Part shown: in pieces, positions 1 to 64,000 of the stretch
How positions within the stretch are numbered: position 1 is the first letter of the stretch
How the letters are laid out: each line of letters begins with the position of its first letter
DNA from: Endomicrobiales bacterium
GTDB taxonomy: Bacteria; Elusimicrobiota; Endomicrobiia; Endomicrobiales; JALOBY01
Reading direction: 5' to 3'
Assembly (NCBI GenBank): GCA_963796955.1
Contig: CAWCNJ010000006.1
Coordinates: forward strand, 1 to 64,000
DNA length: 64,000 bases
Position numbers and translations under genes: made by a program
The notes under the pieces: generated by a model
Databases searched by the model: none
What the model saw: only the letters and a program-made list of their open reading frames with translations
Told to the model about the DNA's origin: nothing

Positions 1-3000
1 ATCGCCCTTGAACAGGGAACGGCGAATGTAGATGCCGCATGGTACGCTCTGCATACAAAAGCCATGGACGAACTCGGCCGGGCAGCCACAGCGGTAGGCA
101 CCGCGACAAGTCTGGTAGAAAACCTTACCCCGAAAGCCGGCAATAACAGTGATACAGCCAGAAAAATTTCCACAGCATACTTCACAGGTATACAAAACGA
201 TATAGATGCCTGGAAGACCAGAGAAAGCTGGGTAAAAGGTATTTCCGATATTTTGATCGCGGGTCTTTTAGGTTTCATGGCCTTTATGGGTGCACAGTGG
301 GCAAAAGAACGCAATGAGAAGATGAAGGCGGAATTCGCCGCCAAGGAAGCCGCCGTTGTTTCTGCCATCTTTGCCCGCAGGGCAGCTTACTCAAAGGAAA
401 ATGCTAACCGAGTTAACGCTGCACTTGACGCTATGGCCGGCAAAACCGGGAAAACCATCAGGGAAAGGTTCAGCAGCTTCAACGCCCCCAACCTGAGAGG
501 CCCCGCTGTTCTTGCCAGGCTGGATGCGTATTTAAATTCAGATTCTGTCTCGATGACAGATGCTTTCTTTCTCATTAACTTGATCAGTGATCTGGCCGAC
601 AAACCCGGTAGCGCCCAGCTTACAGCCCTTAATGAAGCCATTGTAAAATTGTCGTCCCAGCAAAACCCCATCCGTTTTGACGATAAGAACAAGCCAGCCG
701 CGCCTAACAAAAACAAGACAAAAAAAGCGGGCATTATCAGCGCCACGATAGTTGCTTTAGCGTTATTGATGGGCACCGGCAAAGCCATGGCAAACACCAA
801 TCAGACTGAAGCTAATAAAATGTCGGTTAAAGATTATGTTGCGATGAAGAATGCGGAAAGCGTGCGTACTATCGATACCGTCGGCAGGACCGGCGATCTG
901 TTGCAGGCGGTTTTCTCTGATGCCAAAACGCCTAACCGGATCCGCCTTGCCGCCGCGCGTTTCTGGTATGCTTCTGATAGAACAACGGCGTCTTTAAATG
1001 CGCTTATGCAATTCACCAAAGCCGGCGAACGGTCTGAAATGCTGCCGGCCCTTATGGATGCGACGCAGCTTGGCACAGATCTGGTACAACTAATTCTTAC
1101 GGACCAGGCTTCTACGAACGCGCAAAAAATAGCCGCACTGCAATTTGCGCGTCTCTCGTTTACTAATGAAGCTGATCTTGCAGGTATTGACGCAAGGATA
1201 GCCAGCCTTGAAAGAGCCGGCCAGCCGGACAACGCGTATAAGCCTGCGCAGGCAAAGGTCAAAACCGCCAAAGCGGCTAAAGCCGCGCCCGCAAAAACCG
1301 CCAAATCAGCAAAATATGAAACAGCAAAGAGCAAGGCGGACAAAGCCGGCGAAGAGTTTGATACTGTAGCCGGAAAAGTGACGCCGGTAATAGAAAGCTA
1401 CAACAAAGGTTTGCGCACACCTGAAAACGGTCGTGAATTTTTAAAAGCCAGGACAAAACTTGCTGAAGCCTACAACAAGTGGGTAAAAGCCAACGACGAG
1501 GCAGAAAGACTTAACCCGGATAAAGGATCAAAAACATCGGAGAGCGCGCACGCCCAGGCTGTAAAAGCCGAAGCCGATAGAGTTTTCTCAATTGCAAAAG
1601 AAAATGCGGCACTGGCTAAAGCGGCCTTTGAAAAAGAGACGTTTTACCCGGGTATGATCGATACGTATAAAAAGGCGCTGGACCAATACTATAACGCAAG
1701 CCTACAACAACAGGAAGCCGAGAATATAGCCAACGGGCTTCAGCCTGCGGCATCTGCCGCGAAAGGCACCTACGCGGACGCGAAAAAAGCTATGGCGCAC
1801 GCGATAGAAGTTTTCGATAAGGCGAAAGCGAATTTCATGGAGGCTGCTAAAAATAAAATACAAGATGCGAACTCAACCGCGAAGAAAAAAACATTTGACG
1901 CTGCCGAGGCTGAATTTGTTAACGCAAACAATCTGCGCCTTGAAGCCGCCACTATATTAAAAGATTTTGAGCTGATGGAAGCCTACACCGGTACGTCGTC
2001 GAAAGCCAAGCCGACTGCATCCGCGAAAAAAGCCGCGAAGCCTTCCGCAACGACATCCGCTCAGGCTAAAAATGAGCCTGCCGCCGATGGATTTACCGCG
2101 ACTAAAATTGCTCCCGTAGAACTTCCGAACGCAAAACTGCAGCCCGCCGGGAAGCTTACATTAGTAGAAGGCAACAAGGGCTGGACGTATACTGTCGATG
2201 CTGTCAAGGTCAAAGCTGAAAAGCCCTGGTACGGCGGCAATGTTGTGCTGCTGGGACTGCTTGCCATACTGGCTACGGTGCTTTTACAACCAACCCTGAG
2301 AGCCTGGCTGCTTGCCAAACGCGATGCCGCCGCAGAAAAATACGCGAACGCGAACAAAAGTTCCATTCTGGATCTGGTAGAAAAATATAAGGATCAATTG
2401 CCTGAAGGCGTTGCGGACTATGTTAAAACAAACCTGATCTTTATCCTTCGACCCCTTAGTGACGAAGAAACCAATGAGTTGAAAGACATAATAATCCATT
2501 GTCACGTTTCAATGGACAAAGGCGCGGACGAAATAACTGCGGCACAGAACGAACTTGCCGCCTTTATGGAGAACCTGAGACAGCAAGCTAAGGACAGATC
2601 TGTTGAGCCCATGAAGGGCGAAGTCCGGGACATGGTGGAAGCGTCTGCTAACGCGCTACCGAAAGGTGTTGCCTACTATGTGCTGGTAAGCCTGGTCAAC
2701 ATTTCCCGCGACCTTAACCGCGAAGAAGCTGACACATTGTTGCGCATGATAACCGCTTATGTTACTTCTTCTGTCAAAAACGGAGCCACAGAAAAGGATT
2801 TCGTAGACGCCATAAAAGCCTTTATGCAAGGCCTTGTTAGCGTTCCGCAGCAGGCCGCCCCTGTTTCACAAAAAGACATGGTTTTAGCGCTCCTTGCCGC
2901 TAATAGCGAGAAAGCTACTAAGCTTTTCCCTGAAGTATATGGCAAGATCACGGCAAATTTGGCTGCGCTCAACAGGCCGCTTGACGCTGCGGAAGCCAAA

Positions 3001-6000
3001 GCCATGACAGATCTGATCAAGATAATGCTTAATTCGAAAGGCTCCCTGGACATATCAGCGAACGATGCCAAAACAGCGCTTGTAAGAAAGCTTGAAGCTC
3101 TGGATAAAGAGATCGCCGCCCAAAACCAGCCTGCAGTAACAGCACAGCCGGCTGCCGCGCCACAGGCACAACAGCAGGCGCCCGCGCAGGAAAAAGCTGC
3201 GGCTAAACCTACGGTTCTTGACCGGGCTACTAAAGCCATTGAATCGGCTGACCGCACTGAAAAAGCGTATTTGCAGAAATATATTTCTATATTGCGCAAC
3301 CCGCAAGCCGGCAATAGCCCGGAGGCGGTCGCTGCCGCTCACGCGGAAGCAGAAAAACTTCTCGCCATATATCTTGATTACAAAGTTGACGAATCTGCCG
3401 CGCCGGCAGCCAAGCCAGCCGCTGAACCGGCTGCCCCGGTTGTAGAAAATGCCGCCCCGGCAAAAGAAACGGAAATAGACAAAACCAATGTAAACAAAGT
3501 TAAAGCTTTCATCGCTTCCTCCAAGGTAAAAACAAGTTCCTGGCTGCCGAAAGGCACCGCAAGGCTGGAGGCTGCCCTGGACGGCCTTAACCGACCCCTT
3601 TCTGACATTGAAGCGGAAACATTTTTGATCTGGCTTAACGCCCTGCTTGTTCTGGGCCGGCGCGGCAACCCCGCGAAAGCCATGGTCCTTGATTATAACG
3701 CCAAAATACGCAGCCTTGAAGCAGAAGCCAAGCTTGTGCAAATTGCCGAAGCCGCGGCGCCAGCCGCTGAAGCCGAAGTTGCACCGCAACAGGCCGTTGC
3801 GCCCGCACAGCAAGAACCCGTCGCCGCAGCTGCGCCGGTTGTTCAGCCTGCCGCGCCTGCTTCCAAGGCGGAAAAGCTTGCCCAGGCACAGGAGGCCGTT
3901 AACGGATTACTCGAAGGTCTTACTGCGCAGCAGCTGAAAGATACCATAATTAAATACATGCTGGAAACCTTTGGCAGAAAAAAACAATCTATCGAGAACA
4001 GGATAAGAAGCATAAACACAACTAATAAAGTTAAGAGCCGTGCCGTTGCTGATAAACTAAGAAGCCTTCTTAAGAACCAGTCTGTAGATGTTAGCAATAC
4101 TGATGCAGGCACCATAATAATGCAGATGGAAGCGCTGGTAGCAAACACAGGTGACAGGAACACCAACCTTGCCGCCCTTAACGAAACCATTGACCGCCTG
4201 CTTACCGCTGCCCCACAGCAAGCCGCCCCCCGGGCAGCGCAAGAAGAAGTTAAAAGGTCCGCTGTACAAGAAATAGCTGTCTCTGAGATTGCAGCAGCTA
4301 ATGCCGCTCCAGAGGCTGTGCAGAAAATTGGAAGATCAGCCGTGAGAGCAATAGTCGCCTCTCAGATAAATATTCCTGCCGCGGTAGAAACCGCCGTCGC
4401 TACGGTAGAAGGCAAAACTGAGGCGCCCGCAGAAGTAGCGCCACAAGCCGTCCCCGCCGCCCAGGCAGAACCGGTAGCTGCTGAAGCCGCTCAAACACAG
4501 GCCGGTCCGGCGCAAGAGTCTGGCGTCAGAACTATGCTGGCTGTTTTTAGTCCAATAGTTGTTGTCTCTTGCAGCATTCTTGCTTTTGTTTTGTCTATCG
4601 CCGGCTTCAAAAAAACTGCTGCTGCCGTGAAAGGCGCCATAGCAGCTGCCCGCGCTGCCGCGCAATACAGGACTTCTGAGACTAACAAGATAAAGCTTCA
4701 CGATGCTATTTTAAAGGTGTTGCTGCTTCCCAATTCCGTGAGATTTGATTCAAGTTTTTTTGGAAAAATGTTCACATTTGCTGACCGGATAACGGATTTT
4801 AAACACGAATATGCAGGTCCACGCGTAAACCTTACTACAGAAGACACGAAGTATCTAACGGATGCGTTTTATCAGTTATGGATACTTTTTACTACCTACA
4901 CCAACGATGATAAAGGCATAATAATTAACGGTAAAGAAGACGTTGACACCATAAATGCCCGCCTGGCCCAGATCGTCGCCAGACATGATGCTGCAACGAA
5001 GGGAGTGCTTACGGAAGAGCAGACATTTGCTGATCTTCAGGTTACTGAAAAAACTGCCGCACAACTTAAGAGAGAACTTATTAGAAATACGCCTGCAAAT
5101 CAAGCGGTCAGGGTCAAGATGTTCCTTGAACCTTACAGGCTCAGGGACAAAGAAAATCCTGAAGCGATGAAATTCTACGATAAAGTCAATTCTGTGCTGA
5201 ATGCGCTTAACAGGCCTCTTATGCCCGGCGAAGGCGACACGCTGATAGGACTGCTCACCACATGGCTGCAGGGCAGTTCCATTGCAGCTTCCAATAAAGC
5301 GTTCAAAGAGTTCAACACAGCTATTGATCAGCTGGCAAATGAGGGTAAGCCCGCAGAAGAAAAGTCTGCAAAAACTGTCGCCGCAAAAGCTAAACCGGTA
5401 GACATGACACAGGCTAAGTTAGTGCTGGATTTCCTTGAAGCGCATTTAACTCCTGCGAGAGTTAATCTTAAGAGAGAACTTATCAATAAACTGCGCAATA
5501 CGCTTCCGATACTCAACAGGCCGCTTTCACGGCAGGAAGCCGAATTAATGATCTCTCAAATAACGCAAGCCATCAGCGAAGATCAGGAGAAAGGCGCTGT
5601 CGCGATCGCGAAACTTGACGCTAAACTGAACCGGCTCGCCACGCAAACAACTGAGGCTGCCGTCAACAAACCCGGGAACGACAGAGTTGCGGCAGTGCTT
5701 ATTGACAGCAAACAGGAAGCCGCTGCGAACAGATTGGCAGCTAACCTGCCTGCTTTCAGAGTAATGCTGGGAAAATTGCAAACCGCCATGGCTCCTGAAA
5801 GCGTAGGTCTTACGGCTGAGCAAGCGGATAAGATAATACCCCTGCTACAGTTAGCCCTGCAGAGCGACACGCGCGGGAAAATAACGCAGGGCAAAAAAGC
5901 GACAGCAAACCTGAGCAAAATGCTTGATGGTATTTTGCCTAAGAAAACCGCTGTTCAGACCGCTGCCGCGCCGGCTGAAACTGCCGTTGAAGCCGTAACA

Positions 6001-9000
6001 GACAACGGCGGCAATGGTGTATTAAATGCTGTTGCCGGCAATACCTCAAAAGCTCCCATTGTTTCCGCAGTTCTCGCCGGGGCGATCGGCCTTACAGCGA
6101 TTTCCTGCAGCGGCTATAAGCCTGATCAGCAATTTGACGCAGCTCCTATCACGGCGCACCATGGACCAACATCAGTTCACGGCTCAATAGATGGCGGAAT
6201 GCAGGCGCCTGATACCGACCTTGTTCAGCCCCAGGGTGTTGATGCCGGCACAACCGGTATGGACTCCGGGCTCCAAGCGCCGAATTCCGGACTGCCGTTA
6301 GACGGCGGTTTAGCCGGCGAAGCAGGCCAGGCTTCAGACACCGAGAACCCTCTTATCGGTAGGGCTATGAAGGTCGTGGTCGGAGACCAGGAGGTTGACG
6401 GTACCGTTACTTCCACATATTCAAATGGTACTCCGCAAACCGTTACCGGAACTTTGTATGGGATTAATCGTACTTTAACGCTTGGTCAAGATGGTAAAAC
6501 GGTTTACGCAATAGACAATCAAATGACGACTTCCGTTTTCAATGTAATGCTCGCGTACTCCAGAAGAGATGCAAACCACATTGACCTGCGTATAACAGAT
6601 GTTAAAACCAATCAGGTGCTTGCAACACTGCCGTTCTTTTCTCCGGCGGACAGTCAGGCAACATATAAATGGACCAGCGACGGCAAACACCTTTTCGTGG
6701 TAAGCCGTCTGAACGCCAATAACGATGCTGATACTCTGCAGGTTTTTGAGCTGGAAACCGGCAACACCGACCCCGTAGGGCTTATTGATCCGGCCACTGA
6801 CACCACCATTACCTCTTTCTCGGGTAAGGGCGACAGAATGCGGATCGTCAACATGGATGCGGTTGCCGAAGGCGCTACGCCTCTTGATTTCACGCTAACG
6901 TACCAGCCTTTTGCCGGCATCGTTGATGGCGGCGCGGCGCTGGGCGAACCGGAAACAACGACGTTGAAAATAGGCGTCTCTTACCGCACCCGGATCGAAA
7001 ACGGCAAGACACTGTATGTGTTCAAGAATACGGCGGATTTTAACTCGGGCAATGTTTGGTACGGCTGGCAGGCGGCGGCAAATGAGTCCATGGTGGGCAG
7101 TCTGGCGCTCACACCCGACGGCCGCGCTGCGATGCTGGTTGCTACGACCGATGCAAGCGGCGCTAAAACCTACGCGATGAATTATGTGGATGCCACCGGA
7201 GTGGCTAAAATCCCGCTTTCGCTTACCATTGCCGACGGCGCCAATGTGCAGGTATCGGTAAAAAGCAACACCGTCTGGATCACTGTTGACGGCAAAAACG
7301 TTATGAACGTGATAATACCGGCTAAGACCACCGCCCCCAAAGGCGATGCCGGCGCTGCATTCGGCATGGGTACCGGCAAGCTTGATGTTCGCAGCGCGCT
7401 GGCGCTTGGCGGCTTCGCAATGCTCTCTTCCGGCTTTGCCAACCCGGCGGGTTTTGACGGCACGAGCCTGGCTGCTTTTGTCGGCATGGTCGCCCTCTTT
7501 ACCATTTTAGCGATCAGCAGTATATTTAAGAAACAGCCGCGGCCTGCAAGGGTCTATGTTGACCAACTTCTTGCCATGCCTGGTCTCGCCATCCTGCCTT
7601 CATCAGTAGCAAGGCAGCTGAACAAGGCGGCGGTGTACGGCGATGTTACCAGCGCCCAGTTCAAAGAAATTAAAGCGTACATGCAGGGGACCATTGGATC
7701 TATCCAGCTTGCCAAAAAAGACAAAGGCTCTGATGCTATAAGCGCCGCGAACTCAAACATCGACGGTCTTAACGCGAAGCTGGATTCACTGTTGCCTGCA
7801 CGCAGGCCTTTAAGCGCTCAGGTTGCCGCTTCCGTGCAAACCAGGCGGAGCAATAAAGCGGGTCTTGCGACCAGGGCCGGTGTAGTGGCCTCTGTCAGCC
7901 TGTTCCTTGTCGGCGCAGCAAATGCGCAAAGCATAAACGAAGCGGCAAGCGCATCCAGCGGACAGGGTGTCCTTACGACCGTAGTATTGGCCGGTTTAGG
8001 TCTTGTAGTTGCACTCGGGCTGGTTGCCGCCGGTCTAATTATGAATAAGAACCGGAAGGAAAAACAAGCTGCCCTGCTTAAATCAGCTGAACGCGGCAGC
8101 AAGTCGGCCGCTGAGCGCAGCAGAAGATTGCAGGCAGAAGCCCTGCAAAAGCTACAAACCGCAACGCCCTCAGTTGCCGCTCGCAATATTACCTCGGCGC
8201 CTGTTGTGAAGGCACAATCTGCCGCACAGCCGGCTGCAGTTTCTATAGATCCAACAAAAGAAATGGATGATGCTCAGATACAAATATTGTTCAAAGAATT
8301 CATCACGCAGGGTTATATGGAGTCAAAACCTAACTTCATTTTTGTGTACCCTGGAAAAGCAAAGCTTATTCAAACAAGCAGCGCCGTGATCGCCAAAAAC
8401 CCCAAAGATGCCGTTCGTATATTCCTGCTCGCGCAGGAAGAATATGCGCAAAATCAGGCGCGTGGTAACCGTTTAGCAGCGGCGCCGCTTACTTTTCCTA
8501 CCAGGACCGGCGCAAAGGGTGAAGTGATCCTTGGTACTGTTGACACAATAATTCAGAATATGGCTTCTGATATCTACGCCGGTTACGCAACATATGGTAC
8601 ATTCGGGCTGGACACCTCGGAAAGCGACAAAATGAAGTTCGCAAGGAAAGAAGCTCAAAAACGCTGGGACGCGCTTGGCAAAATAGAGCAGACCAAACAG
8701 ATCGTGACCGCAGAGAAAGGCCGCTTTGACGAAGTGCTTATGGCAAAACTTAGTTCACGTGAGATCCAGTACAATGCTCTGCGTGATAAATTAGTTGCCG
8801 AACATGCTAAGCCGTGGGCCGCAAGAACCATGCGCGGGCAAGTGAACGCTATTATCGAGCTTATGCTAGTATCGGGTGTTCTGGAGGGATCGGTTTCACA
8901 AATTGCCACAGAGATAACCAATGATATCATGACACGGTTCGGCCTGATGAGAAAAAATGGCGCTGAAGTTTTTAACGCGAACGCCATAATATACGAAAAA

Positions 9001-12000
9001 CAAGGCGCAGTTAAGTTGGATGGAAAGTTCATTTTCAATATGGTTAAGGACCTTCTGCGCAGCGGCGACGCCGAAACAGCCGCCTACAGCGCCGCTCACT
9101 TCGTGCAGATAATCCTGAACCCCGACGCCCCGCTGACGCTGCCGACGACTGTCCAAGCGATCGATAACAAGAAATTCGTTGATTCGCTCGTTGATCAGTT
9201 CAGCGCTATGCCGGATGTCACCGTTGAACGTAAGGGGAATGAATTCCTGCTTACAAATACAAAAGAGAATACCGAGCTTAACGTTACACTTGTTGAATAC
9301 AAGGGCAAGAACTACCTTAAGATCGGCAACGCAACCTATATGGTTACCGGTGATAGGATAGACCTTTCTAAGGCGAACATTCTGGATAATGTCGCACTTG
9401 TCGAATTCATCGGCACGGAAAATGTGACCTTGGAAAACCTAATTATAAATAACCCTCTTTCTGACCAACAGGAAGCCTCCGGTCTGCGCCTGTTTCCGGC
9501 GAACGCTATGTATCCGTCACTTGTCGGCCAGTCCGGTGAAACGGATCTAACGATAGGCTCGGCCAGGAATCTCATTAAGGGTTCAGCTGATAAACTTACG
9601 TTATATCAGTCGCTTATGAACGCCACAGTGCTTGCCCGAAGCAGTGAATGGCAGGACTACTATGATTCAATCGCATTTCTTCGCAGCTTAAGAGACAAAA
9701 ATTCTGGCGTTCAGAAAGATATTGTAATTGGGCTCCTGAATTATCTGTACATGTCCCATTCTGGCCCTGATTATGAGAAGTGGGCACAAGAGAAGGAAGC
9801 AATAAAAGCAAAACAGGCAGCGGCGGCAAGCGGCACAGATAACACGCTTACGCTGTTCGAGCGCCCGATAGAGCCCACGCGTCTGCCGGTACCGGAATCT
9901 GAGTTGAAGGACTGGGTGATAGATTCTGTCTCAGCGTTGGGCGATAAAGACTTGCCCATGCTTTCTCCTGAAGGCGTCGATACCGAAGGCAGCAGGGCCA
10001 TTAAGGAAGGCAAGATCACGAACATCATATTTGCCGGCGGCTCCGCCTCGACCGTTAAAAAGACCATGGGCAAAAATAAAATGGTTCACATGGCGCTGCA
10101 GGTGATCGTGAACACAAAAATTGGTTCTACCGTTACCCGCTGGATAAGCCTTTTACAGGCGCGCCTTGGTTTGCTGCTGGGTCAGAGCGCTAAATCCCGT
10201 ACGATCATTATTACCAGCGAAGGCGGCATAGTAGAAGGTGAAAGTGACCTCAGCACAATGAAGGCTCTTTCAGAAAGCTACTCCGGCCAGGTTAAATCCG
10301 GCCAGGTTAAAACCCTGATACAACGTAACGGCTTTGTGTTAGACACCAAGACCGGCGAGCCTCTTACGTTTAAAGACGGCAGCATTGCCACCGCTGCGGA
10401 AAACCACTTATGGGCTTTCTTGACCGTGCTGCTTAATAAAGATGCCACTATGGACGCCCTTGAACATACGAATGGTGTTATGTCCATGGGTAATGGCGAT
10501 AACATACTTAACTATGCCCGTCAGGGTATGGTTGACGAGATACTGAATGCCCGCAAACAGGGAAAATCGGTTGCTACGGTAGCTGTGTGCGTTGCTTCAT
10601 CCGGCGACAAAAAAGGCGGCGTCGTAAGCAAGGTTACCTACCGTAACAAAGTAACAGGCCAGAAAATTGATCGCGTAGAATTCCGGGAAACCGGTGAGTA
10701 CCCGACCAGAGATAAAGAAGTTACAAAGTTTGATTCCGTAGATATGAAAAAAAGGCAGGGCACGGAGGCATACAAACAGTTCGAGGCTAAGGGGCAGTTC
10801 ATTGAAGATATTATGGGCGACAAGAAGATAGCGTTCAATGTGGCTTTCTATGGTGTTGACGCAAAGCTGATCGTCGCCCGCATGTTCGGGTTAAGCGAAA
10901 ACGACCCGCAGCTGATACAGAAATTGAACGCTATCAGCCCGCAGGAATGGGTTGACCGCGTGAATTCCTTCGGCGCAAAAGTTCCCCGCACGGTTCAGCC
11001 TGCCAAGGGCGTGCCAAGCGAAGACGGCAAAGAAAAGGCTACCGGCCTTATCACGGAACAGGCCGTGCAAGATCTGATCGTGAACGGTTTGGCGCTTCTT
11101 ACACAGAACGGTAACACACCTGAGGTGCGCATGGTGTTGGTGGACCGCAAAGATATATTCCTGCCATACAAGGGTACAGAGCAGGATGCTATGGATCGCG
11201 CAGGTAACGCTGTGCCGGGCAAAAAAGCCTACGACCTGATAGCCAATCAGCCCCGTTACGCCGGTGCTGTTGATGAACTGAACGCCAAAGGCGTGCCAAT
11301 AGTTCTTGGCGAAGGCGAAACGGTCAAAGAAGTTATCCCTGTTGGTAGTGTTGACGAGATCAAGGCAGCCATTGCAGGCAAAGCCCCCGCAGCAGGTTAC
11401 GCCCACGAATGCTGCAACGGATCTTGTTGCTGTAGCGGCGGACTTCATACCTGCCGCGGGAAAGACAGCAATAGACGTAGCAGGCAGGACCTGGGCGAAT
11501 GAGAACCTTAAGGAACTGGCAGAAAAAGGCTTTGCGGCGCTTGCGACGGCGGACCGGTTTGATGATATGTACGCCAAGACTGTTGAAGCCGTGGAGAACG
11601 GCGTGCATATGCGGTTGTTAACCAGCCGGTCAATAGACAGTTTCGCTGACAGTGCAAACGCGAAAACCTTCTATGCCGGCCGTACCGTGACCAATTCTAT
11701 TGGCCAAGAGCAGTATGTCGGCATGAAGCTCTCTGTTTTCACCCGCACTGAAAAGCGCAATGGTAAAGACGTGAGCGTGCCCATAATCGCCGTTGATTTT
11801 GCGGAAGGCGTAAACCCGGCGGGCATATCACGCGAAGTGCTTCTTGTGGCTGCTTCAAACGTAATGGCCGAAGAAACCCGCGAAGGCGGCAAACTTAATG
11901 ATGACGCCTTCGGCGGCTTCGCTGCCATGGGCCGCCTGCTGGATGGCACACCGGCACTTAGCGTATCTGTAAACGTTTCTGGCCCCAATGTTTTCGGCAA

Positions 12001-13988
12001 ACTATCCCACTCGCAATTGGGCCAACATAGACGAACTACTGTCGGCAAAGCAATGGGATAGAAAGTCTGTAACCGATACTCTCATTGATATAGCTAACGC
12101 GTTCAGAAGCGAGAATAAGAAACAGCAGGATAACCTGGCCAAAAAGAAACGCGAGGCTATAGAGCCTACCGTTGTCGGTGCGGATATCAGCTTCTCAATT
12201 TTAAGCGCGGAAAGCAAGGACGTAGCAGGAACCTGGGCAGACCTTAAAGATACCGCCCGGACGCTTCCCGCGAACGTAAGCACCATGTTCGTAAGCGCAC
12301 GGGACCCCAAGAGCAGCGATCCGAATTCCTTTGATCCTGCCGCGGTTAAAATGATAGACATGATAAATGACCTGGTTAACAGCGGCGCGATAGATAAAGC
12401 CGCCCGTCAGGGGCTGGTGGATGCCGTAAACACCATCCGTCAAGAATCCAATGACAATACGGTAAGTAAAGAAAAACTCGACGCATTGCGTGCCAACAAC
12501 GAAAAAGTTGCCGAAGCCATACTTGCCCTCGCTAAAGGTAAAGTAGGCGACGCGACTACGGCCAAAGAACTGCTGAAGGCGTTTAACCTGAAGCAGGCGG
12601 CTAAGGCCAAGGCAGACCTTCTGCTTGCCGAAAACGGCGGCAAAATACTGGGCCTGGACCTTGGTGTGGTTGATAACGCCGCCCAGGTAATAGAAGCGCT
12701 TACCCGCTTTGATGCCGCCCGCCTTGAAATGAGCGATGCCGCCAAAGCAAAAGAGTTGTTTGCGAATATCAGCAAACAGCGTAGTGATGCGATAATCGCG
12801 CATAAGATAGCAAAAGAAAGCGTGATAGCGGTCATCATCCCGGCGGATGTAGAGCCCGCGGTAGCCGAGGCCATAGCCGAAGCCGCCGCCCAGAACAACA
12901 TAAAGGTCCATGTGGTGGCAAATGACGAAGCAACGCTTGCCAAGAGAAGCAACCTGATCTCAAGGTTCAACGCGGCCGTTGTCTCTACAAATAAGGCCGT
13001 CGCCGATGTTGTGAAAAAAGACGGCACCAGCCCCACGCTGGTAGCTTCCTTCAATTCCATAGACAAGGAAACCGGCACCCTTACCCGCATGAACATAGCC
13101 AGCAACAACACCAACGACCTGTTCGACATGATCAGCAAGAGACTGGGCCTGCCGGTTGAAACGCCGCAAAGCCGCTTCAACACCGGGACCCATAAAGGGC
13201 AGAACATTGCATTGAATATCGTCAAAACAAAGGCAGACGCTGAGAAAGTCCTTGGCGGCCTCAATAAATCGGGAACATTTGTTGAAAGGATGTTGTGGCT
13301 CAAGAACGCGCTTTCAAAAGACGGCCAGGATCAACAGCATATTGAAGGAATGGTCAATAATGTTTTGTTAACGGTAATGCCGTATTCCGAAGAACAAAGC
13401 AGGAGCAACAGCGATAAACTATCGGCAGCCAAGGAAGCCCTGTACAGGGAAATGCACCGCCTTAGATATGCCGATAAAGGCGATAAAAACAGAGTCACCA
13501 CGCTGGACGGCAATGAGGCCTACGGTTTGATACAAGGCTTTATCGGCACGGCTCTGCTTGTCGCTCTTACGGACGGTAAGATAACTGAACAAGCACTTGA
13601 TGCCAACGTTCCTTTGCGCAACCTTCTTGCCGAAGCCTTTATCAAAGGCGCGACGCTGGAACAGCTTGGCAAAGTTTTGGATATGAAGACTGAATCCGAA
13701 CCCAAAGAGGCTAACGGTGAAGTGAATGTTAACAGCAAGGCTCACATCTTGTGGACAATGCTGCAAACCGCCACGATCGGCGATATCGCGAACGTTATAT
13801 ACGCCGAGTCCCGTAACCCGGCATCGACCCTGGGCGAAGATATCCCGGCGGATTACCTGACGCTTGCCGCTCGGGCCATGCTATTCCCGCTGATGCAGCA
13901 GCTGAACAACTTCGACATCGGCGAAGCCACGAAAAAGTCCATGCAGATAAACGTTGAGACCATGGCCAAGCTGCTGCAAGCCGCGTAA
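1..13988 (+). CDS. Giant multidomain protein 1 (5'-truncated; two apparent +1 frameshifts near 11386 and 11990)
   Basis: Frame 1 is open from base 1 to 11502. ORFs 11306-12061 and 11988-13988 continue it and align by eye with the C-terminal region of giants 2 and 3 (e.g. LAEKGFAALAT vs IADKGIVLLAT; DYLTLAARAML). It contains TM/signal-like segments, LNRPL repeats and a UDPGP-like domain. Confidence 0.8.
9988..11175 (+). other. UDP-sugar pyrophosphorylase (UDPGP/UAP, PF01704-like) domain within giant 1
   Basis: Motifs in the expected order: GSRAIKEGKITNIIFAGG, LIQRNG..TGEP, AAENH, MGNGDN, KKGGV, VEFRE, FNVAFY, FLPYKG. Confidence 0.65.
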
Positions 13989-14000
13989 ACGACGTTGATA

Positions 14001-14086
14001 AACTCCCTCAATCCCTCTTTAACTAAAGAGGGAAGGCTTTGGAAGTCCTTCCCCTCTTGTGTTCAAGAGGGGATAAGAGGGGAGTT
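14001..14086. repeat. REP-like double-hairpin palindromic element, copy 1 (may also act as terminator)
   Basis: AACTCCC...GGGAGTT encloses CCCTCTTT-AACT-AAAGAGGG and CCCCTCTTG-TGTT-CAAGAGGGG. A similar copy lies at 45515. Confidence 0.8.
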
Positions 14087-14141
14087 GATGTATCTGAAAT
14101 CTGAAATTTGGAATAGAAACTTCTACTAAGAGGAAAACAAC

Positions 14142-17100
14142 ATGTTCAATGACAACGGATTTATCAAGGCCATCGCGCGCCTGGTACTGGCCGCATTTTT
14201 GTATTCATTCGTTGTCTTTGAACCGCTCTACGGTGTAACCACCCTGGAGAAGTCCGCCGCGGCGGACAACACCGCCGCCGAGGCGTTGAACACCCAGCTG
14301 GGCACTATGGTCCTGTCGGCACGACAGGGAAGGATCAGTGATGGCTGTTACGTCAGTCACAAGTCTCGAGTTACGAGTCTCGAAAAGGGCAAAAACGGCA
14401 GCGGGTCGGCCTCGAGACTCGAGACTCCCAACTCGAGACTGGTTATATTTATTCAAGACCTTCACTGTAACCCCGAAGTTCAAAAGAACATCAGCGAAAT
14501 TCTGTCCTTCTTCGACACAAAATACGGCCTGAAAAAGATATTTCTGGAAGGCGCGCCGGCCGGCAAGGCGGACCTTTCGTTGTTTACCGGCATCACCGAC
14601 CCCGCGATAAAGGAAAAAACCCTGGAGTCGTTGCTCGGCGAAGGCCTGCTGAGCGGCGCGGTGTATTATGGCGCAAAAAACAATAAGGAAAATATTTTTG
14701 GTCTTGAGCAGTGGAACCTGTACAAAGAAAACGTCGCCCGCATGTCCGCTCTGTTGTCCAGCAAGTCCGGCTCGGACGGGTCCTGCGCTGAGCTTAACAA
14801 CCTGCTTGAGCAAACCATGGCCTTGCACGCTTCAAGCCGTTTAAAGGTTGAAAACTACAGAATTAAAGAAGCGGAAAAAAGCAAGGATAAATACAAGCAG
14901 TTCGCCGAAATAGCGCACCGGGCCGGTATATCGCTGGTGCAATACCCCAACCTGTGGCGGCAGACTGAAGCCGGCAAATTGAACGCGCAGATAAAATTTA
15001 AACGCCTCCCTAAAGACCTGCAGGCCTTTCTTAAAGATATTCAGGAAAAAACCCCCTACGGTGTGTATAAGACCATCGCGGCCAAGCTGGGTGACAACAA
15101 TCGCGACGGCGAATTTTATTTGAACCTGCAGGAAGTTGCGCAGGTGTACGCGCCGGAGTTGTTGATGAGCCACCGGAACGTGGGAAGTTTTCTGGAATAC
15201 GTGCGGCTCAATTATGCGGTAAACCCCATGTGCCTGGTGGAAGAAGAAGGTCAGTTCAAACAGGAAGTATTGAACAGCCGCGCAAGGACGCTGGTAGACA
15301 GCGAACTGGTATTCATGCAGGCCATGACGGATATGTTGAGCGGCTTCGTTGCCCTGGGTATGACGCCGCGGGATTTCGGTTACTTTAAAGAACATGCCGA
15401 ACAATATAAACTGGACCTGATGAAGTACTACGGTACCGAAAAGACTTCCGCCGTACTGAAGATCCTTGAGAACAAAGAGCTGTACTCGTATTACGACGTG
15501 AATTTACAGCGCAACCAAGTGTTCGCGAAAGAATTGTTGGGAACTCACTCCGGACTTCGGACTCCGGACTTCGGACTGTCGGTCGTCAACGAATACACCG
15601 AAGTCATAAAACACCTCGGCGAGTTCGCTGAAATAGATGCCGTCGTGACCGGCGGCTTCCATGTGGAAACAGCTAAGGCCCTTAAAGAACAAGGCGTTTC
15701 CTACCTGACCATTACCCCCAACGTAACCAGAAAAACCACCGGCGATCTGTATGAGCGCTTTATGACGGCACAGCTTAACCCCAAAGACTTTGGTATAAGC
15801 GCATTGGCCGGGCGATATACGGTTCCTGAATTTGTTGCCAAGATCGGCAAAGTGGCTGCGGATGCACAACTGCCGATCGAAGAGCTTGAGAAAGTTTTGC
15901 AAAATTCCGCAGGGTCTATAAAAGACGGCAAAGTAACCGCAACCCGCAACGGTGATTCCATTACCGTTACAATGCAGCGTGAAGACGAGAAAGAGAAAAG
16001 AAGCGTAACTTTTACCCGCAAGGCCGATGGCACCTACAAAGAAGACGCGGCTGAATGGAAGAAGGTTTCCGCATCGGCCGATCCCAACATCGCGTTGACC
16101 ACGCAATCCACGATCGAGTACGCAAAAACATTACCGTTCTTCGGATGGCTGCTCAATAGTAGTTTCACGCCGTTTTATGTGGCCGGCTTTATTCTCACCT
16201 CATGGCTTGTTGCCCCCTGGAAATCAGAAATAGATGATTTCCACGAAGCAATTTACGATGACTGGCTGGCGGTGAATATGATGGAAGACCATGCATGGCC
16301 CGTTCTTGGTCTCTTGCCGCGTGGAATAATCATTCCATTCGCGTACACGATAGCGTGGGTCCCGTTTGTTGGTAAATATATCACGGCAGCTATGCACATG
16401 GCTTACAACATAGCTGTCTCACCCATTAATATCATCACGGTTTCAGCGTATCGCATCTTCGCTAAAGACAAGCCCGTCGGCCACATCGCCCTGACCACCG
16501 ATAGTAATTTTGCTTATTCCCGTAGAGCAATACATCGGATCCAAACTCAGCAGGGTCTTCTTATATATGACGGTATCAATGCCACTGTGCAGTCACCAGA
16601 CAAATTAATTCAACATGTGACTCAAGTTGCGAAAAATGGTAATGCAATAACGGTACATACTCAGGTTTACAAACAACTAAGATCCGGGGACCAAACCGGT
16701 GGCTGGACATTCGGACCTACCTATACATTTGATGTAACAAATGGTCCTGCAACCGTGCCGAGTACCATACGGAAACAGAAGGTTGATCTGGCGTGGGGTG
16801 TTAAAGTTTCAAAACTTGGTACGGAAGGGCAATTGATGGCGATGTTGTTTGACAAGACGGCATACGGTACATGGAGTAATCCCGCTGATAGCCCTGAAAA
16901 GCAATTTAAAGATAAGTCCATTAAAGGCGCGCAATGGTGGAACGGACTCAAAAAAGCCGGGGTGGACGATGTGCTCTCTAAATGGAATGGTTTAACCCCG
17001 CAGGCGCGGCAGGTATGGATAGGTGTCTATGAAAAGGATATTCTGCACGGACTTAATTTTGAAAAGCTGCATGTCGGTGCGGATCCGAAGAGTGTCAAAG

Positions 17101-20100
17101 GAACAAAGCTGGCGGCGCTCATTGCCGGTGAAACATATTCTCGTCATTTCCCAACAGTGAATGTAATTGCCAATGTCGCAGAAGAAATTGCCGCAATGAT
17201 CAACGATACCGATGTAGAACGCAAGCTTACTGATGAAGATATTTTATTCGTAATAGTCGCGATGGCGAACGTGTTTGAGATGGGTTTTATCATCAATATG
17301 CGCGCAGCCGCCGAAGTCATGACCCATGCATTCATGAACCTGGTAAGCCCCGAAGACCAACACTCGACGGTTGGGAACACATCCGGCGAAACGCCCGACA
17401 CCCTGGCCACCGGTTCAAACCTTACAGATGTGCAGCCGTATGCCAAAGGGTTCAGCGACGCAGAGATCCAGCGGCTTAACGAACAGATCTACAATGATGT
17501 TAATCGCAACAACGTGCGTAACCAGGTGACACAAAGACCCGAGGGCGAAGTTGCGAACGAGCAGTTCTTCAGGAATAACCTTACACCCCTGATGCAAAAC
17601 CTTGTGGCACAGAAAGGGGATGCGATCAGAGCGGCATTGCTCAAATATATGCCGGAGTCGCCGGATCGGGAAAGACTTATTGTGCAGGTGTTGAATACGC
17701 TGCCGAAGCCCTCAACCTTTGCCTGGTTCAATGCGATCATCGAAGGCCCCGGCCGGTTCCTTATCGGGCTGAGGGCAGCCCCCGCCATAGACCTTGCCTG
17801 GTTCCTGTACGATCTGGACAGGGCTGATACCGATGGTATCAATAACCGCCTTGAGGCTTACCTGCTTCATAAAGTGATAGAGAGCGTGACCGATATTTCG
17901 CACAGCGATAATGTCGCGCTGGTCTCAGAAGTGATGGGCTGGCAAACCGATGACCGCGGCTTCGCCCCTCTGGGAAGCGCCATACACCAGTTTATAAACG
18001 AACGCGCAGCCACAGTGCTGGAAGATGAGCGTAGCGCCCTGCAGGCAGAGAAGCAGTCTGTTAAGGATGAGCGCAATGCGCAGGCGCTCACGCGCGCGAA
18101 ATTTGCCGGAAGAAAAACTTTTGACAAAATAGTGCGCTTTATTGATGTAACTCTTTTTGCGCTTTTAGGCTGGGCAGTTTTCGCCGGCCCGACCACCACA
18201 ACTACGCCCACAACTCCTGTGGTCCCTACCACCGCTCAAGTGTCAACGTTCATGCCGCAATCGGCTAACTCTAATTTGGCCGACCTGGTTTTATCAATGG
18301 ATTCCATTACTTCAGGCACGGCTAACCCTGGAATGGGCCGCAATAACTTTAATCTGAAAATGTTCTTCGGTGTCGGCAGACCGTCTAACAGTTCTATTTC
18401 CGGCATGAATGGCACATTGAAGGCTGTCGGCGCGCCTGACGGCTCAATGATACCGGTTAACGGCGAATTGGGGCTGAGCCTGGATATCGGTGTATTGGAC
18501 ATTGTAAAGTTGAATGCGACCCTGGGCAAAGGGCCCGGTGTGACCGTAGATCTTAATAACGGCGGCAGCCCTTCAATAGGTCTTCCCATTACCATAGTCG
18601 GCGGCGGGGCTTCTGTCACCGCTTTTGAGACAGAAAAATTCAGGGGCAGCTTTACCCTGAATATGGACATGGTCAGCGGTGAAGTGTTGAAGCTCCTGAC
18701 AAAAGACGGAACAGTCGCTACCAGCGTAAAGGGAACTAATCTTGGCGCGGGTATCATGGTCAGCGGTAATCCATCCGCTTTCACCGGTGTTAACCCTTAC
18801 GCGACCTTTAAAATAGCCAACGAGAGCGGAGAAGGAAAGACGGAATACACCAGCGCCGGTTTTATCACCGTGCCCACCACCGGTAAATTCTCAAAAACGG
18901 TCTGGCAGGTAGGCGTTGGGCTAGACGGTTCAGTGCTGCGGCTTGCCGCTGTTTACAGCACTGATGGCGCCGTTATGGTATTGGCCGGTTTGGGCGATGG
19001 TTATGCCTGGGGTGAAGGCAGGGCGATAGCGAAAGCCAAACGTATAGCTGAAAGAGCTGTTCAAGATGAAGCCGACAGAGTGGCCGAAGTCGCCCGTTTA
19101 GCGGAACAACAAGATCTCGCGAAACAATGGAAGGAACAAGAAGCAGAGAACCAAAAGAAAGCTGCTGAACAAACAGCTTGGCAAGCGGGGATAGAGGCCG
19201 CCCGCCAGGAAGCGGTACGACAAGAGCAGTTGCGCCAGCAGCGGGAGAACCAACAACCGCCCGCGCAACAGCCGCCTGCCCAACAATCCGAGCCTGCACC
19301 GTCTAATAATACGATCCCTGCGGCGCCTACGACCCCCGCTACCCCCGCGCCGGCTCCCCAAATTCCCGGAGCACCGGCCGGTCTGGTGCCGGGCCCTATC
19401 CCCGGCAGCTTTATTTTGCCGCGTACAGAATCCGAACGGGCATCCCTTGCGGCTGCTGCCGCGCCCAGCGAGGAAGCGACCACAGCCAGCGGACCCATTG
19501 AAGATACTATTCTGGAATTGCACAAGCTCCATCCCGAATGGGACTTTATGGATCCGGCTAAACGCTTGTGGCTTATTGCTGTTTATGAAAACGACGCGGT
19601 GCTTACCGACGGCTTTGCGCAGCGCCACAGCGGTTACGCCCGCAATGCCGCGACTATGGATAAGGGTATGCGCCTGCTGCGCGATGTAACCCAAAAAGCC
19701 GCAGCGATGAGCATGACCCCGGGCAACGTAGAAAGTCTGTCCGCCTTTATCGCCGCTGAGATCGCGAAGATGACTTCGTTGTCAGCGAAAGAGGTTAAGC
19801 GGCTGTCAAAAAATATCTCCAAGATGTTTTATATGCACCTTGAGATAGACGACCTCCCGGCGCTTTCACGGGCCGTCGCACATTATTTCTATCTGCTTAA
19901 CACCAAACGCGACGCCTGGTTGACACTGACCAAAGATCCCACAGCCTTGCGCAATATTGGCGAAGGGTCTAATGAATATTCAGAAGAGTCTGTCAGCGCT
20001 AGTCCGCTTCCTACCTGGGTGGGAACCTTGCCCAGGCTGGATACTATGAATGTGGAACCGGTAATGGATGAGCTTTCCGCCTGCTTTGCAGGCGATAAGG

Positions 20101-23100
20101 TAGTTCCGGAAAAAGCATTGCTCTTCCTGGACAAATATAACAAGGCTATCGCCGATCCCTCGCAACCCGTGAACCTGCAAACCGCGCCGGTAGAAGCCGT
20201 CTGGCCGGTGCTCAAGGCCATAGTGTTCCTGGACAAACCGCAGGCGCTGCAGCTGGTAGCGCTTATTCGGACCATGTCGGCAAAGGCGCAGCGCCAGCCA
20301 ACGTTGCTTGAGGATACGATTCGCCTGATGGAACACGATATCGCCAACGACTGGGCGGATATGAACGCCAGCCATCTGGACGGCCGCACCATTCTGTATA
20401 ACGCCGCCGAACTTTCATATCCTGTGGGCGGCCTGAGCGCCGTAGGATTGTACCATACCCTGGGTATAAAGATATTGTTAGCGAAAGCAAAAAAGGTGAA
20501 TGTGAACATTGTGGCGGCAGAACCATGGTACCAGATGCAGCGTATCGGCACCGAGCATTCCCCGCTTGATTACCAGGCGATGGGCGCTACCAGCATGGTC
20601 GCCATAGACGATGTATTTGAATTCGATATGCCGTACGAAAATAAGTACAAACAGCCGATAACGGTACATGTAAAGGTGTCCAAAGGCGTGGACAAAGACG
20701 GCAACGTCCGCTACCTTGTGCGCGACGTGAATCCGGACGGCTCTTCGTACTACACTAAATACGTCTATGACTACAATACGGAACACAACCCTGTTTCCGG
20801 CGAGGAATTTAACGGTTTCTGGTGCAAGGCTACGGCCATGATGTACTACGTGTTGGAAAAACAGCGCAAACAGGAACTGGGCGACAAGTGGAAACGCGCG
20901 ATCGTGTGGGCGCAAGACGGCCAGGTATCTCCCATGGTGGCGGTAATTGAAACAATGCAGGACGAAGCTGAATACTGGATCGAAAATGAATTCCGCGGTC
21001 TCGGCGGGCTTACCCCGGAAGATCTGCGCGGGCTTGCGCCCCTTACCGTTGATACCACCCACACCTATCCCAACCGCAACAACATTATTTATGCCGATAG
21101 TTCAAAAGCTGACGGTATAAACCGGGAGGCTTACAATTACGGCTTATGGGCGATCCGCGGGCTGCTGAAAGTGGGCGCTAAGTTCCTTGGTTTTTTCCTC
21201 AGAGAAAACGACAAGATGTTCGATTCTACCAGCGGAGGAGCACGTCCTGCGAACCTGATGACCTATGTGAGCGATAAACACCGTAAGGATTTTGTCCGTA
21301 AGGGTATAGACCCTACCATGCGCAACAATTCCAAGGCCATTACCAACGGCGGCAATAAGGGCATGTGGCGTTTTACGCAGATAATGCGCAAACTGTTCGG
21401 CGACAATGCGGATCTTGACCGCCCGACCCCCGACATGATCAGACAGTCCAAGGTTGAGGCGTGCAGGGAATTGAACGATATGCATATTAAGACCTCCCTG
21501 TGGGAGCCGTCTATTTATCAGATAATGCAGGCGATACCGAATGAATTGAAGCAGAACGGTTATGCCAAGGATAATATTGAGGTGTGTAATAAACTGCGCG
21601 ATATTCTGCAACCTGTCATGCTCCATTATACGCCTTCAGCAGAGCAGATAAGCTCCATATTCGGCATGACCTCATTCAGCAACCCGGCGGAAGTGCGCGT
21701 TGCGATTGAAAAACTGTTCATTGAGCAGCAGTTTGCTGTTGTGGTCGCAGATCCCGACCGCCTGAATTCAGGCTGCGCCCGCCGACTGGTACCGGAAAAA
21801 GCAGGGTTGCAATCGGAAAATGCCGCCGAGGTTATCCGCTGGCGCCTTGCCCACGGCGAAGATGTGTTCCCCTTTCTGAAAGTGCAGGCAGACGATGATC
21901 GCAGTGTGATGATGGCCTATGGGTTCAGTAAGATAACTGAGCAGAATAAATACGATATACCACGCTGGAAGGTGAATATACCCGGCGACTCGCGGCTGCG
22001 CAACATCACCCCGTTGCGTACCCTTGAGCGGGAGGTCCTTGAAGAAAACGCGGAATCTATCAGAACCACTGGAAAGCCAAAGTATACAGGCCGTCTCTGT
22101 GTTGTTCTCGGCTTCAACGGAAAAGAGAAGAATGCACGCTTTGCCGCTTCCAATGTCGGAGAAAAGTTCTCATATGATGAAACAGGAGCGGCCGAGGAAT
22201 CCGAAGAGTCAGACGGCGACAACGCCGCCCTGAAAACCGGCACTTTCGAAGGTGTTATCATGTTCTGCGCCTTGCTGATAAAGAAGGTCGGCAAGCTGTT
22301 CGTCGGGCGTGGTAATGCCATAGCCCCCGAACGCGACGATCCCGAGAGCGCCAGGAAAGTGCATGAGCAGTTCATAGAATTATGGAACGCAGATCCCCGG
22401 CATGAGCAATTCTATAGTTTCAGCGCAAATTCGGTGCGCCTGGCGCGCATACAGGACTATCTGCTTACCAGCGCCGCATATATCCGCACTTTCGACGAAC
22501 TGGCTGCCCAGGATGACATGAATATAGAGAAAGATGCCGCGCTTGTCGCGGCTCTCGGACGCGCTGCCGCCAATGCCGCTTGGGGGGATATCGGCATATT
22601 CGATCAGTTATTGAAGAACGGCCGCAACAATGTAGGCCCCTACACCTTCCGTAAGGGAGGCGGCGTTTGGAAGGCCGGTGAAGCCGGTATAGAAGGATTT
22701 AAGGAACGGAAACTTGAAGTTGAGAACGCAGAGGGTGTGGATGCGCTCAATATTCAATTGGGATACAACGACGGAGATCAGTCATTCTCCCGCAGCCATT
22801 ATGCCGATTATTTTAAGACCCTGTTCGGCGGCATAAAAGATGGCGATACAGATGTAAGCCAGATCATAGAGCAGTGGTTTGACGATCTTGCGCGCTCTCC
22901 CGGTTCTGTATATCAGAAGAACAAACGGTTTAACGCGTTAGTTGGTTCGTTAACAAAAACCTTGCGCGCCGCGCGTGACAAGGCGCGGGCGGATGAAGAA
23001 GCCCGGGCGCAGCAGATCGCGGCTATTAAAGCTTACGCCGAATTGCATGGTTCCATGGTGATCACGGTTGACGGCACCTCTGGGGCGGGTAAAGGCACGG

Positions 23101-26100
23101 CTGCGCAATTGCTGGCCGATAAGCTTGGGTTTATACATCTTGATGCCGGCGCGATCTACCGGATGTTCACGGTGCTTGCAATGCAGGAAAAGATTCCTTT
23201 TAATGACGGCGCGCGCATAGTGGACGAACTTAAGAAGGCCTCGTTTGACGTGATCAGGGCTCCGGATGGAACGGTGGGTATTCGTCTTAACGGACGGGAT
23301 ATATCGTCGGAATTAAGAACACCGCAGGTCGGCTCGAACGTTGCTGCCGTCGCGAAGAACAGGGTCGTCAGCGAGTATGTGTTTGAATTCATGAGAATTT
23401 TGGCTAAGGGTAAGAATATCGTCGCGGACGGGCGCAATATGGGCACGGACACCTTCCCCGCGGCGCCCAAAAGCGATCTGCAGAACCGGCCGGTTAAATT
23501 CTATGTGGATGCTCCCGTCGATGTGCGCGCGCAGCGCAGACACGATGAATTTGTGCGCGCCAACAAACCAAGCAGGCTGGAAGATGTGAAAAACGATATC
23601 GCGGCGCGCGATCAGGCCGACATGTCCAGGGATTTCGCACCGCTGCGCAAAGCTTCCGACGCTCATACGATCGACTCTTCAAATCTCTCACCTGAACAGG
23701 TCGTTTCGCAAATGCTTGAGGTTGCCGCTTCGAAGATCGCCGCAGTGTTCGAAGTTTCGGCGCCGTTCGCTGCGCTCTATCACACGGCATTGTCGCTGAA
23801 GCCAGCGACCATCGTCGCGAAGGCTGTGCGCGAGATCCTCACACAAGAAAGATGGGTAGCTAACCTGCCGCAGATCGCCGATAAGGGTATTGTGCTGCTT
23901 GCTACCACGCCGGAACAATTGAAAATATCGCTGGAGCAGGCGGGCTATTATGCCAACCTCGGCGTGCCCGTAACGCTGATGTCCACCATCGATGCGGGCT
24001 TTGGCGAGACGGAAAAACCCTTGCTGGTAGACGGTAAAGTGACGGTTGGCGGTGACGCGGCTTTGAAAGGTATTACCCTGGAACCTGTGCTTGGTCACAA
24101 CAATGGCAGCAGGCAGTTTACGGTTATCAAGGTCAGCCTTGCTTCAGGCTACGACGCAACCGGCGTTACCGGCGAAAGCCTGGTGGTTGCCGCCTCCAAT
24201 GCCCTGGCCCGTGAAGTAGGCGAAGGCGGTATTTTGCAGGGGCCTCTGGGCGGCGTGAAAATCTGCGCGACCATGATCAACGGCTCGCCTGAATTCGCCG
24301 GTCTAAAAGCAGCGCTCGCCGCGGCCAAAGGCAGTGCGCGGGACGGCCGGGTCGTTGCGGAATGGGAAACAGGCAAAACCGCTCAACAGACGCTTGAAAA
24401 CATACAAGCCAAATATTCCGCTGAAAACAACGCCATGCAGGATAAATTCGTGGAAGATATGCGCGAAGCGAAAGAACCGATGGTCGCGCTTGCCTCGGGG
24501 CGTTTCGATACCGTCAGCGGCCCGCTGGAAGGCACCTATCCCGATGAGATCGAGTTGGCGAAGCCCGTTCGCGGCATCGTCAGCACGCTCTTCTTCGGTG
24601 CGCGCCGCCCGGACAGCGTAGATCCTCTTGACCTGGACCCGGCCGCCGCGGACCTTGGCCGCTTTATTGACGGTCTCTACAATAACGGTGTGCTGGGAAA
24701 AGACGATCATGCCGCCCTTACGAACAGGCTGTTGCCGATACGGCGCAACGGCCAGACCGATACACTGACCATGGCAATGCTTACCCGGATCCGCACAACA
24801 AAGACCGATGTCGCGACAACCCTTGGTGAGATATTACGCAAGAACGGTTATACCGCCGACAAGCTGGATATTACCGACGGGAAGTCTTTGATCAGATCTA
24901 TCAGCCTGTTGGGTATGCAGCGCTCGGCAGCCGCAATGCAGCAGCCGGGCATAGGTATTACCCGCGGCTGGGACATAGGCGTGGTAACAAAAAATGACGC
25001 CGATAAAATAATGCAGGCGCTTGAATGGTCCCAGGCTGTCCGGTTCAACACGGAAGCCCTGAGCACCGCTGATGCCGAGTACCTCTTCAAGCAGATAAAA
25101 GAGAAGAGAACCCTGGCTATCAGAGCAGGCAACAAAGCGCTGAAAGACGCCAAGCTGGTAACCGTAACCGCACCCGCCAATGTACGGGTCGCGACGGAAT
25201 GTTTGATACACTCGCAGCTGAAGGCGGACGGCGCTCTTACGGCTGATCAGGAAGCGGCTGTTAAAGATTACAACGCGGCTGTTGTCGTAGAAACCCAGGA
25301 TCAGGCGAAGCTCGCCCTGAGCGCGAAGGTGTCGGAGATCGTCGCCTCCTTCAACGGCTACAGCGACGACGGCGTAAAGCTGATAGACGCGGCTACCGCC
25401 GGCAACTGGGCTAACATAAAAGACATACTCGGCCTTTTCTCGAAGGGCGGCGCTTTCCAGAGGAACGCGATCATGACGCCTGAAGGCCGTTTCTACGCCG
25501 GAGCCCGTGCCAGCGATGAACTGGCGAAGCCGCTGCTTACGGACAAGACGGCCGCCGATATCGTACTTGAGGCGAACCGTGAGGGTGTCTCGAAACTTGC
25601 GGAAAGTGTGGCGGCCCTTGAGGCGGCTCTCTCCGGCGCCAATAAAACGCCCGGCGATATTACCGCCGCGATGGAAACTATCGAGCAATTGTTGACAGGA
25701 AAGATCGCGATAACCGGCGACGCCCATGCAAAGACCGCGCTGCGGGGACTGCTGACTTCTGTGCGCACCATCCGCGACGACGGCTCTGAAACGCGCCTGC
25801 AAGGGTACCGGGCTTACGGGATGTTGTCCGCGTTTATCGGCAATGCGTTACTGATAAACCTTACTGAGGGAGAAGTGGACTATAACGATATCGCCAATCA
25901 CGTGCCGCTGCGCAACCTTCTGGCACAGGCGTACATGCAGGGTGTCTCAGTTAAGCAAATGCGCGAGAGCCTGAAAAATGGCGTAGAGACGACCGGCGAC
26001 GGCAAAGGGTTACGTTCGCTGCTTACCGGCGAAAAGTCCGTAGAGTTCGTGTCATACGAAATAGAGACCCACTTTCAGCGCCCCGTCATAGTGACCGGCG

Positions 26101-26252
26101 AGAAATTTCAAAATGACTGGCTTGCCCTGGCCGCCAGCGCCATGCTGTTCCCGCTTATCGCGGAATTAAGGAAACCGAACAGTGACAGAATGCTGAAAGA
26201 TTCCGTCGCGCCTGCGACGAAATATATGGTAGAAATGCTCAGCGCCGCATAA
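14142..26252 (+). CDS. Giant multidomain protein 2 (4036 aa)
   Basis: Uninterrupted ORF with AGAGG RBS upstream, N-terminal hydrophobic signal-like segment, and N- and C-terminal regions paralogous to giant 3. Confidence 0.95.
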   Translation: MFNDNGFIKAIARLVLAAFLYSFVVFEPLYGVTTLEKSAAADNTAAEALNTQLGTMVLSARQGRISDGCYVSHKSRVTSLEKGKNGSGSASRLETPNSRLVIFIQDLHCNPEVQKNISEILSFFDTKYGLKKIFLEGAPAGKADLSLFTGITDPAIKEKTLESLLGEGLLSGAVYYGAKNNKENIFGLEQWNLYKENVARMSALLSSKSGSDGSCAELNNLLEQTMALHASSRLKVENYRIKEAEKSKDKYKQFAEIAHRAGISLVQYPNLWRQTEAGKLNAQIKFKRLPKDLQAFLKDIQEKTPYGVYKTIAAKLGDNNRDGEFYLNLQEVAQVYAPELLMSHRNVGSFLEYVRLNYAVNPMCLVEEEGQFKQEVLNSRARTLVDSELVFMQAMTDMLSGFVALGMTPRDFGYFKEHAEQYKLDLMKYYGTEKTSAVLKILENKELYSYYDVNLQRNQVFAKELLGTHSGLRTPDFGLSVVNEYTEVIKHLGEFAEIDAVVTGGFHVETAKALKEQGVSYLTITPNVTRKTTGDLYERFMTAQLNPKDFGISALAGRYTVPEFVAKIGKVAADAQLPIEELEKVLQNSAGSIKDGKVTATRNGDSITVTMQREDEKEKRSVTFTRKADGTYKEDAAEWKKVSASADPNIALTTQSTIEYAKTLPFFGWLLNSSFTPFYVAGFILTSWLVAPWKSEIDDFHEAIYDDWLAVNMMEDHAWPVLGLLPRGIIIPFAYTIAWVPFVGKYITAAMHMAYNIAVSPINIITVSAYRIFAKDKPVGHIALTTDSNFAYSRRAIHRIQTQQGLLIYDGINATVQSPDKLIQHVTQVAKNGNAITVHTQVYKQLRSGDQTGGWTFGPTYTFDVTNGPATVPSTIRKQKVDLAWGVKVSKLGTEGQLMAMLFDKTAYGTWSNPADSPEKQFKDKSIKGAQWWNGLKKAGVDDVLSKWNGLTPQARQVWIGVYEKDILHGLNFEKLHVGADPKSVKGTKLAALIAGETYSRHFPTVNVIANVAEEIAAMINDTDVERKLTDEDILFVIVAMANVFEMGFIINMRAAAEVMTHAFMNLVSPEDQHSTVGNTSGETPDTLATGSNLTDVQPYAKGFSDAEIQRLNEQIYNDVNRNNVRNQVTQRPEGEVANEQFFRNNLTPLMQNLVAQKGDAIRAALLKYMPESPDRERLIVQVLNTLPKPSTFAWFNAIIEGPGRFLIGLRAAPAIDLAWFLYDLDRADTDGINNRLEAYLLHKVIESVTDISHSDNVALVSEVMGWQTDDRGFAPLGSAIHQFINERAATVLEDERSALQAEKQSVKDERNAQALTRAKFAGRKTFDKIVRFIDVTLFALLGWAVFAGPTTTTTPTTPVVPTTAQVSTFMPQSANSNLADLVLSMDSITSGTANPGMGRNNFNLKMFFGVGRPSNSSISGMNGTLKAVGAPDGSMIPVNGELGLSLDIGVLDIVKLNATLGKGPGVTVDLNNGGSPSIGLPITIVGGGASVTAFETEKFRGSFTLNMDMVSGEVLKLLTKDGTVATSVKGTNLGAGIMVSGNPSAFTGVNPYATFKIANESGEGKTEYTSAGFITVPTTGKFSKTVWQVGVGLDGSVLRLAAVYSTDGAVMVLAGLGDGYAWGEGRAIAKAKRIAERAVQDEADRVAEVARLAEQQDLAKQWKEQEAENQKKAAEQTAWQAGIEAARQEAVRQEQLRQQRENQQPPAQQPPAQQSEPAPSNNTIPAAPTTPATPAPAPQIPGAPAGLVPGPIPGSFILPRTESERASLAAAAAPSEEATTASGPIEDTILELHKLHPEWDFMDPAKRLWLIAVYENDAVLTDGFAQRHSGYARNAATMDKGMRLLRDVTQKAAAMSMTPGNVESLSAFIAAEIAKMTSLSAKEVKRLSKNISKMFYMHLEIDDLPALSRAVAHYFYLLNTKRDAWLTLTKDPTALRNIGEGSNEYSEESVSASPLPTWVGTLPRLDTMNVEPVMDELSACFAGDKVVPEKALLFLDKYNKAIADPSQPVNLQTAPVEAVWPVLKAIVFLDKPQALQLVALIRTMSAKAQRQPTLLEDTIRLMEHDIANDWADMNASHLDGRTILYNAAELSYPVGGLSAVGLYHTLGIKILLAKAKKVNVNIVAAEPWYQMQRIGTEHSPLDYQAMGATSMVAIDDVFEFDMPYENKYKQPITVHVKVSKGVDKDGNVRYLVRDVNPDGSSYYTKYVYDYNTEHNPVSGEEFNGFWCKATAMMYYVLEKQRKQELGDKWKRAIVWAQDGQVSPMVAVIETMQDEAEYWIENEFRGLGGLTPEDLRGLAPLTVDTTHTYPNRNNIIYADSSKADGINREAYNYGLWAIRGLLKVGAKFLGFFLRENDKMFDSTSGGARPANLMTYVSDKHRKDFVRKGIDPTMRNNSKAITNGGNKGMWRFTQIMRKLFGDNADLDRPTPDMIRQSKVEACRELNDMHIKTSLWEPSIYQIMQAIPNELKQNGYAKDNIEVCNKLRDILQPVMLHYTPSAEQISSIFGMTSFSNPAEVRVAIEKLFIEQQFAVVVADPDRLNSGCARRLVPEKAGLQSENAAEVIRWRLAHGEDVFPFLKVQADDDRSVMMAYGFSKITEQNKYDIPRWKVNIPGDSRLRNITPLRTLEREVLEENAESIRTTGKPKYTGRLCVVLGFNGKEKNARFAASNVGEKFSYDETGAAEESEESDGDNAALKTGTFEGVIMFCALLIKKVGKLFVGRGNAIAPERDDPESARKVHEQFIELWNADPRHEQFYSFSANSVRLARIQDYLLTSAAYIRTFDELAAQDDMNIEKDAALVAALGRAAANAAWGDIGIFDQLLKNGRNNVGPYTFRKGGGVWKAGEAGIEGFKERKLEVENAEGVDALNIQLGYNDGDQSFSRSHYADYFKTLFGGIKDGDTDVSQIIEQWFDDLARSPGSVYQKNKRFNALVGSLTKTLRAARDKARADEEARAQQIAAIKAYAELHGSMVITVDGTSGAGKGTAAQLLADKLGFIHLDAGAIYRMFTVLAMQEKIPFNDGARIVDELKKASFDVIRAPDGTVGIRLNGRDISSELRTPQVGSNVAAVAKNRVVSEYVFEFMRILAKGKNIVADGRNMGTDTFPAAPKSDLQNRPVKFYVDAPVDVRAQRRHDEFVRANKPSRLEDVKNDIAARDQADMSRDFAPLRKASDAHTIDSSNLSPEQVVSQMLEVAASKIAAVFEVSAPFAALYHTALSLKPATIVAKAVREILTQERWVANLPQIADKGIVLLATTPEQLKISLEQAGYYANLGVPVTLMSTIDAGFGETEKPLLVDGKVTVGGDAALKGITLEPVLGHNNGSRQFTVIKVSLASGYDATGVTGESLVVAASNALAREVGEGGILQGPLGGVKICATMINGSPEFAGLKAALAAAKGSARDGRVVAEWETGKTAQQTLENIQAKYSAENNAMQDKFVEDMREAKEPMVALASGRFDTVSGPLEGTYPDEIELAKPVRGIVSTLFFGARRPDSVDPLDLDPAAADLGRFIDGLYNNGVLGKDDHAALTNRLLPIRRNGQTDTLTMAMLTRIRTTKTDVATTLGEILRKNGYTADKLDITDGKSLIRSISLLGMQRSAAAMQQPGIGITRGWDIGVVTKNDADKIMQALEWSQAVRFNTEALSTADAEYLFKQIKEKRTLAIRAGNKALKDAKLVTVTAPANVRVATECLIHSQLKADGALTADQEAAVKDYNAAVVVETQDQAKLALSAKVSEIVASFNGYSDDGVKLIDAATAGNWANIKDILGLFSKGGAFQRNAIMTPEGRFYAGARASDELAKPLLTDKTAADIVLEANREGVSKLAESVAALEAALSGANKTPGDITAAMETIEQLLTGKIAITGDAHAKTALRGLLTSVRTIRDDGSETRLQGYRAYGMLSAFIGNALLINLTEGEVDYNDIANHVPLRNLLAQAYMQGVSVKQMRESLKNGVETTGDGKGLRSLLTGEKSVEFVSYEIETHFQRPVIVTGEKFQNDWLALAASAMLFPLIAELRKPNSDRMLKDSVAPATKYMVEMLSAA
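14355..14440. repeat. In-frame inverted heptamer array (4x AGTCTCG-like, 30-nt spacer, 4x CGAGACT-like)
   Basis: AGTCACA AGTCTCG AGTTACG AGTCTCG ... CGAGACT CGAGACT CCCAACT CGAGACT. Confidence 0.85.
15547..15577. repeat. In-frame tandem heptamer array ACTYCGG x4
   Basis: ACTCCGG ACTTCGG ACTCCGG ACTTCGG ACT. Confidence 0.85.
20380..22495 (+). other. Divergent GT-B alpha-glucan synthase/phosphorylase-like (GT5/GT35) domain within giant 2
   Basis: ILYNAAEL..GGL N-terminal loop, EPWY, IVWAQDGQ, TTHT, YVS, AITNG, ARRLVPEKA, all in the order seen in glycogen synthases/phosphorylases. Confidence 0.6.
23055..23720 (+). other. cmk: Cytidylate kinase domain within giant 2
   Basis: ITVDGTSGAGKGT P-loop, LDAGAIYR, ADGRNMGT, RAQRR, RDQADMSRDFAPLRKASDA..IDSS. 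Confidence 0.92.
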
Positions 26253-26330
26253 TCATCCCGCCAAGCGGGATGAATTTCAGATCTAAGCTGATCCCGATAT
26301 GCAACGGCATCTCATGCCGCTGCATATCGG
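26253..26330 (+). terminator. Two hairpins between giants 2 and 3
   Basis: TCATCCCGC-CAA-GCGGGATGA followed by ATTTC; then CCGATATGCAACGGCAT-CTC-ATGCCGCTGCATATCGG. Confidence 0.55.
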
Positions 26331-26380
26331 CCCGTCCGTTCCATTGTCCGTCCAGGCCGTGAAGTTCTCTGATTATATAT

Positions 26381-29300
26381 ATGTTTAATAATAATAGTTT
26401 CATCAGATTAATAGCACGTGTGGTGCTGGCCGCGTTCGTTTATTCGTTCGTGGCCTTCGAGCCGTTATATGGCATCGCCACAATGGATGCGTCGGCGGCT
26501 ACCGTGCGGGCCGCCGTAAATGAACAACTGGACACGCTGGTATTGTCCGCCCGCATGGGACATATATCAGATGGCTGCTACGTCAGCCCGGAGTCCGGAG
26601 CCCGGAGTCCGGAGAGGACGACGGGCGGCAATTCGCAGTTACTCCGGTCTTCGGTCTCCGGACTCCGGACTAAAAATGACCGGCTGATCATTTTTATTCA
26701 AGACCTGCATTGCAACGCTGAAGTTCAAAAGAACATTAACGACATCCTTGCCTTTTTTGATACAAAGTACGGCCTTCAAAAAATATTTGTCGAAGGCGCC
26801 CCCGCCGGCAAAACCGACCTCTCGTTATTTACCGGTATCACCGACCCCGCCATTAAAGAAAAAACCCTGGAATCGCTGCTCGGCGAAGGCCTGTTGAGCG
26901 GCGCCGCTTATTACGGCGCAAAGAACAACAAAGAAAACCTCTATGGCCTTGAGCAGTGGGACTTGTACAAAGAGAACGCCGCTCGTATGTCCTCTCTATT
27001 GTCCGGTAAGGCCGCTTCGTCCATGGTGTATTCCCGGCTTACTGCAATGCTGGAAGAAACAAAAGGCCTGCGCTGTTCAACGACGTTTAAAATTGCTGAA
27101 CACAAGATCAAAAAAGATGAAAAGAGCGCAGACAAGTACGCGCTGCTCGCAAAGCTGGCCGATAAAAACAACATATCGCTGCTGCAGTACCCTAACCTAA
27201 AGCGCCAAATTGCGGCGAGCGGGCTGAGCCGCCACATAAAATTTAAGAAGCTTCCTGCCGATCTTCAGACGTTCCTTAAAGCCATGCAGGCAAAGCTTCC
27301 TTACGGCGTCTACAAAACATTAGCTGAAAAGCTGAGTGACAACGCACGCGACGGCGAGTTCTATTTAAATCTGCGGCAAGCGGCATCCGCCTATGCGCCG
27401 GAGCTGCTCGCAGGGGCGGCTCGGGGATCATCCCTGCCTAACGTCGAAAATTTTCTCGAGTACGTACGACTAAATTATTCAGTGAATCCGCACTGCCTGG
27501 TGAACGAAGAGAACCAGTTCAAACAGGAACTCCTTGAAAGCAGCGCCCAAACGCTCATAGACCGCAATGTGTTATTTATGCAGTCTATGACGGAGAAATT
27601 CAAAGGCTTTGTAAACCTGGGAATGACACCTGCCGACTACACCTTTTTCAAAGCCCACGTCGAAGAATACACCGTAACCCTGCTGAAGTATTACGGCGAA
27701 CAAAAGACCGCCGCTGCCCGTGCTTTGCTGGAAAACAAAGAGCTGTATGCCTACTATGATGTAAATTTACAGCGCAACGACGTATTCGCAAAAGAATTAT
27801 TGTCCGTCCCGTCCGTAAAGTCTGTTTCGTCCGTAAAGATAATTAACGAATACACCGAAGTAATAAAACATCTCAGCGAGTTCACCGAAATAGATGCCGT
27901 TGTGACCGGCGGCTTCCACACAGAGACCGCTAAAGCCCTGAGTGAACATGGCATTTCCTGCATAACCATAACCCCCAGCGTAACAAGACAAACCACCGGC
28001 GACCTGTATGAACGGTTCATGGCCGGCGCATTATCACCACAGGATCTCGGGATCAGCGCCCTTGCCGGCCGGATAACCGTCCCGGATTTCGTGGCAGGCC
28101 TTGGCAGAGCGGCAATTGAGCAGCCCGGTATTACGTTAACCGCTTTTATAGAGCTTTTACAAAAAGCAGCCGACACGTTCCCCGGGCGCGTACGGGTAAG
28201 CCATGACGGAAACAACGTTACCGTGACCATGTTGACGGACAATAATGTAAGGCAGTCCGTTACATTTACGTACAAAGCTGACGGCAAATTTACCACTAAT
28301 GCGGCTGAGTGGGCAAAGTCCGCCGCAACGCCCGGCGCGTTCTCCCTTATGAAGCAGTCGACAGAGGATTACGCTCTGGAAAACCCGTTCCTGCTGTGGC
28401 TCAGCCAGCGCTTTTGGGGCGCCGGTTTTGCCGCCGTCTATGTGTACGCCTCGCTGCGATACGCGCCTCTGCTGGAAGCGGTTGAATTTTTACACGCCTT
28501 GATGGATCCGCAAGCCGGCAGGCGGTTCCTTGAGGAACACAAGGGAAGTAACTGGTTCCGCATTAAGTCTTTTCTGGCCCTGTCGTTCATTCTCAGCCCT
28601 GTCTTTGATGCCTATACCGTTACCAGGTCCGCGCTGGGTATCGACGGAAAGAAAGCCCACCTGGACAGCGCTTCCCTTGACCCGACAACGGTTCTCGCCG
28701 CCGCCGTGATCATTACCATTCTGGTGCCCGTCCATTTCGCCTATAATTTTTTAGTTGCCTTCCCTAACTTTTTCCTGAAATGGTTCACCGGTAAAGGTAT
28801 CGCGTTCACAACCGATAACGGCGGCGTCGCGGCAAAAGAAAACGGGGCGCTGCCTGCGGTTCTCTCCGGGCGGTTGTCCGGCAATGATCTGGCATCGGCC
28901 GGGGCTTCCCTTGCCGCTCTGAACGCTGCCACACGGCAAAAGCTGTTAAAGCGTTTCGGTTACATAGGCCCCAAAGATGTGCACGGTGTGCGCCGGTGGC
29001 TGAAAGATACCGCCTGGCTTGCGGCCCGCGAAAATATCCAGGCTATAGACACCGACAAAATGCTTTCCGATCTGGGGAACTCGGGCTTTGTGACGGCCGA
29101 ACAGGCGAGGCAGGTAGGCGTTCTTGCCGAAAACGCAGCGATGCGGGCGGATATCGAAAAGCAGCTAAAGGCCGGCAAAGCCGTGGTCGCTTACGGTGTC
29201 GAAATACGTTTTGACCCTGTATCGCAACAGTTCATGTTCCGGTCCGATAGATCCCTGCTGCGTCAGTTCAGCCAGACACCGTTGCAGGCGCGCGCCCCGC

Positions 29301-32300
29301 CGAAAGTTGTGGTGAATGTCCTGGTATGGAACGGCTTTGAAGAAACGAAACAGCTTTTGCGATCTCTCGCTAAGGTAAATACGCCTAATGTGGAAGTAGT
29401 GCTGCTGGACAACGGTTCCACGGACAAACAGAAGATCCGTGAGTTCATGGACAAAGAATTCTCCCTTGACCCTCCCTTTACCCTTACCCTGTTGCAAAGC
29501 CCCGTAAACCTTGGATTCGACGAAGGCCATAACGTGCTGGTAGACTACGCCCTGGACACCGCCAGGGCCGACAACGTGATAATGCTCAACAGCGACATCA
29601 TCGTGGAAGAAAATTTTTATGACGGAATGCTGCATCCTTTTGAAGACGGATTTTCCATTGACGGTAAAACCGCCAACCCCGGCGTTGTTGGGCCGCTGGT
29701 GCTTAATGAAGCCGCCAGGAAAAAACATGAAAAAGGCGAACCCATACGGCCGGAAGAAATAATAACGGCAGGCTTCGATTACGACGGCGCCGGACGGCCC
29801 GCGACGGTTCAAAGCAGCTGGAGCGCGCGCAGGACTGACGAAGTTTGGGGCATGGCAATGGCTTTCCCGCAACTGGCGCTGCGCGAAGCGGGTGCCTGGG
29901 ACCCCCGGTTTTTCGCTTACGGCGAGGAAGCAGACCTTGCCCAAAGGCTGCGCGAAGCAAACTATGATATTATCGTTACAAAAGATACGAAGGTCTGGCA
30001 CGGAGAAAGATCCAGGGAAGGCTCATTGACAAGCCTTTTAGCTATAGAGAACGGAATTAAGAACAGCCTTCTCAACTACCGTAAGCATCCCGCACCGGAA
30101 GAATTTGTGTCCCGGAACGCGGAAGCCTTCGGATATTTTTTAAAGGAAGGGGCTAAAGGTTTTGTAAAGGCTGAAGGCTTAAGAAAAAAGTTGTCATATT
30201 TCGCGGCTTCGGTGCGCGGCCTTGCAGCCGGCATAGCCGGCAAATTCAGCAACGCCCAGGCGGATGAAATTTCAGTTATCCAGAATGCTGTTGCTCCGGC
30301 GCGCGTTCCAGCTGCGGCTGATGCCGCCGCTTTAGCAGGCAATGGGGTCTTAACACTGCCGAAGGCGTTCGATAAAGAAGGCGTGGAGGTTCAGAAGGGC
30401 ACCGTTCAAGAACTGATCGAAGAGCAAGGCAGCTGGGCGACGCGGGAGAACTGGTGGGACTCCCTGCCTGCTTTTACTCAGGCGCGCATGATAGCTATGC
30501 ACGAACGGGGTGAGGTTTTCAGATATGACGATAAAGGCAAAATATTTGTGGCACGCCATTACCCTGCGACGGATTTGGACCGGACGGAACTGCAAAAGGG
30601 TGTGGACGCCATGGCGCAGGCAATGGAAGTGGCTTCAGTCTGGGCTGGCTGCGGTGCCTCGGAGACCGTGCTGCTGGAAGTTATCGCCAGACATATCGCT
30701 GAGGCGGCCAGCAAAAAATCATCCCGGGAGGCCGTAAAAGAATATGCTGCGAGCCTGCCACGGAGAGACGCGAACGGTACGGTAATCCCGCATGAAAAAT
30801 ATCTTGAGCTGGTCAATACATACGCCGCCGAACAAAAGGAAAAATACCGCCTTCTTGAGACGGACAAGGTGCTGACCGTTGATGAAATAGCGCAGCTTAT
30901 CCATGACGTCAGGCTGGATTTCCGGATTAAACTCCGCATGCCGTATCCCGGCTGGGCGGAGATCGCTAAAGTTTCCATGCAGGCCGCATGGGACCTTACG
31001 CACGGCGTTAATGCACAGCTAACCCTGAAGAAGACACTCAAAAAAAATGCGACAGCCGGAAACAAGGGACTTACCTATTTTCTTGCCGATAAAAGAGCGC
31101 AGCAAAAACTTTTCGATGAGCTGTTGATACAGCTGGGCGAGGCTGAAAAGACGCTTGATGTGGAGCGGGCGTTGGCTATACACGACCGGCTTCTGGCTAT
31201 CCCTCCGCAAGTTCTTACCCTTGAACAGACTGAATTGATGGTTAAAAAGATAATACCTGAGGGGTTCCGCCTTATACGGACGGGGTTGATCAGCGAAAGT
31301 TCCAGGGCTGAAGCCGCCGGGGCCGGTTCGGCAGCACCGCAGGGAACCATTGGTCTTACTAAAAAGATCATAGTGCCCAATGTTTCAAACGAGAAAAAAA
31401 TCCCTACAAAAGAAAGGGCAGCGTTGTTTTCGCAGCAGCGGATACAGGCGAACATTAAGCTATTGCAGCGGCAATACCGGGCTGCTCTCCGCAAACGAAA
31501 TAAAGTTGAAGCTGCGATCGTGCTGCAGAAGATACTCGATGCGGGCGATAAAGAAGCGGTTGCAGGCCTGCCGTCCATAGCGGTTGATTCCGATGAAGCA
31601 TGGGATGCCCTGGCGCTGGCTGAGCTGAAAGCAAAAGGTCTGATAAAAGAAGCCGGCCTGAAAACGTACTCTGTTGTTAAGAACTGGCCCACGGGTACCG
31701 CCTTCGAACCGTCCGCGGTCTTAGCGTCGAGCCTTGTTAAGGAAAAAGTTGTTATCAGCAACGACGACGCTTTGCCGACGGAAGAACGCCTGAGCCTGGA
31801 TATGGGTAAGCGGGAAGCCTTGTATTTTAGTCTTTTGATCTATATGAAGTATATGGGTATACGCCGAACAGATGGCAGCGATAATGACCGGGGATTCGGC
31901 AATTATCTTAACCGGCTTGCGAAAGCGGCGTCTGAAGAGCAGAAAATCAACCAGCCTTCCGAAGAAGCGTACAAAACTGCGCAGGTAAAATTTTTCATAA
32001 AGCACGGGGTTTTGGTTAAAACCTCCAGGATAGGCAACGATTACCGCTTGGTCACCAATTGGTACCCTCAGTTAGATGAAAGAGCAAGAAAGCTCAGCCC
32101 CTATCTGCTCGACACAGATGAAGCCGTTAAACAGGCCGGGTATACCTATTACGGATCAAAGGATCCTGAGTCTGCTAATCAGCAGCTCACCTTTCCCGAG
32201 ACCGAAGAACAGGTGCAGAAAGACAGGGGCATTTCACCGCAAGACTGGAAAAATAAAACGCCTCCCCTGGAACGCAACCGCCTGGTCAGCGTTCACGAAC

Positions 32301-35300
32301 TTCCGGATTTCGCCGCGGTGGTAACAGAAGAAGATAAGATCGCCCTGGTTAACCGCCACAAGCGCCCTGAAGTCGCGGGCAAGCTTTTAAGGGGCGTGAA
32401 CCTGGTGATGCATTGCGCCGACGCGGCCGTACAGATCGCCGAACCCTTATCTCTGAACGACGCGATAATCGCGATCTCTATGAACGTGGTAGAGAACATA
32501 CGCGATTCCAAACCAAAGTGGGGCGTCAGATTATCGCGGCATATGCTGCAAGACGCCCTGTGGAAAACCATCCGCGAAAACCCCGAACGCACCTTCACCC
32601 CGCGGGAACTCGGTATACTAGCCGCCCACATCGCCTGGAACATGACCCACCCTGATGCGAAGCTGACGCTGCAAGGGGAAAACCCTGGTCCCGACAGCCC
32701 GCGGACTATACAGGCGATCGAGGCTTTACGGGAGCAGTACCTTACCGCTTACAATAACGAGTACTTTATCGAAGCCGAATTCCTTATGGTGAAAATACTT
32801 GAGAAAATACAGGCTCTGAAAGACCGCGAAACCTATCTGCGCGGCCTGGTGCCATTGCCCTCCGTGGAGGCGGAAGTTTCAACTACCAAGGGCTGGGGCG
32901 AGGCTGCAGTCAAAGAGTTTACTGCGAAGGGTATCCTGGTCCCTACCGGGAATGATGAGTACTCCGTTGTCGTGGATTGGCCGAAGGGCGAGGTAGTTTT
33001 AAAAGGACAGGGTAAAACCCAGGCGCTTCACCGCGCGGCGGTAGCATACACACATGAGATGACGCGGCTTGGTCTCTGCGGCCTGGGTGAAGATGGCTAT
33101 CTTAAGGTGCCCAAAGGTCTTAAGGAATTTCTGGAATGGCTGCAGGCGGTGCAGGCCGACGGGAAAACAGGCGGATCGCGCGGCGGCCCGGCGAACACTC
33201 AGTTGAATTTGCCGAGGGTAGAGGATAAGACTACCGGCGAAATAATACAGGTGGGCACTGAGCAGGAGCTGATAGATAAGCTGGGTCGGGAAACGGTTTT
33301 TGCCGCTGATGACCGTGAGATACTGCGTATGGGGGCCGTGCATGAACATGAGTCGTCTTACGAAGAAGATTTTCTTGACCGCCATTATGTAACAGACCCG
33401 AAAATACGAGCTCTGTTAAAGAACGGCATATCCCTGATGAACCGTTCCGAGATGGCAGCCCGGGATATAGTTAATTTCAACCCGCTATTTGCAATCGATT
33501 ATGAGCATATATCAAAACTTGCTATACATTTGGCTAAGTTGATAAACAAAGATGTTCCAACCAATGAGATCAAGGTCTCTGTTGATGATCTGTACCACGC
33601 AATGAAAACAACGTTTTTTGAGGACCCCTGGTTCAACCCGGACGGCAGCCAGGCAGATATATTTGCCGCCCTTGCAAGGATCGGCACCCATATCGGCTTC
33701 AACCTGCAAAACAGGCTGAATGGCCGCGCCCATGTGAAGTTGACTCTGCCGAAGACTGACAAGGTTGCCGAGGCTGCGAACGCCCTTGAAGACGCCTTCG
33801 TGCCTCTGGCGGACGTGCTGGCTATTGATAGTAATGTAGACGCGCACCCTGCCGATTTTTCTCTCCTCGTTGGTAATCCGGATATGCAGTCGTATATTGT
33901 CTTCGCGCAAAAGTGGCTGGAGCGGGCAAAGAAGGGCCACCGTTCCCGCATCTTGATCTCGGGCGGGCGCGGCAGCGGTACGTTGCCGCTTATCGCGAGT
34001 GCACGCCGGTATTTGCCGCCTAAAATTCTTGCCAAAGTCGAACAAATGCTTACTGCCGCAGAAACTGACGAAGGCGTCAAAGAAGCCGATATCACGTATC
34101 AAGTTCTCGTTGCAATGGGACTACCAGAAGAAAAAGAGTTCATGCGGCTAGAGCGGGAATCTCTTACTACCGGTGAGGTCTTAAAAAATAGCAAAAACAT
34201 TCTTGTTGATTGGGCGGCAGAATCAAAAATTAGTGACCCATCAATAGGCATCGTGTGCACCGGTGCCAGAGAGGCCCGCGCCTGGGCAACCGCCCATGCC
34301 GAATGGGCGGACCTGATAAATTCAAGGGGCTGGCGCATTCTTGCCGACCCTTCAAAAACAGTAACAAAAGATTCTTTGCACCAGCTTACTCCCCAGGAGT
34401 TGGCAATGGTCTGTAAAGACATCGTCGGCATCCCCGAAGCCGCCGCAAAACAATTGACCTTGAATATAACCAGCGAAGTCGATGGCCTGAACCCCGCGAA
34501 CAACGATAACCTTGAAAAAATAAGGACGCTCGCTGACGGCGGCAGAGATAACTGGAAACGCGTTTTTGAAAAAACGCAGTCCGTGCGCACCGAAGCTGCC
34601 CCATTGCTCGCCACCGCCCGCCAGGCCCTGAACACTTTAATGACCGCCCTGGGAGATAGAGTAACCTACGCACAAGACCCCAACAATAAAACCACCTGCA
34701 CGATAACCATAACTGATGAGAACGCGGGATCGCAATTGACTATCCCTGAAGCCGCCGGCAGGCCTGGCACCATTGGGGAGATAAAGGCTGAGGAAGTTGA
34801 AAGCCGGAAAGAAGAGCAGGGATTCGACGTGGAAAAATGGTGGACAGGGCTTGGTGAGAACGAGCAAAAGCGGCTTATCGGCGAGCATGAGAAAGCCTAT
34901 TTTGACTGGGTTCATGCGCAGAAAGGGAATGAGGATGACTATAAGATCGCCAGAGAAGCGCTAGTGGATCTGCACAATCCCACGGAAAAAGCTCGCCCGG
35001 TTTTGCGCGAAGGGATAGATTTTGTAACAGACTCGATGGACGAGGTTAAGCGGGTAACGGTAAACATCCTGAAATTTGATATCGATACCGTCGCCCTGAA
35101 TATCTATCGAAGGCTTCAGGCGACCAACCCAGATCCGAAAGCGAAACTGGAATTGAAAGAAATCGCCGATCTGATGAGAAAGAGCTACGCCGAAGCAGCA
35201 AAGAAGGGCATCCAGCTTTCAATAAAAGACCTTGCCAATATCGCCGCCCACGCCGCCTGGAACCTGACCCACTTTGATGCGCAGTTAACGTTTGGGCCGT

Positions 35301-38300
35301 CAATGTCTCCTACGGTAGAAGTCAAATTGCCGGTTTTAGGCGATATGTTCGTGCCGCCGGGTGAGTTACAACCTGTCACAATAGAGGCTGTGGGCGAAAC
35401 CACCGTGAACGGCGACCGCGTGGTGCGCAACCTGCGCTATAACGATGATTGGCATATGGTCGTTTTCAAATTCAAGAGCGGTAAATTTGTGCCGGAAGCT
35501 ATCCTTGAAGTTCCCGATAACGCCGGCAGGTATTCTCTTAACGGCACCAGGCTTGCCATGCAGGTGCCTTACCTGGAAAAGTGGAAGATAGGTATTTTTA
35601 ATGCGGTGAATGGCCGTTATGTGCAGGAGGCGGAACTCCCTGAAATAGGTATGAGCTTTATCACGCCGGACGGCTCAAGCGCCAAGATACAAAATTCCGA
35701 TGAGATCATTCTGAGCGGTGACCGCCTTGCCTGCAGGCTGTTGTATAACGGCAAATGGCATACGGTCGTATTTGAACAGGATGTGCCGGGCATCTGGACC
35801 GCGACAGCGGAACTGCGTGACGAAGGCGCCCCCGCGACAGACATCTATCCTCAGGCGGAGGCAGTTGAACTGCTGGCCTTCAACGGCGATCTTATGATAC
35901 GCAAGGTTACCGGCAAGATCGATTCCAAGCGGATGGTCCAATACATCGTATCCCGGCGCGATCCGAAAGGCGGGTGGCACGACGTTTCACTGCTCCCGGG
36001 CCCGAGAGCCGGCCTTAAGCTGGGTGGCGAGCTGAAGACAGTAGACTCAATAACAACAGATTTTGTGCCGATGGACGGCAACCGTTTCGCCGCGACCGTG
36101 CGCTACGATGATAGTTTTCATACGGTGGTTTTTGAGTTCGATTCGCACGGCCGCCATAGAGCGATCGCTGCCTTCCCTGACTTCGGCGCGCAAGCCGTTG
36201 TTTACGGCCGCGAATTGCCTGTGCCCGTCATGATAGAAGGTATTGCCGGCATGTTCTTCAGCGGCGACAACCTGGTACGGAGTATGAAGTATAAGAACCG
36301 CTACCACATGGCCTACAACATGCTTCCTGCGCCGGTCGAAGCCCCTTCAGCGGCGGCCAATCCCTCGTACAGGGTATTACTTAATAGCCTTGTCGCCATT
36401 TTCGGTCTGGGTTTATTAAATTCCGCCTGCCAGTTGGCCGGGCACCATACTGCGGTCATAGCTAGTCCTGTCATGCTAGTAATAATAATTTTGGTCCTGG
36501 AAGAGCTCAAGCATTCCAGACACAGAAGAGAAGCAGACAGGTTGGCGAATGAAACAATGGATGACGTTGCCAGAAGGATAAATACAAAACCCGGATTTGC
36601 GGAAGCGCCCGGCGAAGGCAATGGCAGCATAGAAGTTATCAATGGTAAGAAGAAAGTCGCCCCGACGCCGGAAGAGTTAAGCGCTATTGTTGACAAACTC
36701 TCAGGCGCCAAAAACAAAATACTCTTTAAAGGTATCGGCAACAAAGATGGATCAAAATTGCCTTCGCTCCGCCTGGACGGCACCGTGGACGCGATAATAC
36801 GGCAGCAGGGCGAACGGATCTGGAATTCGTTGTCGGATGGGGATGAAAGCACGGTCTGGGCTCACATGGATAGTTTGCATCGCCTCGCCAAAATAAAAGA
36901 AGCACGCGCGGGCCGCCAGGTGCAAGTCAGCGCCGATGACGCAAAAATAGCTTTGGGCAGGGGCTTTTGGAAACGCCTGGATTCCGATCCCTGGGAACAG
37001 GAGAGGCTGGTCGCCGTTCATGAGAACCCCGTGGTGCTGAGTCCAAAATTTGTCAGCTGGCATAAGGAAACGAACCCGGGTTACGAAGCGGAGCTTTATA
37101 AAGGCTGGGGAAGAATTAAAGAGATCGCGCAATTTGCCGAACGGTTCGCCGAGGCCGATTTTGAGGACGCCATTGCTGAGATCGCCGCCGAAATAGCCCA
37201 AAAAGTACTGCCGGAAGAATACCGGGCCGACCTCGAAAAAAGCTTTGTAAATAATATCATCCGGATAATTACTACAACAAAAGGAGAGGGAAAAATAACC
37301 GCCCTCCCCGCCCTGGCTACCATGGCCGCCCACGCCGCCCAAAACCGCGCCTGGCAACTAACCGGCCGCCCCGACCTGAGGCTGACGCTGGGTGAAAATG
37401 ATCAATATAATAGCAATCCAGAAGCCAAAGGTAACGCTGTTGGATCAGATACCGCAGAATCTCCGGTGACTGATGTTAATCATTTAAATACATCCCCTAC
37501 TTCCCGTGTCACTGTCGAGCTTTTCGATACCGGGTTGGATCAGCAGGAATTCTCACAGTTCTTTAATGAGGATCCTGCCGTAGCTACTATGTTTAAAACA
37601 CAATTTAATCTGGGCAGAGAAGATGTGGCGACGGTGAATGTACGCTCATATTCCACGGTCGGCCAGCAACGAGAGGTTTTCCTGGTAACGCTGGCCCCCA
37701 AGAAAGAGCCGGAGCGCCGCTATCAATTCATCATGAAGAGGTCGCGCCTGCCATACGCGGGCAATCAGTTCCTGATAGCGCATGAAACGCTTACGAAAGT
37801 CGTTAACCGCAAATTAGGAAACGACTTTGTGCACCTATTCGATGTGGGCGGTCATATAGTTACCACCGGTCCATTACAGCAGGGTATCGTATTTACAAAT
37901 TGCAAGGAAGACCGCAAGGCACAGGCCGCGGTGGTAAGGGAATCTGTCTCCATCTGGCACCAGCTCGGCGGATATTTCATCTACGATATTCATCATCATC
38001 AGTACCTGGTAGATTATGATCAAAACCATGATAACCCGCAGGCACATCTGGTGGACAAGGGCCATTTCAGGTTGCAGGAAGGCGTGGAGCTAAATTTCCA
38101 GAATATGGGCGGCGAGCTTGAGCCCCGCGCAGGTGACAAAGACCTGTCGGTACTGGGCGGCTGGCTGCAGCCGGTTTCAGAATACAACTTGCTTTTCAGT
38201 TTGCGGGACGGCTTGAATGCCACACCGCCAACAAAGCAGAAAACGAGCGCGTACGTCGATCCCGATATGGAAATGATGGCATTGTACCAACCGTTCGTCT

Positions 38301-41300
38301 TTAACGATCAGGCGCTGATACAGGGGATCGTGGAAGCATTGGGGAACGAAAAAGCTGTCGATTTCTTTAAGGCTGTATTAAAAGAAAATGACGTACGCCC
38401 CTCGCGCAACAAAACAGTTCAAGAACTTATGGGTGTCGTCGCACAAAAATACCCTGAGCTGTTCAAGAAGTTGAAGAAACCGGAGGTGTCCTCGATTAAT
38501 GCCAACAGCGAGGAGATGAGTGCGAGTCCTTCTGAAGGTTTGCCTAATACCGGCACAGTTTATCGCCTGTTGGAGGGCAAAGAACATAAGGAAATAGTGA
38601 ACGAACTGTCCAAAAACACTTTCTTTCACCGTGCGTACAATGTCCTTATTGGTGTCCGTAGCGATCTGGATGATCTGGGTAGAGATATGGCGGATGAAGA
38701 TACGGTATACATTGCTAAAAAATTCGAAATGATCTTTGCAAACTACAAAGATCCGGATTTCGTTGAAAAAAACAGCGAGGAACTGAGCAAATACCTTGGC
38801 CAGGTGCAGGGTACACTTAGAAAGGAAATGGGGATGAAAGACGCCTACGAAAAGGATCCAAGGGTTTTGGTGAACCTGTTGGCTCCGCTTTGCATGCATG
38901 AAACTCCGGTCATTGACCATGGTGATGTTGGTTTTATAGTGGCGCTCTCTGAGCGGTTTAACTTTATGCCAGACCAAGTGGCAGAGCAGGCTTCTCTGTT
39001 TGAAAGCAGGAAAGAAAATTCGTTTGCAAAATGTGTTCTTGCCCTCTTTGCGATCGCCCAGGCGCAAGCCGGCATGCGCGAGCCTGGCTCGGCGCGCAAG
39101 TTGATCGGTACTGAGCTCGGCGCCACAGCCATCCAGGCGCTGGATGCGAACCCCGCATTGCTGGCGGCGGAAGCTGTATCTCCGGTTAAAGCTGCCGAGA
39201 ATAGCCTGCCACTGGTGCTTAATGTGGTGAAGACTACAGCGCTGGCGGTGCAGAATGAAATTGATGTGCGTAATCCTGCGGCGCAGATACTGGGGCCGCT
39301 GGCGCAACAGGGGATGGTGTTGTTGGCGACGAAGGATACGATCGAAAAAATGCGGGGGCTTGCGGAGAAGCTGGCGGCTCTGGGTGTTCATGTTACGCTT
39401 ATTACCACGGCGGAAGCGGGCGCTGGTATGGCGCGGGCTGGCTGGCAGGCGGGGGCGGCGCAGCCGTTGTTTGCCGGCGGGCGGTTGACGGCGGGGGTGA
39501 ATACGATATATAAGGGAATTAAATTTTCGCGCACTGAGTACCACAAAGATGGCTCTGCGCCACTGGCGATAATGACGGTTGCCTCGCTGGACCAAAGGCC
39601 GTTGGTATTTGAGGGCGAGGGTGAAGATAGCGACAAAGCCCTGGCTGAAAGAGCGGCTGCTGATGCCGAACTGCTTACGCTTGCAGCCAAAGCGGTTGCC
39701 GACGAAACCGTTGAGGGTGGTGTGCTGGAACGTCCGTTCGGCAATAGAAAGATGTGGGGCCTGGTAGCCGATGGAACGCCTGCTCTTGAAAGTTCTATTG
39801 ATGCCGTTAGTCATTCACTAATGGCTAACTATCAGATAGATAATTGGCGTGATGGCGATGAAGTAAAGAGACTTCTTGAACAGATGGTCCTTGGCTTCAA
39901 ATCTCAAAAGAAGCTTCTAGAGGAATTTCCTCTTGTTAGCTATGAACGACAATCCCGCCAGGTGTTTATGAGTTCGTCCGTTCGGGTTTGCACGGCAAGT
40001 TTGCCCGGCAAGAACCGCACCGGGCGTAATGCGGATAAAGTTGAGTTCGCCAGATGGGCCGCAGGCAAAGGCGCGAATATGCTGTTGTGCAACGACCGCC
40101 TGCCGGGTAGCGAAGACCCGTTCTCCGTAGACGTATTAACCGTTGATCTTGATCGTTTGGTAGACCGTCTGTTTAATGAAGGTGTAATAAGCCGTGATAA
40201 ACGCAGCGATCTGCTGCAAGACCTTAACCCGCTTAGCACTGATGTGACGGACCGGATAAACCTGGCCGACCAAAAGATACTGCGCAAGTGCATGAACACC
40301 GTTGCAGGCGAATTGGCTGTTCTCTGTCGTGAGAAGGGTATAAAGGTGGGAGCTGCCGTGCAGGCAGACGGAGAAAAATTGATCCTGGCGCTCAGCCGCC
40401 AGCAAACACGACAGGCGGCAGCCGCGATGCTGACACCTCATATCGAACTTTCCGGCGTTATATATGGCCAGGATCTCGGCGTTATCGCTAAAGGGCACGT
40501 GCCGGAGCTGATAGAACTGCTTAAAGAAGTTCCTGCCGTAAGCTTTAATTCAAGCGCCTTGAGCTCTGAAGAAGCAGCGGAATTGTTTTCCGCAATCGCC
40601 GATGCCAGGGCCATCGCTATCCGGGCAGGCGACCGCGGCCTGAAAGAAAAAATTATCATTACCGAAACCTCTCCCCAGAATGCTCTGATCGCCGCCCGCT
40701 TCGGCATACGGGCGCACGTTAATGCAGCTAAGGCAGGCGGCGCCGACAACCTTATCTCACAGGCCAATGCCGCCATAATAGTTGATAACGAAGATGATGC
40801 CAGGATGGTCGTTAAAAAAGGTTTCTCGCAGTTGGTAGCAGCCTTCAAAGGTTTTAACGATGATGACGGCAGCCTTAACCGCCTGTCTGACGCGACCAAT
40901 AAAAATGAGCAGGGTTTGCTGGCCATCCTGAAGGCGGCAATGCCGGGATCCCACAGAGAAATTGTGACGCCTGAAGGTAGGTTTAACGCCGGTATAAACG
41001 AAGGTAATGCATATGGAAACCATATGTTCGGTTACAAGGAAGGCGCTGCCTTGTGCCTTGGCCTGCCGGGTTTTGCAGAGGCAATAAAACATCTTAAGGG
41101 TGTTCTTGCCAACGCTAATTCAACCAGGGAAGACGTTGATAAAGCGCTTGATGCGCTTGAAACCATTATGGCCAGCGCTCTAACAGACGAGGAATCGGAC
41201 AACAAGAGCGATAAGCGCCGGATGCTGAGCAGATTATACGCAGGCATCAAGGCAAGCCGCGCAGTTGCCGCCAACGATGATCATCGCCTGCTTGGTTTCC

Positions 41301-41734
41301 AGGTGTATGGTGTCCTTACCTCATTTGTCGGCATTGCGATGCTGGTTGGTCTTGATGAAGGCATTGTGAAAAGTGATATTGATTCCACTGGTCTTATACC
41401 GATAACTCATTTGATGACAGAAGTTTATATCAATGGCCTTACGCCGGAAAAACTGAAAACTGATGTCGCAGCGGTCTCCCCCCGGGCACAAGGTTTGCGC
41501 GCTTTACTGGATAGCACCGCCAATGCCGCCACCGTCACCGCAAGCATTTCATATCAATTCGAACGCCCAACAATAACCATCGGCGATGACCCGCCGCGCG
41601 ATTACCTTACCCTAGCCGCCCGCGCCATGCTGGTTCTGCTTAAAGACAGCGACAGAACCGACCCCAAAGAAGTGCTCGGCTCGGCCACACAGGCCGACGT
41701 TGATCTCTTCGCCGAAGTCCTGCGCGCCGGATAA
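26381..41734 (+). CDS. Giant multidomain protein 3 (5117 aa)
   Basis: Uninterrupted ORF. The first ~560 aa are closely paralogous to giant 2 (e.g. FTGITDPAIKEKTLESLLGEGLLSGA is identical). Confidence 0.95.
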   Translation: MFNNNSFIRLIARVVLAAFVYSFVAFEPLYGIATMDASAATVRAAVNEQLDTLVLSARMGHISDGCYVSPESGARSPERTTGGNSQLLRSSVSGLRTKNDRLIIFIQDLHCNAEVQKNINDILAFFDTKYGLQKIFVEGAPAGKTDLSLFTGITDPAIKEKTLESLLGEGLLSGAAYYGAKNNKENLYGLEQWDLYKENAARMSSLLSGKAASSMVYSRLTAMLEETKGLRCSTTFKIAEHKIKKDEKSADKYALLAKLADKNNISLLQYPNLKRQIAASGLSRHIKFKKLPADLQTFLKAMQAKLPYGVYKTLAEKLSDNARDGEFYLNLRQAASAYAPELLAGAARGSSLPNVENFLEYVRLNYSVNPHCLVNEENQFKQELLESSAQTLIDRNVLFMQSMTEKFKGFVNLGMTPADYTFFKAHVEEYTVTLLKYYGEQKTAAARALLENKELYAYYDVNLQRNDVFAKELLSVPSVKSVSSVKIINEYTEVIKHLSEFTEIDAVVTGGFHTETAKALSEHGISCITITPSVTRQTTGDLYERFMAGALSPQDLGISALAGRITVPDFVAGLGRAAIEQPGITLTAFIELLQKAADTFPGRVRVSHDGNNVTVTMLTDNNVRQSVTFTYKADGKFTTNAAEWAKSAATPGAFSLMKQSTEDYALENPFLLWLSQRFWGAGFAAVYVYASLRYAPLLEAVEFLHALMDPQAGRRFLEEHKGSNWFRIKSFLALSFILSPVFDAYTVTRSALGIDGKKAHLDSASLDPTTVLAAAVIITILVPVHFAYNFLVAFPNFFLKWFTGKGIAFTTDNGGVAAKENGALPAVLSGRLSGNDLASAGASLAALNAATRQKLLKRFGYIGPKDVHGVRRWLKDTAWLAARENIQAIDTDKMLSDLGNSGFVTAEQARQVGVLAENAAMRADIEKQLKAGKAVVAYGVEIRFDPVSQQFMFRSDRSLLRQFSQTPLQARAPPKVVVNVLVWNGFEETKQLLRSLAKVNTPNVEVVLLDNGSTDKQKIREFMDKEFSLDPPFTLTLLQSPVNLGFDEGHNVLVDYALDTARADNVIMLNSDIIVEENFYDGMLHPFEDGFSIDGKTANPGVVGPLVLNEAARKKHEKGEPIRPEEIITAGFDYDGAGRPATVQSSWSARRTDEVWGMAMAFPQLALREAGAWDPRFFAYGEEADLAQRLREANYDIIVTKDTKVWHGERSREGSLTSLLAIENGIKNSLLNYRKHPAPEEFVSRNAEAFGYFLKEGAKGFVKAEGLRKKLSYFAASVRGLAAGIAGKFSNAQADEISVIQNAVAPARVPAAADAAALAGNGVLTLPKAFDKEGVEVQKGTVQELIEEQGSWATRENWWDSLPAFTQARMIAMHERGEVFRYDDKGKIFVARHYPATDLDRTELQKGVDAMAQAMEVASVWAGCGASETVLLEVIARHIAEAASKKSSREAVKEYAASLPRRDANGTVIPHEKYLELVNTYAAEQKEKYRLLETDKVLTVDEIAQLIHDVRLDFRIKLRMPYPGWAEIAKVSMQAAWDLTHGVNAQLTLKKTLKKNATAGNKGLTYFLADKRAQQKLFDELLIQLGEAEKTLDVERALAIHDRLLAIPPQVLTLEQTELMVKKIIPEGFRLIRTGLISESSRAEAAGAGSAAPQGTIGLTKKIIVPNVSNEKKIPTKERAALFSQQRIQANIKLLQRQYRAALRKRNKVEAAIVLQKILDAGDKEAVAGLPSIAVDSDEAWDALALAELKAKGLIKEAGLKTYSVVKNWPTGTAFEPSAVLASSLVKEKVVISNDDALPTEERLSLDMGKREALYFSLLIYMKYMGIRRTDGSDNDRGFGNYLNRLAKAASEEQKINQPSEEAYKTAQVKFFIKHGVLVKTSRIGNDYRLVTNWYPQLDERARKLSPYLLDTDEAVKQAGYTYYGSKDPESANQQLTFPETEEQVQKDRGISPQDWKNKTPPLERNRLVSVHELPDFAAVVTEEDKIALVNRHKRPEVAGKLLRGVNLVMHCADAAVQIAEPLSLNDAIIAISMNVVENIRDSKPKWGVRLSRHMLQDALWKTIRENPERTFTPRELGILAAHIAWNMTHPDAKLTLQGENPGPDSPRTIQAIEALREQYLTAYNNEYFIEAEFLMVKILEKIQALKDRETYLRGLVPLPSVEAEVSTTKGWGEAAVKEFTAKGILVPTGNDEYSVVVDWPKGEVVLKGQGKTQALHRAAVAYTHEMTRLGLCGLGEDGYLKVPKGLKEFLEWLQAVQADGKTGGSRGGPANTQLNLPRVEDKTTGEIIQVGTEQELIDKLGRETVFAADDREILRMGAVHEHESSYEEDFLDRHYVTDPKIRALLKNGISLMNRSEMAARDIVNFNPLFAIDYEHISKLAIHLAKLINKDVPTNEIKVSVDDLYHAMKTTFFEDPWFNPDGSQADIFAALARIGTHIGFNLQNRLNGRAHVKLTLPKTDKVAEAANALEDAFVPLADVLAIDSNVDAHPADFSLLVGNPDMQSYIVFAQKWLERAKKGHRSRILISGGRGSGTLPLIASARRYLPPKILAKVEQMLTAAETDEGVKEADITYQVLVAMGLPEEKEFMRLERESLTTGEVLKNSKNILVDWAAESKISDPSIGIVCTGAREARAWATAHAEWADLINSRGWRILADPSKTVTKDSLHQLTPQELAMVCKDIVGIPEAAAKQLTLNITSEVDGLNPANNDNLEKIRTLADGGRDNWKRVFEKTQSVRTEAAPLLATARQALNTLMTALGDRVTYAQDPNNKTTCTITITDENAGSQLTIPEAAGRPGTIGEIKAEEVESRKEEQGFDVEKWWTGLGENEQKRLIGEHEKAYFDWVHAQKGNEDDYKIAREALVDLHNPTEKARPVLREGIDFVTDSMDEVKRVTVNILKFDIDTVALNIYRRLQATNPDPKAKLELKEIADLMRKSYAEAAKKGIQLSIKDLANIAAHAAWNLTHFDAQLTFGPSMSPTVEVKLPVLGDMFVPPGELQPVTIEAVGETTVNGDRVVRNLRYNDDWHMVVFKFKSGKFVPEAILEVPDNAGRYSLNGTRLAMQVPYLEKWKIGIFNAVNGRYVQEAELPEIGMSFITPDGSSAKIQNSDEIILSGDRLACRLLYNGKWHTVVFEQDVPGIWTATAELRDEGAPATDIYPQAEAVELLAFNGDLMIRKVTGKIDSKRMVQYIVSRRDPKGGWHDVSLLPGPRAGLKLGGELKTVDSITTDFVPMDGNRFAATVRYDDSFHTVVFEFDSHGRHRAIAAFPDFGAQAVVYGRELPVPVMIEGIAGMFFSGDNLVRSMKYKNRYHMAYNMLPAPVEAPSAAANPSYRVLLNSLVAIFGLGLLNSACQLAGHHTAVIASPVMLVIIILVLEELKHSRHRREADRLANETMDDVARRINTKPGFAEAPGEGNGSIEVINGKKKVAPTPEELSAIVDKLSGAKNKILFKGIGNKDGSKLPSLRLDGTVDAIIRQQGERIWNSLSDGDESTVWAHMDSLHRLAKIKEARAGRQVQVSADDAKIALGRGFWKRLDSDPWEQERLVAVHENPVVLSPKFVSWHKETNPGYEAELYKGWGRIKEIAQFAERFAEADFEDAIAEIAAEIAQKVLPEEYRADLEKSFVNNIIRIITTTKGEGKITALPALATMAAHAAQNRAWQLTGRPDLRLTLGENDQYNSNPEAKGNAVGSDTAESPVTDVNHLNTSPTSRVTVELFDTGLDQQEFSQFFNEDPAVATMFKTQFNLGREDVATVNVRSYSTVGQQREVFLVTLAPKKEPERRYQFIMKRSRLPYAGNQFLIAHETLTKVVNRKLGNDFVHLFDVGGHIVTTGPLQQGIVFTNCKEDRKAQAAVVRESVSIWHQLGGYFIYDIHHHQYLVDYDQNHDNPQAHLVDKGHFRLQEGVELNFQNMGGELEPRAGDKDLSVLGGWLQPVSEYNLLFSLRDGLNATPPTKQKTSAYVDPDMEMMALYQPFVFNDQALIQGIVEALGNEKAVDFFKAVLKENDVRPSRNKTVQELMGVVAQKYPELFKKLKKPEVSSINANSEEMSASPSEGLPNTGTVYRLLEGKEHKEIVNELSKNTFFHRAYNVLIGVRSDLDDLGRDMADEDTVYIAKKFEMIFANYKDPDFVEKNSEELSKYLGQVQGTLRKEMGMKDAYEKDPRVLVNLLAPLCMHETPVIDHGDVGFIVALSERFNFMPDQVAEQASLFESRKENSFAKCVLALFAIAQAQAGMREPGSARKLIGTELGATAIQALDANPALLAAEAVSPVKAAENSLPLVLNVVKTTALAVQNEIDVRNPAAQILGPLAQQGMVLLATKDTIEKMRGLAEKLAALGVHVTLITTAEAGAGMARAGWQAGAAQPLFAGGRLTAGVNTIYKGIKFSRTEYHKDGSAPLAIMTVASLDQRPLVFEGEGEDSDKALAERAAADAELLTLAAKAVADETVEGGVLERPFGNRKMWGLVADGTPALESSIDAVSHSLMANYQIDNWRDGDEVKRLLEQMVLGFKSQKKLLEEFPLVSYERQSRQVFMSSSVRVCTASLPGKNRTGRNADKVEFARWAAGKGANMLLCNDRLPGSEDPFSVDVLTVDLDRLVDRLFNEGVISRDKRSDLLQDLNPLSTDVTDRINLADQKILRKCMNTVAGELAVLCREKGIKVGAAVQADGEKLILALSRQQTRQAAAAMLTPHIELSGVIYGQDLGVIAKGHVPELIELLKEVPAVSFNSSALSSEEAAELFSAIADARAIAIRAGDRGLKEKIIITETSPQNALIAARFGIRAHVNAAKAGGADNLISQANAAIIVDNEDDARMVVKKGFSQLVAAFKGFNDDDGSLNRLSDATNKNEQGLLAILKAAMPGSHREIVTPEGRFNAGINEGNAYGNHMFGYKEGAALCLGLPGFAEAIKHLKGVLANANSTREDVDKALDALETIMASALTDEESDNKSDKRRMLSRLYAGIKASRAVAANDDHRLLGFQVYGVLTSFVGIAMLVGLDEGIVKSDIDSTGLIPITHLMTEVYINGLTPEKLKTDVAAVSPRAQGLRALLDSTANAATVTASISYQFERPTITIGDDPPRDYLTLAARAMLVLLKDSDRTDPKEVLGSATQADVDLFAEVLRAG
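26585..26671. repeat. In-frame inverted heptamer array (4x AGYCCGG, 31-nt spacer, 4x CCGGWCT-like)
   Basis: AGCCCGG AGTCCGG AGCCCGG AGTCCGG ... CCGGTCT TCGGTCT CCGGACT CCGGACT. Confidence 0.85.
27802..27837. repeat. In-frame tandem nonamer array x4
   Basis: GTCCGTCCC GTCCGTAAA GTCTGTTTC GTCCGTAAA (encodes SVPSVKSVSSVK). Confidence 0.75.
29300..30240 (+). other. GT2 family glycosyltransferase domain (WbbL-like) within giant 3
   Basis: VLVWNG, VLLDNGS, NLGFDEGHN, MLNSD, WDPRFFAYGEEADLAQRL, VWH. Confidence 0.9.
33845..34350 (+). other. YdcF/DUF218 (SanA/ElyC-like) domain within giant 3
   Basis: ADFSLLVG, ILISGGRG, EAD...MGLP, LERESLTTGE. Confidence 0.75.
37630..38080 (+). other. Protein-kinase-like fold domain within giant 3
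   Basis: VGQQREVF (Gly-loop-like), FIMK, YDIHHHQYLV (catalytic-loop-like), LVDKG (DFG-like). Confidence 0.5.
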
Positions 41735-41811
41735 TAAGACCGGGATGGGAAATAGAGGGACTAGGGGACGTTGTTAACTTAGGGTGTTATCGGATCGTCG
41801 TGCAGAGGAAG

Positions 41812-42993
41812 TTATTTTAGGGCAGCTTCAAGCCGGTCTAAGCCGTTCTTGATGTTTCCCATAGAGGTGGCGTAGGACAGGCGCATGAAGCCGGGGGCGT
41901 TGAAGGCATCACCGGGTACCACAGCTATCTTGGCGTGTTCCAGCAGGTAGGCGGCGAATTCTATGCAGGTGTTCACGGTGACTCCACGGTATGTTTTACC
42001 GAGGAGTTTTTTTATGTTGGGGAAAACGTAAAAGGCGCCCTGCGGCATGTTGCAATGAACGCCCTTGATCTTGTTCAGGCGTTCAACTATATAGTTACGG
42101 CGTTTTTCAAATTCGACGCGCATTTCTTCCACGCTGTCCTGCTGGCCAAGGTATGCTTCGGCGGCGGCTTTCAGGGAAATTGATGTGGGGTTAGAAGTGC
42201 TCTGGCTTTGTATGGTAGTCATGGCGTTAATTATTTCTTTGGGGCCCGCGGCGTAGCCGATGCGCCAGCCGGTCATGGCATGAGATTTTGAAACACCATT
42301 AATAAGTACCGTCCACTCTTTAGCCTGCGGCAGCACCGAAGGAAGCGAGACGAACTTAAAGCCGTCAAAAACCAGCTTATCATATATTTCGTCGGCGACC
42401 ATCAGCACTTTCTTCTCTATGCAAACAGCAGCTATCGCTTTAAGGTCTTCCGCGCTGTAAGCGCCTCCGGTAGGGTTGCTAGGTGAATTTATCACCACGG
42501 CTTTTGTTTTCGGCCCTATTGCTTTTGCCAGCTGCTCCGCCGTCATGGTGAAGTTGTGCTTTTCTTTGGTTTTAACAAATTTTACTTTGGCACCGGCAAG
42601 CACCGCCATATCGGGGTAGCTTACCCAGCAGGGCGTGGGGATGATTATCTGGTCGCCGGGATTGAATATCGCTTGAAAGAGGTTGTAGAGGGAATGCTTT
42701 GCGCCGCATGAAACTATGATCTCATTTTCAGAATATACGACGCCCGATTCGCTTTTAATTCTATGAATGATCGCTGCTTTCAGGTCCGGGGTGCCGGAAA
42801 CCGGGCAGTATTTCGTAAAGCCCGCATCGATCGCCTTCTTGGCGGCGTCCTTTATATGCTGCGGCGTGTCAAAGTCAGGTTCGCCGGTGCCGAAAGATAT
42901 TACATCTATGCCTTGCGCTTTAAGGGCTTTGGCTTTGGCGTCTATAGCAAGTGTCGCGGAAGGCTTAACATTAAGAACTCTTTTTGACAGCAT
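41812..42993 (-). CDS. aspC: PLP-dependent class I aminotransferase (aspartate aminotransferase)
   Basis: GEPDFDTP, NSPSNPTG, DEIY, SKSHAMTGWRIGY. Confidence 0.92.
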   Translation of the reverse strand: MLSKRVLNVKPSATLAIDAKAKALKAQGIDVISFGTGEPDFDTPQHIKDAAKKAIDAGFTKYCPVSGTPDLKAAIIHRIKSESGVVYSENEIIVSCGAKHSLYNLFQAIFNPGDQIIIPTPCWVSYPDMAVLAGAKVKFVKTKEKHNFTMTAEQLAKAIGPKTKAVVINSPSNPTGGAYSAEDLKAIAAVCIEKKVLMVADEIYDKLVFDGFKFVSLPSVLPQAKEWTVLINGVSKSHAMTGWRIGYAAGPKEIINAMTTIQSQSTSNPTSISLKAAAEAYLGQQDSVEEMRVEFEKRRNYIVERLNKIKGVHCNMPQGAFYVFPNIKKLLGKTYRGVTVNTCIEFAAYLLEHAKIAVVPGDAFNAPGFMRLSYATSMGNIKNGLDRLEAALK

Positions 42994-43032
42994 TATAATA
43001 CCTCATAGTCGATATACTCTGATAGCTGCACT

Positions 43033-43061
43033 ATTATAGCGATTGGACAACCTAATGTCAA
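43033..43061 (-). promoter_or_regulatory. Sigma70-type promoter for the aminotransferase
   Basis: Minus strand TTGACA (43061-43056), 17-nt spacer, TATAAT (43038-43033). Confidence 0.85.
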
Positions 43062-43068
43062 ATAGTAT

Positions 43069-43097
43069 TTGACAATCAGCTGCAATTCTGCTAATAT
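43069..43097 (+). promoter_or_regulatory. Sigma70-type promoter for rplU-rpmA
   Basis: TTGACA, 17-nt spacer, TAATAT with extended TG; back-to-back with the minus-strand promoter. Confidence 0.8.
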
Positions 43098-43143
43098 TGC
43101 TGTCCAATAGCCCAAATAAAGAACGGTATAGTTAAGAAGTGTC

Positions 43144-43285
43144 CATCCCGGCACTATGAAGCCGCCGTAAACGCCGGGATTTCGCATACGGCAAAATAAT
43201 AACTACAAAGTTTTTCATCCCGGCACTATGCAGCCGCCGTAAACGCCGGGATTTCGCGGTGCGGCAATAATTACTCCAAGAGGTG
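43144..43285 (+). ncRNA. Tandem duplicated structured leader motif upstream of rplU (72-nt period)
   Basis: CATCCCGGCACTATG(A/C)AGCCGCCGTAAACGCCGGGATTTCGC at 43144 and 43216; stem ATCCCGGC/GCCGGGAT. Confidence 0.7.
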
Positions 43286-43289
43286 CTCC

Positions 43290-43601
43290 ATGTTCGCGAT
43301 AGTCCAAACTGGCGGGAAACAATATAGGGTCGAGGCCGGAGATGTTATTCTGGTTGAGAAGCTTATAGCAGACGCAGGCGCAGATATCGTCATGGATCAG
43401 GTGCTTATGATCGGCGACGGCGACAACGTTACCATCGGCCGCCCGGTAGTTGAAGGCGCCAAGGTCACTGCTTCGGTTGTCAGTCAGGCAAAAGGCCCCA
43501 AGATCATAGTGTTCAAGAAACGCAGCAAAAAAGGCTACAAGAAGACACAGGGACACAGACAGAAATACACAGAGCTTAAGATAAAAGATATCAAAGCTTA
43601 A
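43290..43601 (+). CDS. rplU: 50S ribosomal protein L21
   Basis: MFAIVQTGGKQYRV...GHRQKYT; GAGGTG RBS. Confidence 0.99.
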   Translation: MFAIVQTGGKQYRVEAGDVILVEKLIADAGADIVMDQVLMIGDGDNVTIGRPVVEGAKVTASVVSQAKGPKIIVFKKRSKKGYKKTQGHRQKYTELKIKDIKA

Positions 43602-43623
43602 TTCAGGGAAGAGGTAATTTAAC

Positions 43624-43890
43624 ATGGCTCATACCAAATCGCAGGGCTCATCATCTAACGGACGCGACTCAGCCGGTCAACGGCTCGGCGTTAAGGCATT
43701 TGGCGACGAAGTTGTGAACGCCGGATCCATTATAGTTCGTCAGCACGGCACCAAATTCCATTGCGGCAAGAATGTGAAGATGGGTTCAGACCATACGATT
43801 TTCGCCACCGCCACCGGCAAAGTGCAGTTCGAGTGGAAAGCGAAAGACAGAAAGTATGTGAACATCGTTCCCGTAGCCGTAAAGAACTAA
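43624..43890 (+). CDS. rpmA: 50S ribosomal protein L27
   Basis: [24 protein letters not shown]. Confidence 0.99.
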
Positions 43891-43919
43891 GACGAAAAAC
43901 AACTCAAAATTTATCAGAG

Positions 43920-43966
43920 CCCTAAACTGCACAAAGGTAAACTTTACCAGTTTAGGGTTTTCTGTT
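43920..43966 (+). terminator. Probable intrinsic terminator after rpmA
   Basis: CCCTAAACTG...CAGTTTAGGG followed by TTTTCTGTTT. Confidence 0.65.
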
Positions 43967-43972
43967 TGTAAA

Positions 43973-44102
43973 CCGTGTTGACGCGGCAGGCTGTTCGGTG
44001 GAAGAAATTTCCGCATGTTTGACGATCCGCTATGGGAGGCGGCCGTTAGGGCCAGCGGAGCTGGAGGTTCGGAAATTTCTGTAACCGAATAGGCTGACAC
44101 GG
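43973..44102 (+). ncRNA. Rod-like structured RNA candidate with central bubble
   Basis: Nested stems CCGTGT/ACACGG, CTGTTCGGT/ACCGAATAG, AGAAATTTCCG/CGGAAATTTCT, CCGCT/AGCGG. G-U wobbles favour the + strand. Confidence 0.55.
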
Positions 44103-44131
44103 CGACACTATATCAATTGCTTACAGTTCTT

Positions 44132-44205
44132 ATCCCGCCACTGTGAGGCTCACACGCCGTTGGCGGCGGGATCTCACGATGGGGCAATAATAACTGCAAG
44201 AGGTG
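44132..44205 (+). ncRNA. Third, diverged copy of the rplU leader motif upstream of obgE
   Basis: ATCCCGCCACTGTGA...GCCGT...GGCGGGATCTCAC...GGCAATAATAACTGCAAGAGGTG. Confidence 0.65.
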
Positions 44206-44209
44206 TTCG

Positions 44210-45466
44210 ATGTTTATTGATAAGGCACACATTTATGTTTCAGGCGGCAGAGGCGGATCGGGTTCTAACTCGTTTCGCAGGGAAAAGCACGTTCCGTTCG
44301 GCGGCCCGGATGGCGGCAATGGCGGCAAGGGCGGTGATGTATTCCTTGTGGCAGACCAGCATCTAACGACTCTGCTTGACCTTACCTATAAACCTCACTA
44401 CCGGGCCAAAGACGGTCAGCCGGGATCAGGCTGCAACTGCTACGGCCGCTGCGCTGAAGATCTTATAATGAAAGTGCCTTGCGGCACCATAGTGCGCCGC
44501 AGAGGCGAAAGCGATATAGTCGCGGACCTGAAAGAAGACGGGCAGAAGTTTTTAGCGGCTGCCGGCGGCCGCGGCGGCAGAGGTAATTCATCGTTCAAGA
44601 CCAGCCGCAACACCGCTCCCAGAATGTATGAAAAAGGCGAGCCGGGCGTGGATATAGAATTCGACCTTGAATTAAAACTTATCGCTGATGTAGGCCTTGT
44701 AGGTTTCCCGAACGCGGGAAAATCCACGCTTTTGTCTTCAATAAGCGCCGCAACGCCGAAAATAGCGGATTACCCATTTACCACGTTGTCCCCTAACCTT
44801 GGCGTTTCGCAGTACGCAGGCAAAAGCTTCGTGGTCGCCGATATCCCCGGACTTATTGAAGGCGCGCATACAGGCAAGGGCCTGGGTGATGAGTTCTTGC
44901 GTCATATCGAACGTACCCGTATACTGGTGCATATCGTCGACCTCTTCGGTTTTGACGAACATACCGCCTACCAGAATTACAAGACGATCAATAAAGAGCT
45001 TGAGCGTTATTCAAAGAAGCTCGCCTCCAAGAAAATGATAGTTGTCGCTAATAAGGCGGATCTAACGGATGCCGGCAAAAAGCTGACAGAGCTTAAACGC
45101 CATCTTAAGGGCAAAAAGATTTACGAGATATCGGCCGTGACCGGCAAAGGTATAGATGTGCTGCTGGGCGCGATAATAAAAGAGCTGGCTAAACCCGTAA
45201 TGGAGCCTCCCGTTGAAGAGCCGGTTCGCAGGTACGTTTACGAGCCGGATTTCGTGGTCACGATAGCCGAAGACGGCGCCTTCGTTGTCGGCGGTAAGAA
45301 AATAGAAAAGCTCGCAGAGATGTCGGATTTCAATGAAGACGAGTCCCTGCGCCGTTTCCAAAACATCCTCAAGAAAATGGGTGTAGAAAAAGCCATGAAG
45401 GAAAAAGGCGCCGAAGTAGGCGACCTGGTCCGCATAGGCACGTTGGAATTTGAATATCAGAAATGA
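44210..45466 (+). CDS. obgE: GTPase ObgE/CgtA
   Basis: GGPDGGNGG, GFPNAGKS, DIPG, NKAD; C-terminal DUF1967-type extension. Confidence 0.99.
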   Translation: MFIDKAHIYVSGGRGGSGSNSFRREKHVPFGGPDGGNGGKGGDVFLVADQHLTTLLDLTYKPHYRAKDGQPGSGCNCYGRCAEDLIMKVPCGTIVRRRGESDIVADLKEDGQKFLAAAGGRGGRGNSSFKTSRNTAPRMYEKGEPGVDIEFDLELKLIADVGLVGFPNAGKSTLLSSISAATPKIADYPFTTLSPNLGVSQYAGKSFVVADIPGLIEGAHTGKGLGDEFLRHIERTRILVHIVDLFGFDEHTAYQNYKTINKELERYSKKLASKKMIVVANKADLTDAGKKLTELKRHLKGKKIYEISAVTGKGIDVLLGAIIKELAKPVMEPPVEEPVRRYVYEPDFVVTIAEDGAFVVGGKKIEKLAEMSDFNEDESLRRFQNILKKMGVEKAMKEKGAEVGDLVRIGTLEFEYQK

Positions 45467-45502
45467 AGAACTCGTATTTCTTAGGTTGAAATAAGTGGCA
45501 AA

Positions 45503-47494
45503 ATGACGATGAAAAACTCCCTCGATCCCTCTTTAACAAAAGAGGGAAGAACTATTGAGCAGGGCAAGTCGCAAGTTCCCCTCTTTACTAAAGAGGGGTT
45601 AGGGAAGTTAGGGCGTTGGCCGTTTATTATTTTTTTTGTTGCGCTGGTTTTGCGCCTGGTTTATCTGCTGCAAATTCAGCATACTCCCCTTACTGATTTC
45701 CTTTTAGTAGACTCCAAATTTTATCATGAATGGGCAAAAAGTATTGCGGCCGGCGATTGGCTGGGCGGAACGCGGACCTTTGTTATGGCGCCGCTGTATG
45801 CCTATTTTCTGGCCTTAGTTTATAGCATTACCGGCCCGGTTTTCCAGAACGCGCTGGTTTTGCAGATATTGATCGGTTCATTGTCTTGCGTGTTAGGTTT
45901 TTATGTGACAAAAAAGTATTTCGGCACACAGGCCGCGATCATCGCCGGCATCTGCTGCGCTGTGTACCCCGTTTTTATTTTTTACGACGGCACACTTCTG
46001 AAAGAAAACCTGATGGTGTTCGTTTCGCTCCTCTTTCTTTTTTTGTACCCGGTTGAGCCGGTCCGGAGCCCGGAGCCCGGAGCCCGGATTAACGGCAACA
46101 GACTTATAATATGCGGTATGCTTCTCGGGCTGAACGCACTGATGCGGCCTACGATACTTTTGATGCCTCCTTTGATCGTTGCTTTGGAATACCCTCAGTT
46201 GCGCAGGCTCGCCTTTAAGCGTCTGGCGTGGCTGGTGCTCGGCATTGGGGTGATAATTGCACCTGTTGCCATGCGTAACAAATATGTCGGCGGTGAATGG
46301 GTGGTTACGGTGGCTTCGGGGGGAATGAACTTCTGGACGGGAAACAATCCGGCGGCCCATGGGGCTTATAACGGCGCACCCTTCCTTACCAGCGAAGAAC
46401 CGCAGTTTGAGGATGAAGATTTTAGAAAAGAGGCTTCCCGTCGCAGCGGGCGAGAGCTGACGGAAAGCCAGGCTTCCGACTATTGGTATGGGCAGGGCGT
46501 ACGTTTTCTGGTAAACAACCCGGGGCGGGCCGTATGGCTTTTGTGGCGCAAAACACTGGGCTTCTGGCATACAGTTGAATTACCCTCGGACCTCAATTAC
46601 TATTTTGCACGGGACTTTTCGCCGCTGCTGCGTTTGGATCTTCTTTCGTTCGGCATTTTCGCGCCGCTGGGCATTATGGGCATGGTCCTGGCGTGGCGAA
46701 AATATCCCGCGAGCCGTCTATTGACGCTGTTCGTTGCGGCGAATTTTCTTGCAAGCCTTATCTTTTTCAACTCCTCACGCTACCGCCTGCCTGTCGTTCC
46801 GGTCGTCACAATTTTCGCGGCTTTCTTTATCATGCATGTGTACGATACGTTCTTTGTGCGCAGGCAAAATCTCAGCGTCGAGCTGGATCTGAAATTGTTC
46901 GCCCCCTTGATCGCGTTGCTGGTCCTGTGCAATTATCATGACACGATGCTTAACGCTATCGCCCGGACACGCTTAAGCTACCGCAATGCGTCGGCCATTT
47001 ACCTGAATGCCGGTAACGTTCAGCGGGCCGCGGATATGGCGCAGCGCGCTGTCGCGATAGACCCTGCATACGCCCTCGGCTGGCAGCAGTATTCTAACGC
47101 GCTTTTGAGGCTGGGACGCACCGACGAGGCGAAGGCGGCTTTTGAGCGGGCCGCGGCCTTAGATTCAGTACATCGCGATGCCCGTTTTGAACGGTCGCTT
47201 CCAAAAACAGGGCAAGAACAATTTGAGGCTCTGCTTAAACAATATCCGGGCAAAGAGAAAGAGATACACAACAACCTCGGCCTGATGTACCTTAAACGCG
47301 GAGAATTTGACGCGGCAGAAAAGGAATTTCGCAGCGCGATAGCCATTGATAGCAGGTATGAAAAAGCATATTATAATCTGGGGCTGGTATTCGAAAGGCG
47401 GAAAGATACGGCGCAGGCGCGCGCGTACTATGAAAAAGCGCTGGCAATAGATCCCAATTACGAAAAAGCGAAGACGAAGCTTGGCAGACAATAA
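45503..47494 (+). CDS. Membrane glycosyltransferase (GT-C, PMT_2/GT39-like) with C-terminal TPR repeats
   Basis: Polytopic; DS.FY..WA, PLY.YFLA, GGMNFW.GNN, RYRLP; TPRs such as HNNLG and YYNLG. Exact start uncertain. Confidence 0.85.
   Translation: MTMKNSLDPSLTKEGRTIEQGKSQVPLFTKEGLGKLGRWPFIIFFVALVLRLVYLLQIQHTPLTDFLLVDSKFYHEWAKSIAAGDWLGGTRTFVMAPLYAYFLALVYSITGPVFQNALVLQILIGSLSCVLGFYVTKKYFGTQAAIIAGICCAVYPVFIFYDGTLLKENLMVFVSLLFLFLYPVEPVRSPEPGARINGNRLIICGMLLGLNALMRPTILLMPPLIVALEYPQLRRLAFKRLAWLVLGIGVIIAPVAMRNKYVGGEWVVTVASGGMNFWTGNNPAAHGAYNGAPFLTSEEPQFEDEDFRKEASRRSGRELTESQASDYWYGQGVRFLVNNPGRAVWLLWRKTLGFWHTVELPSDLNYYFARDFSPLLRLDLLSFGIFAPLGIMGMVLAWRKYPASRLLTLFVAANFLASLIFFNSSRYRLPVVPVVTIFAAFFIMHVYDTFFVRRQNLSVELDLKLFAPLIALLVLCNYHDTMLNAIARTRLSYRNASAIYLNAGNVQRAADMAQRAVAIDPAYALGWQQYSNALLRLGRTDEAKAAFERAAALDSVHRDARFERSLPKTGQEQFEALLKQYPGKEKEIHNNLGLMYLKRGEFDAAEKEFRSAIAIDSRYEKAYYNLGLVFERRKDTAQARAYYEKALAIDPNYEKAKTKLGRQ
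45515..45609. repeat. REP-like double-hairpin element, copy 2 (overlaps the 5' end of the CDS)
   Basis: AACTCCCTCGATCCCTCTTTAACAAAAGAGGG...CCCCTCTTTACTAAAGAGGGGTTAGGGAAGTT. Confidence 0.8.
46060..46087. repeat. In-frame heptamer array AGCCCGG x4
   Basis: GGTCCGG AGCCCGG AGCCCGG AGCCCGG in a loop between TM helices; same unit as at 26585. Confidence 0.85.
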
Positions 47495-47516
47495 AGAAAG
47501 TACTACAATAAATATA

Positions 47517-47894
47517 ATGAGATCATCTCCTAAATACTGGCTTCCGGTACTTCTCTGGTGCAGTTTGATATTTTATCTTTCCAGTATACAGCATCTTGAT
47601 ACGGGCTGGGGCATGTCCGACTTTATACTGCGCAAATGCGCGCATATGTTCGAATACGGGGTGCTGTATTTGTTTTCACGCCGTGCATTTGCAAAAACAA
47701 CCTCTCTGCCTCCGACGGCGGCGGCATTCGTCTTCACGGTGCTGTACGCCGCCAGCGATGAGTTCCACCAGTCTTTTGTACCCACCCGCGGGCCTTCCGT
47801 GAAGGATGTATTGATAGATTCGACCGGCGCCTACATTACGCTGCGTCTGAACGGCTGGTGGCTGGCGCGCCAACCGTTAAAAACTTCACGATGA
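47517..47894 (+). CDS. VanZ family membrane protein
   Basis: IFYLSS, RKCAHMFEY, YAASDEFHQSFVPTR, DVLID. Confidence 0.92.
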   Translation: MRSSPKYWLPVLLWCSLIFYLSSIQHLDTGWGMSDFILRKCAHMFEYGVLYLFSRRAFAKTTSLPPTAAAFVFTVLYAASDEFHQSFVPTRGPSVKDVLIDSTGAYITLRLNGWWLARQPLKTSR

Positions 47895-48742
47895 GAACAC
47901 GCTACCGCACTATTGCCTGTTTCCTGCTGCCTATTGCCTGTTGTTTATCCGGTTGCGGCGGTCCCGAGCGTTTGTTCAACAAAGCTCAGGCGCTTGAAGG
48001 CAAGGGCTATTTTGTAGAAGCCGGCATAACCTATGATAAACTCGCAAAAAAATATCCCGCTGCCGCCCTTGCGCCCGAGGCGCTTTATCGCATTGGCCGC
48101 ATTTACCAGAAAAAATTAAAGTTGTTCTCTTATTCCACGCGGTACTATCTTTCCGTTATAGAAAAATATTCTTCCGCTCAGCAGTGGACGGCTCTTGCGG
48201 GACAGGGTTTGCTTACCTCCCCCGATTACTTCCCGCTGCACGCCGGTAATTTCTGGATAGAAGGCGATTCTGATACCGGCGGCGTAAATATGCGCGCCGA
48301 GTGGAACTGCGGGGTCATCTCATCCGGGACTTGGGTGATAGCCCGTCGTATATCAGCCGGCTCGCATTTTGTAAAGGAAATAAAGCAATATTACCGGATA
48401 AAGGGCTCTCAGCTGTGCCAGTTCTCCAGCCAGCAGGAGGATACGGGTGTTGTCATATTGTCATACCCTTTTGAAAAAGGCCGCAGCTGGCGGACCGTGA
48501 GCGATGGTAAATGGATGGAATACCGGGTGGAAGCTACGGATGAGCGGATAGCTGTAAAGGCAGGCAGCTTCCCCGGCTGCCTTAAGATAGGCGAACGCAA
48601 CCTTGCCTACCCGGGCTCAGTAAAATACAATTACTATGCCCCTGAGACCGGCTGGGTGCTTACAACCACCGCCCTGGTCGGCGGCACCGAACACCGCAGC
48701 ACCGAACTGTTGAGCTGCAAGGTGTTCCCGGAGGAATTTTAA
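47891..48742 (+). CDS. TPR-containing lipoprotein
   Basis: ATGA overlap with the VanZ-family gene; lipobox LSGC; APEALYRIG TPR. Confidence 0.8.
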   Translation: MRTRYRTIACFLLPIACCLSGCGGPERLFNKAQALEGKGYFVEAGITYDKLAKKYPAAALAPEALYRIGRIYQKKLKLFSYSTRYYLSVIEKYSSAQQWTALAGQGLLTSPDYFPLHAGNFWIEGDSDTGGVNMRAEWNCGVISSGTWVIARRISAGSHFVKEIKQYYRIKGSQLCQFSSQQEDTGVVILSYPFEKGRSWRTVSDGKWMEYRVEATDERIAVKAGSFPGCLKIGERNLAYPGSVKYNYYAPETGWVLTTTALVGGTEHRSTELLSCKVFPEEF

Positions 48743-49107
48743 TGGCCAGGGTCAACGAAGATTCCAACTGGCGCAGGGCGGAGCGCTTTAACGCAGCAGC
48801 CCGGATAACGGTGACCGCCGGCAAAGACAAGTTCTCCGGTATCATGCGGGACATCAGCCTGAAGGGAATATCCTTCAGGAGCGAAGATCTGATAGAAACG
48901 GAAGAGACCTGTCTTTTTGAGATCGCGCTGCCCGACGGCCCCGTGGTGAAGACGAAAGGCATCTTCATGTGGAAGAGACCGCTGGGGCGCGAACATCTCT
49001 ACGGTGTGGATTTCACCAGGATCGGTTTTTTCGCCAACCGGCGGCTAAAAAAATGGCTGGCCCATCGCGCCGAGATCTTCAAAGGGAAAGTCTGGAAGCC
49101 GAATTAG
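48742..49107 (+). CDS. PilZ domain protein
   Basis: RRAER and DISLKG c-di-GMP-binding motifs. Confidence 0.88.
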   Translation: MARVNEDSNWRRAERFNAAARITVTAGKDKFSGIMRDISLKGISFRSEDLIETEETCLFEIALPDGPVVKTKGIFMWKRPLGREHLYGVDFTRIGFFANRRLKKWLAHRAEIFKGKVWKPN

Positions 49108-49937
49108 AAGAGAAATACCGGCCCTGCCATAGTGAAGGAGTTCTTCTCGTATTTATCGCCGAAATAATCATATTTTACCGAGATGCCGATAGCGCGTGAG
49201 AGCATGAAGTCAAGGCGGTTGCGCGCGGTGAACTGCGCTTCATCCCCGTTCTTAAAGCGCGTATAGAACTTGGTGTCAAAACGGATAAAGTGCAGGAACT
49301 CCAGTTCCGCTTTTATGCCGACCGACATATAATCCAGCACCACAGTGGAGTCGGCGCTGAAACCGTTGCGGTTGCGTCCCGCGATAGGCATACCCTCGGA
49401 AGCAACCGAGGTGTCCACCCGCTCATTAAAATAACCGAGAAAGGGCATGATGCGCTGTTCGCCGAGCGCAAAGGCAACGCCGGCGATAGGATGCAGGCCC
49501 CAGACGGAAGTGTTCACGTTCAACGAGGCGAGCGGTGAAACGTCGCTGCCGGTGACGTGCGTAAACACGTTTATGTAGTCGGCGTAAAAGCCTACCGCCG
49601 GCCGTACCGTTTGTCCCCTGTTAAAATAATAGATCCCGTAGAAAAGATAGCCGTTCTCAGTACTCTTATCAAGCTTGGAGTAATGCCCCATGCTGCCGAC
49701 GGTAAAATCAGGGGTCAGGTACAGCATATTCATCGCGTAGAGCGGCCCTGAATCAGAGAGGGTGTGCGCTGAGCCCGGGGGTGAATCGTAGTTAATATCG
49801 CTTATGGTGTAACCGCCCATCGGCGAAATAAGGAAGAAACTTCTGTCCCGCCCCTCCTGCTCCTGCGCAAAAACATACGTGCACCCAATTACCAAAACCG
49901 CTGCAACCCATCCCGCCGCCGAACGAAAACGTGCCAT
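49104..49937 (-). CDS. Hypothetical exported protein, probable outer-membrane beta-barrel
   Basis: Signal peptide (VFA-Q), alternating beta strands, terminal Phe; GAGGG RBS. Confidence 0.65.
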   Translation of the reverse strand: MARFRSAAGWVAAVLVIGCTYVFAQEQEGRDRSFFLISPMGGYTISDINYDSPPGSAHTLSDSGPLYAMNMLYLTPDFTVGSMGHYSKLDKSTENGYLFYGIYYFNRGQTVRPAVGFYADYINVFTHVTGSDVSPLASLNVNTSVWGLHPIAGVAFALGEQRIMPFLGYFNERVDTSVASEGMPIAGRNRNGFSADSTVVLDYMSVGIKAELEFLHFIRFDTKFYTRFKNGDEAQFTARNRLDFMLSRAIGISVKYDYFGDKYEKNSFTMAGPVFLF

Positions 49938-49963
49938 GTACCCCTCCCTCAGTTTTTATGTTT

Positions 49964-50758
49964 TCAACTATAGCTGTGCAGACCCCTCGTTACAAAATTC
50001 AACCCTACGAACGTGAACAGAATGATCCCAAAACCGCATAGGACCAGATACGCGGCTTTTCTGCCGCTCAGCTCCCTAAACCACCGCAGGTGCAGGTACG
50101 CCAGATAAAAAAGCCAGGTGATAAGGGCCCAGGTCTCTTTAGGGTCCCAGCTCCAGTAACTGCCCCAGGCGGTATTGGCCCAGACCGCGCCGGTGCTGAG
50201 CCCTATGGTCATGAATATGAAGGCGAATGCGATCACGCGGTAGCCGAAGATATCATCAAGGCGCTCGCTGAGAATGTTGTTGTTTTGTTGTGAGGAGGAG
50301 GCGAAAAGATAGATGATGCCGCCGCTGAAAGCTAAGCCCGCCGCGCCGTAGCCTACCAGATAGGCACTGACATGTATCAGCAGCCAGTTGCTTTTTAACG
50401 CGGGCAAAAGGGGTTTCGCTCCCGGATCCAGCAATGCCGCGTACCCCAGGGACAGCAGAGCCATGAGGGCCGGCACTTCGATCGGGAACGTCAGCCGGTA
50501 GGCGAACTCAAAGAACGAAACGCACAACGTCAGGCAGAAAGAAAAGAGTATCAACGTTTCGCCGAGATCCGCCATAGGCGGGTGGCCGGTAACGAACCAT
50601 TGCGCCGCAAGCCATACGGCGGTGCTCATGGTTCCCAGGGTAAACAGCGGTTTAACCAGTTTTGAGCCGTGTCTATAGCCGAACGCGTTACCGGCTATAG
50701 AAAGTACCATCACAAAAAAATAACAGAACAACGCCGCATTTATAAGAGCTTCACGCAT
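49964..50758 (-). CDS. ccsA: Cytochrome c biogenesis protein CcsA/ResC (system II)
   Basis: WGSYWSWDPKETW WWD motif; WLLIHV. Confidence 0.93.
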   Translation of the reverse strand: MREALINAALFCYFFVMVLSIAGNAFGYRHGSKLVKPLFTLGTMSTAVWLAAQWFVTGHPPMADLGETLILFSFCLTLCVSFFEFAYRLTFPIEVPALMALLSLGYAALLDPGAKPLLPALKSNWLLIHVSAYLVGYGAAGLAFSGGIIYLFASSSQQNNNILSERLDDIFGYRVIAFAFIFMTIGLSTGAVWANTAWGSYWSWDPKETWALITWLFYLAYLHLRWFRELSGRKAAYLVLCGFGIILFTFVGLNFVTRGLHSYS

Positions 50759-51257
50759 TATCCGACCCGCGTTCTAATTTTCTAACCGGCGATCTTTCAT
50801 ACACAGATAAAATGACCCCGGCATTTAAAAGCAGAAGGCCGGCAAAGACCAGCGGCATTCCAGGATCTTTCACCACGTCAATGCCGGACCAGGACGGATC
50901 CTGCGGATCATACGAGGCCTGATAAAAAGAATATCCCTTATAAGAAACAGGATGGTTTACCGTTAAAACACGTGACTGTTCCGGGAAGCCTTTATCCGTT
51001 ATTCTCAGCGAGCTCTTAAAGTTGTCGATCGAGCCGTTGGGGGCCTTGTCGATCTTGAAATCTTCCAGGAATATTGTAAAGCCCAGACCCTTCGTCACCA
51101 TGCCGTCGCGGTATCTGTCGCTTCCTGTTCCGGCGCGCAGGAAGACCGTGCCGCGCTCGCGCAGGCAGTACGTCCACAAACCGCCCGTTATCAAAACAAC
51201 AACGGCAGCATGGCTGACTATTTTCCCCAGGGTGCTTCCCGTACGGATATCGGTCAT
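50751..51257 (-). CDS. resB: Short cytochrome c biogenesis ResB/Ccs1-like protein
   Basis: SH..V.LI.GG, VNHPVSYKGYSFYQASY, DPG; overlaps the ccsA start. Confidence 0.8.
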   Translation of the reverse strand: MTDIRTGSTLGKIVSHAAVVVLITGGLWTYCLRERGTVFLRAGTGSDRYRDGMVTKGLGFTIFLEDFKIDKAPNGSIDNFKSSLRITDKGFPEQSRVLTVNHPVSYKGYSFYQASYDPQDPSWSGIDVVKDPGMPLVFAGLLLLNAGVILSVYERSPVRKLERGSDNA

Positions 51258-51386
51258 AGGGCTATAGTAACAATAAGGAAGCCTTTTTCCCGTAGCGTGT
51301 TTCTTCTTGGGGCAGACTTTTTTCTCCCCTTGCGGGGAAAAGAGGGGGGAGTTAGGATTAAGTGTAGTGCGGGTGGATTTGTAGGG

Positions 51387-53498
51387 TTAAAAACCGCTTT
51401 GTTCTTCGGTGCCTATCTGGTTCACCACGGGGGCATTTTCATCTTCTATGGGGGTGTTAACCTGTGACTCTTTGACTTCATTCGCCTTAAAATAATAATT
51501 CTTCGGCTCGCTGCCTTTTAAAAAAGATTCCAGGTACGCGCCCGGCGTGCGGCTGAGCGCCAGCAGCCCGGTCTTCGGGTCCACCAGAGTAAATACCACA
51601 TCTTCAGGCGGACTGAACTGCTGCACCGGTTCGCCCGCCAGCGCGCCCTTCATAAAATTAGTCCAGATCGGGCAGGAAATCTTTCCGCCCGTGTTTTTAT
51701 TGCCGAGCGGGGAATGGTCGTCATAGCCCACCCACACGCCTGCGACCAGCTGCGGTGTGTAGCCCATGAACCAGGCGTCCGTGAAATCATTCGTGGTGCC
51801 CGTTTTGCCGGCCGCCGGCCTGCCCAGCTCCAGCGCCGCCATACCGGTGCCGTGCAGCACAACGCCGTGCAAAAGGTTGGTCATAACAAAGCAGGTCTGC
51901 GGGGAAAGCACGCTGGATTCCGCCGGTGAATTTTCTTCCAGCACCCGGCCGTCCTTGTCTTCGACACGCACGATGGAATACGGTTCGGTGCGTATGCCCC
52001 CTGAATCCAGCACGGAATACGCCCCGACCATTTCCAGCAGTGTCACGTCGCTTGATCCCAGCGCGAGGGAAAGCGTATTCGTCAGGGAACTTTTAATACC
52101 CATACGGCGGGCGTAATCGATAGCCCGCATCGGCCCCACATCCCGCAGGATGCGTATGGCGCAGGCGTTCAGCGAGTGTTCCAGAGCCGATCTCAACAGC
52201 ACTTTCCCGAAATATTTTTTAGCGTAGTTTTCCGGAATCCACACCTTCATCGGATCCTTTAATTCGTCCGCGGTCAGGCGCGTAAGATACCCCGTGGCAT
52301 CCGGTTCCAGCCGCCAATCCCTGCCGTCGTTTACAAAGACCATCTGTGTGTCGTCTACCACCGAGACCGGCGTGAAGCCGTTCTCTATCGCCGCGGTGTA
52401 GATGAACGGCTTGAAAGAAGAGCCCGGCTGCCGTTTTGCCTGCACGGCGCGGTTGAACTGCGACAGCCTGAAATCCCTGCCGCCCACCATGGCGCGGATG
52501 CCCCCGGTCTTCGGGTCTATGGCGAGCAGGGCGCCCTGCACCGCCTGAAAAGTAGATTTATGGGTCGTGTAATATTCCATGCGTTCGCTATCGAAGGCCG
52601 TGAGCCCTTCGCCCATGGCTTTTTCAGCGGCCTTCTGGGCTTTCAGGTCCAGGGTCGTATAAATAGAAAGGCCGCCCTGATAGATCATTTTGCTGCCGTA
52701 CTTCGGTTCCAGCTGCAGGCGCACCTGTTCAATAAAATACGGCGCGATAGCGGTGGGTATGGCCACTTTTTCAGAGATTATGGGGTAACTGTTCGCCGCC
52801 TTCTCCTCGTCGGCTTTAATATAGCCGAGCGAGCGCATGCGCATAAGCACGGTAGCGCGACGGCTGCGGGCGCGTTCGGCGTTATTGAACGGCGAATAAT
52901 AATTCGGCGCTCTCGGCAGGCCGGCGATCATGGCGCATTCGGCCAGGTTCAGGTCTTTAACATGCTTCGCGAAATAAATGCGCGCGGCCGATTCAACGCC
53001 GTAGGCGCCCGCGCCGAAATAGATCTGGTTAAGATAGAGCTGCAGTATTTCTTCTTTTGAGTAATTGCGTTCCAGCTGCAGGGTAAGCAGGACTTCTTTA
53101 ACTTTGCGGGACAGTGTTTTCTCGGACGTAAGGAATATTGTTTTGGCCAGCTGCTGGGTTATGGTGGAGCCGCCCTGCGCCGCCCGGTGCTTAACGATAT
53201 TGTTGAAGGCCGCCCGGATTATCCCTTTCGGCGAAATGCCCCAATGCTTGAAGAAATCCGCATCCTCGGTAGCTATCACGGCGTTTTGCAGATCCACCGG
53301 GATCTCTTTGAGCGGTGTCAGGGACCTTCTCTCAGTGAAGAGCTCGGTTATCAGCTGCCCTTTACAGTCGTATATTTTTGTAACAAGCGAAGGGGTGTAA
53401 TCCTCCAGCTTGTTGACAGAAGGAAGTTCTATGGAGCCTGCCGGAAGGATGCATTGGAACAACAGGGCTGCGGTGAGCAACGCGCGTAATATATTCAT
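51387..53498 (-). CDS. mrcA: Penicillin-binding protein 1A (transglycosylase/transpeptidase)
   Basis: EDADFFKH, GGSTITQQLAK, RQPGSSFKP, SLN, GKTGT. Start placed at ATG 53498. Confidence 0.95.
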   Translation of the reverse strand: MNILRALLTAALLFQCILPAGSIELPSVNKLEDYTPSLVTKIYDCKGQLITELFTERRSLTPLKEIPVDLQNAVIATEDADFFKHWGISPKGIIRAAFNNIVKHRAAQGGSTITQQLAKTIFLTSEKTLSRKVKEVLLTLQLERNYSKEEILQLYLNQIYFGAGAYGVESAARIYFAKHVKDLNLAECAMIAGLPRAPNYYSPFNNAERARSRRATVLMRMRSLGYIKADEEKAANSYPIISEKVAIPTAIAPYFIEQVRLQLEPKYGSKMIYQGGLSIYTTLDLKAQKAAEKAMGEGLTAFDSERMEYYTTHKSTFQAVQGALLAIDPKTGGIRAMVGGRDFRLSQFNRAVQAKRQPGSSFKPFIYTAAIENGFTPVSVVDDTQMVFVNDGRDWRLEPDATGYLTRLTADELKDPMKVWIPENYAKKYFGKVLLRSALEHSLNACAIRILRDVGPMRAIDYARRMGIKSSLTNTLSLALGSSDVTLLEMVGAYSVLDSGGIRTEPYSIVRVEDKDGRVLEENSPAESSVLSPQTCFVMTNLLHGVVLHGTGMAALELGRPAAGKTGTTNDFTDAWFMGYTPQLVAGVWVGYDDHSPLGNKNTGGKISCPIWTNFMKGALAGEPVQQFSPPEDVVFTLVDPKTGLLALSRTPGAYLESFLKGSEPKNYYFKANEVKESQVNTPIEDENAPVVNQIGTEEQSGF

Positions 53499-53504
53499 AT
53501 AATT

Positions 53505-53533
53505 ATTATACCGCAAAGCGGGGCGGTTGTCAA
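53505..53533 (-). promoter_or_regulatory. Sigma70-type promoter for the PBP1A gene (likely leaderless)
   Basis: Minus strand TTGACA-17-TATAAT with 6 nt between the -10 box and ATG. Confidence 0.8.
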
Positions 53534-53555
53534 AAAACTACGTATATTATATAAT
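53527..53555 (+). promoter_or_regulatory. Overlapping divergent sigma70-type promoter (likely leaderless)
   Basis: TTGTCA-17-TATAAT with 7 nt between the -10 box and ATG 53563. Confidence 0.75.
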
Positions 53556-53562
53556 TACTCCC

Positions 53563-55217
53563 ATGACGATAAAATTCACGGGACAACTATTATTGACGGT
53601 GTTGTTAGCGGGGGTGCTTTCGGCCTTCGGCGCCCCCGGGCCGCCGCACCGGCCGCTGCGCAAAAAAAATATGCGGTGCTGCTGGCCGATTTCGACGACG
53701 CGAACATTTCTACCGCCGCTATCAGGACTTTAGAAAGTCTTCCTTCTTTAAAAATAGCCGCCGTGTCGCGCGGCGCGGGAACTTCCAAATATGGGAAAGA
53801 AATGGAAACACTCGTTAAGGCGGGTCGTATCGAACCGGTGGTCTCCCTGACGGACGAGCCGGCGCTGCCGCTGATCTATGAATTCTCCACTTCAACGTCA
53901 ACGGATTTGCGCTTCGCCTGGCCCGACGATGTGGCTGATATTGTGGCGCGCGGTCAGGAACGGGTACTGCAAATCTGGCCGAGATCACCAAAAGGATTGC
54001 TGTTGGAGACCGGCGCCCTGGACGCGAATATCATGCCGCTTTTGAAAGCGCTCGATATTTCCTGGGTGGCGCTGCCTGCCGAAACCGCCGAGCGGAACAA
54101 TGAGTTTCCCGCAGGAGCATTCGACGGATGCGCGGTACTGCGCTATCGCACCATTGATTCACCGGGCGGTTTGGCCGCGGGCATCCGCGGTTCGTCGGCA
54201 CCGGTAGAGGTCTATATGATCGCGCACGCCTCACGGCTGACGCGAACGGAATTCGGCGCCTATGCGCAAGCGCTGCATGGCGCCGGCGCGGAAGCCGTGC
54301 TGCCGTCAATGGTCCCGAAAGCGCTGCAGCCCGCGCTCGATGCAAAACAGATCTCCGCCGATCTAAGCCGTTACACCGCCCGCAAGGACCTCTGGAAAAA
54401 ACTGGCCGCGGCAAGAACGGAGATAGAAAATTATAAGAATTCCGGGAACGCACAGCCCAAGACGCTTGAGGCCGCGCGCACCGAGTTGTACCATCTCTAC
54501 GCTTCACCATTGATCATGGCGCCGCAGCGGGCGGTGACGCAGGAAGAGGAACAGGGATTCCAGGCGGGCTTGTTCAACGTCTATCAGCTGGCGGGCAGGC
54601 AAATGCCGGCGGACCTGAACAATGGCGCGCCCTCCACCGCCGAACTTTTTATCTCGAGCGCGTCGGGCCAGTACCTGGTAGAATGTTCCAGCTATAATTT
54701 TGTGTATCATAACCCGCCCCGGGCTGACGGCGGCCCGGCGATAGCCAGCTTTTCCATGCAGCTGAACGATGAGGAAGTTTCCTACGCCGTAGCGCTTACC
54801 GGGCCTGCCCTGCCGGCTACCGCCTATGTGGACGTCTACATGGACCTGAACAACAGGCGCGGCGCCGGTTCCACTACCATGCTGCTGCCGATGACGGACG
54901 GGTACCTTGATCCCGAGGATGCCTGGGAATTCGCTTTGCAGATCGGACACGCGCAGGCGGTGCTTTACCGTGCCGGCCGGTTCCAAAACGCGGTAGTCGC
55001 GACCTTCAAAACAAAGAAGCCTTTTGAGGTTTCCGTGCCGCGCTCCTTCCTTAAGGGTAACGCTTTGCGGTGGGGTTATCAGGCAGTACTGGTCTCACCT
55101 TCAACGCAAAAAGATATTTTCGATATCTCGGATTTTCTGGTGAAAAACGAAGTGCAGCGCCTCAAAGTACTGAAGAATAAACCGACGTATCTGCCGGCCG
55201 CCAGGGTAAATAAATGA
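53563..55217 (+). CDS. Exported protein with degenerate GH57-like region and C-terminal glucodextranase DOMON-like domain; apparent frameshift near 53630-53670
   Basis: The signal peptide from ATG 53563 is in a different frame from ORF 53676-55217. C-terminal YVDVYMD..RRGAG..L..AWEFAL motif. Confidence 0.6.
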
Positions 55218-55627
55218 AGAATGGGGACACGATGAAAGAAGCCTTCAAGGTGCTGGTGGCAGAAGACGACCGTCAAATGTCCGCGATATTTTGCGCCGTG
55301 CTTAAAAAACAGGGCTACGCGGTGGAAAGCGTTTTCGACGGCGCCGAAGCCTTGAAGGTGCTGAGATCCTGGAAACCTCATTTAGTGGTGTTGGATGTGA
55401 TGCTGCCGGTGGTAGATGGTTTTCATGTGTGCCAGACGGTCAACGAGGATCATTCGTTCGACCCGCGCCCGAAGATACTTATCGTTTCAGGCCGCGGCAG
55501 CGACTGGGACCAGAACCTGGGTGCGGCCTGCGGCGCCGAAGATTATCTGGTAAAACCTTTCAGCAACCAGTATTTTTTGGATAAGGTTAAGGGTATTGCA
55601 GCCGCACGATCAGACGGATCCGTCTGA
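55214..55627 (+). CDS. Single-domain response regulator (receiver)
   Basis: VAEDD, LDVMLP, YLVKPF. Confidence 0.92.
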   Translation: MKNGDTMKEAFKVLVAEDDRQMSAIFCAVLKKQGYAVESVFDGAEALKVLRSWKPHLVVLDVMLPVVDGFHVCQTVNEDHSFDPRPKILIVSGRGSDWDQNLGAACGAEDYLVKPFSNQYFLDKVKGIAAARSDGSV

Positions 55628-55647
55628 TCAGACCGATCGGTCGGATC
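55608..55647. repeat. Palindromic nonamer array between convergent genes (possible bidirectional terminator)
   Basis: GATCAGACG GATCCGTCT GATCAGACC GATCGGTCG GATC. Confidence 0.7.
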
Positions 55648-55648
55648 T

Positions 55649-56560
55649 TTAAACATAACTGCTTTTAGGATTCTGTTTCGCTTTCCTCAGCTGGTCCTTG
55701 GCTTTTTCCAACGATTGCGCGTGATGGGTCACTTTTGCCGGATCTATCTGGGCGATACCCAGTGAGATCGTCATTAACGGGAATTGCTGTTCCCTGCCTT
55801 CGCCGTCCGTACCCCACAGATAGCCGCGCTTTCTCACATCCTCGTCGTATTGCTGCGGCACCAGCGCGTCAAAATCCCGTACCAGGCGTTCGGCTATGGC
55901 GTAGGCCTTGTTCGGCTGGCAGGCCAGCATAAAATCATCGGCGCCCATGTGCGCTATGAAATCCGACTTGGAGCCCAGCTCTGCGATGGCGCCGCGCAGG
56001 ATAACCGAGACCAGTTTAATAACGATGTCGCCGCGTTCGAACCCGTACTTCCCGTTGAAAGCGCGCAGGTTGTTAATGTCGGTATGCAGCAGCGCGAAGC
56101 TTTCTCCCGTTTCAAGACGCCGTTTGATCTCCGCCTCCATGGAAGTGTTGCCCGGCAACCCTGAGAGGGTGTTGGCGGCCCTGCTTTCCCGGGCACGGCG
56201 CAGCAGCCACTCGGAACGCGCGGTCAGCTCCAGCGGCTCGAAAGGTTTTCCCAGGTACTCATCGGCGCCCAGTTTTATGCCGGTGATCCGGTCTTTGGTT
56301 TTTGTCAGCGAGGTAAGGATTATAACGGGTGTCAGCCACAGGCCCGGGTTGTCCCGTATCTTTTCGCACACTTCAAAGCCTGTCATTTTCGGCATGTTGA
56401 CATCCAACACCACCAGATCCGGTTTTTCGGCAAGAGCCAGATTATAGGCCTCTTCTCCGTCGGACGCCGCGAGCACCGCGTACCCTTCCGTCTCGAACGT
56501 GAATTTCAACAGCTCTTGAACTTCCAGATCGTCATCCGCGATCAAAATGCGCGCTGGCAT
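55649..56560 (-). CDS. Response regulator with GGDEF-like domain (GADDF)
   Basis: Receiver domain, then LSGLPGN, DINNLRAFNGKYGFERGD, HMGADDF. Confidence 0.9.
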   Translation of the reverse strand: MPARILIADDDLEVQELLKFTFETEGYAVLAASDGEEAYNLALAEKPDLVVLDVNMPKMTGFEVCEKIRDNPGLWLTPVIILTSLTKTKDRITGIKLGADEYLGKPFEPLELTARSEWLLRRARESRAANTLSGLPGNTSMEAEIKRRLETGESFALLHTDINNLRAFNGKYGFERGDIVIKLVSVILRGAIAELGSKSDFIAHMGADDFMLACQPNKAYAIAERLVRDFDALVPQQYDEDVRKRGYLWGTDGEGREQQFPLMTISLGIAQIDPAKVTHHAQSLEKAKDQLRKAKQNPKSSYV

Positions 56561-56571
56561 GGCACGTCCTT

Positions 56572-58077
56572 TTAAAAAAGTATTAGTACGATAACACCGA
56601 CAATCACCGCGATCGAAAGAATGCCCAGGGATGTGGAGGCGAAAGATTCGCTCTTTTCTTTAAGCTTCTTTTCAATGGAGCCGGTATGGGTTTTGACGGC
56701 CGCGTTCTTTACCTTATAGACCGTCAGTCTGGTCTGGGAAACAACGCCGGCCCGGTTGCGCGCCGCAAAAACGATCTCGTTGGCGCCGTTCTCCGGGATA
56801 ATGGCCGATACAAAATGGCCGTTCTCGTCTATTACCGCCGGCTTATTGTTTATGGTCAGCGTTGTTCCCGGTTTGGTGGTACCTTCAATATGCACGAATT
56901 CCGTATCCACCTCATCCTGATCCTTAGGCGTCTCTATAACTATCTCAGGCGGCGCTGCGTCGATTATGAATTGCACTGCCACCGAGAATTTCCCTTCAAA
57001 ACCCATGTCATCTACATACGACAGCCGGTAAAAATAGGTTCCATCACCCAGGCCGTATTTCTGCGTGTCGATGCGGGCTTTGTCGGTGATCGGATTGACT
57101 TCATCCACCAGCACGGTATTGAAAGAAGAGCTGCTTGATATCTGTATGTGGTAGCGGTTCACTCCGGCCCGGGCGCCCAGCGACTTGCTTTTGCTTTTTG
57201 CCGGTCCTTCGACGGGCGCCGCATTCCTGACGGCCGGTTCCTTAACATTAAGTTCCAGATAATGGGATTTTACCGTCGTAACGCCGACCGTCGAATGCAA
57301 GTTCCCTCCGGCAGGCGCGTTGAGCTCCGTCATGTCCAGTTCCGGCGGCAGCTCTCTGGCCAGTGAAGGCGGCTGGCGAAAGCGCACTTCCGTACCGAAG
57401 CCTTTGTTGACGGTCACGGTACGTCCCTGGGCGGTTACGTCGACATTTCCCTCATAAACTTCGACGAGTGTGGTTTTATCCTCTTTTAACTTGGTGCGGA
57501 AATCGGGCCGCTCTCCGTGTGCCACGATCTTCGGGTCTACGACGGTATCGGCCGTCAGGACCTTTGTCTGCGAGGCGCGCACGCCGCCCGATAAAAGATC
57601 TATCTCTTCCCGGGATTTTTCAGGCCGGAGTATGATCAGGGAATTCTCGTCCAGCTGCAAAACTTCGCCGGAAGGGAACTTTACTTTCGCGCGCGATTCC
57701 TGCAGCGTGCGCAGACCGTCCTCGTTAAACAGGTCCATGTTCGTGGTGGCCGTTTTCCATTCGGCTTCCGATTTCCTGCGAAAGCGCACGTCGTTAAGCA
57801 CATACACCAGGTGGGCCGCCCTCAGCGTTTCCTTTATCAACAGCATGGGCACCACAAGTTTTACGCCCGGTAAAATAACATTCGGGTCGGAAGAGGTCAT
57901 CTTGTTGTATTTCAATATTTCCGGCCAGCGCTGAGGGTCTTTCAGGTAATAATTAGCCACGCTCCAGAGCGTCTGGCCTTCTTTAACGGTAATTTCCTGC
58001 AGCACCTCGGCGAATGCCGTCTGAACGGCAAATAGCGCGGCAATGCAAAGGATCATTATCTTTGATGTGCGGATCAT
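56572..58077 (-). CDS. Exported LysM + FecR-like + Ig-like domain protein
   Basis: VKEGQTLWSVA..Y...W LysM; FecR-like LRT..ESRA and VEVYEG; C-terminal TM. Confidence 0.85.
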   Translation of the reverse strand: MIRTSKIMILCIAALFAVQTAFAEVLQEITVKEGQTLWSVANYYLKDPQRWPEILKYNKMTSSDPNVILPGVKLVVPMLLIKETLRAAHLVYVLNDVRFRRKSEAEWKTATTNMDLFNEDGLRTLQESRAKVKFPSGEVLQLDENSLIILRPEKSREEIDLLSGGVRASQTKVLTADTVVDPKIVAHGERPDFRTKLKEDKTTLVEVYEGNVDVTAQGRTVTVNKGFGTEVRFRQPPSLARELPPELDMTELNAPAGGNLHSTVGVTTVKSHYLELNVKEPAVRNAAPVEGPAKSKSKSLGARAGVNRYHIQISSSSSFNTVLVDEVNPITDKARIDTQKYGLGDGTYFYRLSYVDDMGFEGKFSVAVQFIIDAAPPEIVIETPKDQDEVDTEFVHIEGTTKPGTTLTINNKPAVIDENGHFVSAIIPENGANEIVFAARNRAGVVSQTRLTVYKVKNAAVKTHTGSIEKKLKEKSESFASTSLGILSIAVIVGVIVLILF

Positions 58078-60218
58078 GCGTGGACCTCGGATTTCAGCAC
58101 TTCCTGTTTCAGGTTCTTCGGCAGTGTGAAAATGAATTTAGAGCCGGACCCCACGGTGGATTCGGCCCAGATCCTGCCGTTATGGGACTCTACGATGTAG
58201 CGGCAGATGGTAAGGCCAAGGCCGGTGCCGCCTTTGTGCTGGCCGGCTACCTGCTGATATTTGTCGAATATTTTTCCGATGTAGTCCGTCGGTATGCCCT
58301 CGCCGGTATCGGCGACGGTTGCCTGGATGATATCACCGGTATCTTCCAGTTTGATGGTTATGCTGCCCTCTTCAGGCGTAAATTTAAGGGCATTGCCCAC
58401 CAGGTTCGCGAGCACCCTTTCCAGCAGTTCGATATCCGCGTTTATCAGGGGCAGGTTCTCCGGCGCTTCCAGCAGCAGCTTCACGTTCTTGCGCATCGCC
58501 TGACCTTCAGCTACTTCTATGACCCTCTGAGAAAGCATTTTAAGGTCGGTCGGCGCCAGGCTTAACGCTTTGCGGCCGGATTCCATCTTCGCCACGTCCA
58601 GGATGTCGTTTATCAGGTTCAGCAGGCGGCTTGAGGCGCGGTCTATCGTCTCAAGCATTTTGTGCTGCTGCGCGGTGATGGGCCCCGCGACGCCGTCTAT
58701 AAGGAATCTCAGGAAGCCGCGAATGGAGGTCATGGGGTTGCGCAGGTCGTGCGTTATGGAATGCAGGAAATCATCTTTCATGCGGTCCAGCTCGCGCTCC
58801 AGGGTGATGTTATGCAGTACGGTGACGACGCCCAGTTTTTCGTTCTTCTCCGGCGTCAGCACCTCTTGCGATGAAACCGAATAAAAGCTGGCCATGCCGC
58901 TGACCGAAAGATCAACTTCCTTTACCAGATTTTTCGCGGGATTATCGATGACCTCTTTGAGCGCCGGTTTCATGGGTTCCGCGGTCACGAAGTCCCAGAT
59001 AGACTTGTTCTGCAGATCGCTGTTCGGCAGGTTCAGCAGCAGGCGGGCCGGTTCGTTGACCAGCTGTACCAGATCGTTCTTATCGGTCATGATAATACCG
59101 TCGGCGATAGAATAGATCAGCGCCTCGTTCTTGATCTTTTCCGCGGCGATCTTGTCTACCTGCATGGCATCGTACACCTGCAGGGCTTCGGTCATGGCGT
59201 TGAAGGTCTCGGCGAAATCGCGCAGCTCGTCGTGGGTCTTCACGGTGATACGGGCATTGAAATCGTTTTGCCCTACCCGTCGGGCGGCGTGCGTCAGGGC
59301 CACCAGGGGGTTGGTAAGCGTGCGGGCAATGAACAACGCCAGCAGCGCCGCGGCGAACAGGGAGATCAGCACCAGCAGGATCGCCTGCCGCGTCATCTGG
59401 CGCACGGAGATGTAGGCTTCGTCCTTGTCCTGCTGGATAACCACGCCCCAATGCAGACCGGTGACCGGCGCGTAGGCGCCTACCATCCATTTTTTAGTCT
59501 GCGGGTCCTGATATTCGCTGGAGCCCACGGTTACCGCTTTAACTACCTGCCCGACGATGGGCAGGTTCATGGCGTTCGTTTTTGCAATGGCAAGCTCAGT
59601 TTTGGGATGAGCGATAATGCGTCCCTTGCCGTCCACCAGAAAGCCGTAGCCGGTGGAGGCGATCTTTGTGCCCGCTATTTTGTTCCACAGGCTTTTAAGG
59701 GAGACGGTGGTATACAGGCACAGTTGTTTGGAAAAGGGATACACGATATTTATCTGGGGGTTTTGGCCTGCGAAATACACATCGCTGATAGAAGATTCCG
59801 TCGGTGATTGCCAGAATTTGACGAACGTGAGGTCCTGTTCGCGGGAAAGAAGCTTGGGGTCTTTCTCCAGATCGGGGTTGTAGGCCTTCATCAACTCCGC
59901 ACCTTTTGAGTCGACTATCGATATGGCGACGAGGTTTTCATTGGAATCCAGCATGGTTTGCAGCACGGCCTGCCGGTCGCTCCAGGCCATTTGTCCCGCA
60001 AGCGTTTTGTTAACGTAGCTTATCTCCCGGTCAAGTTCCTGCAGGTAGGAACGCACGTTGTCGGCCAGCGATGCCGCGAGATTCGTTTGCAGCTCAAGGA
60101 TGGCCGCCTGCATGCCTGTTTTGTTAATGATCGTGGTGCGCCATCCCACCACAATAGCAGGCAGCACGGCAAGCAATGTCAATATAAGAAAAAATTTGGG
60201 AAAAAGCCGGAGCTTCAT
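58074..60218 (-). CDS. Sensor histidine kinase (Cache-HAMP-PAS-HisKA-HATPase)
   Basis: THDLRNP, NLVGNALKF, DTGEG, GTGLGL. Confidence 0.95.
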   Translation of the reverse strand: MKLRLFPKFFLILTLLAVLPAIVVGWRTTIINKTGMQAAILELQTNLAASLADNVRSYLQELDREISYVNKTLAGQMAWSDRQAVLQTMLDSNENLVAISIVDSKGAELMKAYNPDLEKDPKLLSREQDLTFVKFWQSPTESSISDVYFAGQNPQINIVYPFSKQLCLYTTVSLKSLWNKIAGTKIASTGYGFLVDGKGRIIAHPKTELAIAKTNAMNLPIVGQVVKAVTVGSSEYQDPQTKKWMVGAYAPVTGLHWGVVIQQDKDEAYISVRQMTRQAILLVLISLFAAALLALFIARTLTNPLVALTHAARRVGQNDFNARITVKTHDELRDFAETFNAMTEALQVYDAMQVDKIAAEKIKNEALIYSIADGIIMTDKNDLVQLVNEPARLLLNLPNSDLQNKSIWDFVTAEPMKPALKEVIDNPAKNLVKEVDLSVSGMASFYSVSSQEVLTPEKNEKLGVVTVLHNITLERELDRMKDDFLHSITHDLRNPMTSIRGFLRFLIDGVAGPITAQQHKMLETIDRASSRLLNLINDILDVAKMESGRKALSLAPTDLKMLSQRVIEVAEGQAMRKNVKLLLEAPENLPLINADIELLERVLANLVGNALKFTPEEGSITIKLEDTGDIIQATVADTGEGIPTDYIGKIFDKYQQVAGQHKGGTGLGLTICRYIVESHNGRIWAESTVGSGSKFIFTLPKNLKQEVLKSEVHA

Positions 60219-60259
60219 GTACTAAGTCTAGGGGAAAAGCGCACTAAAGTCAACGAGTT

Positions 60260-61420
60260 TTACTTCTGCTTTAAAAGGGAAAGCTGGGTGAGAGTCGTTT
60301 GCAAGGTTTGCTTGAACGCTTCCATTTCGGTTTTCGCTACGCTTTCGGAGGCTGGGAACTTCATGGCGAGATAATTAAAAAAATGGCCGTTCAACGAGAT
60401 GCGAAAATCAAGATGGGGGCCGGTGGCAAGGCCGGTCATGCCGACAAAACCGATCAGCTGGCCCTGTTGCACCCGGGCACCCCTGTGGATCCCGTGGGCG
60501 TAGCCGTTCAGGTGGCCATAGCAGGTATTGTAGCCGTTGGCGTGTTTCAGTTCTATGAAATTCCCAAAGCCGCCTTTTCTGCCGGCATACATGACCACGC
60601 CGCTGGCGACCGCTGAAACAGGCGTGCCTTTCGGGGCGGCGTAATCTATGCCCAGGTGCGGCCTGAAATATTTCAGCACAGGATGAAAGCGGCGCAGCGT
60701 GAAAAAAGAGCTGATGCGGCGGAACTGCAGCGGCGCGCGCAGGAAGGCTTTACGCAAGGACTCGCCTTCGGGTGTGTAATAATCGGTCTTGCCGGAAGGA
60801 TGAAGGAACAATACCGCGGTATGTTCATGGCCGGAGGCTATGTATTGGGCGCCGGTTATCGCGCCGTTCAGCGTCTGGCCGTCGTCGGCGACCTGTTGTT
60901 CCCATAGTATGCGGAATGTGTCGCCCGCGCGGGGCTCGGTCAGAAAGTCCACCTGCCAGGCAAAAATATCGGTAAAATTCATTATTACGTCAGGGGTTAT
61001 CCCGCGGGAAGCCATGCCTTCCCACAACGTGCCTTTTATGGTGCCCTGCGCTGAACGCACTACTGTTTTGAAAGGTTTTGTTTTCTTCCTGGCCGTGATC
61101 ATACTGTCGGTGGACTTTCTGACCTCATAAAAATCCATCTTGCTCTGATGATAGGTAAAGCGTTCCCAGTGGGACGCGGTGTCGGTTACCAGCTCATAGG
61201 CATCGCCGGCGCGGCAATAGCGGGGATCAAATACCGTGCTGAAGTGCTTAACGATCTCGGCGCTTTCGCCATTGCCGAGGCCGGTATTTTCCAGGCTCTC
61301 GCCAAGCGTTTCGCCGTTATCGAGCGTATAATGTTTGGATACCGTTGTCGGTGTTTCAGTTTTTTTATGGCAGGCGGTGCAGGCAAAAACGATAATGAAC
61401 AGCAGGGCAACTTTCTTCAT
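60260..61420 (-). CDS. M23 family peptidoglycan endopeptidase (MepM-like lipoprotein)
   Basis: HLGIDY, YGHL, TGPHLDF; lipobox-like CTAC. Confidence 0.92.
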   Translation of the reverse strand: MKKVALLFIIVFACTACHKKTETPTTVSKHYTLDNGETLGESLENTGLGNGESAEIVKHFSTVFDPRYCRAGDAYELVTDTASHWERFTYHQSKMDFYEVRKSTDSMITARKKTKPFKTVVRSAQGTIKGTLWEGMASRGITPDVIMNFTDIFAWQVDFLTEPRAGDTFRILWEQQVADDGQTLNGAITGAQYIASGHEHTAVLFLHPSGKTDYYTPEGESLRKAFLRAPLQFRRISSFFTLRRFHPVLKYFRPHLGIDYAAPKGTPVSAVASGVVMYAGRKGGFGNFIELKHANGYNTCYGHLNGYAHGIHRGARVQQGQLIGFVGMTGLATGPHLDFRISLNGHFFNYLAMKFPASESVAKTEMEAFKQTLQTTLTQLSLLKQK

Positions 61421-61450
61421 GCTCACGTATTGTATCATTTAAGCCCTATT

Positions 61451-61480
61451 TTGACAAACACCTTCGAGATTTGATAGCAT
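61451..61480 (+). promoter_or_regulatory. Probable sigma70 promoter
   Basis: TTGACA-18-TAGCAT with extended TG. Confidence 0.6.
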
Positions 61481-61514
61481 TAACGTTCAATTGAAGCTAC
61501 TCTCAGGAGTCTAT

Positions 61515-62723
61515 ATGGCAACGATCCGTCCGTTCAACGGTGTGCGCTACAACGCTGGCGAAATAACCAAACTTATCTGCCCCCCCTATGACGTGATCTC
61601 TCCGGAGGAGAAGGTGCGCCTCAAGAAAAGATCACCGGCTAATATGGTTGCCATAGAGCTGTCCGATGCCTCCGGTGGACGGAACAAATATCAGAACGCG
61701 GCTGCCCTGTTCAAACAATGGCAGCACAAGGGCATTATGGTGGAAGACGGCATACCCTCATTCTATCTGTACGAACAGGCTTTTAACGATCACGGCAAAA
61801 AGGCCGTGCGCACCGGCTTCTTCGCTTCGCTGAAACTGGAGAACCCGCATACCGGCGCGGTAAAGCCCCACGAAAAAACACTGGCAAAACCAAAGGCCGA
61901 CCGTCTCAGCCTTTTACGCGCGGTCAAGGCGAACCTCAGTCCGATCTTCGGCCTGTTCGGCGACAAAAAAGCGGTTTTCGCCGGTATCAGCGCAAAGATC
62001 AAACGCACCGCCCCGGATGCCACGGCGAAAGACAGTGAAGGCACCGTTCATAAACTCTGGCGCCTGGAAGACGCTCCTCAATGCAAGGCGCTTATGAAAC
62101 TGCTTGCCGGCCAGAATGTTTTTATCGCCGACGGCCATCACCGCTATGAGACCGCCTGGAATTATGCGCAGGAAATGGCCAAAAAGAACGGTAAGCAGCC
62201 GGATGCCGAATATAATTACGTAATGACCTTTCTGTGCCCCATGCAGGATAAGGGTCTGGTGATCTGGCCCACGCACCGCGTAGCAGGAATGCCTTCGGGG
62301 CTTCAAGAAAATATAGCAAAGAACTTCAATATTCTAACTGAGTCAGATTTCAAGAAACTGTCTCAGAAGAACCCGCAGCCGCTTAAGTTGGTAATTAATG
62401 GCAAAGCTTCGACACTTACCGTTAAGAATAAGAACATCCTTACTAACGCCATGCCGGACAAATGCAGCGCGTACAGGGAACTGGGCGTAAGCATTTTGCA
62501 TTCCCTGCTTTTCGCGAATGTGGACCCGGCTTCCATAACGTACGTAAAAGATGAAAAAGAGGCTGTTGCGCTTGCTAAAAAAACATGCCGCATCGCGGTG
62601 ATAGTACCGCCCACGCCCATGAAGGCGATAGAAGATATCGCGCTTGCCGGCCAGGTAATGCCGCAAAAATCCACCTATTTTTTCCCGAAAGTTGCGACCG
62701 GCATAGTGATCCATAAGGTGTAA
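61515..62723 (+). CDS. DUF1015 family protein
   Basis: PPYDVIS, PHEKT, IADGHHRY, MPQKSTYFFPK; AGGAG RBS. Confidence 0.93.
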   Translation: MATIRPFNGVRYNAGEITKLICPPYDVISPEEKVRLKKRSPANMVAIELSDASGGRNKYQNAAALFKQWQHKGIMVEDGIPSFYLYEQAFNDHGKKAVRTGFFASLKLENPHTGAVKPHEKTLAKPKADRLSLLRAVKANLSPIFGLFGDKKAVFAGISAKIKRTAPDATAKDSEGTVHKLWRLEDAPQCKALMKLLAGQNVFIADGHHRYETAWNYAQEMAKKNGKQPDAEYNYVMTFLCPMQDKGLVIWPTHRVAGMPSGLQENIAKNFNILTESDFKKLSQKNPQPLKLVINGKASTLTVKNKNILTNAMPDKCSAYRELGVSILHSLLFANVDPASITYVKDEKEAVALAKKTCRIAVIVPPTPMKAIEDIALAGQVMPQKSTYFFPKVATGIVIHKV

Positions 62724-63188
62724 ATGTATAACTCAGTAGATATTATTTGCGCCGCGGCCCTGTTGGTGCTGGGGCTGTTCGGGTACCACACGGGCGCTAT
62801 CGCCAGCGTATTTTATTTGATCAGCGGTTTTGCCGGTGTTTTCGTGGCGCAGAAGTTTTCCGCCACGCTGCACGTCCCCTTTGCCGTATTGTTCCTTGCC
62901 GTTACCCTGGGGCTGATCGCCTTCGGCATTTTCTCCCGGGCGATGGCGCGTTTATTCCTGCTGGGGTTTTTCGACCGGTTGGTCGGGTTCGGTATCGGTG
63001 TTGTGCTTGGCATTTTTTTACTTGCCGTTGTTCTTGCGCCCGGTGCAGAGAAATTTTCGCAGTCAGTAAAAGACAAAGTGCATGCGTCGTACGTATCAAA
63101 ACGGCTGCTGCCGCTGGTAATGGCAAAATTGCCGGGCTTGAAAGATGTGTCTGAAACCGTTTGTAAAACGGGGGGAATATGCAAGTAA
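62724..63188 (+). CDS. cvpA: CvpA family membrane protein
   Basis: N.VDII, G...G, DRLVG..IG pattern; about 4 TMs. Confidence 0.75.
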   Translation: MYNSVDIICAAALLVLGLFGYHTGAIASVFYLISGFAGVFVAQKFSATLHVPFAVLFLAVTLGLIAFGIFSRAMARLFLLGFFDRLVGFGIGVVLGIFLLAVVLAPGAEKFSQSVKDKVHASYVSKRLLPLVMAKLPGLKDVSETVCKTGGICK

Positions 63189-63721
63189 GGATAAAGAACA
63201 CTGCGCTGCAAATTAAACACGACGATCTGCTGAACGTGGCTTGCGATGTTATAGTCAACCCGGTAACACCCGATCTGTGGATGAAAAAAGGTCTTTCGGC
63301 CGCGATACTGGCCAGGGGCGGAGACCAGATAGCCAAAGAAGCGGCGGCATGCCACTATGTGGAATTCGGCGAGATCTGCAAAACCTCGGCGGGGCTGCTG
63401 CCGTTCAAGGCCATATACCACGCCTCCGTCATACCACACGACGCCCAGGTGAACCGCGAGGCTATTTCAAAAGCGGTCTCACGGTGTCTGCAGCAGGCGG
63501 AAAGCGACGGTTTTTTAAGTATCGCGATACCCATGTTGAGCTCCGCGATGGCCAAAGTGCCGTACGACACGTACGCGGGTATCATGCTGACGACCGGCAT
63601 TGAATATCTGATGCATGCCGAATCGAAGATAAACCATGTCATATTCTGTTCGTTTAACCCGGATTCGTATAACGCGTTCGTCGCCCAATTAAAAGTTTTG
63701 CGTCAGGAATACTTAATATAA
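63179..63721 (+). CDS. Macro-domain protein (divergent)
   Basis: DDLL..CDVIVNP, GLSAAI..RGG, IYHA, SIAIP. Confidence 0.85.
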   Translation: MQVRIKNTALQIKHDDLLNVACDVIVNPVTPDLWMKKGLSAAILARGGDQIAKEAAACHYVEFGEICKTSAGLLPFKAIYHASVIPHDAQVNREAISKAVSRCLQQAESDGFLSIAIPMLSSAMAKVPYDTYAGIMLTTGIEYLMHAESKINHVIFCSFNPDSYNAFVAQLKVLRQEYLI

Positions 63722-63730
63722 GAGGATGCC

Positions 63731-64000
63731 ATGAAAAAACTAAAGCTGGGTTTGCCTAAGGGAAGTTTGCAGGAATCTACGACGGAGTTGTTCCGCAAGG
63801 CGGGCATCAAGATATCTACGACCAGCCGCTCTTATTTTCCGGCCTGCGATGATGAAGAAGTCGAGATCATGATGGTGCGCAGCCAGGAAATGGCAAAATA
63901 CGTGGAAGACGGCGTGTTCGACGCGGGCCTTACCGGCCACGACTGGATCTGCGAGACCGGTGCGAAGGTGACCGAGGTCGCGGAACTGCTGTACGCGAAA
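63731..64000 (+). CDS. hisG: ATP phosphoribosyltransferase (3'-truncated by window edge)
   Basis: [13 protein letters not shown]...[30 protein letters not shown]. Absent from the ORF track because it runs off the window. Confidence 0.95.

Follow-up and report, generated by a model that had tools for sequence, protein, structure and literature searches.

Giant modular proteins of an Endomicrobiales bacterium with a TIKI/erythromycin-esterase/ChaN-like predicted head and variable enzyme cargo

Introduction

Three giant genes lie side by side at the start of a contig from an Endomicrobiales bacterium, and they raise the question of what such proteins are built from and on which side of the membrane their parts act. 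The stretch of DNA analysed here (the window, 64,000 nucleotides) starts at base 1 of contig C6, and all three giant genes are on the + strand. The three genes are paralogues of one giant modular family of the Endomicrobiales (Elusimicrobiota). This family, defined by its N-terminal head domain, is apparently undescribed. General surveys of giant proteins merely note the Elusimicrobiota as rich in huge, unassigned ones, and the terms sought for giant or large proteins are absent from a 2024 comparative-genomics paper on Endomicrobia (PMC11257099). The initial annotation of the window proposed, as a candidate polyprotein or effector system, a carrier with fixed ends and swappable cargo that delivers nucleotide-sugar and glycan-manipulating enzymes. 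Here, the head, the cargo and the relatives of the family are described, and the possible roles of these proteins are weighed.

Organization of the giant gene array

The genes, their pieces and the neighboring features are as follows.

1..13988, + strand: giant 1 as a whole, from open reading frame mapping, in three frames
1..11502, + strand: frame-1 part of giant 1, 3833 aa, cut at its 5' end by the contig start
11303..12061, + strand: frame-2 piece of giant 1, 252 aa, start of the C-terminal module
11361..11471, + strand: interval of the first +1 frame change; the sole homopolymer of at least four bases inside it is a run of five C at 11384-11388
within 11959-12051, + strand: second frame change of giant 1, with a run of four C at 11983 and of four T at 11991
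11973..13988, + strand: frame-3 piece of giant 1, remainder of the C-terminal module, 666 aa from the ATG at 11988
14013..14071, + strand: two small hairpins, CCCTCTT-N6-AAGAGGG, in the spacer between giants 1 and 2
14142..26252, + strand: giant 2, 4036 aa, intact
26381..41734, + strand: giant 3, 5117 aa, intact
48742-49107: PilZ gene, 7 kb downstream of the giants

The initial annotation described three adjacent giants of more than 12 kb each. Their adjacency stands and giants 2 and 3 are intact, but giant 1 is truncated and frame-broken. Its 5' end is missing because the window begins at the first base of the contig. Two +1 frame changes interrupt the gene (frame 1 to 2 to 3). Homology of the frame-1 part to P0131, a 3381-aa head-bearing giant with PGM domains from an 'Omnitrophica'-labelled MAG, stops at 11361, and the C-terminal module homology of frame 2 begins at approximately 11471-11489. 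The breaks coincide with the only homopolymers in these intervals and may therefore be sequencing errors. An alternative genetic code was considered and rejected; in another part of the genome, two TGA codons stand in frame between giant frames, and ordinary genes are read normally.

The hairpin sequence occurs three times in the window and in none of 100 shuffles. An Rfam scan of the window returned no family, and a promoter/terminator scan did not rise above shuffled sequence. The genes 3' of giant 3 are ordinary chromosomal genes, several of them envelope-related (GT-C/TPR, VanZ, PBP1, M23 peptidase and PilZ), and no immunity gene was recognized among the downstream open reading frames. In the whole genome, head-bearing giants account for ~5% of the sequence and frames of at least 1200 aa for 15.9%.

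A conserved N-terminal head with a predicted hydrolase-like fold

Giants 2 and 3 begin alike.

14160..14216, + strand: hydrophobic segment of giant 2, aa 7-25, a Sec-type signal or signal anchor with a basic N side
14433..15809, + strand: head domain of giant 2, TIKI/EreA/ChaN-like by predicted fold and alignment
26675..28066, + strand: head domain of giant 3, by homology to the family head

The two N-termini had been described as sharing ~560 aa. The sharing is real but extends further, over ~720 residues (1-717 of giant 2 and 1-720 of giant 3, 57.6% identity). Within this region, the head occupies ~460 aa and sits after the Sec-type signal or anchor; in P0131, the signal is a textbook cleavable signal peptide.

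The AlphaFold model of the head (pLDDT 83.3, pTM 0.77) was compared with 48,161 structure chains. The top matches are ChaN (2g5g; Z 9.6, rmsd 6.6, 183 aligned) and EreC (6xcq; Z 9.0, rmsd 3.9, 150 aligned), followed by HopBA1 (5t09, Z 8.7), Bcr135 (2rad, Z 8.1; 3b55 is a further Bcr135 entry) and 2qgm (Z 8.0). These five best chains all belong to the TIKI/EreA/ChaN superfamily, and a repeat search gave the same matches. PMT (2ebf, Z 7.3) and RRSP (5w6l, Z 5.9) rank lower. Z-scores of 8-9.6 are little above the level that unrelated models reach in this library, so the predicted fold matches the TIKI/erythromycin-esterase/ChaN superfamily at a score modestly above background. PMT, HopBA1, Bcr135, ChaN and the Ere enzymes are grouped in a TIKI superfamily with a 2His/2Glu active site, and TIKI and RRSP are endopeptidases, according to the accessible portion of PMC6254334.

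The likeness to this superfamily includes an alpha/beta core with a parallel sheet and a helical insertion between core strands, as well as an acidic-x-His pair at strand 1, a Glu at strand 2 and a His after a late strand. D-x-H, E and H are invariant in the 33 aligned heads (D106-x-H108, E136 and H507 in giant 2) and fall at the ends of model strands 13-20, 47-56 and 411-418. R457-N458 of giant 2 is also invariant. Compared to the 2His/2Glu pattern, Asp replaces the first Glu, the position held by the first Glu of RRSP. The head also differs from members of the superfamily in its helical insert of ~270 residues and in always standing at the N-terminus of a giant protein. It thus keeps a hydrolase-type Asp-x-His/Glu/His constellation, and its catalysis is putative.

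No Pfam family matched 13 heads at E<=1, the TraB, Ere and ChaN families included. A PDB profile search with the head returned nothing relevant, Foldseek of the head model against the PDB returned nothing at E<=0.001, and none of 61 genomes sampled from the phylum gave a match to TraB (PF01963). As no curated family matches the head, it would, if homologous, represent a new family of the TIKI/EreA/ChaN superfamily.

A hydrolase at the front of a giant protein could mean that the giants are self-processing polyproteins, in which many enzymes are made from one message and the TIKI-like head cuts the precursor apart. The hydrolase residues kept in every aligned head (33 of 33), the endopeptidase activity of TIKI and RRSP in the accessible part of PMC6254334, and the arrangement of the enzymes as discrete modules between long linkers are all in keeping with this. 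Cleavage by N-terminal peptidase domains has also been proposed for giant proteins of Omnitrophota in the available text of West-Roberts et al. (bioRxiv 10.1101/2023.11.21.568195). However, no conserved cleavage motif was noticed, though without a systematic search, and the head is probably across the membrane from much of the body. Peptidase activity of the head is not implied, because Ere enzymes are esterases and ChaN binds haem. A self-processing precursor is therefore judged rather improbable.

The C-terminal module and the age of the array

Giants 2 and 3 also resemble each other at their C-termini, and the last two pieces of giant 1 belong to the same module.

23775..26249, + strand: C-terminal module of giant 2, approximately aa 3212-4036, which matches no known family
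39194..41731, + strand: C-terminal module of giant 3, by alignment to giants 1 and 2

The C-termini of giants 2 and 3 are 28.4% identical over 835 columns. The frame-3 piece of giant 1 (P0122) is 28.1% identical to giant 2 and 28.6% to giant 3, with an E-value of 7.8e-38 in the C-module search, and the frame-2 piece prolongs this similarity upstream. A C-terminus of ~850 aa common to all three giants had been claimed, and a common module of ~800 residues at 28-30% identity bears this out. The middles of the giants are almost wholly different, as was also claimed, with no similarity even at E=1 and no internal repeats found in them. When the middles were used as queries in homologue searches, giant 1 gave a single partial relative, and giant 3 gave no more than a weak GT2 match.

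The C-terminal module turned up in none of 40 relatives and in only 12 proteins of a representative set of 1.84 billion, and an ESM Atlas search gave no usable match. By sequence searching, it appears nearly private to the source organism. Of the two ends that the initial annotation called fixed, the head is family-wide, but the C-terminal module is not. The three giants and one paralogue on contig C9 are a young local subfamily with a common C-terminal module.

Members of this subfamily span three contig ends. The C6 start, the C5 start and the C9 end lie inside them, as might occur if the array were an assembly artefact, a mis-join of repeats. The head at the C5 start is a candidate for the missing 5' part of giant 1. 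No contig-end overlap joining C5 to C6 was found. An artefact of this kind is very remote. Giants 2 and 3 are unbroken frames that start and end as is typical of the family, and the paralogues, at 57% protein identity where they are most alike, are too different to collapse. Head-bearing giants also stand in tandem in other genomes, one of them a single-contig genome.

A second possibility is that this DNA is decaying or weakly constrained, such that the subfamily (giant 1 with the copies on C5 and C9) is disappearing and the middles drift with little function. Giant 1 has two frame changes, the C9 copy at least four and the C5 copy at least two. The giant middles are without relatives, and the C-terminal module is 28% identical between paralogues whose heads share 57-66%. 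Against this, giants 2 and 3 hold 12.1 and 15.4 kb of open frame, beyond chance, the head core is 75-90% identical among paralogues, the giant 2 cytidylate kinase scores above its equivalog cut-off, and the breaks of giant 1 lie where the sole homopolymers of their intervals are and may be sequencing errors. Decay is accordingly considered improbable.

Enzyme cargo of the giants

All three giants were scanned with Pfam and NCBIfam models, whole and in 600-aa chunks. The cargo stretches are as follows.

9232..11361, + strand: conserved module of giant 1, aa 3078-3787, with a UDPGP-like core at approximately aa 3301-3790, from P0131 homology and ESM
20031..23009, + strand: GT5-like module of giant 2, aa 1964-2956, divergent starch/glycogen-synthase-like
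23061..23726, + strand: cytidylate kinase (Cmk) of giant 2, aa 2974-3195, with an intact P-loop
29324..30013, + strand: GT2 of giant 3, approximately aa 982-1211, soluble type, with no QxxRW motif
33947..34303, + strand: DUF218-like stretch of giant 3 (PF02698), approximately aa 2523-2641

The Cmk named by the initial annotation is the clearest cargo enzyme. It matches Pfam at E 5e-49 (PF02224, 167-172 bits against a cut-off of 26) and TIGR00017 at 177.6 bits against a cut-off of 135.55. Like stand-alone Cmk, it matches the model over its full length and keeps the P-loop (GTSGAGKGT) and the GAxYR, DGR and RD..D..R motifs. It differs in being embedded in a 4036-aa protein, and its identity to the stand-alone Cmk of relatives is 31-35%. 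Giant 2 holds the sole Cmk found in the source genome, which is 81% complete. The idea that giant 2 is the cell's housekeeping source of Cmk was weakened on comparison, as PF02224 is above cut-off in only 9 of 41 related genomes, with most complete relatives lacking it, and a PGI carried by a giant is in every case additional.

The GT5-like module of giant 2 is 28-36% identical to giants of five other genomes (G007, G014, G016, G013 and G006), in which its distance from the head varies. Within the aligned stretch of the G007 and G014 homologues, Glyco_transf_5 scores 44.2 and 64.1 bits (cut-off 22.7). The module itself has no direct Pfam match, a PDB profile search returned nothing relevant, and GT1 and GT5 profiles have no match within the window. 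The earlier glucan-synthase-like label therefore stands indirectly, through these homologues, without a direct GT5 profile match in the window. The labels phosphorylase-like and kinase-like fell away, as neither a phosphorylase nor a protein-kinase profile matches within the window.

The conserved module of giant 1 is 41% identical to P0131 over 757 columns. In the ESM Atlas, its score is 0.93, with 190 of 256 features in common, and the ten best matches are all PF01704 (UDPGP), true domains of which occur in relatives of the family. The Pfam UDPGP model does not match the module, so the UDPGP-like assignment holds by language-model features only. The frame-1 part of giant 1 as a whole has no Pfam, NCBIfam or PDB sequence match.

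The GT2 of giant 3 is borderline. In the 600-aa chunk scan, PF00535 reaches 25.6 bits (cut-off 23.3), which agrees with the initial call; in a 3000-aa scan, it gives 22.6 bits, below that cut-off. The NCBIfam PgaC_IcaA model gives 35.1 bits, far under its own cut-off. The sequence shows DxD-type and F-x-YGEE-x-DL motifs. The DUF218 call did not reach its threshold, with PF02698 at 26.5 bits, just under 27.6.

As had been anticipated, domain scans of the giants found no RTX, Rhs or T5SS hallmarks. No toxin, secretion-system or MARTX-type autoprocessing (CPD) domain was found in the three giants either, and a reading as adhesin or repeat protein was rejected, as neither repeats nor adhesin domains were found. 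A PDB sequence search returned no match for giant 1 or for residues 721-5117 of giant 3. Most of the ~13,000 giant residues in the window are without functional assignment in the Pfam, NCBIfam and PDB scans. The nucleotide-sugar and glycan theme suggested earlier is visible in the Cmk, GT2, GT5-like and UDPGP-like cargo of the window, and it recurs in relatives as PGI, PGM, UDPGP, starch synthase, amylase and GT2 with deacetylase. The cargo enzyme families use cytoplasmic substrates and cofactors, such as ATP, UTP and NDP-sugars.

Distribution of the family and its extra enzyme copies

Of 41 related genomes, 34 contain the head, with a maximum of 31 matches in one genome, and in this set it opens frames of up to 12,656 aa. 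A phylum-wide sample of 61 genomes yielded it in 20 (E<=1e-10). A search of 185,579 species genomes with the head alignment as query confirmed 510 of 558 pattern matches as head loci; a single head sequence as query gave no relative. The best 80 confirmed loci are nearly all in Endomicrobiales, Endomicrobia or Elusimicrobia MAGs, with weaker matches in Omnitrophota. Among the 120 homologues listed, 86 have precomputed Pfam assignments, which cover a great variety of cytoplasmic enzymes. Domain coordinates in 16 homologues include PGI, PGM and UDPGP, and radical SAM and PLP enzymes occur in relatives. The combination of a constant head and an enzyme-bearing body that varies, the outcome that the initial annotation sought from a profile search, is found lineage-wide.

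The stand-alone pgi gene is kept in 40 of 40 relatives, of which 12 also have PGI inside a giant frame. In several relatives, a giant adjoins the housekeeping pgi, and this synteny is kept across several genera. Whereas four stand-alone Cmk share 50-65% identity with one another, giant-borne Cmk copies are 15-39% identical to everything else. The P-loop lysine is missing from some of the giant-borne copies, so the cargo need not be active. These comparisons mark the enzymes borne on giants in relatives as additional copies that diverge fast. Such rapid divergence, together with arrays of many copies and broken members, would suit a conflict or effector system too.

Comparison with known systems

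By analogy, the closest published kind is the giant multi-enzyme proteins of Omnitrophota. The accessible text of one preprint describes 'Archaeovorins' as giant multi-enzyme membrane proteins of Omnitrophota (bioRxiv 10.1101/2023.11.21.568195), and a 'multi-enzyme metabolic cluster' class of giants appears in the available part of another (Nielsen & Lui 2026; bioRxiv 10.64898/2026.06.07.730766). As far as those portions describe them, Omnitrophota giants resemble the present ones in their huge frames, in the signal or anchor at the N-terminus and in hydrophobic segments spread along the protein. Both embed GT5, other glycosyltransferases, PGI, PGM and sugar-phosphate enzymes (PGI and PGM in relatives, in the present case). 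The membrane side of the enzymes is ambiguous in both, and a pilZ gene lies downstream, in the present case at a distance of 7 kb. In addition, some head-bearing homologues carry Omnitrophica labels.

The two kinds differ in phylum and in size, with the window giants at 4-5 kaa and those of Omnitrophota at 10-147 kaa in the text available. HEAT is the most frequent domain of the Archaeovorins as described there, a T2SS-like locus lies upstream of them and pilZ downstream; the window giants lack HEAT, dockerin and TSP3 repeats by Pfam, and their contig begins inside giant 1. At the N-terminus, the Omnitrophota giants described are mostly without identifiable domains save C39 and S8 peptidases, whereas here there is one TIKI-like head. 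The head may be the N-terminal region that has gone unrecognized in Omnitrophota giants.

Like MARTX and polymorphic toxins, these giants combine a constant part with enzymatic modules that vary and form paralogous arrays, and an RRSP-type fold, predicted in the giants, is common to both. The giants differ from them in that RTX repeats, a cysteine protease autoprocessing domain, T1SS genes and a C-terminal toxin with an immunity gene are all missing, and in that anabolic enzymes make up the variable part, which is internal.

The giants could nonetheless be effector carriers that leave through Sec and enter a host or prey cell, where the cargo would act in the foreign cytoplasm after release by the head or another step. 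The Sec-type signal, textbook in P0131, would fit such a carrier, as would the several relatives without an additional strongly hydrophobic segment. So would the variable cargo, the tandem arrays, the broken copies and the long branches of the cargo domains. The predicted head fold is common to the effector domains HopBA1, PMT and RRSP, one relative has a phosphatase matching the polymorphic-toxin family PF22785, and copies vary from 0 to 4 in genomes of 1.0-1.3 Mb within one genus. On the other hand, the window holds no RTX, Rhs, T5SS, CPD or toxin domain and no recognized downstream immunity gene, and no translocation device was identified. Instead of toxins, the cargo comprises enzymes of anabolic housekeeping types, synteny with pgi is kept by some giants across several genera, and unfolded export of radical SAM or PLP enzymes would require cofactor loading outside the cell. 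Delivery to another cell, as the initial annotation proposed, thus loses its main expected marks (toxin, secretion and autoprocessing domains and an immunity gene) and is considered unlikely.

Membrane topology and proposed role

A crude hydropathy scan finds ~8 strongly hydrophobic segments in the frame-1 part of giant 1. Several relatives have no strongly hydrophobic segment beyond the N-terminal one, which, on that reading, would place their PGI and PGM outside the cell. A crude parity count puts the PGI and PGM of one protein on opposite membrane sides. The topology, catalysis and glycan-synthesis role given below are inferred.

Our preferred reading, held tentatively and at somewhat short of an even chance, is that the giants are membrane-tethered multi-enzyme scaffolds for envelope glycan work. 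Each starts with a Sec-type signal or anchor, followed by the ~460-aa conserved head of TIKI/erythromycin-esterase/ChaN-like predicted fold. The body, which differs from gene to gene, combines unassigned, largely helical sequence and scattered hydrophobic segments with complete, fast-diverging extra copies of cytoplasm-type enzymes. The proteins would be threaded into the inner membrane such that the head is periplasmic and the enzyme-bearing stretches are cytoplasmic. The tethered enzymes would then make and pass on nucleotide-activated sugars and glycans for the envelope, and the head may hydrolyse an ester or peptide bond of the exported product or of the giant itself. Since the cargo consists of anabolic, housekeeping-type enzymes that are extra copies in relatives, some of them syntenic with the housekeeping gene, a cell-autonomous role fits at least as well as an effector role.

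A related proposal is that an exported TIKI-type hydrolase cuts or releases the body and that the enzyme cassettes work on the surface or in a partner cell, in Endomicrobiales and probably in Omnitrophota. It is regarded as a fairly long shot. If it were true, dozens of giant precursors per genome would amount to a bacterial polyprotein or effector strategy with swappable metabolic cargo.

For the family as a whole, the single conserved, enzyme-like head provides a handle for family definition, searching and bench testing. The complete extra copies of core enzymes for sugars and nucleotides, set behind an export signal, pose a sharp, testable question, namely where and why bacteria place them.

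Organization of the giant genes

The initial annotation described three neighboring giant genes with shared ends and differing middles, and the frames and alignments bear much of this out. The assembly that holds the window is 2.10 Mb in 11 contigs and 81% complete, and the window covers the opening 64 kb of its contig C6. Four large plus-strand frames occupy the first 41.7 kb of the window.

1..11502, plus strand: giant 1 frame, 3833 aa, 5' end open
11303..12061, plus strand: giant 1 second-frame bridging stretch, 252 aa, protein-like, between the 3833-aa and 666-aa frames
11988..13988, plus strand: giant 1 frame, 666 aa
14142..26252, plus strand: giant 2, 4036 aa
26381..41734, plus strand: giant 3, 5117 aa

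Giant 1 is a giant gene but is not one open frame. The frames at 1..11502 and 11988..13988 are read as a single gene because the 252-aa stretch bridges them, and because both pieces, the bridge and the 666-aa frame, show homology to the last ~800 residues of giants 2 and 3. As assembled, giant 1 is truncated by the contig start and carries two +1 frame changes, which may be genuine or sequencing errors. The first lies within 11361-11471, where the sole homopolymer of at least four is a C5 at 11384, and the second within 11959-12051, which includes a C4 at 11983 and a T4 at 11991. No start codon that would turn the C-terminal part into a separate gene was found.

Giants 2 and 3 are 57.6% identical across their first 717-720 residues and 28.4% identical over 835 aligned columns at their C-termini. 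The last 666 residues of giant 1 share 28-29% identity with the same C-termini. The middles are 3833 (giant 1), about 2500 (giant 2), and about 3600 residues (giant 3) long and, as first proposed, differ almost entirely, with no similarity among the three even at E=1. They contain no internal repeats, and no paralog of any middle was found elsewhere in the genome at E 1e-4.

The genome encodes two more paralogous copies of the conserved ~460-aa N-terminal domain (the head), one where contig C5 begins (58%) and one on contig C9 (54%), and one more copy of the ~800-aa C-terminal module (C-module), at the end of C9. The C5 and C9 copies are each interrupted by several frame changes. The subfamily has four heads (giant 2, giant 3, C5, and C9) and four C-modules (giants 1, 2, and 3, and C9); since these match in number, we infer that the C5 head may be the 5' part that giant 1 lacks, although contig-end overlaps give no proof of this assignment. 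The cores of the four heads are 75-90% identical, identity is 25-40% at residues 600-780, and there is none beyond.

Several other features lie near the giants. The palindrome CCCTCTT-N6-AAGAGGG occurs three times in the window (14013-14032, 14052-14071, and 45527-45546; 0 in 100 shuffles), twice in the giant 1/giant 2 spacer and once just inside the start of a GT-C/TPR gene, and may be a REP-like element or terminator hairpin. A ResB-like frame at 50751-51257 (minus strand) encodes 168 aa that match positions 151-266 of a 486-position profile; the gene may be broken, or the protein a short variant. A PilZ gene (48742-49107) and a receiver-GGDEF gene (55649-56560) are found downstream of the giants. 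In Omnitrophota, West-Roberts et al. (bioRxiv 10.1101/2023.11.21.568195) report that giant genes are directly followed by pilZ genes.

Distribution of the head and the C-module

Fixed ends had been proposed for the giants, and across genomes this held for the head but not for the C-module. With giant 2 residues 1-720 as the query, matches occur in 34 of 41 related genomes (the window's own included), with up to 31 per genome; among the matches listed, those to head positions ~97-556 fall at the beginning of their frames or close to it, and these frames reach 12,656 aa. A profile of 33 head sequences detects the head in 20 of 61 genomes in a phylum-wide sample (E<=1e-10), including 15 of 20 sampled relatives from the window's own order (f10 14/18, f8 1/1, f1 0/1). 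When 185,579 species genomes were scanned with a pattern, 558 head matches emerged and 510 held up on confirmation. Of these 510 loci, the 80 best are nearly all from Endomicrobiales, Endomicrobiaceae, Endomicrobia, or Elusimicrobia MAGs, and their habitats are groundwater, peat, rumen, and termite gut. Two further heads, one on a short contig labelled 'Nanoarchaeota' and one on a 'Bacteroidota' contig, probably reflect wrong binning. The protein database search returned 124 proteins with a head, 2219-7063 aa in length; the weaker matches are Omnitrophica-labelled.

In the window's genome, the loci of seven head copies amount to 105,934 bases (5.0% of the assembly), and frames of at least 1200 aa cover 15.9%. 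At C4:124837-124839 and C8:325465-325467, a lone in-frame TGA separates paired giant frames (two pairs), which could reflect read-through, two adjacent genes, or error. A 5085-aa giant frame at C2:2-15256 (minus strand) runs off the contig start and is rich in 'DYNNDGWLDVF' repeats, which we take to be FG-GAP/VCBS-like. It belongs to a different, adhesin-like family.

The C-module was found in none of 40 relatives. Among 1.84 billion representative proteins, just 12 have it, including three from the window itself. It matches no Pfam family at E<=0.01, with stray weak matches only above that, and nothing in the ESM Atlas. An enzyme domain directly precedes it in giants 1 and 2 and in the database homolog P0124. 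Other carriers have different cargo, NUDIX in one and PPDK_N in another. The C-module is a private trait of a small subfamily and not a family-wide fixed end.

Structure and location of the head

Neither Pfam (E<=1) nor the PDB sequences gave a match to the head. An AlphaFold model built from the 33-sequence alignment is confident (pLDDT 83.3, pTM 0.77) and has a small alpha/beta core split by a ~270-residue helical insertion. Foldseek returned no match for this model. In an all-against-all structural alignment to 48,161 chains, Z values were only modestly above background.

Best structural matches of the head model
Rank 1: 2g5g, ChaN, Z 9.6
Rank 2: 6xcq, EreC, Z 9.0
Rank 3: 5t09, HopBA1, Z 8.7
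Rank 4: 2rad, Bcr135-type, Z 8.1
Rank 5: 2qgm, Bcr135-type, Z 8.0

PMT (Z 7.3) and RRSP (Z 5.9) rank lower, and a repeat comparison again gave EreC, HopBA1, and Bcr135. The text of the RRSP structure paper groups PMT, HopBA1, Bcr135, ChaN, and Ere enzymes in the TIKI superfamily, with a 2His/2Glu active site on core strands (PMC6254334). The Q-D-L-H, E-G-A, R-N, and G-G-F-H motifs of the head are invariant in 33 of 33 sequences, and the Asp-x-His, Glu, and last His lie at core-strand ends in the model. From these matches and residues, the head is probably a new family within the TIKI/Ere/ChaN superfamily, divergent in sequence, and its putative hydrolase site is plausible. Self-processing of the giant by its head, which could be combined with either model of the body discussed below, seems quite improbable.

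The segment N-terminal to the head contains, in every aligned member, basic residues, a hydrophobic stretch of 12-15 residues, and small residues. One relative, the 3381-aa giant P0131, has a textbook cleavable signal peptide. The segment is predicted to be a Sec-type signal or signal anchor, and therefore the head should be outside the cytoplasm.

Enzyme cargo of the window

The giants carry the following cargo, all on the plus strand.

Giant 1 residues 3078-3787: module with a UDPGP-like core, 41% identity to a head-bearing 'Omnitrophica' giant with PGM domains
Giant 2 residues 1964-2956: GT5-like module, directly upstream of Cmk
Giant 2 residues 2974-3195: full-length cytidylate kinase (Cmk), Pfam E 5e-49, PDB Cmk chains E 1e-30, P-loop intact
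Giant 3 residues ~982-1211: soluble-type GT2, 25.6 bits (cut-off 23.3)
Giant 3: DUF218-like stretch, slightly below cut-off

The proposed Cmk and GT2 domains are confirmed, the former at 177.6 bits against TIGR00017 (cut-off 135.55) and the latter by a narrow margin; DUF218 falls just short. The UDPGP-like assignment is tentative, as language-model features place the core of the module with UDPGP (score 0.93, 10/10 best matches) but the Pfam UDPGP model gives no match. Giants from five other genomes share residues 1964-2956 of giant 2 at 28-36% identity, and the module lies at varying distances from their heads. In two of these homologs, Glyco_transf_5, the starch synthase catalytic domain, lies within the aligned stretch (44.2 and 64.1 bits, cut-off 22.7). 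By this homology, residues 1964-2956 of giant 2 are probably a divergent GT5-like module, one that has no direct Pfam match. This indirectly supports the glucan synthase part of the initial assignment. The initial annotation also named phosphorylase-like and kinase-like cargo; phosphorylase, GT1, and protein kinase profiles have no match in the window. Most other residues of the three giants are without domain assignment in the profile and PDB sequence scans.

Cargo across the family

Precomputed Pfam families are carried by 86 of 120 listed head-bearing homologs and are very diverse; domain coordinates were obtained for 16 of these. The families include PGM, PGI, UDPGP, PPDK_N, phosphatases, HD, AAA, kinases, and nucleotidyltransferases, as well as GT2 with deacetylase, amylase, RelA/SpoT, enolase, radical SAM, and others. 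Variable cargo, as first suggested, is borne out, and an invariant domain order among orthologs, which would have counted against it, was not seen for these genes: other Cmk-bearing giants have only the head and Cmk in common with giant 2, with Cmk at residue ~4178 or ~1154 versus 2972, and no ortholog of giants 1, 2, or 3 was found in 40 relatives.

The giant 2 Cmk is the sole PF02224 match over cut-off in this 81%-complete genome; the other, weak match is adenylate kinase. Only 9 of 41 genomes of the order, many of them 99-100% complete, have Cmk over cut-off, in a small frame (232-528 aa) in four and in frames of 1468-5103 aa in the remainder. With a cytidylate kinase match in so few genomes, which is unusual for bacteria, Cmk appears dispensable in this lineage. 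Giant-borne Cmk domains have long branches and 15-39% identity to all others, and the four stand-alone enzymes are 50-65% identical among themselves. The giant 2 Cmk retains 42 of 76 columns invariant in the stand-alone set, and the P-loop lysine is gone from one giant-borne copy of another genome.

Stand-alone pgi is present in 40 of 40 relatives, and 12 of the 40 have a second, mostly full-length PGI within a frame of 1385-4993 aa, so that enzymes carried by giants are additional copies. The PGI-bearing giant starts 1-2 kb from the housekeeping pgi in at least five genomes from several genera (G027, G021, G019, G018, and G037), which suggests cargo capture through duplication of the neighboring gene. 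Database homologs of this type also contain PGM. Some giants are conserved orthologs across genera.

Possible function of the giants

The substrates and cofactors of the cargo are confined to the cytoplasm: ATP/CMP, UTP, and NDP-sugars, with Fe-S/SAM and PLP added in relatives. Hydrophobic segments are scattered through the bodies. Together with the export signal, these facts are most simply reconciled, tentatively, by a protein threaded through the inner membrane, with the head outside and the enzyme-bearing stretches inside. Such a giant would be a tethered scaffold of several enzymes that make nucleotide sugars and glycans at the envelope. A crude hydropathy parity count of the cargo side gave contradictory placements. 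In the text of their preprint on Omnitrophota giant proteins, West-Roberts et al. meet the same difficulty in placing enzymes across the membrane (bioRxiv 10.1101/2023.11.21.568195).

The initial annotation favored an effector system, an exported or membrane-threaded carrier that delivers its enzymes. In this form, with the whole body exported and delivered to another cell, it is the main rival model. Delivery would fit the fast, mosaic, multi-copy evolution of the giants and the several relatives without a further strong hydrophobic segment, but the defining parts of MARTX and polymorphic toxins are absent here, and only their abstract logic is in common. An effector role is possible but unsupported, and we consider delivery unlikely.

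The closest published kind to these proteins is the giant membrane-associated multi-enzyme proteins of Omnitrophota. The text of two preprints describes 'Archaeovorins' with GT5, PGI, and PGM domains and a 'multi-enzyme metabolic cluster' class (West-Roberts et al. 2023, bioRxiv 10.1101/2023.11.21.568195; Nielsen & Lui 2026, bioRxiv 10.64898/2026.06.07.730766). Elusimicrobiota belong to the phyla in which huge proteins without COG assignment are enriched (text of PMC11573180). No description of the conserved head or the Endomicrobiales family was found in full-text literature searches or in the passages covered of the two preprints, whose supplements may hold relevant domain tables, and an Endomicrobia comparative-genomics paper (PMC11257099) contains none of the terms for giant, large, or multidomain proteins that were looked for.

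What stands firmly is a family of giant modular proteins, spread across the lineage, that have a TIKI-type head and carry additional copies of sugar and nucleotide enzymes. The window contains three members of one young, partly broken subfamily.

Follow-up and report, generated by a model that had tools for sequence, protein, structure and literature searches.

Three giant open reading frames (ORFs) of an Endomicrobiales bacterium carry a repeated domain of about 150-230 residues, here named the EHHN module, which is previously unannotated and all-helical. The family that its copies form is real, though very rare. Ten copies lie in the window (the whole stretch of 64,000 nucleotides that was analysed, to which all positions refer), and a Glu/His/His/Asn set is nearly invariant among the copies and their relatives. 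The module may be hydrolase-like, working in the manner of CPBP proteases and processing or punctuating the giant protein, and we give this reading a probability of roughly one in three; we rate a non-catalytic spacer about equally probable. The giant multi-enzyme proteins of uncultured bacteria have so far gone almost entirely unexplained, and a module that recurs at junctions and conserves a polar site offers a testable handle on their build and perhaps their maturation.

Module copies in the giant ORFs

The ORF list and translations give three tandem giant ORFs on the plus strand, designated G1, G2 and G3. The window begins where contig C6 begins, so that G1 (1..11502, 3833 aa seen) is cut by the contig start and is open at its 5' end. 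G2 (14142..26252, 4036 aa) consists of a head, three module copies, a (d)CMP kinase domain and a tail, while G3 (26381..41734, 5117 aa) consists of an N-terminal head, six module copies, cargo and a C-terminal tail.

All ten copies are on the plus strand. In G3, the hydrophobic first copy (28340..28825, aa 654-815) contains SLMKQST, YAPLLE, FLEEH, VHFAYN and IAFTTD. Soluble copy b (30338..31036, aa 1320-1552) has a degenerate motif 3 (MQAAWD), an insertion of about 45 aa and LTLP/LTLK brackets. Copy c (32174..32680, aa 1932-2100) has VHE, LVNRH and AAHIAWNMTH between LTFP and LTLQ, and copy d (33191..33757, aa 2271-2459) has VHE, FLDRH and THIGFN between LNLP and LTLP. Copy e (34724..35302, aa 2782-2974), the one modelled among the soluble copies, carries Glu2837, His2865, His2957 and Asn2961 between LTIP and LTFG, and copy f (36764..37399, aa 3462-3673) starts with LRLDGTVDAII, has a long insert before W..L, contains AAHAAQN and ends in LTLG. 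The hydrophobic first copy of G2 (16089..16511, aa 650-790) contains IALTTQST, VAPWKSE, MMEDH, MHMAYN and IALTTD. It is followed by soluble copy b (16917..17381, aa 926-1080; VYE, FEKLH, THAFMN), which ends in HSTVG without L-T, and by copy c (19488..19937, aa 1783-1932; VYE, FAQRH, and AHYFYLL with the Asn lost), which ends in LTLT. G1 has a single soluble copy, a (8476..9150, aa 2826-3050 of the open frame), with TAE, LVAEH and AHFVQII, the Asn again lost, and LTFP/LTLP brackets.

The first-pass annotation had placed ten copies within 12 nt of these borders, and the motifs that it quoted are present in every translated interval. Its description of degenerate copies (QAAWD, HYFYL) is borne out by translation and by the copy alignment, as is that of hydrophobic first copies with AP..E in G2 and G3. 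Motif 2 of these first copies is FLEEH in G3 and MMEDH in G2, and not the EFLH or DFHE beside AP..E. The eight soluble copies align collinearly from end to end. They share 16-28% identity with the first of them, and a Glu, a His and a Thr are invariant. The modules also separate cargo as had been claimed: the stretches between them include a glycosyltransferase-2-like stretch in G3 and the (d)CMP kinase in G2 (cytidylate kinase Pfam, E 1.2e-49; TIGR00017, E 1.4e-51). The hydrophobic form comes immediately after the conserved N-terminal head, and the soluble form recurs along the giant body.

Spread of the family

The best pairwise BLAST match between copies has an E value of 1.3e-10 (G3 c against e). 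An HMM built from the eight soluble copies found one untrained ninth copy, on contig C9, at E 2e-5 among 8043 genome ORFs, and further copies were found in other giants; the resemblance of the copies is therefore more than chance. The family is very rare. The profile matched 10 of 1.84e9 representatives, 8 of them credible; two of the 10 matches are the window's own proteins and two are apparently spurious, of low complexity. Among 301 genomes sampled from the phylum, 8 gave matches; these all belong to a single order (8 of its 104 genomes), and the matches always lie in giant open frames of 1076-12656 aa. No description of the module was found among the papers listed in literature searches on Elusimicrobia giant proteins and on soluble CPBP/Rce1 proteins, and a term search of one preprint returned no mention of CPBP, polyprotein or self-cleavage.

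Conserved site, linkers and fold

The putative site was examined in an alignment of 30 non-redundant soluble copies fitted to the soluble-module alignment model. The Glu and the motif-2 His are present in all 30 copies; the motif-3 His is retained in 28, the Asn in 24 and the Leu of the linker in 26. Ten first copies all have the Glu, the motif-3 His and the Asn, and nine of them have the motif-2 His. These counts agree with the E/H/H/N pattern read from the window at first sight. The motif 1 Glu appears as (A/Y)AP..E or VHE; the motif 2 His ends an F/L...H helix, with F or L at position -4 in 30/30 soluble copies; and motif 3, in the form LANIAAHAAWNLTH, places its H...N pair on the last helix. 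Loss of the motif-3 His or Asn was seen in G3 b, G2 c, G1 a and P0003. A Trp and a Thr-His pair are also conserved, in copies that are otherwise about 25% identical.

Short linkers of the form L-T-x-P or L-T-L-G bracket the modules, with the end of G2 b as an exception. The pattern L[TN][LFI][PG] occurs 11 times in G1-G3, against a mean of 2.6 +/- 1.6 and a maximum of 9 in 1000 shuffles, which is an enrichment of about fourfold, and nine of the 11 occurrences are at module borders.

As modelled, the eight soluble window copies are soluble all-helical domains. The AlphaFold model of G3 copy e has nine helices (pLDDT 87, pTM 0.85), and both of its LT linkers are low-confidence coil, as expected of exposed linkers. 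Soluble copies have GRAVY values of -0.59 to 0.0 and 21-32% charged residues. The G3 first copy has a GRAVY of +0.36 and one clear hydrophobic helix (Kyte-Doolittle 2.16) with two weaker ones, the G2 and C9 first copies show moderate hydrophobic peaks only, and the AlphaFold model of the G3 first copy is moderate (pLDDT 66). The two forms, taken as related from the outset, do match each other: hhalign aligned first copies with soluble copies at a probability of 67% (E 5e-5), against 0.3% for reversed sequences and ≤0.1% for 20 column shuffles, and the first-copy HMM cross-matches soluble modules. Profile comparison thus indicates that the hydrophobic first copies are variants of the soluble module. 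The closest structural neighbours of the module are generic helical bundles, and hemerythrin-like folds were not among the matches listed in the fold comparison.

Proposed role and alternatives

In the proposed hydrolase-like role, the Glu, the two His and the Asn would form one polar site working like the CPBP/Rce1 site, either hydrolytic or metal. The most likely substrates would be the conserved flexible linkers at module borders, and the modules would divide the giant multi-enzyme protein into units by cutting or at least punctuating it. Several results speak against this role. Four window copies in which the His or Asn is lost still keep L-T-L ends, the intact copy b of G2 is without L-T, and in a second subfamily the module ends in no more than (R/W)L(S/T); the coupling between site and linker is thus not tight. 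The sequence methods give no link to CPBP, and the module does not have the second Glu or the Arg of EExxxR.

A stricter version, in which the giants are self-processing polyproteins and a soluble peptidase, CPBP-descended or convergent, recurs at every junction, cuts the L-T linkers at its own borders and frees the cargo, appears unlikely to us. If true, no soluble relative of an intramembrane glutamic protease would precede the module, and its action would be a kind of protein maturation as yet undescribed in bacteria. A hydrolytic site would mean that CAAX-type Glu/His/His/Asn chemistry can work in a water-soluble fold, and would amount to a polyprotein strategy in bacteria. Even with a site that does not hydrolyse, the module remains a new domain family with a confident fold, of use in marking off cargo units. 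The cutting of MARTX toxins (by their cysteine protease domain) and of viral polyproteins falls to a single dedicated protease domain whose fold is known. The giants of the window resemble these in their great length, in their several unrelated enzyme domains and in flexible linkers with a short Leu-containing conserved motif. They differ in having a helical module that recurs at every junction and may cut there, and nothing in the analysis shows toxicity or export of the body.

The module may equally be a non-catalytic spacer or docking domain, a stable helical unit that separates and organises cargo and possibly binds a structural metal through Glu/His/His, with the L-T motifs as structural caps or strands and not cleavage sites. 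Glu/His/His is a common metal-binding triad. One protein can have as many as six modules with unrelated cargo between them, copies without the Asn or His persist, and the generic helical bundles at the top of the structural neighbours would suit a spacer. CPBP-fold proteins can themselves be scaffolds: SpdC, described as acting non-catalytically (bioRxiv 10.1101/2020.05.21.109470), is a precedent that weighs against the hydrolase-like reading, and CflP is another protein of this fold that is able to act as a scaffold. However, four near-invariant polar residues together with the Trp and Thr-His, in copies of such low identity, are more typical of an active site, and the linkers are predicted by AlphaFold to be disordered and not packed.

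Descent from true CPBP/Rce1 proteins that turned soluble would be compatible with the hydrolase-like reading, and is unlikely. According to PMC11980579, CPBP proteases are intramembrane endopeptidases of the glutamic type; they have four catalytic residues, and their motifs include EExxxR and HxxxN. Among known systems this family (Pfam PF02517, with MmRce1, 4CAD, and SpdC/LyrA, 6U0O) is one of the closest, and ten genuine Elusimicrobiota CPBP proteins served for comparison. The module has the FxxxH of motif 2 and the HxxxN of motif 3, and the same four residues in the same order: one conserved Glu, often behind Ala-Pro, then F...H, then H...N on a later helix. Local contexts resemble those of aligned CPBP proteins (AP..EE, F...H followed by Pro, H...N in mid-helix), the fold is all-helical, and a hydrophobic variant exists that is related to the soluble form. 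In the structure comparison SpdC stands at rank 5 of 48,161 chains. Against this, EExxxR is incomplete, as neither its second Glu nor its Arg is conserved in the module, and motifs 2 and 3 are about 90 residues apart compared with about 35 in aligned CPBP proteins, with about 60 extra module residues between them. Most copies are soluble by GRAVY, and neither GRAVY for the soluble copies nor Kyte-Doolittle profiles for the first copies suggest a polytopic transmembrane core, and the module is repeated inside one giant and bracketed by L-T, whereas CPBP stands alone.

Profile searches did not support descent either. PF02517 gave no matches in ten module sequences at E ≤ 10 and none genome-wide at E ≤ 0.01, while the control matched in 11 of 14 genomes. 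An HMM of the ten Elusimicrobiota CPBP proteins found no module at E ≤ 1 among genome ORFs and related giants, its only rows being at E 0.27 or weaker and outside modules. With hhalign, the soluble and first-copy alignments matched these proteins at 0.3% and 0.6%, respectively, the level of the reversed-sequence control (0.3%). In the structure comparison no CPBP protein was among the matches listed for the first-copy model, which counts against both descent and the hydrolase-like reading. The first-pass annotation had suggested CPBP-derived modules here and had named a lack of profile similarity beforehand among the grounds for giving that up; by PF02517 and hhalign there is no such similarity, and membership of CPBP/Rce1 is not shown by these sequence comparisons.

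It is less probable still that the module is an enzyme or cofactor-binding domain acting on a target other than the giant, such as a lipid, a nucleotide-sugar intermediate or a redox cofactor, and is simply a repeated type of cargo. The conserved polar site and the neighbouring glycosyltransferase-like and CMP kinase domains would fit such a function, but it leaves unexplained both why the L-T bracket is conserved and why one copy always comes immediately after the head, and no fold or family match points to it. Chance recurrence of short motifs in long helix-rich proteins, which the many individually non-significant pairwise BLAST comparisons of copies might suggest, is refuted by the full-length collinear alignment, the detection of an untrained copy, the homologues in other genomes, the confident AlphaFold model and the failure of shuffled and reversed controls.

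Shared architecture of the giants

The head of G3 is 61% identical by BLAST to that of G2 and 56% identical to that of the C9 giant of the same genome, and its aa 1-640 also match P0009 and P0004 at 26% (E 3e-55 and 2e-53). G3, G2, the C9 giant, P0004 and P0009 all have this shared head behind a signal-like hydrophobic N-terminus. BLAST with the tail of G3 finds homologues in G2, M and P0003, and none in the 3833 aa seen of 5'-open G1. M (11988..13988, plus strand, 666 aa) lies between G1 and G2 and is a stand-alone homologue of the G3/G2 C-terminal tail (aa 4-666 against G3 aa 4482-5117, 29% identity, E 2.5e-41). Head, tail and a small companion gene are common to the head-bearing giants of Elusimicrobiota and those of the window.

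Giant open reading frames at the locus

The genome comprises 2.1 Mb in 11 contigs (completeness 81%), and the window is the initial 64 kb of contig CAWCNJ010000006.1 (C6). Giant genes are abundant in this genome, the 25 longest stop-to-stop frames being 1828 to 8846 aa. The first 41.7 kb of the window consist of four co-directional ORFs on the + strand: G1 (1..11502; 3833 aa seen, truncated by the contig start), M (11988..13988; 666 aa), G2 (14142..26252; 4036 aa) and G3 (26381..41734; 5117 aa). Pfam and NCBIfam coverage of the giants G1-G3 is nearly nil, with two stretches recognised. G2 contains a (d)CMP kinase (E 1e-49 and 1e-51 in Pfam and NCBIfam), and G3 aa 982-1091 is a glycosyltransferase-2-like stretch whose E of 9e-5 is just short of the cut-off. 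PADLOC found nothing in the giants, submitted as eight pieces, and PDB sequence searches with three cargo stretches returned no match.

G2 and G3 end in a conserved C-terminal tail, which is absent from G1. M, located beside G1, is a free-standing homologue of this tail, being 29% identical to G3 aa 4482-5117, so that G1 and M together (window 1-13988) look like a split version of the fused architecture. A tail-less G1 adjoining M, compared with the fused tails of G2 and G3, suggests circumstantially that body and tail are able to function as separate chains. The N-terminal heads, about 640 aa long, are 56-61% identical among G2 (14142-16050), G3 (26381-28300) and a giant on contig C9 of the same genome, and the bodies are wholly different. 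Two of the bodies have low-complexity or repetitive stretches. G3 aa ~3011-3320 (window 35411-36350) contains four beta-strand-like repeats, each roughly 60-120 aa long and bearing the signature G(D/N)(R/N)....(L/V/M)(R/L/K)Y...(H/W)..V(V)F(K/E)F, and a hydrophobic helix pair (aa 3332-3376) follows directly. In G2, a long low-complexity linker (aa ~1330-1770, window 18100-19450) precedes module c and runs from a single hydrophobic helix through a Thr/Pro-rich tract and a Gly/Ser-rich stretch to a charged coiled-coil-like segment (AERAVQDEADRVAE...), followed by a QQPPAQQPPAQQ / Pro-Ala-Thr tract.

A rare repeated module

The first-pass annotation had described ten copies of a module with conserved Glu, His, His and Asn residues in the giants, and translation bears this out, the quoted motifs being present in all ten intervals. 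The eight soluble copies (five in G3, two in G2, one in G1) align from end to end at 16-28% identity. Copy-versus-copy BLAST gives E values from 1e-10 down to non-significant, a spread which suggests that the family is old or fast-evolving. An HMM built from the eight copies and run on the 8043 ORFs of the genome recovered an untrained ninth copy (E 2e-5), located in a 2609-aa ORF of contig C9.

A profile search of 1.84 billion representatives matched only 10 proteins: G2 and G3, four other giants (2825-7833 aa), each of which has two to four copies, two short fragments, and P0008 and P0010, which look like false matches caused by low complexity. The module-bearing proteins P0004 and P0009 have heads 26% identical to that of G3. 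Of 104 genomes of the same order, 8 have the module; a phylum-wide sample gave 8 of 301, all eight lying inside that order. Judged from these surveys, the domain is therefore very rare and confined to one clade. Module-bearing open frames in the genome survey were always 1076-12656 aa long. A search with the soluble-copy profile for longer homologues among proteins of 434-2000 aa found none. The module profile matched only designed helical-repeat proteins in the PDB (E 1.4e-4 to 2e-3), which we read as compositional similarity, and no natural protein below E 0.1. The ESM Atlas gave no lead (best score 0.82, with recognition under the useful level).

Conservation and predicted fold of the soluble copies

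Thirty non-redundant soluble copies split into two subfamilies (support 94/97). Type A (11 copies) comprises all eight window copies and three others, with the pattern W..L...R...(H/Y/A)E, and type B comprises 19 copies, including that on contig C9, with (Y/F)AP..E. When the 30 copies were aligned to the soluble-copy profile, and hence fitted to that model, the Glu of motif 1 and the His of F...H (motif 2) were each kept in 30/30, the His of H...N (motif 3) in 28, its Asn in 24 and the Leu of the C-terminal linker in 26. The strongest signature of the module is LANIAAHAAWN(L/I/M)TH. The R....HE of the window copies might be read as a HEPN-like R-x4-H motif, a reading we dropped because the His before the Glu is variable in relatives (Y, A, M, Q, L or AP..E) and no HEPN fold appears among the structural matches listed. 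AlphaFold2 predicts G3 aa 2782-2974, using a 15-sequence alignment, as a confident nine-helix domain (pLDDT 87, pTM 0.85), and the soluble copies are hydrophilic (GRAVY -0.59 to 0.0).

First copies behind the head

In both G2 (aa 650-790) and G3 (aa 654-815) a hydrophobic stretch with AP..E, as first annotated, comes immediately after the conserved head. The two share the motif order (S/A)LTT.(S/G)T, AP..E, (F/M)...H, H..YN and A(L/F)TT(D/G). The same order is found in the C9 giant (aa 646-794), where the stretch is largely non-hydrophobic (top Kyte-Doolittle peak 1.02). A fourth module of this type lies on contig C5 (4238-4642, - strand; locus L059) within a 1061-aa open frame; it too is largely non-hydrophobic, and LSWQWE replaces Ala-Pro before the Glu. 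On the Kyte-Doolittle scale the last helix of the G3 first copy alone is clearly hydrophobic (2.16), the others peaking at 1.0-1.5, and a scan of related giants for a hydrophobic H...N helix found the G3 first copy only. Its sequence used as a single query retrieved only paralogues and one weak match (2/104 genomes). Weaker first copies occur in relatives, 10 of 104 genomes matching at E<=0.01. The Glu, the motif-3 His and the Asn never vary across a ten-sequence alignment, in which 9/10 keep the motif-2 His. The AlphaFold model is moderate (pLDDT 66).

Profile comparison shows that the first-copy and soluble forms are related. In hhalign the two match with a probability of 67% (E 5e-5) across the half from AP..E to F...H, compared with 0.3% for a reversed alignment and <=0.1% for 20 column-shuffled alignments; a three-sequence version of the first copies gave all four motifs collinear over 137 columns (probability 17%, E 0.0014). 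The first-copy HMM also cross-matches soluble type B modules of P0004, P0009 and P0006. The link is clear only by these two routes: the HMM trained on the eight window copies gave no match to the first copies at E<=10, and that of the 30 soluble copies gave marginal ones of <=6 bits.

Comparison with CPBP proteases

According to PMC11980579, CPBP (Rce1-like) proteins are glutamic intramembrane endopeptidases that use four catalytic residues, their EExxxR and HxxxN motifs being located in TM4 and TM7. The resemblance of the module to them is real at the level of sequence motifs. Genuine Elusimicrobiota CPBP proteins, taken from 7 of 61 genomes, have the order AP..EE..(F/W)R, F...H followed by Pro, and H...N, and the modules likewise run from AP..E through F...H, with a Pro inside four residues, to H...N. 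They differ in that motif 1 has neither the second Glu nor the Arg, ~90 residues separate motifs 2 and 3 compared with ~35 in the CPBP proteins aligned, and most module copies are soluble.

No profile similarity to CPBP was found, profile-profile probabilities being 0.3% and 0.6%, not above the reversed control. PF02517 gave no row against the module sequences even at E<=10, and none against the whole genome, whereas the control matched in 11 of 14 genomes. Foldseek searches of the PDB with the soluble and first-copy models returned nothing at E<=0.001, and Rce1 is not among the structural matches listed. SpdC was aligned over residues 121-221, a range which encloses its conserved E135 and H210 (numbering from plasmid names in bioRxiv 10.1101/2020.05.21.109470), with a Z within noise for helical models; the corresponding range of the module model, 43-185, encloses E56 to N180. 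Extrapolation from the range ends, which is not a residue-level alignment, would place module E56 near SpdC residue 134 and H176 near 212. As no formal test established membership, and motif 1, spacing and solubility differ, the module was not assigned to CPBP. That it may work like a CPBP protease is kept as the leading functional idea.

L-T linkers and a possible processing role

Modules start with x-L-T-x-P, after which comes a (G/S)T..E helix cap, and end with x-L-T-(L/F)-(G/P) in type A or (R/W)-L-(S/T) in type B. G1-G3 contain 11 matches to the pattern L[TN][LFI][PG], compared with a mean of 2.6 +/- 1.6 and a maximum of 9 in 1000 shuffles, and 9 of the 11 matches sit at module borders. 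Both linkers are low-confidence coil in the model of G3 aa 2782-2974.

One copy has a fixed position behind the head, and the other copies lie between stretches that include enzymes, in agreement with the proposal that modules separate cargo domains. The four nearly invariant polar residues would form one site, hydrolytic or metal-binding, for which the border linkers would be the substrates, so that the giant would be cut into units. The interpretation in the first-pass annotation is partly supported: the junction position and the E/H/H/N conservation are borne out, and CPBP membership is not supported. A spacer or docking domain that is non-catalytic and may contain a structural metal is about as likely as a hydrolase, since site and linker are not tightly coupled: L-T-L is retained in four window copies that have lost the His or Asn, one intact copy has no L-T, and type B ends are looser than those of type A. 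SpdC also shows that a CPBP fold can be used as a scaffold (bioRxiv 10.1101/2020.05.21.109470).

The module represents an unannotated domain family whose motif set is CPBP-like and whose processing role is unproven. This analysis contributes the soluble nine-helix form at junctions, its link to the hydrophobic form behind the head, the L-T bracket around the module and the controlled negative on CPBP membership, and the main interest is that the idea of a bacterial polyprotein becomes directly testable.

Other genes in the window

A ResB-like ORF of 167 aa (50751-51257, - strand) adjoins a cytochrome c assembly (CcsA-like) gene (49964-50758, - strand). Its match to the 486-position Pfam model is limited to positions 151-266; a truncated or split gene is possible.
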